NCBI GenBank assembly: GCA_008632985.1
Contig: QPGO01000023.1
Location: 62,001 to 126,000 of the forward strand
Length of the DNA stretch: 64,000 nucleotides
Direction of reading: 5' to 3'
Source of the DNA: Psammoneis japonica
Lineage: Eukaryota
Every line of letters begins with the position of its first letter. Positions within the stretch are counted from its first letter, which is position 1. The notes below the pieces were generated by a model. That model did not search any database and was not told the origin of the DNA. It saw only the letters and a program-made list of their open reading frames with translations. Of the stretch, positions 1-64,000 are shown piece by piece. The position numbers were made by a program, and so were the translations under genes.

Positions 1-1
1 A

Positions 2-808
2 TCGGAGATTCTCCCCCGTTTCTTCAAGCGGGCAAAGTTCTCAAGCTTCACACGCAAGCTCAACCGATATGGCTTCAAACGAGTCAGCAATGGCAATACC
101 GCCTCAGGAGGCGGGGCCTTCTTCCATCCGCTATTTCAGCGCAACAATCCCGACTTGTGCCTACAAATAACTTGCAAGAAACCGGGTAGTCCAGCACAGG
201 GAGATGAGATGCCACCAATGATAATGATGCCACCGTCCTCGCCAACGACGGGGAGAAAACGAAAACTGGAAGCGGATGAAAGTCTTGAGCCGTCGCCCTT
301 CCCTCCTGGTGGTAATCTAGGGTCTATGCTGATGCATTCGTTGCCCGGGCAGCCGGATATCGGAGGACTGCCGCTGTATTCACAAGCCAACATGGGAGCC
401 GGAATGAATAATATGATGCCTCCAGGTCTTCAAGGAAACTGGATGTTACAGCAACAACTGCTTATGCAGCAGCAACAGCAGCAGCAGCAACAACAGTTGC
501 TTCACCAGAATATGCTGCAACAAAGAACGTTTCCTCAACTTGGTCATGTACCGCACACTGGTACTTCCGATTTGCTAAACCAAATGAACGTAGGCGCCAT
601 GGGTGGAGGAAGTCTTGCGGATGTGCAGCAATCTTTACATCGTCGAGAGCAGTTGCTCGCTGACTTGGAAATGCAGCAACAGCAGTTGGCAGCACTGCAG
701 CAACAGCTGCAGCAGCAGCAACAGATGCAGCAGCCTGAGCGTGCCCTGGGTGATGGCACGTCGGACAATTCAGCGGGAGACTTGGACAGCGAGGATAGGC
801 TTCGATAA
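2..808 (+). CDS. Heat-shock-factor-type transcription factor, 3' part (5'-truncated by window), Gln-rich tail
   Basis: Frame from nt 2 reads SEILPRFFKRAKFSSFTRKLNRYGFKRV...FFHPLFQRNNPDLC (HSF DNA-binding signature) and continues into ORF 155..808 with polyQ. Confidence 0.9.
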   Translation, partial: SEILPRFFKRAKFSSFTRKLNRYGFKRVSNGNTASGGGAFFHPLFQRNNPDLCLQITCKKPGSPAQGDEMPPMIMMPPSSPTTGRKRKLEADESLEPSPFPPGGNLGSMLMHSLPGQPDIGGLPLYSQANMGAGMNNMMPPGLQGNWMLQQQLLMQQQQQQQQQQLLHQNMLQQRTFPQLGHVPHTGTSDLLNQMNVGAMGGGSLADVQQSLHRREQLLADLEMQQQQLAALQQQLQQQQQMQQPERALGDGTSDNSAGDLDSEDRLR

Positions 809-1209
809 CTTATGTTGGGGTATGATTTACGATACGATTGCAACCAGAGGGAGCGATTGTCAACCTTTGTGACTGGTAATATATAACTGGCGCCATTTAG
901 GGAGGTATCTCTATTGCTGATTTCCAGTTTAGCCGGATGCAACTCTTCTTCGTCGAGGGTTGATTAGATTAGATTTTGGATGATTCTTTCACTGGTTAGT
1001 CAACTTTGATCTGTGTTAGTGGTGTCAGTGACGATTCGAAGTCATCGTACGCAGTAGATGCTGGGTGTTGTCAGCTGTTCTTGTTTTTGCAGCGCAACAA
1101 CCATTTCAGGTTTTCTCCTCGCGCCACCATCCGTCCGCCGTCCGCAGGATTTGAGCCGTTTTGGGTGCTGCTGTGAGGCCCAACCATGTGGTGCCACGTG
1201 TAATTACGA

Positions 1210-3060
1210 AACCCCGTTTTCAATTTTCAACAAAAAGCACACATCGACACCCACTGATGTCTTGCGAATGCAAAGTTCCCGACAAATGTTGGGGTCACAA
1301 GCAGAGGGTCGCATCAGCCATGGAGCCATCACCAAAATTTGTCCTTTGTTGCATTTTCCCAAGCAATTTTTTGGTGCTCCAAGAAAAGCCGGCTCTCCAC
1401 CCTCAAATGCCCAACACCACCATGAACAATGTGTGTGCCTGGTCCATTCTTACAAGGCACTGGTTTAAAGTCTGGGAAACCAAAAACACTTGTGTCTTCA
1501 GCATTTCTGTCTCTGCTGGGGGGTCAAACTCTGGTGGGGTGCAATGAAGTCAAATGCGGCTGCTGGACCCTTTCCCAAAACTGAGACACTTCAACGCAAA
1601 ACCCGCTTCACAGCTGTGCTCTGTTTTGCAACTCATTGTTGACCTCATGACAACTGCATTTTGCCTCTTTCATGCCATGCTTTTGTGCTTTCAGCTTCTG
1701 CATTTTGCACCCATCTCTGCTTCCAATCTGGAGCAAATGTGCACAACTTCCACTGGCCAAAAAATGTTCTGTGGGGCAACAGCATCAAACAGCACACCAT
1801 TTTGTCAACGTTGCTTCTCTGCTCTTTTTTCACCACACACCAAGAAACTGTTGACAAACTTTGCTTCACTCTGTGTGTTTGTTCTCTCCACAGTTTGGCT
1901 CTCTCCAAGTCAAAAATGCCAAGACGGAGCAGCGCTGCAGTTGCTTCCTCAAAGTCACAAAATGTTCCTTGTTCCTTGGAGCCAAGGGGTCAACCAGCAC
2001 TTGAGAGCCACCCCCTGGTGCAAGTCCTTTGCTTGTGTGAGTTGATGGGCCAGAGCTCTTGTCTTGAGCCACTGCATTCTTGCAACATTGTGTGTGCACT
2101 CACACGCCAATGTGCCTCAAGAAGCTGCAAGTGACAAAGACTGCCACAATGACTGACATCAGCAACTTCTTGACCAACTGCAGATTGAACAACCAGCGCC
2201 ACTTGAGGCACAAGGTTCAAAACAAGAGTGGAGTCTAGCTCTTCTGTCTTGTTTTTTGTAATCAAAAACTTCTCATTCTTGTCAAGTCTTTGGCATGTGT
2301 TCATTTGTGTTGGCCCCAGTGCAAAGACAAGTCACTTTTTTTGTTGGTTGTTGAGTGGCCCAGCTTTGTTCTTAGAATTTGGAAATTGGCACAAATCTGA
2401 TCACTCCTGCTTTGCTGTCTGCTGCTTTTGCAAGTTCAGTCTCTTCACCCTGAAATGTCACATGCACAAACACTGCAATTTTCTCAACCACTGCCAAGAT
2501 GACCTCTTGCACTTGCATTTGCTCAAACCGCCACTGTTTTGAACATTTGTTGAGTGATCTCAGCACACTTCTTCCAACTTCAATGCAGTGGTGCCAAAAA
2601 CAAGGTGTGTTTTTGGTGGGTGCAAATTAGCACATTGTGACATGGCACTTTATGAATGACCGAATTGGCACATTTGTCAATGACTTGCCTCTCAAACAGA
2701 CTCCAGCAGTTGGTGTCAACATGTCAAATGCTTTCTTGCAAAAAAAAAAAACCATCATCAGCGTGAGGATTTGATCATCGGTGCATTCATCTGGAATGCA
2801 CCTGCTGTGCCAGTTTGGAGTTGTGTGCTTGAAGAAGCTGTGTGCCACAACAACAACAATGACAAAGATGTGGTGAGGTTTGCAGTCTTCCAAAAATGAG
2901 ATGACATGCTGCAAATTGTGCTCATGTGGCGCCACTCACCTCCTTGAAGACACACAGAAGCCAATGAGCCTCCCCACCTGCACTCATTGCCACCTTGTTG
3001 TTTTGTTGTAGAAGTGGTTTCTTGGTCAACAAAACCTGTGGGTGTCATGCATTTCTGGGC
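1210..3060. other. TpA-depleted, TG/CA-rich hypermutated tract A (degraded repeat or pseudogene of unknown origin)
   Basis: Manual count gives about 8 TpA in ~1.85 kb, none between ~1468 and ~2235. CpG is also scarce. Flanks have normal TpA. Confidence 0.85.
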
Positions 3061-3462
3061 AGCAGATTAATCCCAGTGATGGAGAACTGTACGAGAAAAG
3101 AGCTAAGTACAGCACAGTTGCACCCGAGATCACAAGCGTGCATTTGCGACATGCAGAACTAGGGTTTTCAGTGTGGAATTACATTTCGCTTCTTCCAGAG
3201 CTTTCCTTCTACTACCTTGCGCTATGACTTCTTCACGAGGGCGCTATTGTCTGTCTACCGGCGCAGAAACGTGTACAGAGGCAGCAGTTGTCATGAACCA
3301 ATCGCGAACACAAGCGGGAATTTCTAAGAAATCAACTCTAGAACTCGTAACACCCAAACGTCCAGAACAACCTCCGTGGTTGCAATTCTTTCGAATGGTT
3401 CTAATGCATTGATTTGGTCCGCACGTACATACTATGTAGCCCGTGCGCAGCTAAGAATTTTG

Positions 3463-5838
3463 TCACGGCATTCTTCTCTGACGGCTTGCCGCATGAATCT
3501 GCTCATCGTTGATCTGTTGCCGGAGTTCATCGATTTCTGTTTGAAGCATTGCAACTGTGCTGCGTGCGTCCTCAGCTTCAACAAGAGGACGATGTGTAAC
3601 TGATGCTCGCCGAAGTGCTTCAAGCTGAGCTCGTAGTTCAAAAATTTGCTCCTGCATGTCCGTATTTGAATGTGCAAGTTCGGCCTGAACCAGGACGGGG
3701 GGCGACTCTGTTTCTGATGCGGGCGGAACGGGCACCTCTAGTTCTGCGGGAGTGTCTGCACTAAAAACGGAAGGTTCCTCGCCATCGTTTAAAGCCCAGT
3801 TGCGTCGTATGACTCGCTCCCCAGAAACGGCATAGGCTCCGGCACCGTATTGCTCTTTGTTTTGTTGCCGAGCTGACCTCTGCTGGCTGTAACTTCGAAC
3901 CGCCGGTTGCATTTCCTCTCCTTGATGACGAGACGCCTGCTGTGGAATCTGATGGAACGCTTCTTCTAGCCTCGTACTTAACTCGCCAAGGCTTTCTTCA
4001 CGGATCGCTTGAGGTGTATCCAGATCCATGTTGTGACGTGGTGCGTATACCGTAGCCACTGGTTCAATATCTCTTCCAGTTTCTCCAGGGCTTGATGGAG
4101 TCTGTATTTCGTCTAGTGTCATCGCTAAATCGGCACCGTTGTCTTGAACGTTTTCATTAGATCGCCGTTGTTTGCGACGTCTATTATACAGGAGAACGAC
4201 AACACATGCCATGCCAACAGCAACAAACGCTCCCACAGTGGCACCCACAACAATGCCCATATCACCGTTCGAACCTGAACCACCCAGCATGGTTTCCGTC
4301 GAATTTGGAGGCGAAGGTTTCGTTGTTAGCGGTTTCAAGGTGGGAGCTTCTGAAGAGGGTACCGAAGCAGTTGGGGCGGCGGAGGAATAATCCATTTCAA
4401 CGGTCGGAGCTGCAGACGGAACGGCGGGTGACGCTGTGGAAAATCCACCCCCTTCGATAAGCATGCACGCCTCGTCACTGTCGGCTTCGACACACGAATC
4501 AAACGGAGCATCCGCCAGAGAGTCATCCGGTCCCAAGTTTGAATATGTGGCCATGAGACTGCATTTCGAGGTAATAGACGTGACTTGAGTATCGGATGAA
4601 ACCCCGGCACCAAAGAGTACCAAGACTGGCGCAGCCGAGGCGACACCATTATCGCCAAAGCAAGAGTCACGGATTGTGATATTTCCGCTTTCCTGAATAA
4701 CTAGGGTTGCCGCATTCTGTTTTTATCAATGTCGAAAATGAGATACAAGGACACAATTAGAAAACAATGTGAGAGGGAGTTGAGAAGGGCCACGGTGGTG
4801 CATGTCAGCGAGAAAAGACTTACATATGCTCCTGTCAGCGATTCTGAATAGGTGTTGTTGAAGAATCTGCATTTGTTCATAACAGTCACTGTTTCACCAT
4901 AGGTTGCAACGACAGTCGGAGTCCCGCCAAATCGGATAAGATCTACGACGGAATTGTGCTGGAAAAGAAAAAGGAGAAAGAAACAAAGAAAGCAGTTAGT
5001 GAAACAACGCATGAAGCAAACAATGTAGATATTGTGATACACGCCACAGCCCTCCGTACCTGGAATAGGCAATTCTCGTAGGTAATTTCGAGAATGTCGT
5101 CCGGCCTGGGTTCACGATAGACAGGACTAAACTGTTGCAACGACCTGCCTCTTCTCCAAGGTACATTCAGAGGCGGCATTGTTGTTGTTGTTGTTTGCGC
5201 TTCGATTCCTGGGAGACTCTTTGTGGCGGCTCTACTCTCTGGAAAGAACCGAGAAGGAAACCAAGAGGCGATACTCGGGGCAATGTTTGACATGTACTGA
5301 CGAGATCATAGAGCAAATGGGCAAGATTGTGAGAACACTTATTTATAACTTTTTCCATAGCCACCCCCATATCCACGGTACTCACCTCAAAGATACAGTC
5401 GTTATAGGTGAAATTTCCAGGCAGGACCAAAATCGACCCGTGCACCAAAAAGTTCCTAAAGCGCAATCCCGAAAAGTAGACATTGAATAAGAATTCAAAG
5501 CCAAAGAGTTCCTGAAACGCGACAATGCCAAAGCTCCCTCCGTTGAGCGTGCAATTGTTGGTGGACCTTCCGTCCCTACCGCACTTGATATGCATGTTGG
5601 CACGGACTGCGAGCGGCGTCATGTTTCCCAGAAGCTGCCCTTGGTTGTCGGTAAAAGAAATGTCCATCTCTGTATTGGGACAGATGACATACTCCCGCAC
5701 CTGTTGAACATCTGCAAAGTCTTCAATTAAGCCAATCTCTGTAAAGTTCGTGTAGCACCTCTCCCCTCCATCCGTTTGCGCCTTAACCTGGTTGATTAGC
5801 AAAGTGCCAAGAACCAACGGTGCAAATAGACTCCTCAT
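3463..5838 (-). CDS. Multi-exon type I membrane protein: signal peptide, Cys-containing ectodomain, Ser/Pro/Thr stalk, TM helix, cytoplasmic tail
   Basis: ORFs 5167..5838 (MRSLFAPLVLGTLL..., YVICPNT, IKCGRDGRSTNNCTLNGG), 4943..5293, 4701..5072 and 3463..4623 (TM IVVGATVGAFVAVGMACVVVLLY then RRRK). A GT donor is seen at 5385; other junctions are approximate. Confidence 0.75.
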
Positions 5839-6227
5839 TGTAGCAAACCGGTACAGTAGGGCTTCAGATTGTTGCTTATTGGTTAGGGTATTGTTGCTTT
5901 TGGTCCTCTTTCTACTCTCTACTCTAGAGAGCTAGAGGTAGACTTGCGATCCAAATGGATCGATCTGTAGCGCCGCTTCTCATATTTCTCCCTTATTCTC
6001 CCGGATCCGCGATCCGCGTTTCATACATGCTTTTTAGTGTATTTTTGCGATCGAGCCTTGAGCCTTGCGAGCGAGCGAATCATCCTCATCTTGAGAATCT
6101 TGTCTGCTGGTGGAATCCGGCTCGCCGATTCACAGGAACTCGCCTCTTTTGGGGCCTCACCCAGATTCGAATCGGAGACTGGCTCGAGATGTGGTGCCCT
6201 TTGTCGTCTGCCTCTGCTGCCTTTTTA

Positions 6228-7799
6228 CAGCACTGCTCTTTGTGCAAGAACTCTCTGCTCCTCTTCCTCCTGGCGCCAACAACAAGCGAGCTGCCGAGCT
6301 GCCGTGTCAGCTGCTGCCTCTCCCTGCCAACCTGACACCGCGCCAGTGTTGTGACATCTCCCAAGAAGGACAGGACTGTCCCCATGGAGATCAAACACCA
6401 CAAAGCCTTCAACTTGGCAGGCCAACAAGGTCAGCGGCTGTGATGGTGCCATGCTGTTGGGGCCAGCTCAAAGGCCCCATGCTTCCACCCCAGTGGAGAG
6501 GAGCTCACCTTGCTGGTGGCCAAGCTCACCACTGGTGGGGCAGAGCCACATGGTGGAAACTGATTTCCTTGTGTGCAGCAGCTGTGTTTTGAATCAAGAA
6601 GAACAAGGGTGGAGCTGTGACAGTGCATTTGCCCACCCCTGACTTGGGGATGTGGGGGGCCCGCGATGCCGGGCTGTGACAATGACGTTTTTTTGTTTTG
6701 TGCCACATGTTGCACATTTTGCATTGTTGCGCAGTGCAGTTGTCGGGCAATGATCCACTCAACACCTTTTTTGACATTTTTTTGCACAAAGCAGTTTTTG
6801 AATGTGTTTGCAGAATGGTGCACAGCACAGGCAGATTTTCAAAAATTTCAAGCGTGAAGAAGCACAGCTGCGCTGCAAACTTGGTCATTTGTTCAGATGC
6901 AGAAGAAGAACACACACTCATTCTTGCCCACCAGCATGCTGCTGTGGCACTTTTGCACACAGAACTCTGCACAGGCCCACTTTGCATGCAGTCCCGCCCA
7001 GGCCCAGAAAAACCATCTGATGTGAAATCCGATTGTTCCTCATGTGGAGCAAACATTTGTCACTGTGACACAGTGCCATTGCCATGTGGGTGATCATCTT
7101 GAGCAGGCCCGCATGTTTGGTGACTTGAGAAGAAATGCTGTGTGACACATCACCAAGATGCTGGTTTCTCAATTTGTTGATTTTTGCCCCACTTGCAACA
7201 AGATGCAGCCATCCATGTGGGCATCAGCTCAAGGGGTCAGCAAGGTCCCTTGCCACCCCCCACTCCTCCTCAGAAACTCAATCTCTGCTCACAGCATGTC
7301 TCCCTCAAGGTGCACCCTGCTCCAACTCTGGCACCAGCTCCCATGAACCCCACCAGGTGCTGCCTCTGCAGAGTTTCTGTGCACTCTCTCCTCCTCTTTC
7401 ATGCCTTGGTGCTCAGCCTGCGGATCTGCAATGACTTCTTCCAGCAAAGCAAGCCTGGCTTCCATGGAGATGGGTCTGGTGCTGCCAGGGTCTGCAGGTG
7501 ATGCTTCCTCCTCCCTTGTTGTTTCTTCCTCTTCCTTCTGAAATGCGCGCCTCTTGTTCTTGATGAGGATCTTCGTGCGCCCCCTTGCCCATCTTCATTG
7601 CTTGGCCAGAAGGGAGCCTGCCAACACACCTCTCTCATTGGCAGGTTCTGAAATGCAACCCTTCAATGCACAGGATGAGCTGCAAGCTGCCACAGACGCT
7701 TGGCTGTTCCACACAGAGGGCCCGGCCATCAACCGGGAAAAGTGCGATGGCGGGGCCCAGAGAGTGGGCGCAACGAAAATGCTGTTGTTGGCTTGTTCG
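6228..7799. other. Hypermutated tract B, with no TpA over ~1.57 kb
   Basis: Line-by-line scan found no TA dinucleotide between the TA at ~6226 and the one at 7800. Confidence 0.9.
7030..7205 (+). pseudogene. Remnant of an integrase-type H2C2 zinc-binding domain
   Basis: Translates IVPHVEQTFVTVTQCHCHVGDHLEQARMFGDLRRNAV*HITKMLVSQFVDFCPTCNK, i.e. H..H...IT...V..FV..CPTC, with an internal TGA. Confidence 0.5.
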
Positions 7800-8139
7800 T
7801 AGCGCTGCACTGGCTCTTGGGCAAAGATTGCCCAGACTCGCTTCTCAAAAGTGTGGTGGTTGCCTTCATTCCTACCTGTAGGGTTGCCATCTTGTAGCGG
7901 CCACTGCCTTCCAGGCAGCGGTGAGGCACAAAAAATCTTGTAACGCACGACATCGATCGACAGTCAAAGACAATCCGTCCGCCGTCCGCAGAGTGAGAGC
8001 CGAGAGCCGATGCGGGATACGGTATGTGACAAAGAATTAAAAATAAAGAATAAATTGATGGGGTATCATAATCATACTGTAGTTACTCTCTTGAGCAGGA
8101 AAAGGCTTCTTCTTTCGACAAGTAAGCAACGCCACTCCC

Positions 8140-9867
8140 ATGTCGAGCGATACACCGCCACCGTCAAAGAATAAGCCCCTTACAATAGGAGTTTTCGGTG
8201 GCAGTTTCAACCCGATTCACCTCGGCCATGCTCTTCTCGCCATTACAACGCAGCAGACAAAGGCTGTCGATCAGGTCGTGTTGGTGCCTGTGTACAAGCA
8301 TGCTGTAAAGAAGGATCTTTTGCCTTTTGAAGACCGTGTCAACATGTGTCGACTTGCGGTGGAACACTTTGGTGGCGGAGTCACTGTGTCAACAGTAGAG
8401 CAAGAGGTTGGAGCATCCAACGGAGCCATGCTTCGCGGTCTCAAGAAGAAGTATCCAGAAGGAACCAAATTCATGTACATTTGTGGAGACGACTTTTTCG
8501 GATGGATGCACCGCCCAAAAGGGTTGGAAACTTTACAAGAAGTATCAGGATTGATTGTACAGCGCAGGCTCCATCGAAAAACGAGTGATGATGAAGATGG
8601 GAGCGAGTTCTTCAAGGAGCCCGTGGACGAGACAAAGATTCGTCAGATTGCAATTAAAATGGACTTGGAGATTGATTTTATCTATGGCGAACTTCCACAC
8701 TTTTCATCTACCTTGGTACGAAGAGCTCCTGGAAATTGGCGGTCCTTTTTGACCCAATCAGTCGTCAAGTACTTGGACGAACGTCCACACCTATTGAAGC
8801 AGCTCATTGCCAATTTGGAAGCAGATGCCGAAAAAGAAGCAGAAAAAAAGCAGTCAAGCGCTCTACGAGAGAGATCACAGTCCTCGATTGAATTTATGGC
8901 CGTGCTGCAACTATTGTATTGAGAGGTCTGGAGGCCGTTCACCTGCTACAGTTTGAGCGTGGTCACACTGGATTACGTCTCTCCCTTGGATCAGGCCACC
9001 TGAAAGCTCTCGAAGAAACGCAGGGCAACACTGACAATCTAGTCAAGGAAATATTGAATGCACAAGTCGACGTATCAGAACTCGAAGAGTTTGATGAGGC
9101 ACGTGCGCTTGCAGCGGAACTCAAAAACATCCCAATATGGTTGGATTGCGATCGCCTGATCCTCAAAAAGCGTGGAGAACACTTGTCCAGCCTACAAGGT
9201 CCGGACGGCTGGGCTGCGCGATTGGCACTTGTGGAAAAGTTCAACCCCAGGATTGATGTATTGATTGGCGCAACGAGTAGGTTTACAATTTAGTTATTAT
9301 TGTTGCCGCGGTTGCTTCTCGCCTGCCTAATCCAAATTTCCCCCCTTTATCTTTTGCTCAGTTCGGGCTCTCACCGAAATCCTAGAGCTTTCCCATAGCC
9401 GTGGGGACAGCGCTGCATCATCCAGTACAGACGTCCCTGAGCTTTTGCAGAAGTGGTGCGAAGGAAAAGAAGCACTTGGACGCCAGCGTGCCTTTGTTTG
9501 CTCTGGCGGACCGTCTGTGCCACAAATTGTGCGCAGCTCACTAAAACTACGAGAGAGGCTGAATTTGACGATTGACACCAAGGAACGATGCATTGATCGA
9601 GTCTTATCGTTAGAAGCGGGGATGTCGTCAAGGATGGCAGCACCGGATACTCTTCACAAACTGCTCGAAAAAGTGACGGCATGTGAATATGCCTTGATGG
9701 GTTGTTTTGCGGCCAGCACGCCCCTTCGTTTGGTCCACAAGGTGCTAGCTGAGCAAAATCATAGTGAATTTGACGTGGTGGAGTTTTTTGAAGCTTCATC
9801 GTCTGCCATTGACTTTTTGCTGAGTTTTGCCAAGGCACTTGCGGCATCCGCCTGCGCAAGTGCTTAA
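8140..9867 (+). CDS. Nicotinate-nucleotide adenylyltransferase-like (cytidylyltransferase fold) domain fused to a nitrate/nitrite-sensing NIT-like domain
   Basis: N-terminal FGGSFNPIHLGH, ICGDD and SSTLVR motifs; downstream VHLLQFERGHTG and KEALGRQRA match the NIT motifs. One-base frameshift near 8893; intron 9277..9361. Confidence 0.75.
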
Positions 9868-10033
9868 AAAAATGACAAGGTTCCTCCCATTGCATATCAT
9901 TCCTGAGCATACCATCATGCCGTCAAACAGTAGTAAATTGTACATATTGTAAATATTTCATGTTCGCCTTTACAACAACTCGCGTTGTCAGTTGGCTGTC
10001 CGAACATCATCCTCGCGGGAGTTTCATCTTGTT

Positions 10034-10730
10034 CATTACAGTAAAACGTAGCCATACTGCCGCTTCTTGTGCTCAAAATTGAAATCTCCGTGCTTGACAA
10101 TGGGCCGGAGCTATGACAGGGGCCTTGATAAGACCGCGTTTCTCAAAGAGAGCCGTGACCGCATCCGCGTCCAATGTGTTCCTAAAAAAAAGCCACACCA
10201 TGCTTTGAACTTGACGGTACGACAGCTTCATCTCGTCTCCATTACAGTAAAAACGTAGCCATACGCCGCTTCTAGAGTGTTTGTAGCAGTACTCAAAAAG
10301 TGAAATCTCCATGCTTGACATTGGTCAGAAACAATTTGTGGGCCGAAGCCATGGTTGGGGCCTTGGTGCAATCGCGCTTTTCCAAGAGCGCTGCGACCGC
10401 ATCCAATTTGTTGCTCCGGACTGTTACAAGAAGCCCCAACATGTTTCAAACTTGGCGGTATGAGAGCTTCACTTCGTCTCCATTACAGCAAAGCGTAGGC
10501 CTAGCCATACGCCGCTTCTAGAGTGTTCGCAGAAGCACTCAAAAGATGAAATCTCCATGTTTGAAATTAGCCAGAAACAATCCATGGGCCGGAGTCACGG
10601 CTGGGGCCTTGGTGCGATCGCGTTTCTCCAAGAGCGCCGTGACCGTAAAGGCATCCAAAATATTGCTCCCGACTGTTACAAGCAGCCCCACCATGTTTCG
10701 AACTTGGCGGTACAAGAAAACGTTAACCGT
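10034..10730 (-). pseudogene. Three tandem ~210-245 bp fragments of the 3' end of a TruA-family tRNA pseudouridine synthase gene
   Basis: Minus strand of 10539..10730 reads FLYRQVRNMVGLLVTVGS...LLEKRDRTKAPAVTPAHGLFL, the TruA C-terminal signature. Degenerate copies start near 10034, 10240 and 10481. Confidence 0.75.
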
Positions 10731-10781
10731 AATGCATTTATTGACTAGACACGCATTGGATGGCAAAAAGCAAAATTCTTG

Positions 10782-11068
10782 GAGGTCTAATAAATTACCA
10801 GTCTAATGGTTTTCTCAAAAAAGCATTAGACCTCTAATAATTTTTTATCTAGACCTCAGACCTCGAGGTCTAATGGTTTCTGCAGAAAAAGTATTAGACC
10901 TCTAATAATTTTTTATCTAGACCTCAGACCTCGAGGCCTAATGGTTTCTGCCGAAAAAGTATTAGACCTCTAATAATTTTTTATCTAGACCTCAGACCTC
11001 GAGGTCTAATGGTTTCTTCGAAAAAGCATTAGACAAATAATGGGTTTTTATCTGGAGCTTGGACCTCG
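10782..11068. repeat. Tandem array of 68-bp units (~4 copies), each with a GAGGTCTAAT...ATTAGACCTC hairpin
   Basis: Unit starts at 10865, 10933 and 11001 (period 68), with a partial first unit near 10798. Confidence 0.9.
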
Positions 11069-11221
11069 TACAGTAGATTTTTGAAATCTCAAATTCTGAC
11101 ATCTGCAATCATCTTTTGCGTCACGAAGAATCGCATCAACACGAACCCGAACCTCCCCATCACACAAAACATCAAAGATACCGGGGTTCAATCACCATAC
11201 TACAGTACAAAATCACCAACA

Positions 11222-12305
11222 ATGACTTGGACAACACTACACGACGCTGCGGAGCACTTGAATGTGGAAACGGCCTTGTACAGGGCCAAGCATAATCCTG
11301 AAGAGCTATGCAGCGTAGATGAGCACGGCTCAACTCCTCTGCATCTCGTTTGTTGGAAGCAGGACCCGCCTCTGGAACTCGTTCAGGGACTCATTGACGA
11401 GTGTCCTCAAACCGTATCGGGTCAAGATACCAACGGCGATACTCCTCTTCACGTGGCTCTTACGTTTTCCAAAGTAAAGCCCGAGTTGGTAAAGGTCTTG
11501 CTGGATGCCTGCCCCACGGTTACGTCTATTCACAACAAGGAGGGACTCTATCCCTTACACCAAGCGTGCCGTTACTGCGCTTCGAACGATCGGGTCATTG
11601 GCTTGTTGCTCGAGGCGTACCCGTATGCTACAAGATCTCGCACCAAGGTGAGTCTTTCATATGATAGGGTATGCTCACGTCATTTCACAGTATCTGTTAT
11701 GAATTCTGAACAATCCCTATTGCTGTTTCAATGCATCAGATGGGCGAGTTGCCTCCGAAAAAGCATTTTCGCGACCCGCTAAAGGAAGCGCGGCCCACGG
11801 ATCATTTTATTCTGGATGCTGGTTCACCCAGGACGGTCACAAACGCCTTTGAATTGCGTTTTCAAGAAATGGGTGTTCAAATCCGCAGCGGTTCGTATCC
11901 CCTTCACATGGCTATTGGCGCAGGAGCACCACGGGCGGTTGTAGAAATGCTTATTGTGGAAGCACCTCTGGTCATTACGTGGACTGACAAGCATGGAAAT
12001 ACGGCGTTGCATGTGGCTGTGGCGCAACAGAACCGTGACAATGTCAGCTCCGTGCTTGAGGCGCTCTTGGCTACAGAAGAGGGGCGGCAAGCCGTACGCA
12101 TGGTGGATAAGGCCAATAGGAACCTTCCGTTGCACACGGCCGTCTTACATGGATGCACGGATCAGGTTGCCAAACAGTTGCTACTGGAGTACCCAGAATC
12201 GATTCATGTGGAGAATGCGCATCACAAGACTCCACTGATTTGGCTCGTGACAAATGCAGCCCCGACGTGATTGCCTTGTTGGAAATTAGCAACGAGTCAG
12301 AGTAA
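11222..12305 (+). CDS. Ankyrin-repeat protein
   Basis: Repeated TPLH/YPLH/TALH/LPLH ankyrin motifs; intron 11648..11739. A probable 1-nt deletion near 12237 would restore KTPLDLARDKCSPDVIALL...TAA at 12303-12305. Confidence 0.9.
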
Positions 12306-12942
12306 AATGACGGCGCGCATCAGAAGACATTCAAAATGCGTATTGACTCTTGTCGACACGCCTGGTTGGATAGGAGACGCAAATCCTCATGTACATATTC
12401 TGTAAAAACCCGAGACATACACATTACGGCATTGCTCATGTCGGATCCATACTGTAGATAAATCCTTAGTTAGAACAGACGCTTTAGCTGCTATGAAAAA
12501 CCGGCAGTGTCCTGAAACAGTTGCTTAGCTAATTTTTGTGCTCTATAAATAGCTCTCTTTGGAGCAAAAAGCTGGAGCACCGATGCGAAGCAGAATCCAC
12601 CGTCCTCTTATTGCAATGATCCTATTGACACCCATTGTACACTGTAGTACTTGGGTAACTGGGCGGCGGAGAGTTACCCCTGCAAGCCAAAGGTCGGTAA
12701 ACAAAACAACCTTAGATGGAGTCCCGATTTTGTAACCTCCCTTGTACCCCGACACTCGGCATTTTCTCTGTTTCTGGACTACGTACTCATGGACGAAAGC
12801 TATAGCTATGCCGGCAAACTTATTTCATCTGTCTGGCATAACAAGAAACCCAGAAAAAATATACCGAGAAGCAGCACATTTTGTTTTGATTGAATTTTAC
12901 TCAGCTATAGCAGTTAGCGATGCACAAACATATCTTAACGTT

Positions 12943-14088
12943 TCAGTAGTCCGCACCTGTTTTGAAAACATAATCTTGGAGGAATAGTGCCGGCGTAAAA
13001 TCAACTTGTTGTGCCATTTTGAAGAACTCATCCCTTGAAATGATACCATCGCCATCAATGTCGAACTCTTTCATCCAACGATAGCAAACTTCCTGTGGCG
13101 TTGCGGGACGGGCAAATCCTGCAAAGGTCTTGGTTAAACGGTACTCTTTCGGAACACCACCGACCGCATGAAGGCGCTTGCAAAAGTTCAATAAATCTCT
13201 CTTGTAAATAAAGCCATTGTTGTCGATATCAATCGAGTTGTAAAACAACTCATGCTTGACACCCTCGTCGTGATCCACGAGCAGAAGCACAGTCAGAGCA
13301 CGATAGAAATCATTAAACGAAATCATACCAGCATTGTCAATGTCCGCCACAGACAGCACAAGCGACAAGGCGGCGTTGGCAGACTCCTTTTGATTCTCGT
13401 CAATCATGGAGTTGTCGTCAATCAATGACTTGATGCTGTCTTGCATTTGCTCTGGCGAAAATTGCAGAGTCAACAAGTCTTCTTCGACCTTGTCCACATT
13501 ATGGCTCGTGGAATGCCTTGTGCTATTCGTAACCAAATACTTGTCACCAATGTATTGAGTAGCATACTATCCGAAGTATCTGCTACCCATGCATCGAAAA
13601 TACGCTTATCCGTGACGACGTAAGCAATCTCTGTTTCCAGAAGCGACGATTGCTCTCGAGTCAGTTTCAACTTTCCCTTTGCTCGAGTACAGCTTCCGCA
13701 ATAGAAGTGATGGCTTCTGCTCCAATCAAGGTTGCAGCAGCACAAGGAATCGATATAACAGGAGCCGTTGGAGCAATATACGAGTACAAGGTCAAACCCA
13801 AAAAGGTTGGAACTCCGTTGTAAGGATCAGCCTGAGAGACCACCTCTGGACGCAACATCATCCATCCTGATGCAGCAGCTACTCCGCCAACAATCCAAGA
13901 CTCATATCCCGCACTGGTACGGGGCATGATGCGAACTCGCTTGTGCTAGTTCCTCTGCGGCAGCGGTGTTTTCCGAGGAGAATAATCTTCGTTGTCGACT
14001 GCGGCTCATTATTCCAATTGGGCGACGAATCGAGACAGCACTTTCATTCGGTTGCTTCTGAGAATTGAAACTCTTACAGTCGTTGTCA
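12943..14088 (-). CDS. EF-hand (calcium-binding) protein with hydrophobic N-terminal part; several frameshifts
   Basis: ORF 12943..13536 has DIDNAGMISFNDF, DIDNNGFIYKRDL and DIDGDGIISRDEF loops. Upstream ORF pieces 13470..13745 and 13667..13927 are in different frames. The 5' end is uncertain. Confidence 0.65.
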
Positions 14089-14449
14089 TAGTAAGGAACA
14101 ACCACAGTGACAGATTAAGTAACAGCAACAGAGAATGGCAAGTTGTCACCAACAGACGTTTTTGTGAGGCCGCATTGTGTTCTTCGTGTTGGATTTGAGC
14201 CTTCGGCTTTGAGCGGGGGGAAGTACGTGTTGATGTTTTGACCAATCAGAATTAAGTAAGCGTCAATTCGTCGTACGTATCCTTAGCCATTGCGCAGAAA
14301 AACGCGCGAAAAAAGCGCGGGAAAAAAGCCGCGCAGCACTTCGCGCCTCGCTTGCAATGGAAGATCGCGATCTTCGATCTCTGACATCGTCACCGACATT
14401 GACACCGTCCTTGACATATGGATAGATTTGTTGTTGACACCGTACGTAT

Positions 14450-14920
14450 TTGAGTCAAAATGCCAAAGGTATCAACACTGAGAAGAACGTTTCAGAAGGA
14501 GGGCTTGTTTTACATGGGACAGAAATCGATTACAGCGACAACGAAGAGCAGCTCGAAATGATCAAGCATCATTATCAACACGAGTTTGGCACAGTACAGC
14601 CCTCGATGGCCGACGTTGCAAAGAGCTTTTGCCCCGACGCAGTCCTTCACCAAGTAATTGACAAAGAACCAGCCTCGTATAATGGAAAGACTGGAGTTGC
14701 AGAAAAGCACGAGGCATTGAATCGATTCTTAGCATCCAAGGACAAGTTTGAAATACAACACGTGACTGTAAAACAAGACCACGCCAAAGTCGAGTGGATG
14801 GCCGACACACTCCAACACGGCAAGGTGCTAGGTACAGATACGTTTACCTTTGACAAAAAGACGCAGCCAAGTCTTATTGTACAGCAAACGACCATGGTCA
14901 AGTCGGAACAGGCATCGTAA
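14450..14920 (+). CDS. SnoaL/NTF2-like fold protein
   Basis: F.PDAVL...Y.G..GV...VEW...GTDTFTFD...IVQQT pattern; start codon uncertain. Confidence 0.65.
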   Translation: MSQNAKGINTEKNVSEGGLVLHGTEIDYSDNEEQLEMIKHHYQHEFGTVQPSMADVAKSFCPDAVLHQVIDKEPASYNGKTGVAEKHEALNRFLASKDKFEIQHVTVKQDHAKVEWMADTLQHGKVLGTDTFTFDKKTQPSLIVQQTTMVKSEQAS

Positions 14921-15993
14921 AGGTAGGGCGAAGCATCGTTTCGCTATAAACTAGAGGGTAATAGGGTACTGCTTGCCCGATGGTGCATCCAGAAAAGGTA
15001 ATAGAGCTCTCAATTGGATGGTACTGTGCATGGGTGCCCCTTAGATGACTTTGAATGGATAAGTTACCGCACTACCGTATTTCCTACATGTCGTTCTGCG
15101 GCGCTCATGCTTTGTGATTGATTCGTTGACTGGAGGCGCTGTCTTTCTTTCTACAAGAATAGAATTGTGTGTGTATGTCAAATCCGTTCAGGCGGTTCTT
15201 TGACTCTTTTATGAAAACCATTCAAATATTTGATGCGACTGTTCCTCTCTATGGTAGCTACTTTAGAGCCATGTGAGCAAGACTCGCGGTACAGCGACGG
15301 TGACTGCAAGATTCATACATTGGTGTAACTAGGTTTGAAGTAGGAGGAATTGGCACTTATGGGTTGTGTCTAGATTTCAAACTATACAAGCCGCCCCCTG
15401 CCACAAGATCATAGGTCAGCACAAGTACTCAAAAAAGTCAGCTGCTCTGTTGTACCCAGGTGTATCCACTTGAATCATGGTATGGAAGGCTAAGATAGTA
15501 TTACTCTCTCTAGTAGGCAGCTTGAGCTACAGTAGTACCGGTAAGCGGTTAGGACTCGAACAAGAACGGTTTTAATTTTGTGCATCGTCACCTGCGGAGA
15601 GCAAGAAAAGCGAACAACTTGTGAAACACTTTTGTCACGGACGATGACCAGAACATTATGTGGTAGCGTCGGTATGATTCTCACGTACATAACCTCCAGT
15701 ACACAAACACCGTAGAGGTCATCGGACAGCGCGGGTCTCCAAAGTCATCCCACTTTTTTCTCTCATTTGCTCTCGGCAAAGACGACGGGGTTTGTAGCGC
15801 GAATCAGAGACCTGCTGTTTGCTGCATCATCCTTTTTACTTCTTCTTATAGAGAGTTCAGTACTGTTGACGTTCTTGTTGTTGTAATTGTTACGCTTTTT
15901 TCGACTTGCGAACGAAAAACGGTGAATCAAAACACACGATAGTCATCATCTTGCATCAGAAATTTTGAGTATTCCTACAATTAGAAAAACACC

Positions 15994-18035
15994 ATGCCAT
16001 CGACACGAGACCCCTTTCCCATGACGAGCACTCAAGCGGAACGCTTAGCTGCCTCTACCGATGATGCTGGTGGCGTCAAGGACTGGCATTCCATGGGAAC
16101 CTCTACGGAAACCAAAGGCCCGACGTTGGACGGAAGTCGCGATGACGCTGCCAATCAGGGACTTGTTTCCTCCAAGAAGAGCAAGAAGAAGAACTTGGAC
16201 GTTCAGGACGAGGCTGACTTGGAGGATGATGGGAACGAATCAGACGAGGACGCCTTTTTGGATCGGCCACTGAGTGACTTTCATGGCTCTGTATGGCAGC
16301 GCTCGTGCAAGTCCTTTCTTCGCAACCTGAACAAGGTCTATGTGCGTTTGTACGGAGACAAGTTGCCTCCGTCGGAAATGCTAAAAACTCTATGTCTGGC
16401 ATCGACTCTTTTCTTTATGATTGGTGGATACTGGTTGCTACGAAGTCTCAAGGACCCCGTTTTGACGGCGCTCTGCGGTGTCACGGTGATTCCCAAGGCA
16501 AAGATGCTCTCTGTTGTGGTGGTGTTGGCTGTGGTTAGCATTTACAATCGACTACTCGATTCGGACATTGCGCGACACAAACTCTTTTATGTCTTTGGCT
16601 CCTTCTACTTTTGCCTGTTCTCCATTATTGCATTTTTGCTCATGGATGACGAGATTGGTTTGGCCAACGAACAACCCGACCCGACTCGATTGTTGGGATG
16701 GATCAGCTACTGCTCAATTGAATCCTTTGGATCCGTCATGGTATCGCTCTTTTGGTCCTTTGCCAACTCGAACTTTTCGTTGGAGACCGCCAAGGCCAGT
16801 TATGGAGTCATGGTGGCCACGGCCCAAGTCGGAAGTATCCTTGGTCCTACCGTGGTGAATCGATACGGTGCGACTTGGGGTCCTGCCAAGTGTTACCTTG
16901 TTGGTGCACTCTGTATGCTCATGCTACAGTTTACCATGTACACCTATATTCGCATTTATGGGGTGGCCGAAGAACAGCAAGGTGAGGGAAAGCCCAAGAA
17001 GAAGAAGGAAAAGGCTGGCGTCTTGGAAGGACTCAAACTATTCTGGGACCATCATTACGTCAAGGGCATTTTCGCCATTTCATGTCTCTTTATGGTTGAA
17101 GTCACCATTGTTGATTACACCATGAAGGTATTGGCGCGAGACTACTTTGCCGACCTGCATCCTTGTCTTGAAGGTATGAGTTGCCACAATCCTTTGACCG
17201 GAGACCACGGCATGTCGCAAGACGCAACCGCCGCCTTTACCACATTTATGGGACTCTTTGGGCAAGCCACCAACACGCTATCCTTCCTCTTGAGCTTGTT
17301 GGGAACGAGTGCGGTGATTCGTTATTTGGGATTGCGCTTGACGCTCCTCTTGTTCCCATCGCTTTGTTTGATTGTCATTATCTTTGTCAGGCTTCATCCG
17401 ACCCTCTACGTTGTCTTTGCAGCCATGATGATGCTCAAGGCTTGTTCCTACGCCTTGAACAATCCCACCAAGGAAATGCTCTACCAACCAACCTCGGCCG
17501 CAGTCAAGTATAAGGCAAAGTCGTGGATTGATATCTTTGGTGCACGTGGAAGCAAGGTAAGACCAAACTCGTCGCATACTACTTGTCGCATCGATGTCGT
17601 GAATATGGTAAAGGGTTCTCACATCTATATCCATCAAATGTTCATTCCTTACTTTCCCTTTAGGCAATGGGCAGTGTTGTGACCAACGCCTTCTCTGATT
17701 CGGCATCGTCCTTGGTTGCAAATGGTAGTTTGGTGGGAATGGCGGTCGCCTCCTTTTTGATTTGGAATGCCCGCTACATGGGAAAGAAATTCGATGAATA
17801 CACCGAAAGCGGATACATTGTCGGAGGTGACAATGATGAGTATAACCAAATGGACAATGAAGAGAAGAACTTGGAAATGGCCATGGTGCAGAACGAAGAC
17901 AAGGATACGAGTTGTGCCATTGCCGATGACACCGAGGTTGGGCCGGAAGAAGAAGGACAGTCCGTTGATGGTAGTGCTACCAGCCGAGGCAGCGATACGG
18001 ACAGCAAAGGAGACGCTCGAATACAAATGGTTTAG
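15994..18035 (+). CDS. Nucleotide transporter of the NTT/TLC ATP/ADP translocase family
   Basis: [17 protein letters not shown] and [14 protein letters not shown]...[17 protein letters not shown] motifs; multiple TM helices; intron 17557..17663. Confidence 0.92.
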
Positions 18036-19363
18036 ACGTTAGTCGACGCTTACTACTTGAGAATGATTGATTGGAGACCACCTACTCCATTCTCTTATGC
18101 GCGATGAGGCATACAAGGTGCAGAAAGATACTGTAGAGAATGATAAGCTCTTCTGAGGATTTATCAAGTATTTGATTGACTACTACTAGCGCAACGATAG
18201 TCTCTTTAGTACCAACTAGGTTTTGCAGGGACAACACTACGACCTCCTTGTAGTGGCAAACTGCAAAGACACCTATGATTGGATAGCAGTGAATGCTTAT
18301 TATGCGGGTACTGGTGTTAGCGTGAAGGCATCGGAAGAAGATGTAGCCACGGCAACGGAGTAAGCGCGACAATTCATGGAAGGCCTGCTTGACCTGACAA
18401 TGAACGACGAATCTCCAAACGTGTCCAATAATGACCGCCGTATGGATAATGAGGTCAAAGTAGTAGAGGTCATGAGATCAAAGCGCCGGCATTGGCCGGC
18501 ATATGGATGGTAACCGGGGATACATTGACAAGCGCAAAAGGGTAGGTTTACCTATTCCAGTCCGCGAGTTGAAGAAGCCAGTACTTAAATTCTCCCTGAA
18601 AGAATGGACATTCCCCAAGTATCCAGATCCTTGGCTTGTTGCGATGAAAGGGTCCATCAATCTATTCTACGAGGTAAGCGGTCAGTTGCAAGCTTCGTCC
18701 GGAGTGCACGATTTCGTCGAAGGGGGCTCTGAAAGTAGTAGTGGCGACTTTGTCGTTGGGGTGATAGCGGCAATTCTCCGCTCACACTACACGCCTTTGG
18801 AAATTGAGATTGCGCACGGTGATGCCGACAATGTCTCGGTTATGAGTGATCAACGAATCTCCGCCACCTAGTGACGATGTCTCGACGGTCAGTGGCAAAC
18901 AAAGTCCCACACCCCCAATGGATGCGCCGTAGAAATGGTCACAGGGCACTATTGACAGAAACAGAAAAGAACATAATATATGTGGACGGGTGCGACTCTC
19001 CGTCATGCTCCAGAATACAGTAGCACTACAATTTCTTGGCAACATAGTATCTTTCTTTAATACTGACGTGAAGCCAGCTGACCGCTTTCCTTTCGTGCAG
19101 CACTAGATGACCGTGTCGAGACTCGCTAGTGGTGTTCAACGCTCGGGGTTACCGATGTCCAAAAGAGACACAGGTACAACACGAGATAAGCAATAGCGAA
19201 GGGGTATTTTTAATGAAACAAGTGAATGTACTAGTACGGGCTTGTTTGCCCCGAGTCATCTTTCTCGTCGGAAGAGGGGGGATGAACCCCGGCAATAAAA
19301 GTAGTCTAGGACATTGGCAGTTGAAAATGCAGAGCACTTCGTTGATCAAGTAGAATGCAAATA

Positions 19364-22300
19364 CTAATCGCATAATGAAGACGTGATCGGAACCCCGACG
19401 TCCATGCAATAGTCATTCTCAATCGCCCAGCGTATTTGAGCACCTCCGTTTCGTCGATAGTCGCTGGTACACATGGATTCTTTCTCACTACTGCTGAGAA
19501 TGGGATTCATATCCATGTAGCAAACGGTGTTCTTCCCTCCCAGAATGCAGCCAGTACCTCCGCCATCGGCATTTGGAGCAACGCCATCCCCAAGCCCTGG
19601 GCGTGGTCGGCCCTTGGCATACCAATCACACGCACCTTCCTTGCCCACATTATCATACACATAGCAGTAGTCACCGATCCTGTCTGTGTTACTCGCATCA
19701 TGTGCAAGATCAAAGAGCTCAGTGTTGCTGAGGCCAAGTAATGTTTCCTTGCAGGTAACACATTCATTCGTATGGCATTTTTCATTTTGATCGCTTCGGC
19801 ATTCATCGTCACTGCAGCATTCATGGCGACACTCACAACTACCAGAGTCGCCACATTTAAAGTCCGAAGCACATTGATCGTCGGTACAGCATTCACTTTG
19901 ACAGACACATACGTTTTCCAAGCAGTCCGCGACCCCGTCACACTCGCTGTCGCTGCAGCATTCGTTGGAGTCAGAACAGACGCACTCTTTACTTGACGAG
20001 CACTCGTATCCTGCCGAAAAGTCGCAGTCACCATTGTCGCAGCACTCGTGGCGACACTCACAACTACCAGAGTCGCCACATTTGAAGTCTGAAGAACATT
20101 GGTCATCGGTACAGCATTCACTTTGACAGACACATGTGTTTTCCAAGCAGTCCGCGCCCCCGTCACACTCGCTGTCGCTGCAGCATTCGTTGGAGTCAGA
20201 ACACACGCACTGTTTACTTGACGAACACTCGTATCCTGCCGAAACGTCGCAGTCAGAATTGCCGCAGCACTCGTGACGACACTCACAACTACCAGAGTCG
20301 CCACATTTGAAGTCCGACTGGCACTCCTCGTCACTGCAGCATTCGCTTCGACATATGCAAGCGTTGTTTGAACACTGTTTGCCTCCACTACACTCACTGT
20401 CTTTGCAGCATTCGTTGGAGTCAGAGCAAACGCATTCTTTGCTTGACGAGCACTCATATCCCGTCGAAACGTCGCAGTCAGAATTGCCGCAGCACTCATG
20501 ACGACACTGACAACTACCTGAAACGCATTGAAAGTCTGACGGGCACTCTTCGTCACCACAGCATTCTCCTTGACAAACACAAGCATTGTCTGAGCATTTC
20601 TTGCCCCCATCACACTGGCTGTCATTGCAACATTCATAGCTGTCAGAACAGACGCACTCATTTCCTCCCGAGCACTCATATCCCGCCGAAACATCGCAGT
20701 CCGAGTCGCCGCAGCAATCATAGCGACACTGACAACTACCTGAAACGCATTGAAAGTCTGACGGGCACTCTTCGTCACCACAGCATTCTCCTTGACAAAC
20801 ACAAGCATTGTCTGAGCATTTCTTGCCCCCGTCACACTGGCTGTCATTGCAACATTCATAGCTGTCAGAACAGACGCACTCATTTCCTCCCGAGCACTCA
20901 TATCCCGCCGAAACATCGCAGTCCGAGTCGCCGCAGCAATCATAGCGACACTGACAACTACCTGAAACGCATTGAAAGTCTGACGGGCACTCTTCGTCAC
21001 CACAGCATTCTCCTTGACAAACACAAGCATTGTCTGAGCATTTCTTGCCCCCGTCACACTGGCTGTCATTGCAACATTCATAGCTGTCAGTACAGACGCA
21101 CTCATTTCCTCCCGAGCATTCGTATCCCGCCGAAACGTCGCAGTCAGTATTGCCGCAGCACTCATGGCGACACTCACAATTACCAGAGTCGCCGCACACA
21201 AAGTCTGAAGCGCAATCACTATTGCTACAGCACTCGTGGGGACAGACGCATTTGCCTGGATCTTGGCATTCGTAACCTGGGGAGCATTCCTCATCAATGC
21301 AGCACTCCTTCGTTTTACACACCGGAATGCATTTACATTCGACGCAAACATCGGCTCCAGCACAATCACTATCGCCAGTGGGACATTCACAGCCTATCAC
21401 ACATTGATTACCGTCCGAACAATACTCATTACTTTCGCAATCTCCAGAGCCGCAACATTCGTGGGGGCAGACACAATCGCCACCTTCTTTACATTCATAG
21501 TTTTGAGGACAATCCAAGTCACTGCAGCAGTCTTGAGCTTCACATGCAGGGACGCATTTACAATCAATGCATGTTTCATTCTGTGGGCAGTCGCCAACCT
21601 GGCATTCGCAGACCGGTATGCATTCATTGCTATCCGAGCACTCGTAGCCCGTCGAACATTCATCGTTGCCGCAGCATTCAAAGGCGCAGGAGACAGGAAT
21701 ACAGGCGCCAACCTTGCAGTCACAGGTCTCGCCGTCTGCACAGTCATCCGCTACTACGCAATGTACGCATTTGCCAAATGCGCAGCTCTTGTTGTTCGAG
21801 CAAAACATGTCTCCGGTACAGTCGGAATCGCAGCTTTGAAAGTCAATAATGTCACTACCAATGGAGAAATCATGCTGCGCCTTGTCGGAGAAGTCGCCTG
21901 ATTCATCAATAACGAGCTTGCTGAGATCTGTTGCGTCCCGACTATCAAAGATTCGGTAGTACCCACCGTTGATTCCGTCGCCTCCTGTATCGAAGATGGT
22001 AAACTTGCACTCGGATCCACTAGGAATATCGACCCGCGTTGTAACCAGACTGGAGACCCTTCCACTGTAAGTACCTGGCGGAACGGAAAAGACTTCCGAT
22101 TTGGTTTCCAACACCCACCCGGTCTCTTCAGGACGTTCATCTAGCTGAATCACAACTGTTGCAGTTGTCATTTCTTCATCCGGCTTCCTCCCAACGAGTA
22201 CGGCGACTACAGCGCCCAGCGCAGCCAGCAAAACGAAAATGGTTATGACCACCAGCATCCTTTTCCAACGACACTTTCGCGTGTCTCCTCCGTCGATGCC

Positions 22301-22960
22301 TTTGCCAACGTTCTGGTTCTCGTCCGTAGCAGCCACAGCCTCCACGGGGACAGCCGATTCCGCCAGGACTTGACGAATCTGGGCATTAATGTCTTCAACA
22401 TGCATATGTTGATCTTCAACAAGCTCCGCATTGACCGGACTCATCATTGACGGATCATTAGCAGGGACTACAGTGCTTGCAACTGCAATAGTCCCAGCAT
22501 CAACCTGTCGATCCTGAACGTTGCCTTCTCGCACTGCGTAGGCTCCCGGGTGCGATTCCGGTGGAGCGGGATTCATGACCCTCCCTGACTCAATGTCTTC
22601 ATTCTCGCTCATTGATTGCGTCATGGCATTGCTTGAATGGCCACGATAGCCCGAATACCGGTATTTCTTCTTCTCGTCGCGGCTGATAGCTTTGCATGAT
22701 GCTTGTTCTTGATTGCTGTCACTACTTGTCTTCATGTTTTCCTTTTGAGCGTCAAGGTCATACTCGCCATTGCAGATAGCCTCGATTGCGCTGTCCAAGT
22801 CGTCTTCGTGTTGAGAAAGGATAGATCCCAAATCATCCAAGGGTATCTCCTCAAAGAGATCCGCGAGGATGAGAAGTCTGGGACGTTGCTTCTTGGATTC
22901 ATTGCTTGCGTTTGCTTTGTCCACTGCAGACGAAAAGTCGGTGGCATCAGATTTCTCCAT
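19364..22960 (-). CDS. Type II membrane protein with a long extracellular Cys-rich repeat region (1198 aa)
   Basis: Single ORF. CUE-like N-terminal segment, TM helix MLVVITIFVLLAALGAVVAVLV, a short beta-rich domain, then many CC..D..C....C....C repeats. Confidence 0.88.
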   Translation of the reverse strand: MEKSDATDFSSAVDKANASNESKKQRPRLLILADLFEEIPLDDLGSILSQHEDDLDSAIEAICNGEYDLDAQKENMKTSSDSNQEQASCKAISRDEKKKYRYSGYRGHSSNAMTQSMSENEDIESGRVMNPAPPESHPGAYAVREGNVQDRQVDAGTIAVASTVVPANDPSMMSPVNAELVEDQHMHVEDINAQIRQVLAESAVPVEAVAATDENQNVGKGIDGGDTRKCRWKRMLVVITIFVLLAALGAVVAVLVGRKPDEEMTTATVVIQLDERPEETGWVLETKSEVFSVPPGTYSGRVSSLVTTRVDIPSGSECKFTIFDTGGDGINGGYYRIFDSRDATDLSKLVIDESGDFSDKAQHDFSIGSDIIDFQSCDSDCTGDMFCSNNKSCAFGKCVHCVVADDCADGETCDCKVGACIPVSCAFECCGNDECSTGYECSDSNECIPVCECQVGDCPQNETCIDCKCVPACEAQDCCSDLDCPQNYECKEGGDCVCPHECCGSGDCESNEYCSDGNQCVIGCECPTGDSDCAGADVCVECKCIPVCKTKECCIDEECSPGYECQDPGKCVCPHECCSNSDCASDFVCGDSGNCECRHECCGNTDCDVSAGYECSGGNECVCTDSYECCNDSQCDGGKKCSDNACVCQGECCGDEECPSDFQCVSGSCQCRYDCCGDSDCDVSAGYECSGGNECVCSDSYECCNDSQCDGGKKCSDNACVCQGECCGDEECPSDFQCVSGSCQCRYDCCGDSDCDVSAGYECSGGNECVCSDSYECCNDSQCDGGKKCSDNACVCQGECCGDEECPSDFQCVSGSCQCRHECCGNSDCDVSTGYECSSSKECVCSDSNECCKDSECSGGKQCSNNACICRSECCSDEECQSDFKCGDSGSCECRHECCGNSDCDVSAGYECSSSKQCVCSDSNECCSDSECDGGADCLENTCVCQSECCTDDQCSSDFKCGDSGSCECRHECCDNGDCDFSAGYECSSSKECVCSDSNECCSDSECDGVADCLENVCVCQSECCTDDQCASDFKCGDSGSCECRHECCSDDECRSDQNEKCHTNECVTCKETLLGLSNTELFDLAHDASNTDRIGDYCYVYDNVGKEGACDWYAKGRPRPGLGDGVAPNADGGGTGCILGGKNTVCYMDMNPILSSSEKESMCTSDYRRNGGAQIRWAIENDYCMDVGVPITSSLCD
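20480..21150. repeat. Near-identical 222-bp (74-codon) intragenic tandem repeats, about 3 copies
   Basis: AAACGCATTGAAAGTCTGAC recurs at 20521, 20743 and 20965. Confidence 0.9.
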
Positions 22961-23691
22961 CTGTAGCTACTAGAAGTATGTTTTTTTTCTTCTTACAGTT
23001 TCTGCGGACGAAGTGGAAACGTTCCATGCATCAAACATACCATTGAGAAACCCATAGAAAGGAGCCATCACGCTGACAGCTTTCAACAAACACTGGACAC
23101 GACGATGATATCCACGGAGCTTACCATTGCCTATCTTCAAAGTTGGATTTTATGGTAGCCCTGCGGTCCCGCCAAAAAAATGGAAATCGTGATTGCCGTC
23201 GCGTTTTCTGCAGTGAGGGTTCGCATCGTGATATATGGTTGATGCCTGATTGATAATTTATGGGGGCCTGTGCTGCCGTCAATTCGCGATCAAAATTTGC
23301 CATAGCGAGAACCGAACGGTAACGCTTGTTTTCTTCGAAATTTCCCCGTTGACGATGCTCCATTGACTTATGATCAATCTGTTGCCGTGTCGACAGAACT
23401 ATTTCGTAAGGTCGTCGTAACTTGAACCTTCAACTGTATAGAAATCAGGCGGACAAACCAGAAGAGATTTTCTTGAAGAGCTGATTGCTTTTTGACATTG
23501 CCGGTTCTACACCATGCTCCACATCGTCTCCATTACATCGGGTGTATCGGTAACGATCCTCGTTTGGCGGGTAAATCGTGTCGTTGCCGTCATCACTGTG
23601 AAACATGAGCGATATTTCTGAACGAAGCCAGAGTCGTGTGAAGGATTGCACTCTACCCCATGCATGAGAAACCAGTGAGCGCAATGCTGTT

Positions 23692-25023
23692 TTAGCTGTA
23701 AGTTTCCCAAAGATAATGATTCATGCATTCCGCCGGTGATACCATTAGGTTGGATCGAGAATGTGCTTCGCCGCCACATTGTTTCTGAAGATCCTCAGCA
23801 ACTCGACTCCTCGGCCGTAAAAAGAAGGGTGCGCTCGTTCTAGGACTGCTATTCTTGTGAGAATGAACAACCACCCGATGTACAGCTGCGGGGATCTCTC
23901 CATTTGTGAGAATCTCAAGCCACTTGCCAGCCATGACAACTACATACCGAGAGTTATCCTTGTCGAGCGCATGAGCAGTTTCTTCTGGGCGAATCCATGC
24001 CTGATCCAATGAGCTCCATACTTCTAGCCCCGAGACTGCAGCCACAGGGACTATTGTAACTAGTGTCCAATCAGTATGGCTTCGGAGCGTCTCTGTTACA
24101 TTATATGGACCACTCAGGTACTGACATAGTCGATGGACCGAACAACTCCACGGCGTGTCGTCAACTCCAAAGTCATCGTCGCTTTGACTCCCACTGTCAA
24201 TGATGGTGTCTAGCATTCTCTCTGTTCTGTCTTTGCTCTTTGTATATAAAGGTAACACTGCATGAACAGTGCTTGTCGCAACATTCAACAACAGATCAAA
24301 AGCACGTTCAGCTGCCCTCGCGCCGTCCTCACCCAGAACGGCTACAAGTGACGAATCCTTTTCGTCCCCCGCAAGAGATAAGGATGCATCTCGTCGTCGC
24401 ATGGACGTCTCAATATAATGGTATCCGGTTTTCTTTTTACCCGGCTGGTTCTCCCGAGCAAGAATCTGCCTTCGAATCCAAGATTTCGTGCTCTCGTCAT
24501 GATCATCAGACGAAAATGAAATGCTGTGGAAGCATCTGGACCACATCTTCGCCATAATGGTTTCTCCACCTGATTGATTACTTTTTCCGAGGTCAAAAAT
24601 GATGTATCCTCCATTTTCCTGTAGACACTTTGCAAGTGCTGCGCACTGATCGCTCTCGTGATGGATGGTTGCTTGTTGAATCGCTTCCAACGTGACTACT
24701 GCGGTTCTTCTCAGGCAATCTTCACTCACAGTCAAGCCCTTATCACCAAGAGCACTCGATTGTTGCGACTCGATTATTCTTTGTTGCACCGAGTTTTCAA
24801 ATTGTCCAAAAATGGATCGCTGCTGCTGTGCCTGCAACGTTGTGGTGCTGATCTTTGGATAGCAACACGTTATTGCAAACGAAGATTGAAAGGCCGATAC
24901 TTGACCAACAAAATAGCATACGCGGATTAAAATTATAGGTGAGCACAGAAGGAGCAAGTGGTTAGCCATCGGCGTAGTTAATCTCCTACAACTTGTGCTA
25001 CCGTATATGCGATGCATGCTCAT
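23692..25023 (-). CDS. 2-oxoglutarate/Fe(II)-dependent oxygenase (IPNS-like family)
   Basis: HTD iron motif (LRSHTDWTLVT), GKWLEILTNG...AAVHRVV and RTSAPFFLRP (RxS); N-terminal signal/transit-like segment. Confidence 0.88.
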   Translation of the reverse strand: MSMHRIYGSTSCRRLTTPMANHLLLLCSPIILIRVCYFVGQVSAFQSSFAITCCYPKISTTTLQAQQQRSIFGQFENSVQQRIIESQQSSALGDKGLTVSEDCLRRTAVVTLEAIQQATIHHESDQCAALAKCLQENGGYIIFDLGKSNQSGGETIMAKMWSRCFHSISFSSDDHDESTKSWIRRQILARENQPGKKKTGYHYIETSMRRRDASLSLAGDEKDSSLVAVLGEDGARAAERAFDLLLNVATSTVHAVLPLYTKSKDRTERMLDTIIDSGSQSDDDFGVDDTPWSCSVHRLCQYLSGPYNVTETLRSHTDWTLVTIVPVAAVSGLEVWSSLDQAWIRPEETAHALDKDNSRYVVVMAGKWLEILTNGEIPAAVHRVVVHSHKNSSPRTSAPFFLRPRSRVAEDLQKQCGGEAHSRSNLMVSPAECMNHYLWETYS

Positions 25024-25326
25024 CGTTTCAATAAAATATTCATCTCAAATAATCTCCCTCAGAGATCTGGACGTCGTACGACGTTATTCCCAATGTTAGT
25101 ACTTTGTCGTGGTTTTTCAGCCATCATGTTTATGTATGCGGTGCCCGTTGCGCAGCAGTGACATGTCATTTCGAAAAGCAAAAAGTCAATTGTGGATCGC
25201 TCTCAAGTAGAGCGCAATCGAAAGCAATAAGGGCGACCAGAGGCGACAGACAGGGAAAGTGCCGCAGGTGCAGGAGGTCGGTTCTTGTTAGATTCTTTTT
25301 TATTAAGAGACTTGATACACTTGAAC

Positions 25327-26280
25327 TCAAACGCAAGTAGTCCTGCTTAGTTCTTCCTCCTTCCAGTATTTCAAATGAACTCCTTCCTTTACTTTTCGTC
25401 CTAGCTGACTCCACCCAGCCTTGTCGCCTGATGTCCCGCAAAGAAACATCATTCGAGGAAACCTCCTGACAGAATCCATTAACCCTTGTTCGGTCCACCG
25501 CAACTTCAAAAGCTGCTCGGTATTGTAACCGTTGTATCCAAGTTGATCCCTATAGCGCGTTGGGTTTTGTAGAATTGGTGGGAGAATATCCAAAGCCGGC
25601 AATACTGAGCTGGCGTTGACTACCAAGTGTCGATCGGCAATCCCATGCCAGTCGAGGCCCTCGGGAACCCACATGTACCGTGGGTCGAGCTTTGACAAGT
25701 TATGTTGACATCGATAATAGTGGTCATTCCTTGATATAACAAATCGATCATACATTTTTGTCCATCCCAGCTGTTGAATTCGTTGTGAGATAAACCACCG
25801 AAAAGAAAAGATGATTGCACCGCTCCCATTGATATTGCCCACTCCTCCAAATACAATATTTCTGGGATTGTATAATGGCAAAAGTGTGTCTCTCCATCCT
25901 GTACCATTGATAAGGTCAAAAGCTTCACCCCAGTCATCATAAGTCGGGTACTTGAACACGTACTTTGCTCGCTTCAAAATGGAGGCATCTTGGTACTGTT
26001 CCGGGGGTTCCTGTGTAAAGAGCGCCAGGTCAGCGGAATTTACGTCCAAAAGATTCTTGTAGAGACTCTGCCAGGCTGGTTCGCCACAACGTAGATTCCC
26101 CATCAAGATAACGAGAGTTTTGTTGGCGGGCCATGGGTGCGAATCGAGGTGCTCGTGCTTTTCCTTTTTTATTTTGCTGCTCGATAGACGGAAATGCAAC
26201 TCTGTTAAGAGAATCATGTACACCCCTGTAAAAAGAGCTCCACCTAATTGCAGAAGAGGACGAGTTCGTATCCTTACCAT
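25327..26280 (-). CDS. Type II membrane protein, possibly glycosyltransferase-like, function unknown
   Basis: 317-aa ORF with N-terminal signal anchor and YDRFVISRND...G..DRH pattern. Confidence 0.65.
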   Translation of the reverse strand: MVRIRTRPLLQLGGALFTGVYMILLTELHFRLSSSKIKKEKHEHLDSHPWPANKTLVILMGNLRCGEPAWQSLYKNLLDVNSADLALFTQEPPEQYQDASILKRAKYVFKYPTYDDWGEAFDLINGTGWRDTLLPLYNPRNIVFGGVGNINGSGAIIFSFRWFISQRIQQLGWTKMYDRFVISRNDHYYRCQHNLSKLDPRYMWVPEGLDWHGIADRHLVVNASSVLPALDILPPILQNPTRYRDQLGYNGYNTEQLLKLRWTEQGLMDSVRRFPRMMFLCGTSGDKAGWSQLGRKVKEGVHLKYWKEEELSRTTCV

Positions 26281-26837
26281 TTCGACGGCAGAATGCCATT
26301 TGGGAGGAGTGAACTGCTCAACGCCTCCCGCTCCCGCCGCCTACTTGCACACTTGCGTCGCTAAAAACTTGAACTCAAAATTCGAAAACTGAAAAAACTG
26401 CCTCAACGGAAGCACATCATTGAATTATATTCAAATCCGTATGATAATTTCTTCGGCATCGGTGTGAGGAGGGCAGACGGCCACGACCAAAATTTGAGCG
26501 AGCAGAAAACAGACTGCCAATTCGCGAAGGCGCAAGACGTCGCACACAAAGATCCATCCATCGCAAAACATCCACTCACGGCATCGGCAACCATCACGCA
26601 AAATCCCTGCTGTTGATTTCCAGCTCTGGCAGAGAGGCATGGTCGTCAGCAATGATGATGTCTGGGCAATCTCCAGCAGCAAGATCACATGCCAGGCAGG
26701 ACAGCAGCACATCAACAAGCGCGACGCCAGAGCGACAAAGGAAACCATCAGAACAACAGACCTCAGAGAGAGAAACCTGCTCAGCTGTCTGGGTCTGGCT
26801 GTCATCCACAGAGCTCATGTGCTGACACCCTGCCCTG

Positions 26838-27248
26838 GATGTGCTCCAGCTCCAGGTGGGACCTCGCACACCACCACTGCATTGTGACATCAACAGTTTT
26901 TTGGATCGCACGTCGTGCACGCACACATTTCTGCGTGTGACATTCTATGAAATTGTTTCATGCTCCCTGTTTTGCAAAGCCAAAGGCTTTTTATTTTCAA
27001 CATTTGTGAGAATGAAAATGTGCTGGGTGCATTCTTTAATGTCTGTGCAGAACATGCCCGGGCAAACTGTTGTTTGTGGTGTGCTTTTCAAGCATGAATC
27101 AGGAGATGCGTTCATGAAATTGCCACTTTTTCTGTTGGCAATCATTTGTGTTTTCATTGCAGGATGAATTCACTGCAGATCTTGCATGCAGAATTCTGTG
27201 GGCCCAGTGTCACATCGAGCCCCACCTGCCTGGGACTGGAAACCCGTC
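26838..27248 (-). mobile_element. ~410-bp non-autonomous TIR element, copy A (heavily TpA/CpG converted; inverted relative to copies B and C)
   Basis: Reverse complement aligns along its length with 44183..44578. Termini GATGTGCTCCAG...CTGGAAACCCGTC. CCTG precedes it and recurs after two extra C. Confidence 0.75.
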
Positions 27249-29459
27249 CCCCTGATCTGCAGTGTCTGTCTCCAGAAAGAGCGCAGACACACAAAAAAGA
27301 GTGTGTGTGGCAGGTCACAAAGAACAAAGAAGAGACAAGCTTGCCAGCCAGCAGAAAGATGGCAAACCAGGCAATGCAACAAATGGTCAGGTCCAACATG
27401 AAAAGAGCCATGCAGGGCAATGTCATGTCTCCAAAAACTCTCCAATGGCAGTGGGGCAAGAGTGTGCTGATGCCCCAAAGGAGCAGTCTTTCTTCAAACA
27501 AACAGACAAGCTGCACGCAGCAGCTTCTGACAACCCCCATTGTGGGTTAACCAAGTCTTGGGCCAAAGAACAACTCTCTCAACTGATGGACAATCAAAGT
27601 CAAAGAGGCACGTTGCAATGTTGCTGAATCTTGTTGGGCAAAGTGAGGCTGAATGGAGACCCACCATGGCAGAAGATGCATCAAAAAAGAGAAGCAAGAC
27701 AGCAGTCTGCTGCTCTTCTCAGGACAAACCAACACCTCTGCTGCACATGGCTTGACCTCTGAAATGCGTGCCAAACAAGGAAGGTGCACCGCGGGAAACA
27801 AATCAATGTTGGAAAAATGTGGGCACATCGTGGCAGACATGTGTTGGACACCCCCCCCCCCCCCCCCCCTGTTGCTTGGTCACCAAGTGGGACATCTTGG
27901 AACAGCCCTGCATGCTCTCACTGGGCTTTTTGCACACTTCCTCTTCTTGCACACTGCCCCCTCTTCATCACCCTGATCCTTCCCACCCCTGACCAACAGC
28001 TGCATCAGCAATGCCCCGTGGGTTGAGAGCAGCGCTGCCAGAGGCACAGCATGACAGAATGGTGACTGCTGCCCCACTTCTCTGTGCTGGCCTTTTGTTC
28101 AAATGAGAGAAGTGAAGGCAGTTTGCCAAGCCAAAAATCCCAAAGCAGTGGACATGGCTGCAAGTGTCTTTCCACAGCACTGCAGAGGTGGCAAGCAGCA
28201 AAGATGATACAACCTTGCCAACAGAGCATGATGGCTGTCCATGGGGTGAGTGTGAGGGCCACTTTGTGTGGAACAGTGCAGCACTGGCCAGAAACAGAAA
28301 ATTTTCAAGAAGAAATCTGGAGTGACATTGCAGTCAACACCAGGGGAAAACACCAACCACTGCATGTGGCTTGTTGTTTGCAGGTGCCACAGCATGCGCA
28401 TCAGCATTCCTTGCCTGGGGTCAGCAGCAGATGTGGCTGGGAACAGGAGGGTGCCCAGCAACTTGGGCTCTGCAAACATGTTGGAGCTCAAAAAAGAAGT
28501 CAAGGATGAGAGAAAAACAAAGGAGCTGCCACAACATTTGTGTGGAGATGCACATCTCCAATGACCATTCTTAACTTCAGGAACATGACTGTCAGCAGCA
28601 AAGCCACTGGACATGCGAGCAGGGTCAAACATGGGTTCTTCAAGCATGCTTCTTCTGGAACTCAAACAAGAGATCACAGGTGAAGCAGAAGGCAAAGCAG
28701 CTGTCTTGGTGCTTGTTGGAGTGGTGCTCACAAGATCCTTCTGTGGGTGAGTTGACACCCAACACACCATCAACTTGGGCCACTTCATTTGTGGCAGAAA
28801 TTGCTGCACACCCAAATCTGGGCACAGCTTGACTCTTGATTTGACACTTGTTTGGCAGAGGCTTGAGTTTCAACTCCCAGCAGGATCTGCTGTTCACTTG
28901 ACATTTGCAAACAACAGAAACTGCTTCAAAATCAATGGCAACAGACTTGCTCCAAACTTGGAGAGTGCATTTGAGAAAAACAAGCAACACAGCAGAGTCT
29001 GCAAAAGCTTTGGACTTTCCTTTCATTGTTTTGGTGCCTTTCTTTAATTTGGTGCACTTGCATCAAGAGCAAGATTGTCAATGCATGGATGCCCCACAGC
29101 AACAACTGATGTCAGAGTTGAAGGAGCAGGAGCAACACACTGGCGTGCAAAGGATCAGCCAGGAAACTTTTGTTGCTCAAAACTCTCTGATGACAACTGA
29201 GCACAGAAAATCCAAAAAAAAGGCAGAGGCAACCAGCACCAAAACATCCCAGTGGCGCACATCAACAAATGGCCTTGGGGCATGACACCACAGCGAATGC
29301 CGAAGTGCTGTGGTGGAGAAGCATTTGGGCCGCCTGCTGCCCTCATTCACAACAGCTGCTGCTCTCCCTGTGTTTGATCGCTTTTGCTGGGGTCAAGAAT
29401 GAGTCATTCTTTGTTTTCCTGGAGACACTTTGCTGATGCTGTGTGCTGGCCATGCAGCA

Positions 29460-29690
29460 GTTGCAGAGCGATGGCTGCTTTTGTTGAGAGCTGCTTCTGC
29501 GCGGCAAAAGCGAGCTCCCGCGAGAGCTCTTCTCTCTTTTGGGGGGCAATCATCATCATCACTCACTGTCAAGCCCTTGTCATCAAGAGCACTTGATTGC
29601 TGAGACTTGAACATTCTTTGTTACACTGAGTTTTCAAATTGCTCAAAAACGGGGTGCTGCTGTTGCTGCCCCTGCAGCGCTGCAACTGCG
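29460..29690 (-). pseudogene. Duplicated fragment of the 5' part of the neighbouring 2OG oxygenase gene
   Basis: Encodes ...FEQFENSV*QRMFKSQQSSALDDKGLTVS versus FGQFENSVQQRIIESQQSSALGDKGLTVS at ~24720-24850. Confidence 0.85.
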
Positions 29691-29741
29691 GCTCAGCTTG
29701 GCTGGCCCTGGTCTTTGTGCTGTTTTGGAGAGCAACGTGGT

Positions 29742-30131
29742 GACGCGTTCCAGCCGTAGGTGGGACTCCGTGTGACATTGGACCCGTAGAATTCTACGTG
29801 CGAGCTCCGTAGTACGAGAATTTAATTAATGGATATATTTATCTTCAACATCAAATAAACGGCCAAGTTTGTGGTACAATTATGCCTCTCACCACTCGAC
29901 TTTTTTGCAAATACGCCTGCCCTACGCGATTCTTAAGACATTATAGAATCGCGCTATAACAAAAAATGTCAAAAGTTGTTGGACGGATCGCTCAATAAGT
30001 GTACCGTAAAATGACACAAAATATCGAAAAAATCACGTAGAAATCTACGTGCGCGACATACGACGTGATTCAAAAAACTATCGATGTCACAGTTCAGTAG
30101 TACGAGGTCCCACCTAGACCTGGAACACGTC
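29742..30131 (+). mobile_element. 390-bp non-autonomous TIR element, copy B (TpA intact)
   Basis: Imperfect TIRs GACGCGTTCCAGCCGTAGGTGGGAC / GTCCCACCTAGACCTGGAACACGTC; 4-bp TSD TGGT (29738-41, 30132-35). Confidence 0.85.
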
Positions 30132-32258
30132 TGGTGTGGTGTGTTGTTCCAAATGATGCTCGCCCAATGAGTGAGCCTGTGGTGAGCAAGATTAGAAACA
30201 TGGATGAGTGCAGAAGGAGCAAGCTGTGGTCAGCCATCGTCGCTGCAAATGATCTGTCCTTCCACATGCATCACACCGCAGCTTGCACCGCATGGGTTGG
30301 CAAAAATAAATGACACTTCGGTTCAGGTTGACGGACAGAACTCGCATCTCCCGCACTATCGTTTCACGACGCTCGCGGAGCGGCCACCGCTGCGTAGAAA
30401 TGGCATTTTGTACTGTGACGTCATCTTGCACGTAGATTCTACGGCAGTACTGAAAAGCCGCTCCTTCCTTCTTTTTTTTGGGCCGAAATTCAGATCTGCC
30501 TCCCACAATTCCCAGTACAAAAAATGCGTAAAAGTTACGGAACGAAAATGGTGAGTCGCCGTTCATCGGTAAGAACGTTACTGCTTGTGTTATTGGGTCA
30601 AAACTCGCAATGTTTCGATTGTATCTCATCATTAACTTATATGACTATCGTTCTATCTAAAAATATTGCGACTTTTGCCACTTGCAGAGCGAAAAAAAGA
30701 CTTTTGCTGCCGCCCACTTGTTTCACCCGATGTCGCTGCTTCCGACAACTTCAGGCGACGTTCTCAAGGTTCAACATAGAAGGTGTGGTATGGGATAACG
30801 TTCATTCGTCGATATTTATGATCGAGATGAAGGAGAAAATATCCTGACTGTTGTGGGAGGTGATGCTGAGCTGAAAACAAGAGCTCATCCAAATGTGCAT
30901 CCGTCGCCTTGGTCCTGTCGCAACCGCCTGATCGACTCAGAATGCCAAGAAATTCATGAGGAGGGGTTGTTCAAGGAATTAGAGAGCCCCTTCATGTAAT
31001 AAAGGAAGCTAATATGGGCAAGACAAGGAAACAAAAGAGCAATTCAAGGACGTGAGAACCCGCAAGCTGGTGGACCCACAAATCTGCCAATCTACCACCG
31101 GAGACAATTTGCAATGTAGGAGACGACTCCTAGTTTTAACCAGCAATTCTAAGCACTAGTCCATGCTAATTTATCATATTACGCATTTATAATCTATTCT
31201 TATCATTGAAGTGATGATTTCTAGCGCTTGGAGCCTTCAAGAGAGAACTGCTTGCGCTCACCAAGTTCCGGATCAAATCCACTTTTGGGCTTCAATGGCA
31301 CTTATTGTTTTTGTTGACTCTTGCCACTGCTCATATTCAATGTCCTTCTATGTAGTGGATGCTTCCTGGACTATTGTTAAGCCTTAAATCTACATTATTA
31401 ACAAACTACGCATCGTTCCGTGCACTCAAAATGATGAAAATGGGTGTCCGTAAAAAGGGTTCCGGCCAGCTGTCGTCAATTACCAGTCACTGGTAGTATT
31501 TTCTACAGTTTGATCCCGATCTTAAGAAGCATTGACCGCATAAAAAAGCATCTTTGCAGACAATATGAACAATTTAAGCTGTGCTCCGCATCGATTTGGT
31601 TGGAGCTGGTACATTCACAGGATCAGAGGTCCAACTGCTTACGGCTCCTCAGGAACTCGCATGGATTCTTGACTTCTGACAACCACCCAGGATCGTCTCA
31701 TTTAGGCATAGAGGGAGGAGTATGAGGCGTAGGTTGAAACTTTTGGATGGTTTAATGTAGACATTGAGCCGATTTGATTGTCGAAAATGATCGTGACAGC
31801 AAGGATTGCCGCGCTTGCTTTTGTTTTTGACACGGAAAACACTGCCAAAGAAAGAGCTTGTGACTTTCTATGTCACCTTTATCGAATATATCGTCCAAGT
31901 CATGGGTACCTGCATAATACATTCCACTGTACACCTTCAAAACATTTGCTGTCGTGTCGGATGCAGAAGACACAAAGAAATTGAGTGAAAAGTTCAGATG
32001 ACGATTAAAGGCATCAAATGAAGATTTCTTGCTTTAGCACCCTTACCTTATGATCATAATGAGGTTTTAACATACTATCCAGGTGTTTCTTACACTTGGT
32101 GTTAAATATTGCCGCCGCCGCAACCGATCTCATGGTCGACTTGAGTTGCGTCGCGTGTCTGCGTTTTGGATGAAGAAACATTGATTTTATGGGTTATGAG
32201 CGTTTTGTCGAAAATCACAGCGATGGCCGCGCGGACGTGGCCCAAAAGCGTCGTGGTT

Positions 32259-32787
32259 TAGTCGTGGCGCCAGAACCCCGGGTGCGGCACCCGTTTTTTT
32301 TTAATTTTTTTAATAAGGAAATTATGCATTCGACCAAGAAATTACTGTTTTTAATACGGAACAATAGCCGTTGACAAATGACACATGCGTCCGTTGAATC
32401 GATAAGATGTCAACACGATTGTTTACAATCATTTCGGGCCTCATATATGTACTCTTACTTTAATAATTGAAGATCAAAATGAGGTTGATATATCCAAAAA
32501 TGAAAAACCCGGGCGCCACGCCCTATTTCTGGTGACAGCTGTATCTCTTGTAGAGTGCACACTTTGCCGTTGTTTTCTATTTAGAAATCTTCAGAACTAT
32601 ACAGAGTATAAGAGGGTGGCGTTATGTTATATCGAAAGAGTGTTGGTAATGCCGAACAAAGTAGCCGAAAATATTAGTGCTCCGTATGTATGAAAAAATC
32701 AATTTCTTGGTCGAATGCATAATTTCCGTATTAAAAAAATTAAATAAAAACCCGGGTGCCGCACCCGGGGTTCTGGCGCCACGACTA
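32259..32787. mobile_element. MITE-like element with ~85-bp terminal inverted repeats
   Basis: TAGTCGTGGCGCCAGAACCCCGGGTGCGGCACCCG...ATTATGCATTCGACCAAGAAATT is mirrored at 32701-32787. The terminal TA may be a TSD; no longer TSD is seen. Confidence 0.85.
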
Positions 32788-32879
32788 TCACAACGCAAAC
32801 AACGCAATGGCACAACGTAGTGCGTCTTTGTTTCTTTTGGCAGCTACCCGAACCGCGTTGTCACAATATCAGGCTCAGA

Positions 32880-34201
32880 ATGACAGGGACGCGTCATTAT
32901 AGACCATCAGTGGCCTTTTTATTATGGGTGACCATCACACTGTGCTTGGTGTTGACGATCGTTGTCGGTAGCGAGGAAGAGTCGTCTCACTATGCTTATT
33001 CGCCAGAACGCCTCTTGTCGTCCTATCAATCTCTCAGAGAACAAGTGAAAGCGGAAGAAACTTATCAAATAGTTGACAATAAGGGGTCATGTCAAGGACG
33101 GAAAGATCTTGTTGTTGCTGCAATCCAATTGACGTCTTCAGATTCACCCAACCACGACGTTCAAGGTTTCTGGGAACGCGCGCAGAAAGCCGTGGTTGAT
33201 GCAGTAGAACAACATAATGCCACCCTAGTTTTGCTTCCGGAACTGTTCTTGGGTCCTTACTTTTGTCAGTCTCAAGAAGCCTCTTTGATAGGACTTGCAG
33301 ATCCTGTACAGGACAATTTCGTAATCTCACATTTCCAGCGAGTAGCGAGAACGTATGGTGTGGTCCTGCCGATATCCATTTATGAACGGAAAAACAACGC
33401 TTGTTTCAACTCTGTAGTCATGATTGATGCTGATGGATCTATTCTGGGGACTTATCGTTGAGTGATATCAATCAAATGTGACCTCATGTTTCGTTTCGGC
33501 TTCTGAGAAGTAGTCTCACCGCTTGCCCTATCGCATTGTACTCCGACAGGAAAGTCACACATTCCCGATGGCACCGGCTATCAAGAAAAGTTTTACTTTA
33601 GTCCTGGTGATACGGGTTTCAAAGTTTTTGACACGTCTGTCGGAAAGGTTGGTGTAGGTATCTGTTGGGACCAATGGTTTCCCGAAGTAGCCAGGTCGAT
33701 GGCGCTCTTGGGAGCGGAAGTGTTGCTGTACCCTACGGCCATTGGGAGTGAGCCGCAAGATCCAACCATTAATAGTGCTGACCACTGGCAACGTGTCATG
33801 CAAGGCCATGCTGCTGCCAACGTAAGAAATGGCTGCCTGTATTGTGTTGGTGGTGATTGGCTGTGCTATAATCTCGTCCAACTGATGCCCGCTGTTTCTC
33901 TTAATTTCATTCTCTCTAGATGATTCCGGTAGTTGCTTCCAATCGATACGGGTTGGAGATATTGCTGAATGAAGATGAGACAGAAAAGCAAAGGATTAAA
34001 TTTTATGGACGGTCCTTCATCACTGATGAAAACGGTGCAATTATCAGCGAGGCGAGGGATGGGTTCGACATTATTTCAACAACGATTGACGCTCAAGCCA
34101 ACAGGGCTACCCGAGCTGCTTGGGGATTGTTTCGTGACCGCCGACCAGAACTCTACGGTACGTTGAGCACCAAGGATGGAGAGTTATCCATGAAGGACTA
34201 G
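32880..34201 (+). CDS. aguB: N-carbamoylputrescine amidohydrolase (nitrilase superfamily)
   Basis: LPELF..PYFCQ, YRKSHIPDG.GYQEKFYFSPGD, GICWDQWFPE, YPTAIGSEP and LFRDRRPELY motifs; introns 33457..33549 and 33822..33919. Confidence 0.93.
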
Positions 34202-34228
34202 GCCTAAGTAATTTCGAAAGCTAATGAT

Positions 34229-34338
34229 GCGAAGACAAACCGTGACACCCGAGCTGCTTGGGGATTGTTTGTGGTCGCTGGCTGGAACTCTACGGTACGC
34301 CGGGCACCAAGGATGGAGGTTATGCATGAAGGACTAAG
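34229..34338 (+). repeat. Degenerate tandem duplicate of the last ~110 bp of the amidase CDS
   Basis: ACCCGAGCTGCTTGGGGATTGTTT...GAACTCTACGGTACG...CACCAAGGATGGAG...ATGAAGGACTA repeats 34109-34200. Confidence 0.85.
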
Positions 34339-34380
34339 TACAGGATTGGAATCACCTGACAACAAAAATTGAAGTTCTCG

Positions 34381-35290
34381 CTACAGGTTAGATTTCATTC
34401 TTGGCCTTGTAGTATCTGTAATGTATTCCTTTGCATTTTGAAAGGTATTGCCGTCACCCACAGCTTCCAAGTAATGCGCCAGTCCCAACTGCCGTTCGCG
34501 TTGCAATCCATGTGCTAGATCCATGGCGCCGCCTTCTTCAATCGCTCGTTTGTACCGTTTTACCATGGTGGCGTTGTTCTGTCCAATCCGATCTGCAATC
34601 TCCAAAGCACGGTCTACAACATTTCCAGAGGTGACTTCGTCCAGCAAACCCCATTCTAATGCTAGTTTTGATGGGATGGGCATGGCCGAGAGAGACGCTA
34701 ACTTTGCTCGACCTGGCCCTACACGACGTTGCAGCTTCTGCGACAAACCCCAACACGGTGCGAGGGCAAACTTGACGTGTGTATCGCGAAACTTGGTTGT
34801 TTCGTCTCCGACAAGAATATCACAAGCCAAGGCCAACTCAAAACCTCCCGTTATACACTGACAGTAGTGAAATTACAAAAGTTGGTTGGAATAAGCACCG
34901 GTATACCATCACAGCTTTACAACAAGACGTGGCACTTACGTGACCTTGAATCGCTCCAATCAGCGGTACTGAAAGACGACTCATTTGATAAACTGGATTG
35001 TTGATCAGGTCTTTTGGTAAGTCACTGGATTGATCTAATGCGTTCGGTGGGTTTTCCAGATCTGCACCAGCACAAAACGATCTCCCTTCTCCCGTCAAAA
35101 TCACGGCAACCACATTATTTTCTGCATCATCCATCAACACCAACTCGGAAACAAGTCTCGACAACAATTCGCAAACTTGAGTATTGAAACAGTTCAAACG
35201 ATCGGGACGATTCAACGATAGAATAACTGCATCTCCACCCGACTTGGGAAGACGGACGCGTTTCGACAAGACAAGTGCTGACGACGCCAT
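34381..35290 (-). CDS. Enoyl-CoA hydratase/isomerase (crotonase) family protein
   Basis: LNRPDRLN, LTGEGRSFCAGADL and GHCITGGFELALACDI motifs; intron 34858..34939. Confidence 0.92.
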
Positions 35291-37069
35291 GGCGTTCAGT
35301 GCTTTTTTCTCTTCCAACACACACCATGGGATGCCCGCGCGTTCCATGCGCGCAAAGGCCAATTTTCACGAGGTCGATTTTATCTGACGCCACGTCCAAA
35401 CCACAACAAACAAGAACAGCGCGTTACGGTCCTTTTACAGCAAGAACCTTGTGGACGAATTGCTGCACAGTTGCCAGAAGGAGCTTTCTTTCGAAACCGC
35501 AATGGCAAATATCCTCTCGAAAATGCAGAGGTGGGTCGAAAGCTCTTTGTCGGTGGTGTGGCGTCAAGAGTTTGTGTGACGCGTGTCCTGCCGCATTGGG
35601 AGCATCAATGTGGATGATCACCCCGCCGTGATGAAGGCTCTACAAGACGATGCTCAGATGGAGACGGTAAGCGACGAGGGTGTCAAAGACGCTGTCCAAA
35701 AGGGACAAGCTGCACGGCTCATTGTTTGAACGAAGGACTCGGCCGTGAGTGAGGTGAGTGCAGCGATGTTGGCCCATGAAGAGGATGCTGGAGTGCCGAT
35801 GTTGGGTCACGTGGCCATTTCTCGCATGGCAAAGTCTACAAATAGCTTCTTTTCTGCAGCTGCGGCAGTCAGCTTCATGAAGGCTTGTCCCAACGAGGCA
35901 GCCGTAAAAGACAAGGCGCGCAAAACGCTCAAGTCCTTGGCAGGAGCTGACGAACAGCGAGAAGTTTCCTCTGTGGCGCTCGGCGCAGTTGCCGCATTGT
36001 CGATGCAATGCAAGCACACGTGACTGATCCGCAACACAGAAAGAGGCATGCGGAGGCTTTGCTGGAAGTGTTTCTGGTGGTGGGGTGGATCGTGCCACGA
36101 GTGTGGGGGTTGACAGCGGGCTCACCGTCGTTGTCAATGCCATTGAGTTCGTGCAGAGGTGTTTGGCGTTGAAGCACATGACGGGCTGTCCGCGAGCCGA
36201 CAAACCCGACATTCTAACTTCTCAATCAGAGCCTGCTGCTGCTTGCCACCAAGAACAAGTTTCCAAAGTCTTGCGGCCTGACTGTGGCTGTGTTGCACAC
36301 TGGGCCAAAAGGAAAGAAATGTGTGCATTGAATTGCGGAACACAATGCATGTTGCAAGACATTGGGGCACTCAAGAGAAATTGCCAAGCTTCTTTCAACA
36401 CACACTGTCAAATCTGTCAAGCAATGGCAACCATGGCGGGTGCTTGACGGCAAGCTCTCTCATCAAACTGTCTCATCAACTTGCTCTGAACATGACTGGT
36501 GTGGGTTGAATGGGTGCTCATCTGCCGCGGTTGCGAAAGGTTGAATGCTGAGTGCAATCTGCTTGTAAGTTCACGTTTGGTCGTGATGGGTTTCTCTTCA
36601 AATGCGCAACATGGAAGCTGAGCTGCAAGTTGGTGGCTGCTTCCACTGAACTCTTGCATGCCTGGCTAATGTGGTTGGTCTGTCTGCACCGCCAGGGATG
36701 ACGAAGGGCGGCTTCACCGACTCCTGCCCTCAAACATCTTGCTGGCATGGGAGACGATGCAGGGGCTCTCAATTGACACGTCGACAAAGGGCGCCTCCAC
36801 CACCACACCTGGGCCTCATCCATGGTGGTGTTGTCGACGTGGCAAGGGCTCTCGAACACCTCGCCCGTGGCGGGATCACACACTTTCACCATGGGACGAT
36901 CCTGATTTACTTTGGGGGGCAACTGACCACAGTTGACAAAGGGCGTTGTCACTGCTTGGGCCTCGTGCATCTTGCATGGTTCGCTCCGATCATTGCGTCG
37001 AGGGATGTCAAACAATTTGCCGGTCGCACGAACTCTGGTGGTCATCAGAGAATGCTCTGCCTCTCTGGG

Positions 37070-38400
37070 AGGCTGACTGCTGTTGGGCACGCAGCAGAAC
37101 CGAGTTTTGACAAAGCCCGGCTTCATCACCTGAGCCTTGTGGATTCTGCAGCCTTTGCCGTCAGCAAGTGAGATTTTGAAATGGACGTCGCTGCCGGGTT
37201 TTGCGAACGCTGTTTCCACATGAGCCATGGCAACTGGCATGTTGGGACAGGGGCTGAACGCGGCCAACATTGCTTGACCTGCAATGACGCTTCCCGTGGC
37301 ATCGAGCATTTCTGTGCGCTCTTCTGGGACCTCAGTCATGCATGCAATGCCAACGAGCTTTCGTGCCACCTTCTGAAGCCTGCAATCTTTTGTGAGGATG
37401 CTGTCTGCACCCAAGAATCCACCCTCTTGGCGTCGGCGATGTGGGGTGGTCCAGCCCAAGCTAGCCTCAACAGGGCCTGCTGATTCACCCAGCTCCTTGC
37501 CCTTCGCACAGAGGCCTGCCTCAAGGCTGAGGGTGTTCAAAGCTGTCAAGCTTCCTGGCATCATGCCAGAGTCTTCCAAGAGCTTGGATGCAGTCAAGAC
37601 AGCTGATTCGACAGCAGGAATGTGAAGCTCAAAGCCATCCTTGCCTGTGAAGCCACAGCCATGAGACGAAAGACAATGGAGTTAGTTCGCAAGTGGTGTT
37701 GTCATGCACAAATGACATGGCAGGCACCAATGTTGTGTCCTGTCCTTGCCGAGCAACGCGACAAGCTTCCGTGCTGCCACGGACAACAGTTTTTTTGCTG
37801 GACATGAATGCCATGTGTTCCAAGTTGAAGTCCGATGGAAGCAGCTTCGCCATTGCAGAGGGCAAGCCAGGACCTTGCAGGGCCAAGATGGAGTGGTGAA
37901 AGCACTCCATCTCAACTTGGCCGCCAAACATTTCCAACTGCTTGTTGAAATGCTCTTTGCATCGGGCATGAGCAGTCATGACAAAGCAATCTCCGACATT
38001 TGTGATGATTGCATCGTCGATGATCCCGCCCGTTTCATTCATCATGACGGACAGGATGCACATGCTGTGTTCAAGAGAGGCAATGTCTCCCACAAGAATT
38101 CTCTCCAGGAACTCAACACAGTCTTTTCCACGCCAAGACATCTGTTGTTGAAGAACAATTGTTTTAGAGAAAAAAACACAAGTTGTGTTCAATGCGAGAA
38201 CCGCTTTGTAACTTTGCATCACGCTGGAGACATGAACACACCTGAATGAGAAAAGACAGATCAAAGAGAGCTGCTTTTCCTTCGGAGCGGCAATGAAGGT
38301 GTTCCTGGGTGGGTTGATCAAGGTCATCACCAACAGACTTTCCCACTGGCTTGGATGCAGGAAGGCTTCATTTACTTCAAACAACATTGTTCTGATTTTT
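37070..38400 (-). pseudogene. gcvT: Glycine cleavage system T protein (aminomethyltransferase) pseudogene, intron-containing
   Basis: EHLHCRSEGKAALFDLS, NETGGIIDDAII, LALQGP, LSLEAGLC, FLGAD, PVAMAHVET and FVKTRFCCVP. Frameshifted; GT-AG intron at about 38142..38241. Confidence 0.85.
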
Positions 38401-39402
38401 GTTTTGGCTTGTGTGCAAAAAGAATTCATGAGTGGTTGATGAAATCTTCGGGTGCGTAGATGAGTGAGGGGCCGGGAAGATGCTTCACGGAAGTGTTTGA
38501 AAGCATCTCAGATGATTCCCTTAACTTTGGTGAACAATTCAAGCAGATCAACATTTGTGCGCTGGGAGAACAGATGTCGCAACATGACAAGGGAAGAAAT
38601 GGTTCGGTTCAAGTGGCTCCTGGCAATGGCAGATCCCATCAAAGTGCAGCTTTCATCGATTCTCTTTTTCTTTCCTCACTCCTCTTATGATGCATCCTCA
38701 TTTGAAGCATGGCATGAACCTGCAACAGACTTGCCTTGTTGGACTCGACATGAAGCTTGAGGGTAACATCGGATGTGACGGAGCACTTCAGCTGGCATGC
38801 TGCTGCAACAAGGACATGCGGGTGTCCTTTCTCGATGCATGTGACAGCTTTGAGTCATGCTCATGCTTTCGGGCCTTGACATGTCTTGAAAAAAGAACTT
38901 CTGAAAAGGAATCGCTCAAGAGACGGAGATGTCACGCTTTCTTTGCATGGGTGGGACTCTACAGAGAGCCATGACAATGCTGTGGCCGCACCATCGTCAA
39001 CATGGACCAGCAATTGATGACCTTGTAAATGCACAGCTCCTCCTTCTTGCACATCTCCATTCATGTTCATCTGCTCAAAACAACAGAAATTAAAATCTGA
39101 AAAAAAAGAGTGTGAGTTGTGAAGCACAACTCAGCGAGTGGATCAATGTGAACGAACGACACAAACAGATCTTCAAACGCTGTGGGACGTGGAGAACACA
39201 GCTGACACAACGGGCCGGCGACCCACAGGAGCATCAAACCTGTGGGGGATCAGATGTGAGATGCTCAATGAGCAACTCAAGCGGTCTGAACCACCTTGCA
39301 ACCTTCACAAAAAAGGCTGCCCTTCGGGGTTGTCAAGCACACCGTCTTGGTCCACAACGTCCACAGGCATTCAGAGTGCATTCAAAAAGAAAGCAGAGGC
39401 TG

Positions 39403-39780
39403 TGCACTGTGCTTGAAGAACGAGTGCAAACAAAAGTAGAATGAAGTTCAAAAAGTGAAAATTGTGAGAATTGTTTCTGCACAATCATTTTGGATTTCTC
39501 CGAATGGGTTCTCATTGGCCCAAACCTTTTGCACTGCTCCCACAGACAAAGGCCTTTCGGAGAAATCAATCATGACAACAGATTGTCCGGATGAAATTGA
39601 TGTTGACACGCAAGATGTCAACATCATTGTACAGTCACATTTGCGATTCTCGACATCCGATCAACTCTGTGTGATTGATCTGTCCTTCATGCGAACCCAC
39701 GATTGACACACGATTGGAGTGTAAATTTGTTTGACATGTGGACGTGCATGTGCACAACGCACACAACAATGCACATTGCA
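39403..39780 (-). repeat. 3' LTR
   Basis: Aligns with 44600..44978; adjacent to the PPT. Confidence 0.92.
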
Positions 39781-39806
39781 TTCGCCTCCCCAATTGCACA
39801 TTAGAG

Positions 39807-42800
39807 TCAGTCGTCAAACGGCATTGTCCGACGAACATTGACAGCGTCAATGACGTCACCGCGTTTGATCTGTGCTGTGCCATTGGCGTGTGCCGTTGTC
39901 ATCACATGCGGTCCAATGTGGGGCTGTTCCAGTTTCTGTGAGTCCTTTTCGAGCAGCATTTTCTCTCCTGCTCTGCACGCACAAGGAGTGCGTCGAGTGT
40001 TCTCTCGAGCATTGTTTTTGTTTGTGATTTCTTGTTTTTGCTGCCGGATTGATTTCCAGTCTGCGACATGTTGGACGTTAAATGTCATGTCCCTGTTGAA
40101 AACCAATTGCCCAGGTGCAGCTTGTGTGGCAGTGTGACACATGGAATGCACAGCAAAAGCCGCTGCTGACAATGTTCCAGTGAAGGGATCCTCAGTGTCC
40201 AGAGGTGTGTGTTGCAAATCAAGCGTGCGGATCACATTTCCGAGTGCTTGATGTGCGCATTCAACAATTGCATTTGCTTGTGGATTTCGTGTGGTTGCAG
40301 GCTTGACTTCAATGCCACAATCCTCTTGCACCATGTCTTTAAATTGGTGTCCGATGAACTCACTTCCACGGTCACATGCAATTGACGATGGCCAAGGATG
40401 TCTGCCCAACCATGTTCGTTCTAATGATCCGGCTGCAGTTGTGGATTCCTTGTTTGGGATTTCCACAACTTCAAAACCATCCGGTTGCCGGATCAATCAT
40501 TGTCAAACATTTCAGGACTGGGGGTTCTTTCTCTCCCTTGCAACGCATCTTGCACGGCCCAATGAGATCCACACACAGTCATTCCCATGGCGCTGATTCT
40601 GCGCACTTGGGAGGTAAATGTCCACATTTCTTGTGTTTCTTTTTGAATTTCTGGCATGTCTCACATCTCAACACGCATTTTTGCATGTCTTCACGCAAGG
40701 TGGACCACCACAGGTGTTGTGAGATTGTCTCTTCTGTTCGACCCATGCCAGGGTGAAGAAGGTGCGCATGACACCAATCTGTCACTGCTTTTTGCAACGT
40801 CTTGGGGACAACGATTTTTTCCTTGTGACATGTGAGCAACCGGTCTCGCTCGCCTCCATGAAAAGTCTTCGTGTGAAATGTCTCATTTGACAATTTGGAG
40901 AGAATGTCTTCACCCCGCTTTTGTTCACAATCAAGAACTTTACAATTTAATGGAAAGACATTGTCACAGGATTTTGGTGGGACCTTCTCAGCTGACTCTT
41001 CTGTGCTGAGGGTTTCCACAGGTTCTTTTTTTTTTCATGGTGAGTCGGCTGATCGCATCTGCAACAACATTTGCCTTGCCCTCAAGGTGTGTCATTTCAG
41101 GACTGCACTCTTCCATTGTCAGATGCCAATGCATGACTCTGTTTGTTGTGAAAATTTCATGTGTGAGATTTTTGTGATCCATGCGTGTGTTTGTCTGTTG
41201 GCCAAACAGCACATTTCGGAACTCCTTTAACGTCTCCACTGTGGACAACAGCTCTTTTTCTGTTGCAGCACAATGTGTCTGCACTCCATTCAGCTCGCGG
41301 CTGTAGAAGGCAATTGGTCAGTTCTTCTGTGTAACAACCGCCCCCAGTTGAGAATTGCTTGCATCAGCGTGCATCTCAAAGGGTGTGTTGAAATTCAGAC
41401 ATGACAATGATGTGTCTTTGGAAATTTTGCGCTTCACATTTTCGAAGGCTTTTTGTTCTGTTTTGGTCCATTGCCACCTTGCTTGTGTTGAAGTGAGTTT
41501 GGCAAAGGAGCTAAAACATGAGATTGTCGAGGCCACATGTCTCGACAGCAGTTGATCACACCGACAAAGCGACGCAATTCCTTGCGAGTTTCAGGAGTTG
41601 CGATTGCGTGAATCGCTTCTGCCTTTTTTGGAATTGGACTGATGCCATTGCGAGTGATGTGGAAGCCCAGATAGTCTGCTTCGGGTTTAGCGAAAAAAGA
41701 CTTTTCGGCATTGACCTTCAATCCGGCTTGTTCTGGGCGTAAAAACACCGTCTCAAGCTTCTTGAGGTGGTCTTGAAAATCACCTTTTGCAAGGCACAAC
41801 ACATCATCAATGCAAGTTCTGATGAACTCCAGACCTGCCATGAGCTCATTCATGTGCTCTTGGAAAATGTCTGGAGCTCCACAGATTCCCACAGGGAGTC
41901 TACAGCACTCATGCTTGCCCCAAGGCATGACAATTGTGCACAAACGACGTGCACGCGGCGTTGGCTCGACATGGTGGCATCCCACATTTAAATCTGGGGA
42001 CGTTGCACACATGAAACCTTCAAGTTTCTGTGGCACATCCTGAACACTGGGCAGAGGAAACGGAGTGTGTGTCAACCTCTTGTTTGGCTCACGAAAGTCA
42101 GGTGGAAATCAAACTCGACCATTTTTCTTGGGTTGAACAAAGGTTGGAGCGGCCCATTCAGAGCAATTTGTTTTTCTTAAGACCTTTAACTTGCACAGTC
42201 TTTCAACCTCTTTACAAGCAGTCACCTCCAAGGCTTGTGGTGCGGGAAATGGTTTGGCATGATGCGGACTCATGCCCAATTTCAACTTCAAATCCACCGG
42301 CTTCCGGTCCATTTGCCTGGAGAACCATCAAAAAGGTTTTCAAATCTTTTTAAAAGGAAGTTCAGCTGCTTCTGCTCTTCAGGAGTTAGATGAGCAGCTG
42401 CTGCTGTCACATCATTGAGGTTTGCGGCGTGACAGCCTGAATCAAGGATCCGATTGACCCTGTCATTAAGACTGATCACTGCATGAGATTCCTCAATGTG
42501 ATCGGCAATCAACTTAAAAACATCGGCATCGAAGAGTGCACCAACATTCTTCATGGGAGCAGTTGCATCTTCCCATTTGATCTCTTCACTCGAGAAGTCT
42601 GACATTGTCCCAAGACTCGACATTGAGTCATGTCCCATGATCATGTCACAACGACTCGAAGAAGAAGAGGAGTTGTCAACATGTGCCGTTGTTTCGATCA
42701 TCTTGTGTTTGTCAAATTTGGGCAAGGAGAGTTGGATTTTACATTGACTGTCAGTCGTAAAGAGCCCTCCTTTGGTTTCCCAGAGTTTGGTGGCGGACAC

Positions 42801-43010
42801 CTTGGTTCTGAGTTTTCACGTGAATTTGCGCAAAATTGTGGTTGACGATGTTCCGCTGTCGAGGAGAACACGCAGAGGCTCATTTTTCGCTTTGCCCAGG
42901 GAGGCATTCATGTGAGCAACGACAACTGGACTAGTGTGAGTCATCTTGGCCCTTTTTCCGGGCTTCCCAATGTCCAGCAGTGCGCAAGACTCTCTTGCGG
43001 TGCAAGTCAT
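39807..43010 (-). pseudogene. pol: pol (protease, RT, RNase H, integrase), broken by frameshifts and stops
   Basis: VLLDSGTS (PR); SEWAAPTF, FPLP and RTCIDD (RT); DASNSQLGAV and TEKELL (RH); HPGMGRT, CETCQK, DRGSEF and NPQANAIVE (IN). Confidence 0.92.
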
Positions 43011-44163
43011 TCCTCAGAATCGCTGCGCGTCAATTTTTCAAACTGACAATTCTCCTCGTCAAGGGTGTCAGAGTCACAATCTTTGCTCTTGCACTTTTTG
43101 TTGTTGTTCGAAGAACTCGCCTTGAGTGATTTTTGAACTGCTTGGACTGCCGTGGCATTCAACTCTTCTTTGCGAGTGGCGTTGTCGTTATCGCGACGAG
43201 ACCACGTGCGATTGCCATTTGAACGGCACCGTTTTGGGTCGGGTTCACAGTTCCCACGGCGTTCTTTTGCAAGTCTTTTAATCGACCAGCACTTGTCCGC
43301 ATTGTGAGTGGATTTTTCGCACAGAATGCACCACTTGTCGGACTGAGATTTTTCGGTGCCATGTTGGTGACCATTTTTGGAACCACGTTGGGAACCACTC
43401 TTGGCTTTCGATCCAGCACTGCTGCTGGGATCAGCCTTGGCATGAATGCCGTCAAATGCATCCTCAGCGACCTCTGGGCGCTCCAAAAACTCCACCAACT
43501 CGTCACAGGTGTGTTTCAAAATTTCGAAACCCTGGACGGTCGACTGGCGCTGCCACTTTCGAGGTGCAAGATTGAAGAGGATGTCCTTGAGCTCGTCCTC
43601 CTCGATCTTCTGATCCTTTCCAAAGGGAGGACAGAACTTGAGGTCTTCGTTGACTTCCTGGACCCAAGCAGCAATCTCGCATGCTTTCATTGACTCGGGC
43701 TTCTTGAGATCGCGACGTAGATGACGTTTCTGAACCGAAAGTGCGTTCTCAGGAAACACGTGTTTCGTGAGGTGCTGCAGGCATTTCTCGAAGCTTCCTT
43801 CTGTAGATTCGTCTTCAACATTCGCCGCTGCATTCTCAAAAGCACGTAGAGCTTCTCCTTGTGGCAACACATGCATGAGACGGAACTCATCGGCTTGCTT
43901 GCTGATGTTCTGGCCCACCAGAAGTTGACCGTAGCTCTTTAAAAATTCGATGTGCTTGGGAACGCCCTGTTTCTTGCAGTGCTTGACGTTGATCGTGTGG
44001 GTCCAACCATCCTTCTTCTCAGGATGAAAACACTGCTCCATCTTGAGACACTGGCTTGGTTTGAGGCTCTTTGGCTCGGAATTCGATTCCAACGGTTGAG
44101 GGACGATTCTTTCCTGCCTTGACGAAGTCTTGGCCTTGGTTGCCTGAGGTGTGAAAGCTTCAT
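43007..44163 (-). pseudogene. gag: gag of the Gypsy element
   Basis: VFPENALSVQKRHLRR..KKP, DELKDIL...P.KWQ and a CILCEKSTHNADKC zinc knuckle. The upstream part of ORF 43007..44407 merely runs through the inserted TIR element. Confidence 0.85.
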
Positions 44164-44182
44164 CTTGAACTGGTTGCCTTCT

Positions 44183-44578
44183 GACGGGTTCCAGCCCCAG
44201 GTGGGACTTTTTGTGACGTTGGGCCCGCAGAATTCTGCGTGCGAGCTCCGCAGTAAAATTGTTGAGCAATGGATGCATGAATGATCGCCAACAGAAAAAG
44301 AGGCAATTTTGCGAACGCATCTCCTCTTCCACACTTGAAGTGCATTCTTTACAGCATGCCCGGGTGTGTTCTTTAGACATTAAAGAATGTGCCCAGTGCA
44401 TTTTCATTGACTTGAGTGCAGATGACAGAAAGCCTTTGGCTTCGCAAAACAGGGAGTGTGGAACAATTTTTTATAATGGAACACGTGGAAATGTGCGTGC
44501 GAAACATGCGACGGATGACAAAAAATGATTGTGTCACAGTTCAACAGTGCGAGGTCCCACCTAGAGCTGGAACACGTC
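44183..44578 (+). mobile_element. 396-bp non-autonomous TIR element, copy C, nested in the Gypsy 5' leader
   Basis: TIRs GACGGGTTCCAGCCCCAGGTGGGAC / GTCCCACCTAGAGCTGGAACACGTC; 4-bp TSD TTCT (44179-82, 44579-82). Confidence 0.88.
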
Positions 44579-44599
44579 TTCTGTGGTGTGCATGCACAA

Positions 44600-44978
44600 T
44601 GCACTGTGCTCAAAGAACGAGTGCAAACGAAAGCAGAGCAAAGTTCAAAAAGTGAAAATTGTGAGAATTGTTTCTGTGCAATCATTTTGGATTTCTCCGA
44701 ACGGGTTCTCAATGGCCCAAACCTTTTGCACTGCTCCTGCAGACAAAAGGCCTTTCGGAGAAATCGATCGTGACAACAGATTGTCCGGATGCGATTGACG
44801 TTGACACGTGAGATGTCAACATCATTGCACAGTCGCATTTGCGATTCTCGACATCCGATCAACTCTGTGTGATTGATCTGTCCTTCGCACGAACCCACGA
44901 TTGACACACGACTGGAGCACAGATTTGTTCAATGTGCAGATGTGCACACATGTGACGCACATGACAACGCATGTTGCA
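44600..44978 (-). repeat. 5' LTR
   Basis: Aligns with 39403..39780. Confidence 0.92.
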
Positions 44979-45662
44979 GCTGGCCCTCATGTGGCTCCTC
45001 CTGCTCAAACAACTGCTTCACTAAAAAGTGCGTTGGTTGGCACCGGGTCACTGCCGCATTGGACATTTGCAAGCATTCAGTGCACATGCAAGAAGCGAGT
45101 TTGCTGGCAATCGTGGTGCATCTCCATCGGAACCACGGACCACTTTGACAGGCAATCGTCATTTCGCCTCGAACCGACTTCCAAAGACACACGCAATCAA
45201 ACGCACAGAGGAAAACCGTCAAGGACCCAAGCCTTCAGGTCCACATGGCAATTGTGTGCGGACGACATTCAATGGCTCAACTCCAGCAGATCTAATTCTC
45301 AACGAGAACGAGACGATCGACTCACCTGTGGCAGAGTTGTGATGCAACCATGGCAACAAAGACAACGATGTGTTTCAAACGGTCGAATGGTGATTTGTGT
45401 GCTTCGTCAACAATGAGCAAAGTGATTCGGATTTCACGTGTCCCGGTCTGCCGTTTCAAAATTTTTGAAAATGTGGCGGGAAACCAACGGTGTTTTTCAC
45501 TATCGCATTTTGCGTGCTTGTACGAACACCGATGACGTCGGCCAAATTCGTCAGAGTACGAGCTCCGAACTCTAAGATTTCCCTCCCTCCACCATCACAC
45601 CTCGCCACAAAATAAAACGCGATACAGTAGATCAAAGGCAATCACTTTATTTCTTCTCCATC

Positions 45663-46773
45663 ATGGTATCACGGCAGCGCAGCAAGTTGAATGTGCGTGA
45701 CAGCAGCAGCATGTTGCCATTAAAGTGTATCGTTCTCAGTGTGCTGTCCCTTGTGCATGTTAGCACTGGCTTTCTGCTTTCATCGCGAAGCACCCTCCGG
45801 ACGGGAATGCCAGAATGCTCATCCTTAACACATTGCATGACATTGAGCAAAAACAAAAAGAACACGGCGGGAGAGCAGAACTTGAATTCAAAGATTCGGT
45901 TAGAGAATGGACGCCAGAAGACAGTTCGTGCTCGTACGGTGCAACTGGCGCCAAACGGTGAATGGAATGTGACAGTATTTGAATGGGAGGAAATGGCTGA
46001 CACTGTGACAGCCTTTTGGAACGTACAGAATGCCAATGCGCTGACACCTGCACCTCAAAGCAATCATAACGATTTGCTTGATCCGTTTGGATTGGTATCA
46101 TGGCCCGGGTCTGTTGTTGCCGCTCAGGAACTTGCGCGCTACAAAGATACCATTAAGAATTCCACTGTCTTGGTCGTTGGTGCCGGGCCAGGGGTGGAAG
46201 CTCAGGCGGTGGCAATGTTGGGTGCAAAGCAAGTTATTGCTACTGACATTCATCCCACGACATTGAAATTGCTAGAGCTTGGTGCAGAAGCTGCTGGACT
46301 AGACCATATCATTACTACACAAGGTATGATTATTCGATTTGGTCTCGCTGGATAGAGGGAGCCTATATGAAAGAAGTATGCCGCATCTAACCATATCAAT
46401 TCTCTTACTATTATGCCTCTTTCTCGAACAAGTCTTTGACTTGCTCTCAGACGAATCGTTGCCACAATGTGACATTATGGTTGTTGCTGATGTCATGTAC
46501 AATGAGCATTTGGCGCAAGCGGGTGTAGGTCGTCGAATAAAAGAGGCATTGAAGCAGACAAACTCGCCGAGGATATTGGTTTCGGACTCGCAACGCTTTC
46601 ATGGCACAGATTTTTTACCAGTGCTCAATCATATATTTGACGACAAACTCGCATGGAAAGAACGAAAGCTAAAGGGATTTACTGGATCGGGCGTCATGAT
46701 TGACGAGGATCAAACATATGATGTAACTGTAAGGACGTGTGCTATTGGGTGGGAGAGTGCTGAAGAACAATGA
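45663..46773 (+). CDS. SAM-dependent methyltransferase, family-16-like protein methyltransferase, with N-terminal targeting peptide
   Basis: DPFGLVSWPGSVVAAQEL, VLVVGAGPG, ATD and VADVMY motifs; intron about 46324..46431. Confidence 0.85.
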
Positions 46774-46844
46774 TAATCATATTCTAAGCTTATCGAGTAA
46801 GGTGTGGTGTTGCATTCATAAAGATGAACATTAAGGCCCCTACT

Positions 46845-49843
46845 TTAGTTGTCATGGTCGGCCGTGTTTTCTTTTAACAAACGAATGAGTTCTGACTTCA
46901 TGACATCCAAGTTGGCAGCGAGAGGAATACACGCCATAAAATCCTGCTCACCGCCATATACTGCAAAGCCTAGACTAGCAAGTAAGGCGAGGCTTCCTTC
47001 GATACGAGCGATACGATCAAAAACCTTGTTGCTCAATTTGAACGTACGAAACTTTGACGTCCAAGGTTCACGAATGGCATTTTCGAGATACTTTTGAGCA
47101 GTGGAAAGTATCGTTTGCAACGCCTCCTTTCCGCTTTGGTTCAACTCAATGACGCGTCTTGCACAAGAATCGACAGACTCGACGGTCGGGGTTATCCTGT
47201 CTTCTTTGAACAAAGTTGTTGTACCAACCAGGGACCCTTTATCGAGGCCGGTTGAACTAGATCCATCTTGTTGCTCTTGGGAGTACATTTGAATGGCTTT
47301 CGCGGCCGCCGCGTTTGGTTCACTTCCGTACACAACAAGTTGCTCGAAGATTTCCTTGATGCGAGCCGCCGGATCTTTTGGTTTAGGCGTTTCGTTAGGT
47401 GAACGAACCAGGTACGGGTTTTCTACTTTTTCTCCAGACTTTGTTTCCTCCACGTCATCTGTACAGGACAACTCTAGCATCTGCATAATTTCCTGACTTT
47501 CTGCTGGGATTCGAGCAAACCAATTGTCCTTTAAGAGGGATTCAATAGTGACGTCCCCACCATGGCATGCTCGAGTCACATCACTACGCGCTTCTGCGCT
47601 GGGAACAACAACCTGCCCCGAAATTGCATCCAACACAACCAAGGAGGGAATTCCTCGAACTCCATACCGCGCCGAGATGTGCTGTTGTAGCATTCGTCCA
47701 TCCTGATACGGTACAGCTAGCCAAGGCATAGTTCCAAAATAGTGCTGAAAACCCGAAGCATCTCTGTCGGAACTCACAAACACAACCTCCAGCCCATGTA
47801 CCGAAGCAACCTCTTCCTTGAGATGGGTGTACATTTCAGCGAGCAAGGGCGTAAATTGCTTGCAAGGCGGGCACCAATGCTCTGAAAAATAGATCGCCAC
47901 CAATCGGTTGTTGTGGAGAGCGCTTGCCGTATCCAACAAGGTTGTTTTCGCGTTGCCCGGAGTATTCACCAATAGACTTGGCCCGAAAAGGTCAGAGAAG
48001 AAATCGGAATCGACGGGAACATCAAACTTGGGTTCATCTGGGTTCTCTGCCTTGTGCTGGATATCATGCTGATGGTCAGCATCGTTTTCGAGGAGAGCAT
48101 TCGGCAAGAAATGAAGTGTTTGCCACTCGGAAACTTCGATACATTCAAACGGGTACGCCTCTTTATCGAAAAGATAGACTGGCGAATTTGGCTTTGTCAC
48201 AAAACCGGTATAACGGCCTTTATTCGCCCGGGTAAAGGACAAGAATGACTCTTGCTTTTGTACGAGACTAGCGGTCAGTTGCTGTTGAAGGGACATTGCC
48301 TTGTCGGGCAGGCGGCACGTGACACGTCTCGGTCTCGAGTGCTTTTCGAGTTTCAAGCTACACGTGTCGCTTTTCTTTGGAGGACCAGATAGAACCAGAT
48401 CGATACCATTGCTTTCGTTACTTGCTGTACACATTGCCCAATCGGGATGTCGGTCCACCATTCCCACAAACATGATTGAAGCATTGGCAGCACTACTGGT
48501 CGCGTTGGCATCCAATGAAAACCCGCCGAGACGTTTCTGCATTGTCGCAACATCGACCTTGTCCTTTTTACTATTTCCAACAAGAACCACGATACGGTCA
48601 TTTGGAAGAGTATCCACAAACGCAGCCAAATCGGACCAAGCGTCAAAGGATCTAGATTGTAAGATACACCCGAGATTGGCTTCATCCAGCACAACAATAG
48701 ATATCGAGTCTGGTTGTCCGACCGCACAACCGACATTTTCCACATGAATGCTTCCGTGGTGTTTCATTGGCTTGGCACAAACCTGTATTGAGATTTTGTC
48801 AGTCTCGCGTTGCTGCGGAAAGAAGTTTTCGACATGAAAACCAGTCGCAGTATCTGGTTGCTCTTGAGATGATTCAGTTTCATCATTGTCGTCTCCGAGT
48901 TCAAGCCGCGCAGCTCTCCACGAGAGCGACCCACTAGTCCTACCCTCCTTGTATCCCTTGATCCACTTTTTGTAAGTCTTGTACTGCTCAAGAACTTGGT
49001 CCTCCGCCTTGCTACGTCGATCCAATTCCTCCAATCGTGCCTTAGACAAACCGATACGTAGGGTAGAGTTGAATTGCTTGATAATGTCCCGGCTCACTGC
49101 TTCACTCGAACGCATCTTTCGACGCCTAGCTTGAAAATCCTCTGTATTAAACTGCCGTGTGTAGCGAGGTGTAACATCGGCAACCTGATCGATCGACACC
49201 CCACGTTAAAACTCAACTTCTTTCCCCAACCCGCTTCATACATGCTGGGCTCTCCAATAACTCCTTCACAGGAATCCGCCATGATCCATTTGCCACGTAT
49301 GTAAACTTCAGTCCATACGTGATCTGTGACATCGAGAATGTATCGGGTCTCAAAGCCCAAAGCTCGACAGTACAAACCAAACAAATTGGCATACTCTCCA
49401 CAACGACCTTTGTGAGTCTCGAGCAGCTTTCGTGGTGAATTGAATCGAGGAAACGTCGTTGTTTCGTCGTCATTACAGGACGAACACTTGTATACTTCTA
49501 CCCGTGATGCATTTCCTTCACGTTCCTCCTCCGTCTCGGCATTACGGACTCGTTCACAACTTGTTTCTGTGCCGCCGCACTTGGTACACGGTGGAGCATC
49601 AACCCACGTCATTTTGTTCTTGAAAAAGAGTGCCAAGCGTTTCAATAAAAGCACGTCGCCCTCGTAGTACACATCATCGTCACGACAATACTCATCATTA
49701 TCGTCGCTCATGATTTGATCCAGAGGAATAAAGGCACGGCATTCTGCCAGCAAGAGCGGATCGGCGTCCCATGCTTGAACCGTCTCGATTGCGCTTTGAA
49801 TACGACGCTGAAACTTGCGGTCCTTGTCGTTGTCAACAGCCAT
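46845..49843 (-). CDS. Peptide:N-glycanase (transglutaminase-like core) with nucleoredoxin-like thioredoxin and C-terminal PUB domains
   Basis: CTKC/CSSC Zn sites, GRCGEYANLF, DVTDHVWTEV and DSCEG; YFSEHWCPPCKQFTP; KYLENAIREPWTSKFRTFKLSNKVF...LGF. One frameshift near 49205. Confidence 0.88.
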
Positions 49844-51419
49844 TCTTGTGTCAGCTTGTGTGTGTGTTGCCTAAGCTACTGTGAGAGCTGATACAAAATG
49901 ACAGTATTATATTTCGGTAAGAGAGAAAGGAGTTGCAACAACAACCACAAAAAAATATCATGAAAGATCGCAACACAGAAAATGCTGAAATGACTACGTT
50001 CTACTATGCGTGTGCTGTGTGCGTGCGGCTTGTGCGGTGTGTGCGGCCCGTGATGAGAGACGACACATCGCCTTATTGAGCCAATGCCTGAAGATGCACA
50101 ACATTTTACACAATGGAAAGCAACTTCAAAAGATGAGCTTTTGTCCGTTGTCCTCAGAGACACAGGACAACGTGGCATGATCTCTGACCCAAAAGTCATG
50201 CCCTTCACCCATGCAGGTTTGCTGACAAAGCAAGGAAAGTTCTCATGTTTTGGCGTCAAGACAGAGCTGCAACCACCGGCGCTTTCATCCTGCCAGAGCT
50301 GACAGCACAATGGTGAGGAGAGCATGGAGAATCCGGCAAATCTTCCTTTTGGCTTGATCTCATCAAAATGCCTCAGCAACACTGTGGCAAATGACTTTCC
50401 AACTGAAGCTGCATTTCAGCCCCCTCCTGCTCAACAACAAAGCAAGACTGCTCTCTCCTTTGCTGCTTGCCACATGGCCACAGCATCATTCCAGAACAAA
50501 GCACATTTGTTGGTGGCCCAGACAGCAAACCCACAAACAGAGATCTTGATTTCTGTGGGAGTGGCAGCAAGCTGTGGTGTCTGGAGCTGCTTTTGTGTGG
50601 AGACACATGTCATGGCTGATTTTGATGTGAGCACAACGGCTGCAAGCACCAAGAAGAAAGAGTTGCACCATGAAAGACCATCTGGCTGTCAACTGCCATG
50701 GACCAAAAAAAGTTGCAGGTGCAAGAATTAAAATCTGTGAGCTGTGCTGGCCACATTGTGGGAGGCTGCAAAACTGCAAAATGTGCTTGTGCCAAATTTG
50801 CTGAAAGACCAATGTTCCAGAGCTGAGGCTGCAATGTCCAGCAGCCACCTCTCTTTGAGACATTTCAGCCAATCCAATCTCAAATGAAATTTGACATGAC
50901 TCCACTGGCACATGGAGGCAGGAAGAAGCTTGTTGGGTGTGGATTCAAGTGAGAGCAGAGTGCGCGTCCAATTTGCAAAAGGCGCAGACATCTTTGGGCG
51001 TTTTTGTTTTGAGCACAGCATGTGTTCTGAGGGAGCTTGTTTTGCTGTTTCTGCTTGTGATCAGGTTGCTTGTCTGTCCCACCCTCTCATTCATGGTGTT
51101 CTACCTGCATGTGCTTTTGGTGTGTGGGCAGATGCATTGGCGCACATCTCCTGTTTCTGTTGTCTCCTTCTTGCATTTCTGGCTCCTTTGTCCTTTTCAG
51201 TTTTCAGCCATTTGTGCATGGCACACAAAGTCTGAGCTGCAGTGCATTGAAGAGCTTGCCACACATCATTGAAGACATCCAAAAATGCCTGGATGACCTG
51301 GCTCATTGCAGTTTGACTTGCTTTGAAATTTGGTTGCGTGTGCCCAGTGACCCACTGCAGTGCTCATCATTTCATCACCATTGTGGGGACAGCCATGTCT
51401 CATGATCAACACCAGCTCT

Positions 51420-51880
51420 TGAGAAGGCCACAGTGTTGTGTGGAATGTGAGCAAGGACAGAAGATGGAGCTGTGTTTTTAATCTGCTCTTGGCTTGCTTG
51501 GAGGAGGGAAAGCATTGCAGGGTCCCTGCTGAATGGCTCTGGAGAATGGTTTGACTGGCAACGAAGTGACGAAAAAGCTTGACATGCTTGATGCTGTCAG
51601 AGAAGAATGACTTGAGCAGGTTGGAGTTGTGTGGGATGTGTTGGAAAATCAGAGCCTGCTTGTGCTCCTGCAGACACTTCTCAGTGAGCACAACTCGAAG
51701 AGGCTGGAGTTCTTTTGAACAACTCAAGGAGCACAGTGGACATTGCACAGTGCCCAGCAAACACGCCAAGGACCAAAAAACCCAGGAATTGGCTGGACAA
51801 TCAATGGCAAGCTGGTGGGTCTGGGGATCATGCAAAGGTGGTTGCATGGATTGAATGCTGGGTCTCAACGTTGTTTGCCC
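51420..51880 (+). pseudogene. Helicase-associated (HA) repeat domain pseudogene
   Basis: VWNVSKDRRWSCVFNLL...HCRVP, LDAVREE*LEQVGVVWDV and FEQLKEHSGHCTVPSKHAKD match HA repeats, with Y->C/H and CGA->TGA changes. Confidence 0.7.
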
Positions 51881-52688
51881 AAAAAGCAGTCTCCACCACT
51901 GCCAGTTGGTGTTGACAGTCTTCTGCGATGACACTCTTGGTGTCATCTTGTCAATGTCAATGAAAGAATGAACCACATGACACATGGCATTGAATGTTTC
52001 TCCAGCCATTGTTTGGCTTTTTGACTCCACCAATCACCAGCTCATGACCATGTTTTTATGACACGTTGGCTCCATTTCCTCTTGCACCATCTGGCCTGAG
52101 ACATCAAGCTTGGTCAACTCAACTTTCAATGGCTGGCATCTTTTTAATGGTGCATGCAGTGACTGCCAGGTGTTGGCAATGTCTTTGTTGCAAGCAGTCT
52201 CCACTGTGAGACAGTGGCTGTTGAGTGTCTGTTGTGGTGGCACAAGAGTGAAATGTTGCACAGCTTGCTGCTGTTTGCCATTTGCCACTTGCTTCGAATT
52301 TAAGTTGAAGCACCAATGTCTGCATTGCACAGTGTGCTCCTCTTGAGAACAACAGCTGGCTGCAGTGTCTGACAAGAATGGAGAGAACAGAGACCATGGG
52401 AAGCTCCACAGCTTCCCAGCCAAACAAGATCTGGAGTGGCTGGCAAAAAGAGAGCAGCTCTGTTTGCTCCTTGCCTTGTTCCAAGCTCATTTCCAAGAGC
52501 ACACTGTGACAATGCTTTCTCACACTGCTGCTGCAAAGAAGCCAAAACAACAATGACAACAACAACAACAACTGCACAAGTGTGCCAAGAGGCAAGAAAC
52601 ACCCCCAAGACGACCCACCTGAATGCCCCACATTGGGGCACATTCTGGCAGCCAAAGCAAGGCTCACAAACCCACAGAAAAAGGAGAG

Positions 52689-53738
52689 GTGGAACAGCAG
52701 AGCAGCACAATGACCAGATTGTGTGCATGTGCACAACCTGCACAGCAAAATGTGCGAAATTTCCCAATGTTGAAAAAGTGCTTCCTGCTCTGCCACATGT
52801 GTGAGGAGTGTGTGGCGCTTCATGCACATCATGGTCTGCTTTGCTGTGGTTGACAAGCCCTTCCTGCATGCCGGCCAACATTGCTCAAAAGACACCCTCA
52901 TGAATGTTGTGAAGCACACAGCACTTTGCTGTCATCCCAACCTTTTTCTTGAAGAAAGGGTCCCCACTGTCTCACTCACTTTGCTGGCTGTTTTCAGAAG
53001 AGACAAGCTCGAAACTTCTGACAAAGCACACAAACTTTGACATTGTTGGAAAAGATCAGCTGCTCACAAGCCAGCACCAGATGACAACACAGAGCTTTGT
53101 CATTGTCATGCCGTGCTCTGGTGGCTGCTGCTGGCCCTCTCTCTGAAAGAAAAGTCTTTTTGTCAGCCTGCTTTAATCTGGAGCTCGGACCTCAACCACG
53201 AAGACGTGGAACAGCAGAGCAGCACAATGACCAGATTGTGTGCATGTGCACAACCTGCACAGCAAAATGTGTGAAATTTCCCAATGTTGAAAAAGTGCTT
53301 CCTGCTCTGCCACATGTGAGGAGTGTGTGGCACTTCATCATGCACATCATGGTCTGCTTTGCTGTGGTTGACAAGCCCTTCCTGCACGCCGGCCAACATT
53401 GCTCAAAAGACACCCTCATGAATGTTGTGAAGCACACAGCACTTGGCTGTTGTCCCAACCTTTTTCTTGAAGAAAGAGACCCCACTGTGCCACCCTCACT
53501 TTGCTGGCTGTTTTCAGAAGAGACAAGCTCAAAACTTCCAACAAAGCACACAAACTTTGACATTGTTGGAAAAGATCAGCTGCTCACAAGCCAGCACCAG
53601 ATGACAACACAGAGCTTTGTCATTGTCATGCCATGCTCTGGTTGTTGCTGCCAGCCCTCTCCACTGAAAGAGCAAGGCCAAAAAGTCTTTTTGTCAGCCT
53701 GCTTTAATCTGGAGCTTGGACCTCGACCACGAAGACGT
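52689..53738. repeat. Two tandem ~517-bp copies; the 3' part recurs at 54584..54725
   Basis: GTGGAACAGCAGAGCAGCACAATG at 52689 and 53206; ACAACACAGAGCTTTGTCATTG...GAAGACGT again from 54584. Confidence 0.9.
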
Positions 53739-55964
53739 CCCTGTCAGACTGTCGGCAGTTTCTTTCATTTCTGCGGTTGCCGTAAAGCGCACACAGGAAT
53801 CAGCAACAATTTTGAAAGTGCCAAGTTTCCACAATTCTTCTACATGCAAAATCATGGTGGCAATTCCACAGAGATGCACAAAAATGACAGTTGGACAAGC
53901 ACACCATTGTCCCACAATGAAAACACCACACAAGGCAATCTGCACATGTGCTCCTTCTTTGACACATGCACCCTCAGCAAATTCCTGAGCTTCTTGCAAC
54001 TTCCATGCAAAAAATTGCACCTTTTTGCAAAGAACAGGGCCAGCAGGTTGCCAGTTCATGGGTCAGCTCCCCATGATGTCAGCAAGAAATCCCGCTGGGA
54101 AATGTCAACAACCACCAAGTCAGATCATCCTGGAGACTGTCAGCAACAAAAAAGGATGACCACATGTGGCGATCTACATGGAGCCAGTGGAGGCTGTGAA
54201 CAATGATGAATTAAAGCCAATGCAAGGCCAGCTTCATTGTTTCAAGAGAAAGCCATGTGTGGTTGAGGACCATGGCACAGCGCCTCTCTCACATGAAAGA
54301 AAAGAGCGCCGCTTCTTTGGCATCAAAGACTTTTGACATCATTCCATCTTGACAATGATGGCTCTTTCTATGACAAGCAAACTTCCCAAACCAAGAAGCA
54401 CAAACCCTCACTGCTCTGTTCAATTCTGCCCACATGACAACTTGTTGAATGGACACATTGTTTTTGCACCCATGACCAACCATGGCAAAGGAGCTGCTCA
54501 ACTGCGCAGCTGCTGTGGCTCCAGAGATTGCAAGCTGTGTGTCACACCCATCACCTGGAGAACTAAAGCTCCTAACTTCAGTCACAACACAGAGCTTTGT
54601 CATTGTCATGCCGTGCTCTGGTGGCTGCTGCTGGCCCTCTCTGCTGCACTGAGAGAGCATGGCAGAAAAGTCCTTTTTGTCAGCCTGCTTTAATCTGGAG
54701 CTCGGACCTCGACCACGAAGACGTCACTGTCGGCAGTTTCTTTTCTACGGTTACCGTAAAGTGTACGTAGGAATTGGTACAATTTTGAAAGTACTGAGTT
54801 CCTACGAATCTTCTACATACGAAATCATGGTAGTAATTCTACAAAGATGCACACAAAATGATAGTGATTGAGAAATTTAGCAACGGTCACGAAACAAACA
54901 AATCTCTGTCTCGGAAATTCTTTCGTTTCGATCACAACTCGTTGTCTCGCACGATGTGTTGTTGTTCGCCAAGCAACGATTGCCGCGATCGCCCAGGATG
55001 GCTCGCCCTTCTTGCGGATAATAGAGAGCTAGCTCTTGTTTGGTGTTCCACAACTCATCATGCTTGTTGACGTGTTGTCTCCAGGTGGCGTAGGTGTTGC
55101 CAGTTAAGTCCAGAGGTCGGGGCAAATCGAATGCGTCTCTCCGGCCTTGAGTCCATGTCACTCTCGTGTCTTTGAGCGTAGGAAGTTGCCTGTTCGCTTG
55201 GCCCGTCAGGTCACGGCTGTTGAAACAGACAGCAGCGTTCGTCTGTGAAGCAGCAAAAGCTCGCCGAGCAGATCATACCGTTGACGGAACACAGGTTTGG
55301 GGTTCTGTCGTATCAGTGACATGATACGGTAAGTCTTCACTCGTAGGGAGTGTTGATTTAGAACGCGGTCGACTCGCAAGTTTTCTTGTTGTCTCCGTAG
55401 TACGTCCCCCCTTTTACTTTTTTTAGTGACATTTTTCACTCTGAAGATACGTAAAAGCTTGAGCGCCATCTTTTGACGGCGCTCTTGAGGCAACGTTACC
55501 CTACGCAACCGATTTCAATAGCAACTTTTGACTCTTTGAAGCTTTTCCAATAGAAATAGAAAATATAAAGTGCAATATAGCAATCTTTACTTTTGTGCAA
55601 ATTATTCCGTGCATACGTCAATGGAATGCGATGACGTTCGTAGCGCTTGCGATGTCATTGCATGCTTTCTTGCCTGGGGCCCACGCTGGGGTATTCGTTA
55701 CGGGATGCCGCAAGGCTTGTCGTCGACATGTGCTAGACTGTTTCGGCGCTGATCGCCTGCTGCATATTTTTTATCGATTCGTGGTATTCACGCAACAGAA
55801 GAATGCCGAATGCAAAGCCAAGGGGGGTTTATTCCGGCCCTCTCAATTCTAAAGTAGCTAGCTACAATACGCTCTATTCATAGCTAGAGAGAACGAAAGA
55901 TTCGCGTTTCGTGAGTTTATTTGTCTGGCGGTACCAACCTCCGTTTATCCTCTTTATCACCTGG

Positions 55965-58900
55965 CTAGATAATGTTGAATACCTTCTTCAGCTGAACAAC
56001 AAGTCTCCAATCCGAATTCTCGAGCTTGTCTTTGAAGTTGGCCTTGAGCGCGTCGATTGACGCTCGCGTCAGGGTCGAGTAGAGGCTGTGGGACGAATCG
56101 AATTGACGACCGTATTGAATATTGGGATTTTCTTCATTGACAATCTTAATGGCCACGGAAGATCCCTTGCGAGCAGTATCTTGCTCCTTGCCATTGCTCT
56201 CAATGGAGGTCACTTTTCCAACATGTAGTCCTCCCAGGGCTGGGATACACAATGGAGTGCCGACTTTGAGAATACCTTCCGTAACTTCAACACCAACAAT
56301 GATTGGATCCTTTTGGTTGAAAATGTGTTGAGGCAAAATCTTGATAATGCTGGGAAACACAGCGACACTATCAGGCAAAAAAGACAAATAAAGTGTGAGT
56401 CGATCAAGTACAAACCTGCAACACTCGTACAGTACGCAACAAAGCACGTGGTTTCCACGTACGCTGCTGCCTCTTCTCGTCTGCGATCCGCTAGTTCGTC
56501 CATGAACCTGGTGAATTGATCAAACAAGTGGTAAATAATATCGGCGGTGAAAATTCGGACGCTCATCTCATTGGCGTGTTCTCGGGCCTCGCGTTCAATC
56601 GTCACATCAAACGCAAGGATCGTGGCGTACTCGGGACAGCCTTTTTCGTTCATAATGGAGATTTTCGTCACGTCACGCTTGTGTACCGTTCCAATTCCAA
56701 TTGCACTGACGGGTATGGGCGGGTTTGTTTCTTCCCTCAAGAACTGCAGGAGCGCTTCGAGAGCACCCAAGGTTGAGGCTTGGACCATTACTCCCTTTTT
56801 GTCTGTACTCAACTTGTCTTCGAGTGCAGTCAAATCAGACATGACCTCCGCCTTGATATCTTCCTCTTCGTCGTCTTCTCCAACAATCTAAGAATCAAAT
56901 ATAGCCAAGATAGTTAGACCACAACTGAAGAGCTCGACGCGCAGGACTATCGTTAGCTTACCATTACCGGGGTGCCGGCCATGACCTTCTCGAGTCCGTT
57001 TCCGATAATCTTGACACCAAGCGCTCCCTTGATTTCTTTATGATGAATGTAATCTGACTTTATCCTCATTTCTCGGCTTGGTGGTGGCGTCAGCAAGCCT
57101 CGGATTTCGGTAACAATTGGACCGTCCAGGGTACAAAACACGGCCTTGTCGCCCTCCCGTAGGTAACCATTTACCACCAGGGCATCTACAGTCATGCCTA
57201 ATCCATCGATTGCTTTCACTTCCAATACGGTACACTGCAAGTTGGCGCACCACATGATTTTCTTCCATAGCTTGCGTTGAGCCATTTCACAAAGGAGCAT
57301 CAGGACGTCTTGAACTCCCTCCCCCGTCACGGCCGACGTTGGTACGAGCGGGACAAAGTCTGAATTTGTCCAATCCTCATCCCCCATTTCCCAATACAAG
57401 TTTGAGTTGACGCCCTGCTCCTGCAGCTGAACCTTCGCTTCCGTAGAGCGACTGCGAAACTCTGAAATCGTACCCTCGGGTTGATCCTTGAGCGCATCGC
57501 GAATAGGGGTATCTTTACACGTCTTCCAAGCATAACACCTGTCCACCTTGTTCAATGCTACGACAAAAGGACAATTTCGCTTACGCAACATGGTGAGACT
57601 CTCGATGGTCTGCTGCTCCAAACCGTGCATAAGATCGACAACAAGAATAGCAACGTCACAAAGGGACGATCCACGGGAACGAAGATTGGTAAAAGACTCG
57701 TGGCCTGGGGTATCAATCACCAGCATTCCCGGAACTTTGATGTCAAACTTTTCCGTTTCATTGAGCTTGGCAGTTTGGTGGATCAGAGTCGATTGTTCAA
57801 AGTATGTCGCTCCGATTTGCTGAGTAATACCACCAGCTTCGCCTTCTTGTACATTGGTCTTTCGAATTTTGTCCAGGAGCTTGGTCTTTCCAGTATCAAC
57901 GTGGCCCATGATAACAACAATTGGGCAGCGCAAATCGTCCTTGGATCGGGCTGCCAAGTTGGCCTTTTCTTGTTCCAATCGCTTCTTTCGTCCCTCCTCA
58001 CGTTTCTGAGCCGCAAGTTGCTGCTGTCGGTTGGCCTCTTCTTGCTCTGCCTGGATTTGGGCAAGCCGTTCAGCTTCCTCGGCTTCGCGCTTTGCACGTT
58101 CAATTCCCATTTGACGAAGTCGCTCTTGCTCTTTCTTCTTTTCCATAGAGATCAAATCCTCCTCGTCCTCGTTATCCATTTCCACCTTTTTGAGCTTTGC
58201 AGCTAAATCGTCAAATCTGCCACCCTCGTCATCTGAGTCTGCATCCCACTCTGCACCGGACGATTCATCGTCCCACTCTCCACCAGACTCCTCGTCTTTC
58301 TTTTCCTCTTTTGTCTCTTCCTTTACGGGTTCTGGTTCTGGCTCAGGCTCTGGCTCGGGTTCAGGAACAACCTCTTTCTCCTCCATCGGTTCCTCTTGCA
58401 CCTTTGGTTGCGCTGCGCCACCCTTGCCACGCCCACCCTTTTTCTTGTTGTCATAGACTGGTTTCTTTCTGTCCAGTTGAGAAACGGGAACCATACCCGC
58501 GGCTTCCATGGCTTTCAGCCTCTGGGCTGCTTCCGCTGCTTTTCTTTTCTGTGCGGGGGTCATGTAGGTTCCCTCCCTCTTTTGTCTCTCAATCTTGTCC
58601 TTTTTTTTCTGCTTTTTCCGTTCCTTCTCTTCGGCAATTCTTGCAGCTTCTGCCGCCTCCTTTGCCTCCTCTTCTGCAATACGGCGCGCCTCCGCCTCTT
58701 CAGCAGCCTTGATACGTTCCTCCTCCTCGCGCTGTAGTCGAAGACGTTCCGCAATCAACTTGCCCTTCGCAGAAACCTGAGAGTAAAAAACAGCAGTAGA
58801 AATTATGAAGTGAGAGATATTATAGATAACAAAAGAGAATACAGCTCTATCTCTCGCAAAAGCGGCGCGATATCAAATTTGATTCTCAAACCCATAACCT

Positions 58901-59269
58901 GTTTGTTCATCCATCACAAAACGAGAACAGCACACGCACCTTTTCGTCGGCTTTTCCATCTCCTCCTCCACCGCCTCCCTTCTTTTTCTTCTTCTTTTTC
59001 TTATGATCCTTCTTTGCTCCTCCTCCTCCATCACCAGCATCCAGTCCTTGTGCCGCGAGAAAAGCCGCAGCCGCGTCTAAACCACCCGCATCAGCTTTGG
59101 GAGCTTCGTCGTGTTGTTGTTCCTCTTGTTTGGGAGCTTCTGATTTTTCTGCTTCTTCCTTTGGAGGAGCCTCTGCTTCCAAGAGAGCCTCCCAATCATC
59201 ATCTTCTTTCGGTTGGGCCTTGCCGCCGCCGCCCCCCTTTTTCTTTTTGCCTTTGTTTTTCGGCGGCAT
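55965..59269 (-). CDS. eIF5B: Eukaryotic translation initiation factor 5B (IF2 family GTPase), multi-exon
   Basis: MGHVDTGKT, GEAGGITQQIGA, DTPGHESF, NKVD, QASTLGALEAL, ADIIYHLFD and YGRQF motifs; K/E-rich N-terminus; several GT-AG introns. Confidence 0.96.
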
Positions 59270-59708
59270 TGTCGTCGTGTTGTTGTTCGTTGTTCGTGGT
59301 GTGATGTTGCCGATGGCTCGAGCGCGAGCACGTAGAAACGAATACTGTGCTTTCTGTATGTAGAAAGCTCTGTAGGATGTTGGTACACGTCTCAAGCTTC
59401 AACTTGCGCGCGTGGAACGCAATTATTCCGCGCGACGTTGTGGAGGGAGTTCAGCAATTTCAAAAAATGGAGGAATGGGCGGGTGCTGAAACCTGCAATA
59501 ACACTCGAATTCATTGTTGCGCCGACAAATCAAGCGACGAAATTATCTTTATTATGCTTTTAACCTTACTATAAACACTCTACAAACTCTAGCGACAGTA
59601 GCTCCGCTCTATTTCATTCCCTCTATCAGAACTGTCGCACGTTTGTTTGCCTCACGCATGGTAACGTCGTTCTACGCGTCCTATCAAATAAGAAGTAACC
59701 TTATTAAA

Positions 59709-60289
59709 TCATGTCGGCCTTTGCCTTTTCAATCATTTCTCCGAGTTCTCCGCTTTGGTACATCTGTATAAAGAGGACGAGGGAAAGAAGAAAAGCTGAG
59801 GAAAGGCGATAAACCTTTAACTACACCTGCAAAACAATACACGACACTACTCACTTCAATCATGATATCGCTTCCACCAATAAACTCTCCGCACAGATAA
59901 AACTGGGGAATAGTAGGCCATTGAGAGAAGGCCTTGACACCCTCACGAATGTTATCATCGCTTAGCACATCCACGGTATGAAAATCCAGATTAAAGGATT
60001 GAAGAATCTGAACCGCCGTGTTGGAGAATCCACATTGCGGAAACAGTTTGCTGCCCTTCATGAATAACAAAACGGGATGATTATCCACCAAGGCCTGGAT
60101 ACGCTCCTGTGTGTCTTCGGGTGTTTCTTGCGCAAAATCAGCGTCTGCCATTTTCAGCAAAGAGGATCGAGTGACAAAGGTCGTGGAGGGAACCACCGGT
60201 GCGAATGCCGAAACCTGAGTACTTCCCGTCATGATCACTAGCAGGCATGTAGCTGCACCGGCAAGAACATGAAGAATTGAACGGACCAT
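59709..60289 (-). CDS. Monothiol CGFS glutaredoxin, plastid-targeted
   Basis: LFMKG..LFPQCGFS, WPTIPQ and FIGGSDI motifs; signal peptide plus VSAFAP; intron about 59764..59854. Confidence 0.93.
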
Positions 60290-60837
60290 GGTGAGTGGTA
60301 ATAAGGCTAAGTTACAACAGCAGCGTGTGTGTTTGAGGTGCATGTGTGCACGGACATGGGCGGGTCGAGTGGCTCTTGCCTCCCGTAGAAATCAACGAAG
60401 GAAATCTACTACGAGATGACGTCATAGTGCTTTTTCGAAAACCGACGAGGAAATCGTCTATCGTCCGCCCGGAATTCGAGAATAAAGTAGATTGATGAAT
60501 TGATGCAACATGTGCGATTGTCAGCGGCATTCTTATTGTGGTACGCTATCTCTGCACATAATGCGTAAGTGGGCGGGAGTTGCTTTCGAATGAAGGCTTG
60601 CTTGCATACAAAATCCTTAGGGAAATGCTTTGGCGCACCTTTGCTCTCTGCTCTTTCACATGATGCGCGTCGCTTTGTTGTTCGGGAACTGCGACTTGAG
60701 TAGCGCTGTCAAGAGTCAAAGCGGCCGGGTTCTCATTCGCGACTTTTCGCAACAAACAGTCCGAAGAAGCAAATCAGACTTGCGAGTAGTTCGCAACCAA
60801 GGAATCACAATTTGTACACACTGTCAATAAGAGGCCC

Positions 60838-63800
60838 ATGAACGTTCCCATCATTCCTGAAGATCTTTTCGGTTTTCTCTCAGGAAGCCAGATTATGAGA
60901 CTGTCTGAAATTTCACCTCGCCAACGTCTCGCAACCGTTCCGCAAAAGCACAATCCCTCTCCATCCAATAGCAACGCTCTGATTTACATATTTGTGTCAC
61001 ATCGATGGGAGTTGCAAGGAAGCCCTGATGCAAGCAGAAAGCAGCTTCGGACACTACAAGGCTGGCTGCGCCTGGTGGAAGAGCTAGTGCTATCAACAAT
61101 ATCCCCGACGGGCGACCATCTAACGTCATGGCCTAATAATTTAGTGGATATGGTGGAAGGTATGCCGCAAGCTACTTCCCTGGTCGCAAGGATCAGGGAA
61201 ACGGTGACCAAAAAAGAAAACGGAAAAGTAATGCTGCAAAATTGTTTGGACCACATCTGGCTTTGGTACGACTGCGCTTGCTTACCACAGAATTTCCCAG
61301 TAAGACGGACGAAGGAGGAGCAAGTAGAGTTTTCTACTGCGCTGCAGTACCTGGATGGTTTGGTTTCGCAGTGTGAGCTGCTATGTCTCCGAACGCTAGG
61401 AGACGACTATGAGGAACGAGCTTGGTGTTCATTAGAACACTTTCAAAAATCTCTCTCCAAAGTCAGTAGCGAGATTGAGTTAAACTGCGACAAATTCCTC
61501 GGTCAATCACGGGTGCAGTGGATCTGGCCTGTGGAACCCCCTCATGTTTTTCCAACGGACACATCAGCCGGGGCGTTGAGAGAGCTGGGTGCTCACTTTC
61601 TGTCGCTTCAACTGGAGCATGCCAGAATGGATCAGGAGGATGCTAGTGACGCGCAAGAATTGCAGACACTCCAGCTATCGGTTGAACAAAAAGGTTGGGA
61701 GCTGTTTATGAACAATAAGACTCGATGTCGTGTGCCTGATCTTTCAAAAGCCATCGTGGAAATGCGTGAAATGTCGGTACCTGGGATAGGAGGAATGCCA
61801 CCACTACTGGAGGCAATGGAAAAAGTCGTGGGAGAGCTACAATGGGCGACATTCGCCATGTCGTGCAGAGATGCGGCGGCACTCCACAAAGTGCCGGTTC
61901 CCGCGAACTACAATGAATGCATCCCCAATGTTGGAATACGTTGCGGCCTACACTGCCCTGAGACTGCACTAAATCAGGACAGTCTCCATCATTGCATTGA
62001 ATCTTGTACCGAGAGGCTCAAATTCGACATCAAGGTGTCTGATGGAACTACATCTCAGCTCGTCTGCCCGTCTGGCCATGCTCTACAACCATGCGTGGCA
62101 CCCACATCGCTAAGGTGCGACTCATCATCACAGTGCCAGCTCCAACGGCGAGAAATTGTTGCCGGGGATGTGCATGCCACCTGTAAGGATTGTGACTTCG
62201 ACATTTGTTTTCAATGTTCTTTGACTTTATCGAAGCAGACCTTTTCCCGGGAATTTGGCAGCTCATCTCAGGAAGCCTTTGATACTCTGCTACAAATCTG
62301 TGGTGTAGAGTCCGCCGATGTATCCCACCCTACAAATGATGCTGACTACCATTCAGCAGAAAGTCTCACTGAACGCAGGGTCACACTTGATCTCTATGAT
62401 CTTGTGAAATCGCTTTTGCTGCGATACAACCAGCGGTGCTCCAATGACGGCGACGTTGCATTCGTTGGTCTGCTCGCATTGAGAAACCTCCTTGGAAAGG
62501 AAATCCAAGCTCGTCGTCCGAAGCAACTTGGTGCGGGTGTACTATTTCATGTCCGGAATTTGGCAAGAACATCTGTTGATATTCTTTCCTCCAAAATTGC
62601 TGGAAACGAAACCATTACCTCGCTCCCCGTCACAGTCATTCTGAAGCTCCCACGATGGGTCCTGCTCGATTTGGCCAATGCGCAGACGCTCCGAAAGGGT
62701 TACTTACGGAATCGCCAGGGCGGATTTTTCTTTGGCACGAAAGCACTTTGCTACCTCAACAGCCACCCAGAGAGCATCTCATTTGTGTTCGACCAGAGCG
62801 CAGTTAAGAAGGGGACCCTTCTTCCACACCAATTTTGTGTCGTCAGAGAATTATGCAACTTCGGTTGGGCGCCCTGTTCGCACAAAGATGGGAAATATAT
62901 GCACCTGTATATGGGATCGACTCTGCACGCACGATCGACACTAGATGAATGGGCTACTACTGACTTACCCACGCCAACTGCGGTCTTTGGATGTGTTGCT
63001 GCAGTTGGTCGTATATTTGTTTTGGGCGGCGCTACCGGTGATGAAGATCCTGATACGAAAACTTACACAACTTGTAGTGCCAAGGTATATATTGCTAGGT
63101 CACCATTTACCATCAGAGAACATGGCAAGGTTTGGGACGAAGGCGCCAGTCTTATCGAAGCACGACGCGAACTTGGAGCCTGTTTGCTCCGAGACCAAGC
63201 TGGATCTCCGAGGGCAATTCTAGTAGGAGGCGGCTGCGGAACCACTATTCCTGGTGTTACGGCTCCAAGGCTTACTTCCTTGGAGATTTTTTGGTTTGAC
63301 CGGGAGACATGGGAGCCCTATCCCGTTGTGATGCCATGTTCAAGAGTGAGGCATCACATGGTCGAAAGCAATGGATCACTCTTCATCTTTGGTGGCAAGA
63401 CTGAGGAGCCCTGCGAAGGTCAAGACTGTGACATCTTGAATCTCGAGCACTTGGTCTGGCTTAAGGGTCCCGTTCTTCCCATCCCCCTGTACGTGGGCTC
63501 TTTGGTAGTGGTACGAGATCAGTTTGCTGTATTGTTTGGGGGAGTGGAAGAAACTGGTGATGCCCCACGTGCGTACGGGTACTCGTGGGTACTAAATTTG
63601 AAGCCTTGGAGCGAATGGAGCATGCAAGGCGGTGCAGAAGAGCATAGACCTGATGCAGTGTGGACCCAGGGTCCTGCTTTGCCTGTACCTTCGATGTATC
63701 CAAACATTTGCGTGGCGCCTGCTTTGGAAACAGGCTTGTCCCATGATTGGGTGTTAATGGTTTCTCCCCTTGAATTAGGGAACTACTGTTTCGGTCTCTG

Positions 63801-64000
63801 TCTCGGTGACCCAACAGATAGTCCGGACTATTGGCTGAGTTTACGATGGCACAGGCTTGGAGCGACACCAGAATGCATAACCATGGGTGCAGTCATTGTT
63901 TCAAACCGAATGCTTGCAATCATTGGTGGCGTGAGTGTTGTCCCTGGTAATTGGGCATCAAAGCATGTACATTTTCGGATCTTGTCTTCGGCATGCGAAT
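60838..64000 (+). CDS. Long ORF (>1050 aa, runs off the window): HET-like domain, Cys-rich zinc finger, Kelch repeats
   Basis: Hand translation from ATG 60838 shows no stop: FVSHRW..SPD, WLWYDCACLPQ, YEERAWCSLE; CPSGHAL...CKDCDFDICFQC; IFVLGG, LFIFGG, VLFGG and AIIGG. Absent from the ORF track because it has no stop in the window. Confidence 0.82.
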   Translation, partial: MNVPIIPEDLFGFLSGSQIMRLSEISPRQRLATVPQKHNPSPSNSNALIYIFVSHRWELQGSPDASRKQLRTLQGWLRLVEELVLSTISPTGDHLTSWPNNLVDMVEGMPQATSLVARIRETVTKKENGKVMLQNCLDHIWLWYDCACLPQNFPVRRTKEEQVEFSTALQYLDGLVSQCELLCLRTLGDDYEERAWCSLEHFQKSLSKVSSEIELNCDKFLGQSRVQWIWPVEPPHVFPTDTSAGALRELGAHFLSLQLEHARMDQEDASDAQELQTLQLSVEQKGWELFMNNKTRCRVPDLSKAIVEMREMSVPGIGGMPPLLEAMEKVVGELQWATFAMSCRDAAALHKVPVPANYNECIPNVGIRCGLHCPETALNQDSLHHCIESCTERLKFDIKVSDGTTSQLVCPSGHALQPCVAPTSLRCDSSSQCQLQRREIVAGDVHATCKDCDFDICFQCSLTLSKQTFSREFGSSSQEAFDTLLQICGVESADVSHPTNDADYHSAESLTERRVTLDLYDLVKSLLLRYNQRCSNDGDVAFVGLLALRNLLGKEIQARRPKQLGAGVLFHVRNLARTSVDILSSKIAGNETITSLPVTVILKLPRWVLLDLANAQTLRKGYLRNRQGGFFFGTKALCYLNSHPESISFVFDQSAVKKGTLLPHQFCVVRELCNFGWAPCSHKDGKYMHLYMGSTLHARSTLDEWATTDLPTPTAVFGCVAAVGRIFVLGGATGDEDPDTKTYTTCSAKVYIARSPFTIREHGKVWDEGASLIEARRELGACLLRDQAGSPRAILVGGGCGTTIPGVTAPRLTSLEIFWFDRETWEPYPVVMPCSRVRHHMVESNGSLFIFGGKTEEPCEGQDCDILNLEHLVWLKGPVLPIPLYVGSLVVVRDQFAVLFGGVEETGDAPRAYGYSWVLNLKPWSEWSMQGGAEEHRPDAVWTQGPALPVPSMYPNICVAPALETGLSHDWVLMVSPLELGNYCFGLCLGDPTDSPDYWLSLRWHRLGATPECITMGAVIVSNRMLAIIGGVSVVPGNWASKHVHFRILSSACE

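Follow-up and report, generated by a model that had tools for sequence, protein, structure and literature searches.

TpA is nearly erased from transposon islands of a diatom, probably through deamination of adenine in place

Five sharply bounded tracts in a 64-kb stretch of DNA from the diatom Psammoneis japonica (the window, 64,000 nucleotides in all) have lost nearly all of their TpA dinucleotides and are rich in TpG and CpA. We consider it probable, at roughly 0.78, that TpA is converted to TG or CA in place within silenced islands, by a chromatin-recruited deaminase of the TadA/ADAT2 type that serves in defence. Going by the main text of a preprint, such TpA erasure has so far been reported as a transposon-killing mutation process once before, in an unrelated alga.

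Results

The tracts were delimited in the 64-kb window with 500-bp sliding windows and a list of TA-free gaps, and they sum to 21,036 bp (Table 1). Together they contain 97 TpA (O/E 0.07), compared with 1750 in the remaining 42,964 bp (O/E 0.60); about 857 would be expected at the outside rate, which confirms the five TpA-poor, TG/CA-rich tracts of the first-pass annotation. The O/E of TpG is 1.68 in the tracts versus 1.18 outside, that of CpA 1.66 versus 1.20, and the two products are balanced between the strands (2222 TG, 2169 CA). ApA is not depleted (O/E 1.27 versus 1.15 outside), so that the pol-eta-like polymerase suggested in that annotation, with its A>G signature at WA, is unlikely. 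The longest TA-free run covers 1574 bp (6226-7800, tract 2), for which the chance is about e^-64 given that about 4.1% of outside positions are TpA. Tract edges are sharp and switch within about 100 bp, the exception being a graded zone on the left of tract 4 (35036-35667). As had also been noted before, TpA is normal in the intervening genes, which carry Pfam domains.

Table 1. Tracts, repeats and gene remnants in the window
Feature	Positions	Strand	Remarks
Tract 1	1205-3009		TA-erased island, content unrecognisable; 8 TpA in 1805 bp (O/E 0.06); CpG O/E 0.21, TG 1.91, CA 1.75
Tract 2	6040-7800		TA-erased island flanked by two divergent genes, content unrecognisable; 2 TpA in 1761 bp (O/E 0.02)
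Tract 3	26445-29622		TA-erased island, gypsy-leader-related fragment at 26838-27248; 8 TpA in 3178 bp (O/E 0.04); CpG O/E 0.26
Unmutated repeat module copy	29741-30143	+	Adjoins tract 3; served as outgroup; normal TpA and CpG density
Tract 4	35668-45501		Diverged segmental duplicate with gypsy insertion; 65 TpA in 9834 bp (O/E 0.10); CpG O/E still 0.70
Dead GCV_T-type (aminomethyltransferase-like) gene copy	36518-38507	-	In tract 4
Ty3/gypsy LTR retrotransposon	39403-44978	-	TG..CA ends, 4-bp target duplication GCTG, broken ORFs
3' LTR	39403-39780	-	Aligned to 5' LTR
Reverse-transcriptase ORF fragment	41434-42108	-	Basis of the tyrosine test
5' LTR	44600-44978	-	Aligned to 3' LTR
Tract 5	50107-54564		TA-erased island with internal tandem duplication; 14 TpA in 4458 bp (O/E 0.05); CpG O/E 0.17, TG 1.94, CA 1.73
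Unmutated high-copy repeat unit	54584-54865	+	Adjoins tract 5; outgroup for 53604-53891

Wherever the content can be recognised, namely in tracts 3, 4 and 5, it is transposon or dead gene copy, in agreement with the earlier description. The ORF search gave no credible Pfam match in tract 1, and none of the 69 ORFs (16 + 53) outside tract 4 matched a Pfam family at the curated cut-off. The fragment in tract 3 aligns with 44183-44578 of the tract 4 gypsy element, on the opposite strand and at 72%. This element is recognised by its Pfam domains RVT_1 (41434-42108) and Integrase_H2C2 (40579-41034), and its summed contig depth is 5,000-48,000, compared with about 70 for single-copy sequence. Read evidence comes from contigs built with exact 31-mers from runs X1 and X2, which share the sample of the assembly and whose library type is unrecorded. 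One X2 contig, with a likeness of about 90%, connects 39402 with 44999, showing that a related copy of tract 4 without the gypsy insertion exists. Tract 4 is the youngest of the five islands. Tract 5 holds two tandem copies (52685-53207 and 53202-53738) that are 95.8% identical and has one unit in common with a high-copy repeat; its depth is single-copy at a likeness of at least 85%. For the unmutated unit beyond its edge, contig depth in the bin 54344-55000 sums to 1592.

The unmutated copies beside tracts 3 and 5 give the direction of change, in alignments that are short (15 and 11 TpA sites). In the tract 5 copy, 10 of the 15 TpA of the high-copy unit have become exactly TG or CA, three are unchanged and two have gone together with a further change. 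Base by base, A->G and T->C are commoner at TpA (5/15 and 6/15) than changes at the A and T of other contexts (3/58 and 5/64). A three-way alignment of the 29.7 kb copy with the copies at 44.2-44.6 kb and 26.8-27.2 kb gave the same picture: the 11 TpA of the unmutated copy read TG or CA at nine sites in tract 3 and at eight in the other mutated copy, and its TG and CA were kept at 7/8, 8/10, 7/8 and 10/10 sites.

Independent evidence comes from the two LTRs, which differ by 42 mismatches in 374 aligned columns. Of these, 36 are TG, CA, TA or CG alternatives at one dinucleotide (12 TG<->CA doubles, 9 CG<->TG/CA and 3 TA<->CA); the rest are four other transitions and two transversions. Since the LTRs were identical at integration, the 12 TG<->CA differences mean that mutation took place after integration and on both strands. 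A two-lineage model gives a TpA loss of 94% from about 27 ancestral sites and a CpG loss of 27%, and CpG decay accounts for only 0.8 of the 12 doubles. Among 79 related metagenomic gypsy loci none is TA-poor (minimum TpA O/E 0.58, median 0.745), and TpA poverty is hence not a trait of this gypsy family. The conversion is local mutation in place after insertion and reflects neither composition nor RNA editing.

At the protein level, conserved tyrosines have been replaced. The dead gene copy, with GCV_T and GCV_T_C split across two frames and stops present, is 54-63% identical to P0001. Where P0001 has its five tyrosines, the dead copy has C, C, V, H and C (4/5 Cys or His, with codons TGC and CAT), while Phe is retained at 17/20 sites. 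For the reverse transcriptase, 120 homologues define 10 columns in which Tyr reaches 70% or more. Six of these columns read Cys in the window, two His and one Phe, and one keeps Tyr, whereas Phe, Asp, Gly and Pro are fully retained (7/7, 8/8, 9/9 and 10/10, respectively); five Leu->Pro changes were also seen. The earlier proposal of T:A->C:G transitions specifically at TpA is thus borne out by the polarised alignments, the LTR divergence and the tyrosine replacements.

The idea of a "reverse RIP" survives in part. TpA transitions in silenced transposon-derived DNA hold up, while novelty does not, repeat-targeting is doubtful and the polymerase is unlikely. Unmutated copies adjoin tracts 3 and 5, and tract 5 itself has single-copy depth. 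Moreover, contigs of related dead-gene copies have TA and CG at sites that read TG/CA in the window copy: among 15 listed differences between the window and contigs of related copies (36869-38641), five are window TG/CA versus TA, five window TG/CA versus CG, and five other. Targeting seems to depend on chromatin or age and not, as in RIP, to be triggered by homology.

Not all TpA are equally vulnerable. With TpA contexts from the neighbouring genes as a proxy for ancestral tract composition, TTAA survives at 0.82 of its outside frequency (27 observed, 32.8 expected) and CTAG at 0.11, while ATAT is absent (58 expected) and GTAC occurs once (77 expected). A half-site model on the same proxy yields survivals of 0.875 for TAA, 0.20 for TAC, 0.35 for TAG and 0.067 for TAT (likelihood-ratio chi2 120, 3 df), and TTAA is enriched among the residual TpA (Fisher p = 3e-15). 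The polarised sites concur (TTAA kept, TTAC->TTGC, GTAA->GCAA), and the products show an excess in the predicted direction, no more (227 allowed TTGN, 120 disfavoured TCAN). Judged from these contexts, the target appears to be 5'-TA(T>C~G>>A), with TTAA practically immune and ATAT eliminated. Strand-coordinated patches were found in none of the five tracts (runs-test z -1.3 to +0.8): each TpA and each strand is mutated independently.

Because TpA is palindromic, the sequence does not tell damage at A from damage at T. The data are equally compatible with T->C at 5'-VTA-3' and with A->G at 5'-TAB-3', and the immunity of TTA would follow simply if the enzyme recognised the nucleotide on the 5' side of T. 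A TET/JBP-type oxidase might act on VTA in silent chromatin and form 5-hydroxymethyl- or 5-formyl-uracil there, the latter mispairing with G and giving T->C. 5-Formyluracil is mutagenic towards T->C, and the 5-hydroxymethyluracil of dinoflagellates favours TpA. We know of no thymine-modifying enzyme or modified base in diatom heterochromatin, however, and within the window the one 2OG-Fe(II) oxygenase (23692-25044) has its match in PF03171, a general family. Damage at thymine is an unlikely origin of the tracts, and adenine is the probable target.

The tracts have also lost CpG, with a pooled O/E of 0.45 versus 0.96 outside (0.17-0.35 in tracts 1, 2, 3 and 5; 0.70 in tract 4). Methyl-CpG deamination is at work here as well and gives the same products, TpG and CpA, but it is incapable of removing TpA. 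The two losses are separable in both directions. TA-free domains overshoot the CpG-decayed core by 100-335 bp at several edges (in tract 2 the core spans only about 6342-7696), and the stretch at 35.0-36.3 kb is TA-poor yet CpG-dense; conversely, some of the 79 metagenomic gypsy loci are CpG-poor (0.12-0.26) with normal TpA. We estimate from the sequences that TpA loss outpaces the decay of CpG to TpG/CpA within the tracts by a factor of at least about 9 and other substitutions by a factor of roughly 100. These observations speak against biased mismatch repair, in which a TDG/MBD4-type glycosylase on methylated DNA would take the correct T from T:G replication errors at TpA and fix C. The CpG decay would fit heavy CpG methylation, and T->C at TpA fits the second-best context of TDG, a mismatched T followed by A. 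It also parallels bacterial very-short-patch repair, whose T->C bias depletes CTAG in enterobacteria and enriches CCAG and CTGG. But the rate of such repair is capped by polymerase error, while TpA loss is near-complete and outruns methyl-CpG decay as estimated above; with the separate extents of the two losses and the related elements that keep normal TpA despite strong CpG decay, this makes the glycosylase very unlikely. Very-short-patch repair itself likewise favours T->C at a word that contains TA but is mild, genome-wide and restricted to one tetranucleotide, whereas the tracts are local, near-complete and without preference for CTAG.

A sequencing or assembly artefact is equally improbable. 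Modified bases of heterochromatin, such as 6mA at TpA and 5mC at CpG, could be miscalled as G and T in long reads while the real DNA keeps its TA; nanopore miscalls run from 6mA to G and from 5mC to T and would imitate both depletions, and our reads come from the assembly's own sample. Yet X1 contigs at a depth of 55-70 reproduce kilobases of TA-free sequence from exact 31-mers, which needs accurate reads: there are 2 differences over 49800-52541 (2742 bp, depth 68.7) and 5 over 35224-36864 (1641 bp). One motif should also give one call, not a TG/CA split between the LTRs at 12 sites, and unmodified-looking copies of the same repeat adjoin the tracts. Four Tyr-free relatives of the reverse transcriptase are present in other public assemblies, and the same signature arises de novo in Illumina data of Bigelowiella natans, as stated in the main text of the preprint (bioRxiv 10.64898/2026.01.13.699255). 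The base-calling artefact that the first-pass annotation had raised against itself is therefore unlikely.

ADARs are a metazoan family. ADAR-like A-to-I hyperediting of retroelement transcripts, fixed through reverse transcription, would suit the 5' U preference of ADARs and their hyperediting of repeat-derived dsRNA (main text of bioRxiv 10.64898/2026.01.13.699255), but it is barely credible given the 12 TG<->CA sites between LTRs of one insertion, the equal effect on both strands and the damage to a non-retroelement gene copy, flanks and unrecognisable DNA.

Discussion

We propose that the tracts are old silenced islands of foreign or redundant DNA in the diatom's nuclear genome, made up of a gypsy retrotransposon, other repeat fragments and a duplicated gene copy. 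After deposition, a local process at the DNA level rewrote nearly every 5'-TA-3' to TG or CA, through A:T->G:C transitions on either strand and within sharp-edged domains. Adenine is probably deaminated by an enzyme to hypoxanthine, a base that pairs as G does, and our leading guess for the enzyme is a DNA adenine deaminase of the TadA/ADAT2 type that would be recruited to silenced chromatin. The natural substrate of this family is always U33-A34. The 3' preference in the tracts (T best, A worst) is unlike the anticodon contexts of ADAT2/3, where position 35 is G, C or A, and unlike the 3' G preferred by ADAR.

The role would be to inactivate mobile DNA irreversibly. All Tyr codons (TAY) become Cys or His, many Ile, Leu, Met and Val codons are altered, and TA-rich promoter and polyadenylation signals would presumably be destroyed too. 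Stop codons are not created, so that elements die by missense and the DNA reads as long pseudo-ORFs. RIP of ascomycete fungi likewise uses dense dinucleotide-specific transitions to inactivate transposons and duplicated genes permanently, and the islands that result have sharp boundaries and a skewed dinucleotide content. Its direction is opposite (C:G->T:A, mostly CpA->TpA), creating TpA and the stop codons that are not made here. RIP also has duplication as its trigger and hits both copies ahead of meiosis, whereas in the diatom unmutated copies lie beside mutated ones. APOBEC and ADAR footprints in vertebrate retroelements (e.g. PMC4866542) are, like the tracts, deaminase-type signatures fossilised in LTR retrotransposons, left behind as a by-product of defence. 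The substrate of these enzymes is cDNA or RNA ahead of integration, and a single strand is marked, APOBEC changing G->A or C->T and ADAR A->G without a strict TpA rule; the tract process acts after integration, on both strands and on non-retroelement DNA too.

The first-pass annotation knew of no description of the process. While we found no report of TpA->TpG/CpA hypermutation from a diatom in the literature, the main text of Mettrop et al. (bioRxiv 10.64898/2026.01.13.699255) describes the same signature in integrated NCLDV and virophage DNA of B. natans, with de novo TpA->TpG/CpA changes in Illumina-sequenced mutation-accumulation lines, and proposes an ADAT2-like deaminase. As in our tracts, the changes are near-exclusively A:T->G:C, at TpA only, give TpG or CpA by strand and are restricted to foreign-derived regions; clusters of TpA-poor, CpA+TpG-rich windows are enriched in RT and DDE domains. 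The tract process is of the same kind. The hosts are different, a rhizarian and a diatom, and so are the targets: the integrated viruses of B. natans are still TpA-rich (rho 0.45) and its virophage region is even TpA-rich, while transposon islands and a dead gene copy are at saturation here (O/E 0.02-0.10). The main text of the preprint contains none of the words "trinucleotide", "TTAA", "context" and "diatom". Relative to that text, the immunity of TAA is new (its supplementary tables may hold context data), as are the LTR proof of action after integration, the strand independence and the relation to CpG decay.

The rate in B. natans is measured de novo in mutation-accumulation lines (main text of the preprint), whereas the diatom process is known from its fossil record alone. 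Two of the five differences between X1 and the assembly are residual TA of the window that read TG or CA (35642 and 35668), a hint that the process is still active.

Results

Sliding-window dinucleotide ratios, combined with a list of TA-free gaps, delimit five TpA-poor islands in the window, referred to here as tracts 1–5. They sum to 21,036 bp, leaving 42,964 bp as the rest of the window. Pooled over the tracts, only 97 TpA are present (O/E 0.07) compared with 1750 outside (O/E 0.60), while about 857 would be expected from the outside rate, and the longest run without TA measures 1574 bp. We thereby confirm the five TpA-poor, TG/CA-rich tracts of about 21 kb that the first-pass annotation had described. 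In all five the TpA O/E lies between 0.02 and 0.10. The other YpR steps are shifted as well: TpG reaches an O/E of 1.68 in the tracts versus 1.18 in the rest of the window, CpA 1.66 versus 1.20, and CpG 0.45 versus 0.96, with strong CpG decay in tracts 1, 2, 3 and 5 (0.17–0.35) and mild decay in tract 4 (0.70). Because the TA to TG/CA and the CG to TG/CA changes cancel, the G+C content is nearly the same (49.1% in the tracts, 47.8% outside). ApA and TpT show no depletion (ApA O/E 1.27 in the tracts, 1.15 outside).

Positions of the TpA-poor tracts and of the features recognised in tract 4
Feature	Position	Strand	Remarks
Tract 1	1205–3009		TpA-poor island
Tract 2	6040–7800		TpA-poor island
Tract 3	26445–29622		TpA-poor island
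Tract 4	35668–45501		TpA-poor island
Tract 5	50107–54564		TpA-poor island
Dead GCV_T-type gene copy	36518–38507		frameshift and stops
Ty3/gypsy element	39403–44978	−	RVT_1 and integrase zinc-binding domains, TG..CA termini, GCTG target duplication
Gypsy LTRs	39403–39780 and 44600–44978		in tract 4

What can be recognised inside the tracts is a gypsy element, repeat fragments and a dead gene copy. Between them lie genes with the Pfam domains of a cytidylyltransferase, ankyrin, a TLC nucleotide transporter and a 2OG-Fe(II) oxygenase, followed by a thioredoxin/PUB/transglutaminase protein, eIF5B and a glutaredoxin. The Pfam-bearing genes outside the tracts show TpA O/E values of 0.5–0.9, so that both earlier statements, namely transposon or dead gene inside and normal TpA in between, hold. 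A fragment related to the leader region of the gypsy element is found inside tract 3, and a unit in tract 5 is common to a high-copy repeat. Pfam recognised no content in tracts 1 and 2 and in most of tracts 3 and 5; among 69 ORFs outside tract 4 (16 + 53) none had a match at the curated cut-off, and the weak matches there (E 0.011–0.045) were judged to be chance. The gypsy family is abundant, its contig depth summing to 5,000–48,000 versus about 70 for single-copy sequence. Among the contigs of run X2, one bridges positions 39402 and 44999 with about 90% likeness, and others are about 85% alike to the dead gene copy. Tract 4 is therefore a diverged segmental duplicate that later received the gypsy insertion.

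At integration, both LTRs of an insertion have the same sequence. Over 374 aligned positions, those of the gypsy element now show 42 differences, 24 of which form 12 adjacent doubles with TG in one LTR and CA in the other. The remainder comprises CG versus TG/CA (9), TA versus CA (3), other transitions (4) and transversions (2). Under a two-lineage model the ancestor had about 27 TpA, 94% of which each LTR lost, and about 23 CpG, with a loss of 27%. In this model CpG accounts for just 0.8 of the 12 TG/CA doubles, and the rate of TpA loss exceeds that of CpG loss by a factor of at least 8.9. Because only 6 differences lie outside YpR steps, the mutation rate at TpA must have exceeded the background about a hundredfold, a figure that is a rough lower bound since the TpA loss is saturated. 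The LTR divergence therefore rules out editing of RNA before integration and an inherited TA-poor composition; intrinsically TA-poor foreign DNA is excluded by the LTR and the outgroup comparisons together. ADAR-type hyperediting fixed by retrotransposition would act before integration on one strand and leave the LTRs identical for such changes. It is rejected by the 12 TG/CA differences, and DNA other than retroelements is affected too.

The direction of change was read from unmutated repeat copies, which directly adjoin tracts 3 and 5. Of the 15 TpA in the unit at 54584–54865 beside tract 5, 10 read exactly TG or CA in the tract copy at 53604–53891, 3 are unchanged and 2 were lost with an extra change; counted by base, we find A to G five times, T to C six times and one other change. 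Outside TpA, the same alignment shows changes at only 3 of 58 A and 5 of 64 T, and at 5 of 11 CpG. The proposed T:A to C:G transitions specifically at TpA are thus borne out. For the copy at 29741–30143 beside tract 3, the noisy full-length alignments (70–75% identity) were replaced by well-aligned columns only, in which 8 of 11 and 9 of 11 TpA read TG/CA in the two mutated copies, while its TG and CA are retained (7/8, 8/10, 7/8 and 10/10). In the dead gene region, the 15 differences listed against contigs of related copies divide evenly: TG/CA of the window stands against TA in 5, against CG in 5, and 5 are of other kinds. A pol-eta-like polymerase, which had been suggested as one candidate agent, leaves a WA signature of A to G at both TA and AA. 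The lack of ApA and TpT depletion argues against it, as do the few changed A outside TpA.

We also considered that the missing TA could be a sequencing artefact caused by modified bases. The three public runs found come from one sample, probably the source of the assembly, and the contigs of run X1, built from exact 31-letter words at a depth of 55–70, are hence not independent of it. They reproduce the TA-free sequence with 2 differences in 2742 bases at 49800–52541, with 5 at 35224–36864 and with none at 54237–54613. This agreement demands accurate reads and makes a modified-base miscall in long reads unlikely. The stronger argument is that descendants of a single ancestral site disagree, one showing TG and the other CA, whereas a miscall would give the identical call at the identical motif every time. 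The artefact, which the first-pass annotation had itself raised against its proposal, is consequently unlikely, with the contigs and the assembly sharing one sample.

Either strand is hit, as TG (2222) and CA (2169) are nearly equally frequent in the tracts. The two outcomes are randomly interspersed (runs-test z −1.3 to +0.8), and we saw no heterogeneity between 250-bp bins and no transcription-strand bias in the TG/CA outcomes of the tracts. The runs test and the heterogeneity test both reject strand-coordinated editing of the kind expected from a processive single-strand mode. The tract edges are sharp. At the left of tract 1 and on both sides of tracts 2 and 3, the TA-free zone is 100–335 bp wider than the CpG-poor core, and the stretch at 35.0–36.3 kb is TA-poor but CpG-dense. 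None of 79 related metagenomic gypsy loci is TA-poor. Some of them (L010, L037 and L003) have a CpG O/E of 0.12–0.26 with normal TpA; in their hosts CpG is methylated and decays, but the process at TpA is absent. From the wider TA-free zones and these CpG-decayed, TpA-normal loci we conclude that TpA loss and CpG decay are separate processes acting on the same islands.

The surviving TpA are far from random. TTAA makes up 27 of the 97 survivors in the tracts versus 67 of 1750 TpA outside (Fisher p = 3e-15). Expressed relative to the outside frequency, and with the ancestral composition of the tracts assumed, survival is 0.82 for TTAA, 0.23 for CTAA/TTAG, 0.19 for GTAA/TTAC, 0.11 for CTAG, 0.10 for CTAC/GTAG, 0.055 for ATAA/TTAT, 0.043 for ATAG/CTAT, 0.013 for GTAC, 0.008 for ATAC/GTAT and 0 for ATAT, of which 58 were expected. 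A half-site model, in which the A on each strand is struck according to its 3' neighbour and the strands are independent, fits the 16 contexts with survival values of 0.875 for TAA, 0.35 for TAG, 0.20 for TAC and 0.067 for TAT (likelihood-ratio chi2 120, 3 df). The polarised sites concur: TTAA is retained, TTAC becomes TTGC and GTAA becomes GCAA. The product counts lean in the predicted direction, confounded by CpG decay. The target order is hence TAT > TAC ~ TAG >> TAA, with TTAA immune.

Tyrosine is encoded by TAY only, and its codons offer a test at the protein level. In the RT fragment, the 10 columns with Tyr in at least 70% of 120 homologues carry Cys in six cases, His in two, and Phe and Tyr in one each. 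No residue is lost among Phe (7/7), Asp (8/8), Gly (9/9) and Pro (10/10); Leu became Pro five times, as expected from CTA to CCA. The GCV_T copy shows Cys, Cys, Val, His and Cys (codons TGC, CAT) for the 5 Tyr of its nearest homologue P0001 and retains Phe at 17 of 20 positions. None of the 120 RT homologues is Tyr-poor (minimum 2.85% Tyr). Among 150 representatives of RT-related clusters, 4 have no Tyr at all and carry Cys or His at 11 of 14, 7 of 9, 8 of 10 and 15 of 21 conserved Tyr columns. Judged from these protein sequences, the TpA-erasing signature is thus present elsewhere in public data. The proteins (P0265, P0367, P0374 and P0392) measure 175–699 aa and derive from ENA and NCBI contigs.

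Discussion

The data show an in-place, post-integration A:T to G:C mutation at 5'-TAB-3' that strikes either strand, is confined to domains and proceeds faster than CpG decay. Fungal RIP is a C:G to T:A process that turns CpA into TpA and so raises TpA; it is triggered by duplication and mutates all copies. The direction here is the opposite (TpA O/E 0.07, CpA/TpG 1.7). The repeat targeting put forward earlier finds no clear support: unmutated copies adjoin two of the tracts (3 and 5), the depth of tract 5 at 85% likeness or more is that of single-copy sequence, and at sites where the dead gene of the window reads TG/CA, contigs of its relatives still have TA and CG. The picture appears unlike the homology sensing of RIP. 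The pattern fits a chromatin-state-dependent or episodic process on older silenced insertions with slight spread into the flanks. Diatom transposons are known to carry H3K9me2/3 and H3K27me3 (PMC4504042).

As to the chemistry, the leading candidate is enzymatic deamination of adenine to hypoxanthine by a TadA/ADAT2-type enzyme. Such an agent would carry the motif HxE-PCxxC and act on DNA at TpA; the natural target of this family, A34, is always preceded by U33. Pfam finds no deaminase domain among the window ORFs, and we know of no deaminase with the 3' preference seen here. Oxidation of thymine to a mispairing base is a rival, given that TpA is palindromic and A and T as the damaged base are therefore inseparable from sequence; glycosylase-biased repair and the modified-base artefact are less likely rivals, and RNA editing is contradicted by the LTR test.

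The process had been thought undescribed, which is no longer tenable. A 2026 preprint reports that giant-virus and virophage DNA integrated in the rhizarian alga Bigelowiella natans undergoes TpA hypermutation, with a de novo rate about 1000-fold over background in some mutation-accumulation lines only; its authors also propose an ADAT2-like deaminase and name a candidate (bioRxiv 10.64898/2026.01.13.699255). The likeness, as far as the preprint's main text goes, covers the dinucleotide, the products and the confinement to foreign DNA: in our polarised alignments the changes are near-exclusively A:T to G:C transitions restricted to TpA, and the loss keeps to DNA that is foreign or mobile in origin, next to genes that are normal. 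The window itself is not Bigelowiella DNA. Its eIF5B GTPase region is 87–91% identical to many proteins, with none above 91% among the 120 matches listed, and the eukaryote species named among these belong to Conticribra, Cylindrotheca, Attheya, Nitzschia, Thalassiosira and Stephanodiscus, all diatoms; we therefore assign the window to a diatom whose own proteins are absent from the collection searched. The TLC transporter met only bacterial look-alike clusters in the protein atlas and was of no use for taxonomy. Beyond the B. natans case, our window contributes a host among the diatoms, saturated targets that are transposons and a dead gene, proof that the process acts after integration, the relation to CpG decay and the three-base rule. 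The latter is new relative to the preprint's main text, in which the words 'trinucleotide', 'TTAA' and 'context' do not occur (bioRxiv 10.64898/2026.01.13.699255). The literature covered, with most subscription journals outside its scope, held no description besides this preprint and none for diatoms. The interpretation of the first-pass annotation was thus largely right, though not new in kind.

One may speculate, at roughly three chances in ten, that we are looking at an ancient genome defence common to diatoms and chlorarachniophytes, SAR-wide or wider, in which a chromatin-directed enzyme edits the adenine of double-stranded DNA at 5'-TAB-3'. Such a defence would erase every tyrosine codon and the TA-rich signals of invaders without breaks or stop codons, and would represent a natural double-strand DNA adenine editor of defined three-base specificity; the zero-Tyr RTs in four unrelated public contigs would then be footprints in further organisms. 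In the literature covered, that preprint is the only study to report a eukaryotic process mutating A:T pairs at TpA in invading DNA. The diatom footprint adds a second lineage, one that is ecologically dominant, and widens the range of targets to ordinary transposons and a dead gene duplicate; it also reveals the end state, a near-complete loss of TpA and proteins without tyrosine. Any candidate enzyme must act on integrated DNA and on the strands independently, follow the target order including the immunity of TTAA, outpace methyl-CpG decay and leave domains whose edges reach slightly past the CpG-decayed core. The diatom case in this way limits the possible properties of the enzyme; a deaminase working on duplex DNA, should that be the agent, would also be of interest for base-editing technology. 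For annotation, such tracts conceal transposons from homology searches and, with TGA as the only stop codon left, resemble long ORFs.

Additional observations

The X1 contig and the assembly disagree at five sites, two of which are residual TpA, at 35642 and 35668, that the contig reads as TG and CA. This is a weak hint that hypermutation is still running, or that the sites are polymorphic or heterozygous at the tract edge. The X2 contigs omit 109 bases with GT..AG ends at 46318–46428 in a methyltransferase-like gene (ORF 45576–46355 onward); the skip, as a spliced intron, suggests that X2 is cDNA despite its label 'DNA?'. X2 covers genes and has depth 0 over 39670–44338 and 50342–54343, which we do not take as evidence of silencing.

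The dead gene and its public homologues P0001 and P0002 form a divergent aminomethyltransferase-like subfamily with LCSKGKEL in place of the usual LCLYGxD and a long C-terminal extension with repeated DP(A/S)TGE(E/V)FE motifs. A module of about 400 bp beside the 5' LTR (copies at 44183–44590, 26838–27248 and 29741–30143) reaches a contig depth near 45,000, about 6–9 times that of the gypsy interior, and occurs alone elsewhere; it may represent either a short repeat in its own right, present in very many copies, or a component of non-autonomous elements. Finally, 19364–22966 on the minus strand holds a 1200-aa open frame without a Pfam match, with tandem repeats of about 225 bp at 19814–21217 that are 75–88% alike. 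Its TpA O/E is 0.3–0.5, with high CpA and normal TpG and CpG, and this low TpA is a strand-asymmetric coding bias outside the hypermutated tracts.

What the first reader, a model, noticed from the sequence alone, without database searches (positions are those of the whole stretch)
37070..38400. An intron-containing host gene duplicate (GcvT) carries the same signature
Seen: a frameshifted glycine-cleavage T gene with a retained intron (so a DNA-level copy) shows AMAHVET and RFCCVP where the family typically has Tyr (AMGYV, YY). Inference: the process is not limited to TE sequence. It either recognises duplicated DNA, as RIP does, or spreads from the adjacent Gypsy heterochromatin. Either way it would constrain evolution by gene duplication.
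Basis: partly seen in the sequence, partly recalled or inferred. Interest (0 to 1): 0.72.

Follow-up and report, generated by a model that had tools for sequence, protein, structure and literature searches.

The report
TA-erased gene copy beside a retrotransposon
A dead copy of a diatom metabolic gene has had nearly every TA letter pair rewritten to TG or CA, most likely because it lies in a silenced stretch around a retrotransposon and not because it is a duplicate, which shows how a recently described A-to-G mutation process picks its targets.

Summary
The signature is real. Against two TpA-normal paralogs, the window copy lost 27 of 28 shared TpA (24 to TG/CA) and 21 of 63 CpG, while other A>G changes are 12 of 365. 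It has two introns, not one, and belongs to an old gcvT-like subfamily, not the housekeeping gene. Duplicate recognition fits poorly: on 708 kb of this contig, 53 duplicate alignments outside TpA-poor blocks keep TpA in both copies and 18 in/out pairs are hit on one side only. The copy lies in a 10.3-kb block around a Gypsy element; damage fades at the far end, stops near neighbouring genes, and dates roughly to the Gypsy insertion. Best reading: a TpA-specific A>G mutator acting on silenced chromatin by position, probably by DNA adenine deamination (TAY > TAR context; enzyme not shown). One island of dead host DNA shows no detectable TE. The chemistry matches Bigelowiella viral-insert hypermutation (bioRxiv 2026); my five paper searches found no diatom report. 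The scan noted this process, including host-gene leakage, before on other pieces of this genome. A general block on gene duplication is not supported.

The parts
35225..45500 (.). TpA-erased block (TpA o/e 0.11, CpG o/e 0.72) that holds everything listed below from the ARM copy to the right repeat arm
   Evidence: two-state segmentation; 70 TpA against 660 expected
36643..38387 (-). gcvT-like pseudogene (copy W): exons 38242-38387, 37750-38141, 36643-37658; C-terminal extension with DPATGE-type repeats; stop codon TAG turned to TGG at 36645; +2 insertions near 38361 and 36811
   Evidence: alignment with paralogs; Pfam; subfamily alignment
38142..38241 (-). intron 1, same position as in the housekeeping gcvT; donor GTATGT changed to GTGTGT
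37659..37749 (-). intron 2; donor GT changed to GC and acceptor TAG to TGG, both TpA transitions
35401..36309 (+). decayed copy of an ankyrin/ARM-repeat gene, duplicated together with the gcvT-like gene from C19:540.6-543.8k; TpA kept 5 of 17 in the far half, 0 of 10 in the near half
   Evidence: Pfam on the source gene, (below curated cut-offs)
38566..39402 (.). left arm of a ~1.5-kb dispersed repeat split by the Gypsy element; 34 of 39 TpA of copy L095 are TG/CA here
39403..44978 (-). Gypsy-type LTR retrotransposon, TG...CA ends, 4-base target duplication, LTRs 39403-39780 and 44600-44978 (87% alike), decayed RT and integrase
   Evidence: empty site in L097
44979..45603 (.). right arm of the 1.5-kb repeat; weaker damage (TpA kept 3-4 of 14-20)
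34381..35291 (-). enoyl-CoA hydratase gene, TpA-normal, whose 5' end marks the left edge of the block
   Evidence: Pfam ECH_1; an intron-skipping X2 contig reaches 35275
45576..46355 (+). methyltransferase-like frame, TpA-normal, at the right edge of the block
   Evidence: weak Pfam PrmA (E 2.5e-4, below cut-off); X2 contig from 45720 and a GT..AG joint at 46318-46428

Best explanation
Copy W is a DNA-level duplicate (with its ARM-gene neighbour) of an intact gcvT-like gene 440 kb away. Later a Gypsy element landed in a 1.5-kb repeat 100 bases upstream of it. The silenced, CpG-methylated domain that formed spread about 4 kb to the left and 0.55 kb to the right, up to the next working genes. 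Inside it a TpA-specific process turned A:T into G:C on either strand (TG or CA), about eight times faster than CpG decay, destroying splice sites, tyrosines and the stop codon. Targeting goes by position in silent chromatin, not by homology. Shown: spectrum, direction, one-sidedness, block structure, nesting, gradient. Inferred: methylation and silencing (from CpG loss), the Gypsy as the seed, active genes as the border. Most likely chemistry, about 45%: deamination of adenine in DNA by a TadA/ADAT2-like enzyme; no enzyme is shown.
For: 27 of 28 TpA lost, 14 TG and 10 CA; AA kept 83 of 95. Across 708 kb, TpA of outside copies became TG/CA in 76% of 418 sites when the partner is inside a block and 16% of 2163 when both are outside. 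Three other copies of the 1.5-kb repeat (L095-L097, 93-95% alike) keep 68-77 TpA each; an X2 contig ends in letters that match the TpA-normal copy L095 (by eye). Gradient: 5 of 17 TpA kept at the far end against 4 of 60 nearer (p 0.02). Dating: CpG loss is 31-39% in W, 28-35% in the left repeat arm and 8 of 21 in the 3' LTR against the 5' LTR, while other divergence is 4 of 292 between the LTRs and 46 of 1107 between W and its paralog (p 0.02); 12 LTR sites were resolved TG in one LTR and CA in the other, which points to mutation after insertion. Block edges fall at gene 5' ends that intron-skipping X2 contigs reach. Context TAC 152/293, TAT 95/211, TAG 57/174, TAA 43/190 (TAY vs TAR p 1e-10) parallels the YAY > YAR order of an engineered TadA editor (PMC12528748, passages). 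Diatom TEs carry DNMT5-dependent CG methylation (PMC9998398, passages); C5 methyltransferases and an ADAT2-like gene are present.
Against: The intact paralog B lies about 350 bases from a 15-kb erased block and is spared, so nearness to a TE is not enough; its protection by expression is inferred, not shown. A 2.4-kb island of dead nitrilase-gene DNA (C36:389.9-392.4k, with a copy at C19:138-142k) is erased with no high-copy repeat detected in it. Pfam found TE domains in only 4 of 39 blocks (375 of 977 frames scanned), so 'TE-seeded' is not shown for most blocks. Some ends of high-copy repeats and some LTR segments are TpA-normal. The dating rests on 4 LTR differences (95% interval 0.4-3.5%). 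W's other changes look unconstrained since the split (16 replacement, 8 silent, against 9 and 18 in B), so it may have been dead before the Gypsy came. No methylome, chromatin or confirmed RNA data. ADAT2 is an ordinary tRNA enzyme (recalled), so its presence says little.
Confidence: 0.68

Rival explanations
1. W fell silent on its own (promoter loss or local rearrangement), was methylated and erased as any dead sequence would be; the Gypsy element is a later passenger. Same mutator, but TEs are not needed as seeds.
For: Erased nitrilase island with no detected repeat and a spared left flank (28 of 39 TpA shared between the two copies). W evolves without constraint at non-TpA, non-CpG sites (p 0.025 against B). 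The block is lopsided around the Gypsy element.
Against: CpG loss in W equals that of the 3' LTR since insertion although the duplication is about three times older by other divergence. Damage fades with distance from the element inside one duplicated segment. Two other blocks with host domains both held high-copy repeats when searched. The DNA search skips very common words, so a repeat in the island may be missed.
Confidence: 0.17
2. RIP-like homology recognition: duplicated DNA is detected by pairing and mutated at TpA, whatever its position.
For: W and a second family member (C19:558k) are both duplicates and both erased; the left edge of the block lies close to the end of the duplicated segment (35225 against 35401). 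Blocks are rich in repeats (114 in/in alignments).
Against: 53 out/out alignments, 20 of them at least 400 bases and 80% alike, including 2.4 kb at 98% only 24 kb apart, keep TpA in both copies. A dispersed 2-kb pair at 98% keeps 83 of 88 TpA while a third copy inside a block lost 26 of 34 to TG/CA. B, including its introns (11 TpA in 189 bases), is untouched; TpA differences between B and C are symmetric (14 each way). In Bigelowiella the main target is single-copy.
Confidence: 0.07
3. Same targeting, other chemistry: error-prone synthesis (Pol eta-like, WA motif, recalled) during repair of deaminated 5mC in methylated DNA, or a modification of the T rather than the A.
For: TpA and CpG loss share the same blocks (TpA o/e 0.06, CpG 0.37). 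Sequence alone cannot tell A>G at TA from T>C on the partner strand.
Against: ApA is not hit (kept 76% in out-to-in pairs against 80% in out/out pairs). TpA is lost where no CpG excess loss is seen (ARM copy: 5 of 24 against 9 of 26 in reverse) and runs about eight times faster than CpG loss.
Confidence: 0.3
4. No targeting: TpA mutates everywhere, and only selection or transcription-coupled repair keeps it in genes.
For: Outside blocks TpA is mildly under-represented (o/e 0.59) and turns over a little faster than ApA (72% against 80% kept). Block edges meet genes.
Against: 1-kb windows are bimodal; introns of the intact paralogs and non-coding repeat copies keep TpA; X1 differs from the assembly at 5 of 1644 bases inside the block edge and 0 of 3714 in four flanking pieces (p 0.003).
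Confidence: 0.05

Closest known systems
TpA>TpG/CpA hypermutation of integrated NCLDV and virophage DNA in Bigelowiella natans (Mettrop et al., bioRxiv 10.64898/2026.01.13.699255)
   Same: Same change (A:T>G:C only at TpA, both strands), regional, in clusters, no need for a second copy; same candidate enzyme class (ADAT2).
   Different: Other lineage (a diatom by its best named homolog). Covers 36.6% of 708 kb here, near saturation. Hits intron-bearing host gene copies. Comes with CpG decay (the word CpG does not occur in that preprint's text). A +1 base preference and gene-bounded edges are seen here. There the rate was measured in lines; here only fossil traces and a few variants.
Repeat-induced point mutation (RIP) of Neurospora crassa
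   Same: Dinucleotide-specific transitions that ruin repeats and leak into flanks (PMC7296669, passages).
   Different: Opposite direction (removes TpA, RIP makes it); duplicates outside blocks are spared and pairs are hit one-sidedly; reach of about 4 kb here.
CpG decay in DNMT5-methylated diatom transposons (PMC9998398)
   Same: Explains the CpG>TpG/CpA half of the signature and its TE location.
   Different: Cannot turn TpA into TpG/CpA; 'TpA' does not occur in that paper.
TadA-derived adenine base editors (ABE3.1, ABE8e-YA; PMC12528748)
   Same: A>G in DNA with YA preference and YAY > YAR order.
   Different: Engineered, Cas9-guided, accept CA as well as TA; here CA is stable (86 of 90 kept). 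A resemblance of context, not a test of the enzyme.
GcvT aminomethyltransferase (PF01571, PF08669)
   Same: Both domains and both intron positions of the housekeeping gene.
   Different: Subfamily lacks the N-terminal targeting part, reads GFTGEDGFE and xLxALxTLRLEAG, and has a DPATGE-repeat tail; function untested.

Membership tests
Bigelowiella-type TpA hypermutation | A:T>G:C transitions confined to TpA, both strands | tested here: met
   24 of 28 TpA to TG (14) or CA (10); other A>G 12 of 365
Bigelowiella-type TpA hypermutation | Regional clusters with TpA loss and CpA+TpG gain | tested here: met
   39 blocks, TpA o/e 0.06, CpA 1.73, TpG 1.77 (two blocks include N gaps or low-complexity DNA)
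Bigelowiella-type TpA hypermutation | Targets are of viral or foreign origin | tested here: not met
   gcvT-like, ARM, nitrilase, XPG, eIF5B, adaptin and thioredoxin-like host pieces are erased
Bigelowiella-type TpA hypermutation | Active now, about 1000-fold raised rate | tested here: inconclusive
   X1 contig 35224-36864 differs at 5 sites, 2 of them TpA>TG/CA and 2 CpG/CpA; small numbers, alleles or strain difference, no rate
Bigelowiella-type TpA hypermutation | ADAT2 with HxE-PCxxC and Asn at the DNA-editing position as the cause | tested here: inconclusive
   such a gene is present at C26:119.8k; activity on DNA not testable with these tools
RIP (Neurospora type) | C>T at CpA, raising TpA | tested here: not met
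   CpA kept 86 of 90; TpA falls
RIP (Neurospora type) | Duplicates of about 400 bases or more and 80% identity or more are hit, usually both copies (thresholds recalled) | tested here: not met
   20 such alignments spared in both copies; 18 pairs hit on one side
RIP (Neurospora type) | Tied to the sexual cycle and a RID/DNMT4 enzyme | not testable with these tools
   C5 methyltransferase frames exist but were not assigned to families
5mCpG-deamination decay | CpG>TpG/CpA excess in the silenced copy | tested here: met
   37 of 107 in W against 5 of 71 in reverse (p 1e-5); methylation itself not measured
GcvT family | GCV_T and GCV_T_C domains | tested here: met
   (GCV_T over cut-off; GCV_T_C 25.5 bits, just under 25.9)
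GcvT family | Intact, spliceable frame | tested here: not met
   +2 insertion in exon 1, intron-2 acceptor lost, stop lost; paralog B has an intact frame over the three exons

The most novel reading that the evidence does not exclude
Diatoms and chlorarachniophytes share an old, still active genome-defence system in which an endogenous TadA/ADAT-type deaminase is recruited to silenced chromatin and edits adenine in DNA at TAY, a natural adenine base editor. It has rewritten about a third of this chromosome, erases any host gene copy that falls silent, and stops at active promoters.
Probability: 0.3. Interest if true: 0.88.

Novelty: new variant of a known kind. Interest (0 to 1): 0.62.

Why it matters
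The only published case that my searches found (Bigelowiella, a 2026 preprint) leaves open how targets are chosen. This locus, with an intact parent, an outgroup, a dated LTR insertion and an empty site, says: by position in silent chromatin, not by foreignness or copy number. That makes the question testable in diatoms, which have DNMT5 knockouts and transgenes. If a deaminase is responsible it would be a natural DNA adenine editor. In practice, loss of TAA/TAG makes long tyrosine-free, Cys/His-rich frames (0-1 Tyr in seven frames of 151-487 aa, against a median 3.75% in 120 relatives) that can pass as genes, and TpA sites distort dating of repeats.

Tried and rejected
One search aligned one paralog in the wrong orientation; it was redone and not used. 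The housekeeping gcvT (C37 and C174, 96% alike, probably alleles) is TpA-normal but too distant for site-by-site work; the top GCV_T match at C22 is a sarcosine/dimethylglycine-dehydrogenase-like protein by my reading of its translation. Pfam on block frames was nearly blind: of 977 frames of 100 aa or more, 438 were picked and 375 scanned (left out: 11 in low-complexity or tandem stretches and 52 of the last batch); TE domains in 4 blocks, host domains in 4. Sequencing runs: no RNA holder listed. X2 is labelled 'DNA?' but skips introns; it has no cover over most of W and holds 0.42 of the words of the B locus, which I could not lay; neither is used as evidence on expression. Tet_JBP search found nothing, but its control also rang nowhere, so a T-modifying enzyme is neither supported nor excluded. 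Deaminase searches gave a tandem dCMP deaminase, an organelle-type TadA, ADAT2, RibD, two small-molecule-type deaminases (one fused to a 2OG-Fe oxygenase) and two ADAT1/ADAR-domain genes (labels are my reading); none showed a chromatin-reader domain in the frames scanned. None of 120 Gypsy pol relatives is Tyr-poor (lowest 2.85%), so that search gave no sign of the process in other organisms; it favours long intact frames. No allelic copy of the window's flank turned up, so an empty haplotype could not be compared. No eukaryotic relatives are held for genome search.

Full report
OBSERVATION. The window is G000:C19:62001-126000 of a 91-Mb assembly; the best named homolog of the gene is from Phaeodactylum, so I treat it as a diatom. 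TpA is nearly absent from five sharply bounded blocks of the window. In 37070-38400 there are 5 TpA against 79.8 expected. The genome holds four copies of this gene: W (window), B (C19:542k, 90% to W), C (C9:494k) and D (C19:558k). The housekeeping gcvT is elsewhere (C37 and C174), reads AMGYV and ESRYY, has the same two intron positions and is TpA-normal. W, B, C and D form a diverged subfamily with a repeat tail that also occurs in three unnamed proteins at 52-59% identity.

SPECTRUM. With B and C as references, W lost 27 of 28 shared TpA: 14 to TG, 10 to CA, 3 otherwise. In columns with conserved neighbours, A>G is 14 of 31 in TpA against 12 of 365 elsewhere (p 7e-11). CpG went to TG/CA in 21 of 63. 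D shows the same, with some sites resolved the other way. All 5 Tyr codons of B changed; both intron donors, the second acceptor and the stop codon were altered by the same change. B has an intact frame and B versus C gives dN/dS 0.18 (approximate counting); C has a one-base frameshift that I could not check against reads.

ANATOMY. The block 35225-45500 holds, left to right: a 3.1-kb segment duplicated from C19:540.6-543.8k (ankyrin/ARM gene and the gcvT-like gene), then a 1.5-kb dispersed repeat into which a Gypsy element inserted (39403-44978, TG...CA, 4-base target duplication, empty site in L097). It ends near the 5' ends of an enoyl-CoA hydratase gene and a methyltransferase-like frame. 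Contigs of run X2, which skip introns and so look RNA-derived although labelled 'DNA?', reach 35275 and start at 45720.

DUPLICATE RECOGNITION OR POSITION. I segmented 708 of 815 kb of C19: 39 blocks, 36.6% of the bases, TpA o/e 0.06 against 0.59 and CpG 0.37 against 0.98 (4260 N included, and one block is a low-complexity or gap stretch). Self-comparison gave 191 alignments of 200 bases or more: 114 in/in, 53 out/out, 18 in/out, 6 on edges (alignments overlap, so they are not independent events). TpA of an outside copy became TG/CA in 76% of 418 sites if the partner is inside, and in 16% of 2163 if outside (pairs of 76% identity or more; 22% of 535 for the more distant ones). Twenty out/out alignments are at least 400 bases and 80% alike. 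Three other copies of the 1.5-kb repeat keep their TpA; a fourth (L098) is partly reduced, 51 against 72. A dispersed 2-kb pair at 98% keeps 83 of 88 TpA, while a third copy in a block lost 26 of 34. So being duplicated is not sufficient, and hits are one-sided.

TIMING AND GRADIENT. TpA kept: 5 of 17 in the far half of the ARM copy, 4 of 60 from there to the gene start (p 0.02). The two LTRs differ at 12 TG/CA-discordant sites, 12 other TpA or CpG sites and only 6 others. CpG loss is 31-39% in W and 8 of 21 in the 3' LTR against the 5' LTR; non-TpA, non-CpG divergence is 1.4% between LTRs (4 of 292; interval 0.4-3.5%) and 4.2% between W and B. The simplest reading is that W began to decay at CpG and TpA when the Gypsy element arrived, well after the duplication. 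This is a small-number argument. X1's contig over 35224-36864 differs from the assembly at 5 sites and 3 gaps; two are TpA>TG/CA at remaining TpA and two are CpG/CpA; four flanking pieces (3714 bases) have none (the tool hid 191 further difference rows). This hints at recent activity. X1 may be the source sample.

AGAINST A PURE TE-SPREAD MODEL. B is about 350 bases from a 15-kb erased block and is spared. A 2.4-kb island of dead nitrilase-gene DNA on C36, with a copy on C19, is erased (TpA o/e 0.05) between TpA-normal DNA in the C36 copy, and a genome search found no high-copy repeat in it (8 matches, 5 candidates; the tool skips very common words). Its left flank is spared in both copies of the same segmental duplication (28 of 39 TpA shared); the right flank is erased in the C19 copy only. 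Pfam showed TE domains in 4 of 39 blocks; two blocks with host domains did hold high-copy repeats when searched. W's other changes are 16 replacement and 8 silent, against 9 and 18 for B, so W may have been dead early. I therefore put the target as silent chromatin, seeded here most likely by the Gypsy element.

CHEMISTRY. Pooled over 27 alignments, the A is changed in TAC 152/293, TAT 95/211, TAG 57/174, TAA 43/190; TTAA and CTAA/TTAG survive best in blocks. ApA and CpA are stable. The TAY > TAR order matches an engineered TadA editor (PMC12528748, abstract and passages), and the tRNA wobble A follows an invariant U (recalled). ApA stability argues against a WA-type polymerase error (motif recalled). 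TpA loss is about eight times faster than CpG loss and occurs without CpG excess in the ARM copy. The genome has an ADAT2-like gene with the Asn named in the Bigelowiella preprint and two ADAT1/ADAR-domain genes. Presence is not activity, and a change at the T cannot be excluded.

PRIOR WORK. Mettrop et al. (bioRxiv 10.64898/2026.01.13.699255; I read parts 1-3 of 5, abstract to conclusion, and passages of the methods; supplements not seen) report the same TpA>TpG/CpA change in integrated viruses of Bigelowiella, in a single-copy region, and propose ADAT2. The text does not hold the words diatom, CpG or pseudogene. PMC9998398 (passages) shows DNMT5-dependent CG methylation of diatom TEs. PMC7296669 (passages) gives RIP's focus on duplicates and its leak into flanks; RIP's size and identity thresholds are recalled. 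PMC10354150 was seen as a listing only. Searches found no report of this in diatoms; the library lacks most subscription papers. Earlier notes of this scan describe the same process, and leakage into host copies by position, on other pieces of this genome. My reading was written down before I saw them; I did not check their loci and do not count them as support.

VERDICT. Observation confirmed with corrections; interpretation half right. It works like a heterochromatin-coupled genome defence of the Bigelowiella type, is not RIP, and does not bar gene duplication, though it makes the loss of silenced copies irreversible. New variant of a known kind; interest 0.62.

Noticed in passing
window 1056-3067, 6041-7872, 26446-29756, 50108-54690: Four more TpA-erased blocks with deeper CpG loss (o/e 0.17-0.35), so probably older; no Pfam match in their longest frames.
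   Followed up: partly
window 36643-38387; L006:1973-3800; P0121-P0123: An apparently unnamed gcvT-like subfamily without the N-terminal part and with a DPATGE-repeat tail, conserved in other records; function untested.
   Followed up: partly
window 38566-39402 and 44979-45603; L095-L098: A 1.5-kb dispersed repeat with no long frame; an intron-skipping run holds letters of a TpA-normal copy, so such copies may be transcribed.
   Followed up: partly
window 55212-57838; G000:C19:447.7-450.2k: Pieces of the window's eIF5B-like gene occur, erased, next to a high-copy repeat with a fixed end, and at five or more other places: gene capture by a mobile element.
   Followed up: partly
L099, L100, L102, L104: Copies of this Gypsy family with TpA-rich LTR segments next to erased internal parts: patchy damage within one element.
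   Followed up: no
L141 (G000:C153:14001-24000): A block of 10 kb or more with TpA o/e 0.10 and CpG 0.71 that is a mosaic of host pieces (adaptin, enoyl-CoA hydratase 5' end, a copy of window 23840-24860); long frames without Pfam match.
   Followed up: partly
L127 (C40:112.6-114k) and L129 (C79:344.2-345.9k): Two distant ADAT1/ADAR-domain genes; one is the usual number outside animals (recalled).
   Followed up: partly
L109 (C79:87.3-88.8k): Zinc deaminase fused to a 2OG-Fe(II) oxygenase.
   Followed up: no
L119-L121 (C301, C297) and C10:611-617k: Several C5 DNA methyltransferase matches with stops; L119 is itself TpA-erased.
   Followed up: no
window 38361: The +2 insertion turns an ancestral TA into TGCA, the two usual outcomes side by side; a single case, may be chance.
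   Followed up: no
window 32801-35275: One X2 contig spans the convergent nitrilase and enoyl-CoA hydratase genes, so their 3' ends may overlap.
   Followed up: no
window 19364-22966: A 1200-aa frame with Cys-rich 75-aa tandem repeats (88% alike in DNA), TpA not erased although tandemly repeated.
   Followed up: partly

Follow-up and report, generated by a model that had tools for sequence, protein, structure and literature searches.

TpA depletion in repeat blocks of a diatom genome, including a dead Ty3/Gypsy retrotransposon

In a 64,000-nucleotide stretch of DNA, here called the window and analysed over its whole length, whose host genes identify it as diatom, TpA has been purged almost to saturation from five sharp-edged blocks that cover ~20 of the 64 kb, about a third, and the purge is confined to these blocks. 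After integration, TpA gave way to TpG or CpA by A:T to G:C transitions, which hit the two strands about equally often. One block contains a dead Ty3/Gypsy LTR retrotransposon of the diatom, nested in an older repeat and belonging to a very abundant family. The blocks record a TpA to TG/CA hypermutation of repeat DNA after integration, carried out most likely by a host enzyme deaminating adenine.

The Gypsy element

The element lies on the minus strand at 39403-44978, as a nested insertion with a 4-bp target duplication, GCTG, read directly at 39399-39402 and 44979-44982. The span given for it in an earlier note on this DNA, 39807-44163, falls within the element and corresponds to its inner part alone. 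The two LTRs, also on the minus strand, form a direct repeat: the 5' LTR (44600-44978) begins with TG and ends with CA in the element's orientation, and its partner is the 3' LTR at 39403-39780. They measure 378-379 bp and are 86.7% identical over 383 columns. The empty site is represented by a ~90%-identical paralogue contig from a public sequencing run, which joins 39402 to 44999 without the element. A purine run on the element strand (39781-39791) adjoins the 3' LTR and, from this position, may serve as the polypurine tract.

Between the LTRs, the minus strand carries a gag frame (43007-44470), whose translation has one C-x2-C-x4-H-x4-C zinc knuckle, a protease region (42300-42962; codon map versus 71 relatives, D-S-G motif kept), reverse transcriptase (RT; 41440-42294; Pfam RVT_1, E = 5e-11), RNase H (40990-41439; RT_RNaseH, E = 1e-13) and integrase (39810-40959; Integrase_H2C2, E = 9e-15), the latter made of an H2C2 zinc domain and a catalytic core. 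The three Pfam families were all matched in ORF pieces between 40579 and 42108, and the integrase catalytic core was detected by alignment to relatives alone. The domain order gag, protease, RT, RNase H, integrase, the two LTRs and the short target-site duplication are those of a Ty3/Gypsy element, and the copy is collinear with 71 full-length relatives (tblastn). It is dead: 4 frameshifts and 4 in-frame stops interrupt its reading frames, and the copy lacks the intact catalytic motifs and the single open pol frame of an active element.

Protein relatives of the element number 239 at E <= 1e-10; the reference set consists of the 71, among the best 120 of these, that are 1000-1199 aa long, mapped onto the element by tblastn. 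Their mean composition is 3.7% Tyr, 1.3% Cys and 2.9% His. The 1014 pol codons of the element that are covered by at least 40 relatives comprise 2 Tyr, 38 Cys, 45 His and the 4 stops. Conservation at >= 80% among the 71 relatives defines 482 columns. At the 20 conserved Tyr columns, the element has Cys 13 times, His 4 times, Phe once and Tyr twice, and this retention of 2/20 compares with 359/462 for the other conserved residues (Fisher p = 6.8e-10). The 153 base changes inferred at conserved columns include 52 TA to TG/CA and 20 CG to TG/CA changes, both counts being upper bounds because the ancestral codon was chosen in favour of these classes.

The earlier note had taken TA as the ancestral state, changed to TG or CA. 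This polarity is supported by the Tyr columns conserved in intact relatives, and the relatives' consensus agrees with its reading of YIDD as CIDD in the RT (codon TGC at 41814-41812), GYYH as GCHH, KYEY as KHEC, RYTTTE as HCAATE in RNase H and y.GPy as HIGPH in the integrase. The integrase change TYHT to MCHT has to be withdrawn, the consensus at that column being Val. Damage to the retroelement enzymes had also been claimed, and RT, RNase H and integrase are indeed all wrecked by the changes. The gag frame, said to keep about one Tyr, has 1 Tyr in 487-488 codons. As for gag KRYLRR to KRHLRR, comparison by tblastn to gag regions of metagenome relatives (60 matches) places His here (position 158), where the relatives have Tyr 24, Trp 20 and Phe 5 times out of 52; an ancestral Tyr therefore appears plausible from the alignment, not certain. 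Two other readings were considered from the start: that relatives naturally carry Cys or His at the Tyr sites, and that changes are spread evenly over non-TA codons. Every one of the best 120 of the 239 relatives has 2.8-5.7% Tyr, and in the alignment the changes concentrate on TA-containing codons. Because only Tyr codons always contain TA, the Tyr to Cys/His recoding is the protein shadow of TA loss; TA loss also accounts for Ile to Val/Thr/Met, Leu to Pro and Thr to Ala replacements and for the disappearance of TAA/TAG stops.

Extent and sequence preference of the purge

TA observed/expected ratios (o/e) are 0.01-0.11 in the blocks and CA/TG o/e 1.5-2.0, against 0.59 and 1.2 in the background, and CG o/e in the blocks is 0.16-0.74. 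The first block (1400-3000; TA o/e 0.06, CG o/e 0.16) has no recognisable coding content, and the second (6200-7600) reaches 0.01 for TA with 0.25 for CG. The third (26400-29600), delimited by dinucleotide composition, includes an older copy of the Gypsy 5' region (26838-27248, 72% identity). The fourth (35500-45500), with edges that abut host genes, holds the Gypsy element and its flanks. The fifth (50200-54740), termed B5, contains an internal tandem duplication, which arose after the purge, its copies showing 3 CA/TG discordances versus 108 concordant CA or TG pairs. In the other blocks and the flank, 74 ORFs were searched against Pfam, and none matched a family at E <= 0.01.

The purge is not limited to the retrotransposon. 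TA o/e is 0.10 in the flank at 35500-39400 and 0.11 in the Gypsy element. Beside the element, inside the same block, lies a GcvT (aminomethyltransferase) pseudogene on the minus strand (36521-38507; Pfam GCV_T and GCV_T_C, PDB aminomethyltransferase matches), with two frames and 1 Tyr in 679 codons. What the earlier note read as editing of a retroelement is a DNA-level purge after integration that hits whole repeat blocks, the non-Gypsy flanks and this pseudogene included. The space between two host genes is purged throughout, including sequence without any repeat detected in the window; at the adjacent host genes, normal TA density is regained over no more than ~200 bp. TAA/TAG stops fall to 5.0 and 2.0 per kb in purged sequence, versus ~17 in the background; therefore, dead repeats look like long ORFs in all six frames.

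The loss depends on the flanking bases: ATA/TAT and GTAC suffer most, whereas TTAA almost escapes. Survival of TA in the blocks relative to the background is 0.87 for TTAA, 0.24 for CTAA, 0.21 for GTAA, 0.11-0.12 for CTAG and CTAC, 0.07 for ATAA and 0.014-0.037 for ATAT, ATAG, ATAC and GTAC, on the assumption that the ancestral repeats had TA contexts like those of the background or of intact relatives. The same order is obtained against the Gypsy-family baseline. TTAA accounts for 27/98 surviving TA in the blocks versus 67/1754 TA in the background (p = 1.6e-14).

Same-strand runs of changes had been proposed as a hint of a processive event, an idea that the runs tests do not support. No strand clustering was found among the 24 Tyr-derived Cys/His sites (10 runs versus 11.7 +/- 2.1 expected, p = 0.28) or the 52 polarised TA events (26 runs versus 25.1 +/- 3.3 expected, p = 0.66; longest run 9, p = 0.21). 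The Tyr-derived sites are Cys or His in a ratio of 16:8 (p = 0.15).

Timing and rate

Among 379 columns compared between the two LTRs, 51 differ: 44 lie in pyrimidine-purine (TA, CG, CA or TG) dinucleotide pairs and 7 elsewhere. The pairs are CA/TG (16), CA/TA (3), CA/CG (5) and CG/TG (4); among shared dinucleotides, CG/CG occurs 12 times and TA/TA never. Since the LTRs differ mostly by CA-versus-TG doublets, the changes were made in DNA after integration, separately in each LTR, and the matching target duplication argues against LTRs drawn from different copies by recombination. From the pair counts, each LTR would have lost ~95% of its TA and ~27% of its CpG, the pace of TA loss being about ten times that of CpG loss. 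The per-base rate at TA may be, to an order of magnitude, ~100-200 times that of the rest. LTR divergence will overestimate insertion age unless TA and CG sites are masked.

A DNA baseline was drawn from 79 related metagenome loci, fetched with the Tyr-containing peptide patterns NYYRDMW and LDLNMGYY. Relative to these loci, which are biased towards unmutated copies because such patterns could find those alone, TA on the sense strand decreases from 61.3 to 7.7 per kb in the element (-53.6) and is balanced by gains of CA (+25.1) and TG (+31.8), CG being unchanged (39.3 in the element versus 41.7). The TA o/e of the element, 0.11, lies more than 5 SD below that of the loci (0.77 +/- 0.12, minimum 0.51).

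Two pairs within the window give the state before and after the purge. Just outside B5, an unmutated paralogue piece (54746-54870, plus strand) has 13 TA sites, at which the in-block copy (53772-53895) has CA 6 times, TG 5 times and TA twice. An unmutated fragment of the Gypsy 5' region (30034-30143, plus strand), outside any block, has 5 TA sites, which are TG (4) or CA (1) in the Gypsy element at 44482-44590.

Copies elsewhere were sought in public data. In one sequencing run, 7069 contig pieces align to the element at >= 80% likeness, and 802/912 variable places across them are transitions. Among 40 listed places of 916, 27 lie in the element; 5 have TA in the family where this copy has CA/TG, and the rest are mixed. 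A metagenome scan with the mutated RT as query gave 114 pattern matches, 0 of which were confirmed. In public protein data, 4 of the 150 best representatives are Tyr-free with raised Cys/His, the other 146 having at least 1.9% Tyr, so purged repeats enter protein databases as Tyr-free 'proteins'. The four are singletons in protein clustering. One of them, P0387, keeps 0/32 Tyr of a 69%-identical intact relative, with His 16, Cys 12, Phe 3 and Val 1 at those sites and 73% of other residues kept; a contig scan with P0387 returned as sole match an intact 45%-identical relative (TA o/e 0.72, 32 Tyr).

Possible mechanisms

In the mechanism that we favour, a putative host enzyme would be directed to silenced repeat chromatin and would deaminate adenine at TpA in DNA, the resulting hypoxanthine being read as G. 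This may be the same process as that proposed for integrated viruses of Bigelowiella natans, a genome defence resembling fungal RIP, and CpG decay from cytosine methylation would be a second, slower process in the same blocks. At a palindromic TA site, A to G and T to C leave the same sequence, and adenine deamination is therefore one of several chemistries that fit.

How the targets are chosen admits another answer, unlikely in our view and yet deserving real weight: as in fungal RIP, homology would be sensed and duplicates above a length threshold mutated, perhaps at a sexual stage, and no chromatin domain would be involved. The Gypsy family is highly repeated, as the 7069 contig pieces attest. 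The two family fragments that lie outside the blocks are short, 110 and ~125 bp, and unmutated, and short duplicates also escape fungal RIP. Moreover, DNMT4 enzymes akin to fungal RID are present in some diatoms (PMC9998398). However, the chemistry is the reverse, with RIP producing TpA where the process here removes it, the purge occupies a whole inter-gene space including sequence without a detected repeat in the window, and the main target reported in B. natans is single-copy (10.64898/2026.01.13.699255).

It is less likely still that the agent was a symmetric base modification on palindromic TpA in silenced DNA, mispairing at replication as 5-methylcytosine does at CpG. A TET/JBP-type dioxygenase could have converted thymine to 5-hydroxymethyl- or 5-formyl-uracil, or the modified base could be adenine. 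We know of no report of such a modification in diatoms. The palindromic site, so like CpG, the near equality of strands (CA +25.1 and TG +31.8 per kb; Cys:His 16:8) and the CpG decay of the blocks, which marks them as modified chromatin, are all in line with such a modification. In dinoflagellates, a TET/JBP enzyme is described as making 5hmU and silencing transposons (PMC11572971), and studies of Crypthecodinium from the 1980s, cited in PMC11071213, reported a preference of 5hmU for TA and TC, although according to the latter source the TA preference was not recovered in Breviolum. A TA loss at about ten times the speed of CpG loss in the same LTRs would be extreme for a passive by-product, and the B. 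natans process, described as active in some lines alone, looks regulated (10.64898/2026.01.13.699255).

It is very improbable that an ADAR- or ADAT-like enzyme with a preference for U 5' of the target A hyperedited the element's RNA (A to I) and that the edited copy was then reverse-transcribed and integrated. A 5' T at A to G changes is the classical ADAR neighbour preference (10.64898/2026.01.13.699255). Hyperediting before integration is, however, contradicted by the LTR comparison: LTRs copied from one template start identical, and yet 16 CA/TG doublets and 3 CA/TA pairs separate them. Both strands are affected, and the purge extends to non-retroelement flanks and the GcvT pseudogene. Finally, ordinary neutral decay, natural Cys/His variants or a sequencing or assembly artefact have next to no chance of being the explanation: the element is old enough for 4 frameshifts and 4 stops, but only 7/51 LTR differences fall outside pyrimidine-purine dinucleotide pairs, TA o/e is more than 5 SD below that of the relatives, the best 120 of 239 relatives all retain Tyr, and contigs from the public reads contain 61% of the window's sampled words, the three sequencing runs being one sample from one study that may be the assembly's own data rather than independent proof.

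Returning to hypermutation by a host enzyme, a wider proposal can be made, with more doubt than confidence: TpA hypermutation might be an old genome defence of stramenopiles and rhizarians, perhaps of all SAR, in which a DNA adenine deaminase or TpA modifier that prefers ATA/TAT and GTAC, spares TTAA and is aimed at silenced repeats would erase coding capacity in a short evolutionary time. It would be the functional mirror image of RIP, removing stop codons. About a third of a 64-kb diatom window has been rewritten by a process not found in the diatom literature searched. Should the process prove general in diatoms, these major phytoplankton would possess, besides DNA methylation, a genome defence that works by mutation, and the enzyme could be found by comparing diatoms with B. 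natans. A natural A:T to G:C activity on double-stranded DNA with a 4-base preference would also be of interest for base editing.

Comparison with known systems

CpG decay of methylated transposons likewise produces TpG/CpA by transitions at a palindromic pyrimidine-purine dinucleotide in silenced repeats, and co-occurs in the blocks. It differs in the dinucleotide concerned and is ~ten times slower in the LTR pair, and CpG in the Gypsy element is at the relatives' level. ADAR, a metazoan enzyme family, hyperedits repeat-derived double-stranded RNA, and its A to G changes likewise favour a U/T on the 5' side; its target is RNA, whereas the changes described here were made in integrated DNA, independently in two LTRs. 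RIP in ascomycetes is also a dinucleotide-specific transition hypermutation that inactivates repeats in DNA after insertion and leaves compositionally aberrant sharp-edged blocks. However, RIP changes C to T mainly at CpA and creates TpA and stops, while here TpA and TAA/TAG are destroyed: instead of the TpA enrichment expected from RIP, TpA is at 0.01-0.11 of expectation and CpA/TpG are enriched.

In the literature searched, the TpA to TpG/CpA signature was found in a B. natans preprint alone, and in no report on diatoms. There, nearly all de novo mutations in hypermutable viral inserts are A to G or T to C changes, always at TpA, the targets being integrated giant-virus and virophage DNA, mutated at ~1000 times the background rate, with an ADAT2 homologue as candidate enzyme (Mettrop et al., bioRxiv 10.64898/2026.01.13.699255). 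The B. natans host is a chlorarachniophyte (rhizarian) and not a diatom (stramenopile), and here the purge has struck LTR retrotransposons, unclassifiable repeats and a host-type pseudogene. TA o/e is near saturation here (0.01-0.11), against 0.45 reported for a viral insert; the preprint observed de novo events, where the window offers a fossil record alone; and the flanking-base dependence seen here, with TTAA spared, is not mentioned in the available text of the preprint. Nevertheless, the signature that the preprint describes is the same, with both strands changed from TpA to TpG/CpA and nothing else, and there too it stays within certain inserted or foreign-type regions, as here it stays within blocks with normal neighbours. 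The B. natans genome is likewise reported to contain TpA-poor, CpA/TpG-rich clusters, and RT and DDE domains are over-represented among its TpA-poor coding sequences (10.64898/2026.01.13.699255). The window thus has the features of the B. natans type, namely changes at TpA, a TA loss balanced by gains of CA and TG, and discrete blocks.

Organization and Abundance of the Element

The Gypsy element recognized in an earlier note on this DNA is a Ty3/Gypsy LTR retrotransposon on the minus strand, but the span given there, 39807-44163, covers only the inner part. Repeat alignment delimits LTR direct repeats of 378-379 bp (39403-39780 and 44600-44978, minus strand), a GCTG target-site duplication, read directly, borders the element on either side, and a polypurine run adjoins the 3' LTR in the alignment. 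Pfam matches to RVT_1, RT_RNaseH and Integrase_H2C2 lie in ORF pieces within 40579-42108 (minus strand), and the gag frame (43007-44470, minus strand) carries one C-x2-C-x4-H-x4-C knuckle. In a contig from the public run X2, about 90% identical, position 39402 is joined to 44999. The insertion site is thereby confirmed, and the flank is shown to be repetitive as well.

Three sequencing runs, all from one sample, contain the window sequence, with 61% of the sampled words found in X1; no RNA run is listed as containing it. As many as 7069 X1 contig pieces align to the element at a likeness of at least 80%, showing that the Gypsy family is very abundant; transitions account for 802 of the 912 variable places. 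The summed X1 contig depth reaches 40,000-139,000 at 44150-44925 (5' untranslated region and 5' LTR) vs. about 2,400-9,000 over the remainder of the element. The genome therefore seems to contain far more copies of this region, which could exist as solo LTRs or belong to a module common to other families.

Tyrosine Loss in pol and gag

Using a reverse transcriptase piece as query, 239 relatives were retrieved at E <= 1e-10, and Tyr represents 2.8-5.7% of the residues in every one of the best 120. From these, 71 relatives of 1000-1199 aa (Tyr 3.7%, Cys 1.3%, His 2.9%) were mapped onto the element by tblastn. The element pol is collinear with them, given four frame changes near 42294, 41503, 40959 and 40475; indels at 40473, 41503 and 42303, found when the element is set against its family, correspond to three of these frameshifts. 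Over 1014 codons, each covered by at least 40 relatives, only 2 Tyr are found, together with 38 Cys, 45 His and 4 stops.

Among 482 columns conserved at 80% or more, 20 are Tyr columns, now read as Cys (13), His (4), Phe (1) or Tyr (2). The recoding of Tyr to Cys/His put forward from the sequence is confirmed. Other conserved residues are retained in 359/462 columns, vs. 2/20 for Tyr (Fisher p = 6.8e-10). With a threshold of 50% or more, the 34 Tyr columns become Cys 16, His 8, Phe 6, Tyr 2, Arg 1 and Ser 1. Five of the ancestral pol motifs cited earlier match the consensus of the relatives, but TYHT->MCHT does not stand, the consensus at that column being Val. In gag, a single Tyr remains and one conserved Tyr column (25/29 relatives) is His in the element; at the proposed KRYLRR->KRHLRR change, where an ancestral Tyr is plausible but uncertain, 24 of 52 relatives have Tyr, 20 have Trp and 5 have Phe.

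The other changes in pol include Ile->Val/Thr/Met, Leu->Pro and Thr->Ala, as predicted by a TA-directed process. Arg->His/Gln/Cys/stop changes show that CpG decay also occurred. Altogether, 153 base changes can be deduced (TA->TG 33, TA->CA 19, CpG-type 20, other transitions 29, transversions 52), their shares being upper bounds for the TA and CpG classes, which the choice of ancestral codons favored. The core proposal, that Tyr polarizes the change from ancestral TA to TG or CA, is right.

Purged Blocks and Mass Balance

TpA is lost from whole regions of the DNA, and the loss is not peculiar to the Gypsy element. Dinucleotide profiles delineate five purged blocks, that is, stretches in which TpA was converted to TpG or CpA, at 1400-3000 (B1), 6200-7600 (B2), 26400-29600 (B3), 35500-45500 (around the element) and 50200-54740 (B5), which together make up about 20-21 kb in a window of 64 kb. 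The TpA observed/expected ratio is 0.01-0.11 in the blocks vs. 0.59 in the background, and those of CpA and TpG are 1.5-2.0 vs. 1.2. The block around the element occupies the whole space between two host genes, and at either edge the normal TA density is regained over a stretch of about 200 bp. Host genes of the window have long, almost uninterrupted frames. The best named relatives of one of them, encoding a nucleotide transporter, are from diatoms (Seminavis robusta, 72% identity; Mayamaea, Ditylum, Chaetoceros), the search for this gene giving no 100% match.

No Pfam match was found in the blocks other than that of the element. The CpG observed/expected ratio of these other blocks is 0.16-0.27, vs. 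0.74 in the Gypsy, so that depletion of TpA can be separated from depletion of CpG. B3 carries an older fragment of this Gypsy family, at 72% identity. A GcvT pseudogene (aminomethyltransferase, glycine-cleavage T protein) lies in two frames at 36521-38507 (minus strand) within the element's block. It retains 1 Tyr in 679 codons and is a host-type sequence, not obviously a mobile element; it may be a duplicate, a captured gene or a portion of some larger repeat.

With 79 related metagenome loci as baseline, fetched with Tyr-containing patterns and biased to unmutated copies, the TA observed/expected ratio is 0.11 in the element vs. 0.77 +/- 0.12 (minimum 0.51) in the loci. Per kb of sense strand, the element differs from its relatives by -53.6 TA, +25.1 CA and +31.8 TG, with CG unchanged. 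Hence, the gain of CA and TG fully explains the loss of TA, with an about even split between strands.

Stop codons are also affected: TAA and TAG amount to 5.0 and 2.0 per kb in the blocks vs. about 17 in the background, and TGA to 46.8 vs. 37.1; the mean stop-to-stop length is 35 codons vs. 26. Stop depletion creates long ORFs in all six frames of dead repeats, by which gene callers may be misled. Separately, the window has a 1200-codon open frame at 19364-22966 (minus strand), whose Cys-rich product contains numerous near-identical units, each about 75 residues long; the repetition can be seen at the DNA level too, at 19808-21250.

Flanking Bases and Strand Runs

Survival of TA in the blocks relative to background depends on the neighboring bases: TTAA 0.87, CTAA/TTAG 0.24, GTAA/TTAC 0.21, CTAG 0.12, CTAC/GTAG 0.11, ATAA/TTAT 0.07, ATAT 0.04, ATAG/CTAT 0.03, ATAC/GTAT 0.02 and GTAC 0.01. 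Of the 98 surviving sites, which are dispersed through the blocks, 27 are TTAA, vs. 67 of the 1754 TA sites in the background (p = 1.6e-14). The order is unchanged against the Gypsy family's own baseline (TTAA 0.46, ATAT and ATAC 0).

Same-strand runs had been taken as a hint of processivity, for which the data give no support. The local triple at 41272-41266 is real, but no overall clustering emerges from runs tests, either with 24 Tyr-derived sites (10 runs vs. 11.7 +/- 2.1 expected, p = 0.28) or with 52 polarized events (26 runs vs. 25.1 +/- 3.3, p = 0.66; longest run 9, p = 0.21), such tests having limited power and under-detecting TA->CA at third codon positions.

Timing of the Mutations

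The two LTRs of a single insertion are identical at the start. Here, they differ in 51 of 379 columns, and 44 of these differences fall within pairs of pyrimidine-purine dinucleotides (TA, CG, CA or TG), leaving only 7 others. The doublet pairs are CA/TG 16, CA/TA 3, CA/CG 5 and CG/TG 4, with 12 CG/CG pairs and no TA/TA pair. Thus, mutation hit the integrated DNA, separately in each LTR. RNA editing ahead of reverse transcription is excluded by these independent changes. Judging from the CG counts, CpG loss would be about 27% per LTR and would predict about one CA/TG doublet. The remaining doublets, about 15, would imply some 33 ancestral TA sites, about 95% of them lost per LTR. The per-base rate at TA may then be about 100-200 times that of other sites, whose rate was estimated from only 6 substitutions.

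Before/after pairs are also available. The 13 TA sites of a repeat piece just outside B5 (54746-54870) are CA (6), TG (5) or kept (2) in its in-block paralogue, and 5 TA sites of a 110-bp Gypsy-family fragment outside the blocks (30034-30143) correspond to TG or CA in the Gypsy element. Within B5, a segment of about 520 bp is duplicated in tandem (52685-53207 and 53202-53738, 92.6% identity), and two more partial copies of it span the right edge of the block, at about 54740. Because the tandem copies agree in their CA/TG states (108 concordant, 3 discordant), the duplication postdates the purge.

Recurrence and Comparison With Known Systems

Four Tyr-free Gypsy pol "proteins" (records P0260, P0362, P0369 and P0387), singleton clusters in public collections, are found among the best 150 of 47123 representatives; the 146 others have at least 1.9% Tyr. 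They measure 175-699 aa, contain 2.9-5.0% Cys and 4.5-5.3% His, and their YxDD motif reads CIDD, CLDD or HLDD. Compared with an intact relative of 69% identity, P0387 keeps Tyr at 0/32 positions (His 16, Cys 12, Phe 3, Val 1) vs. 73% of other residues, and its named relatives come from the diatoms Nitzschia inconspicua and Mayamaea. Three of the records are in ENA and the fourth is in NCBI. All four probably represent dead, hypermutated copies that were predicted as genes, and they could include ones from the species studied here.

What is described here is a purge of TpA from diatom DNA, directed at repeats and acting after integration; its enzyme and its targeting rule are inferred. According to PMC9998398, some diatoms have RID-related DNMT4 enzymes, the function of which is not known, and transposons are methylated by DNMT5a. 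No diatom report of a TpA to TpG/CpA signature emerged from the literature searches, the only match being a preprint on integrated viral DNA of the chlorarachniophyte Bigelowiella natans (Mettrop et al., bioRxiv 10.64898/2026.01.13.699255), which in its accessible part mentions neither diatoms nor flanking bases. The process in B. natans is matched by the diatom purge, which adds to it a clear flanking-base preference.
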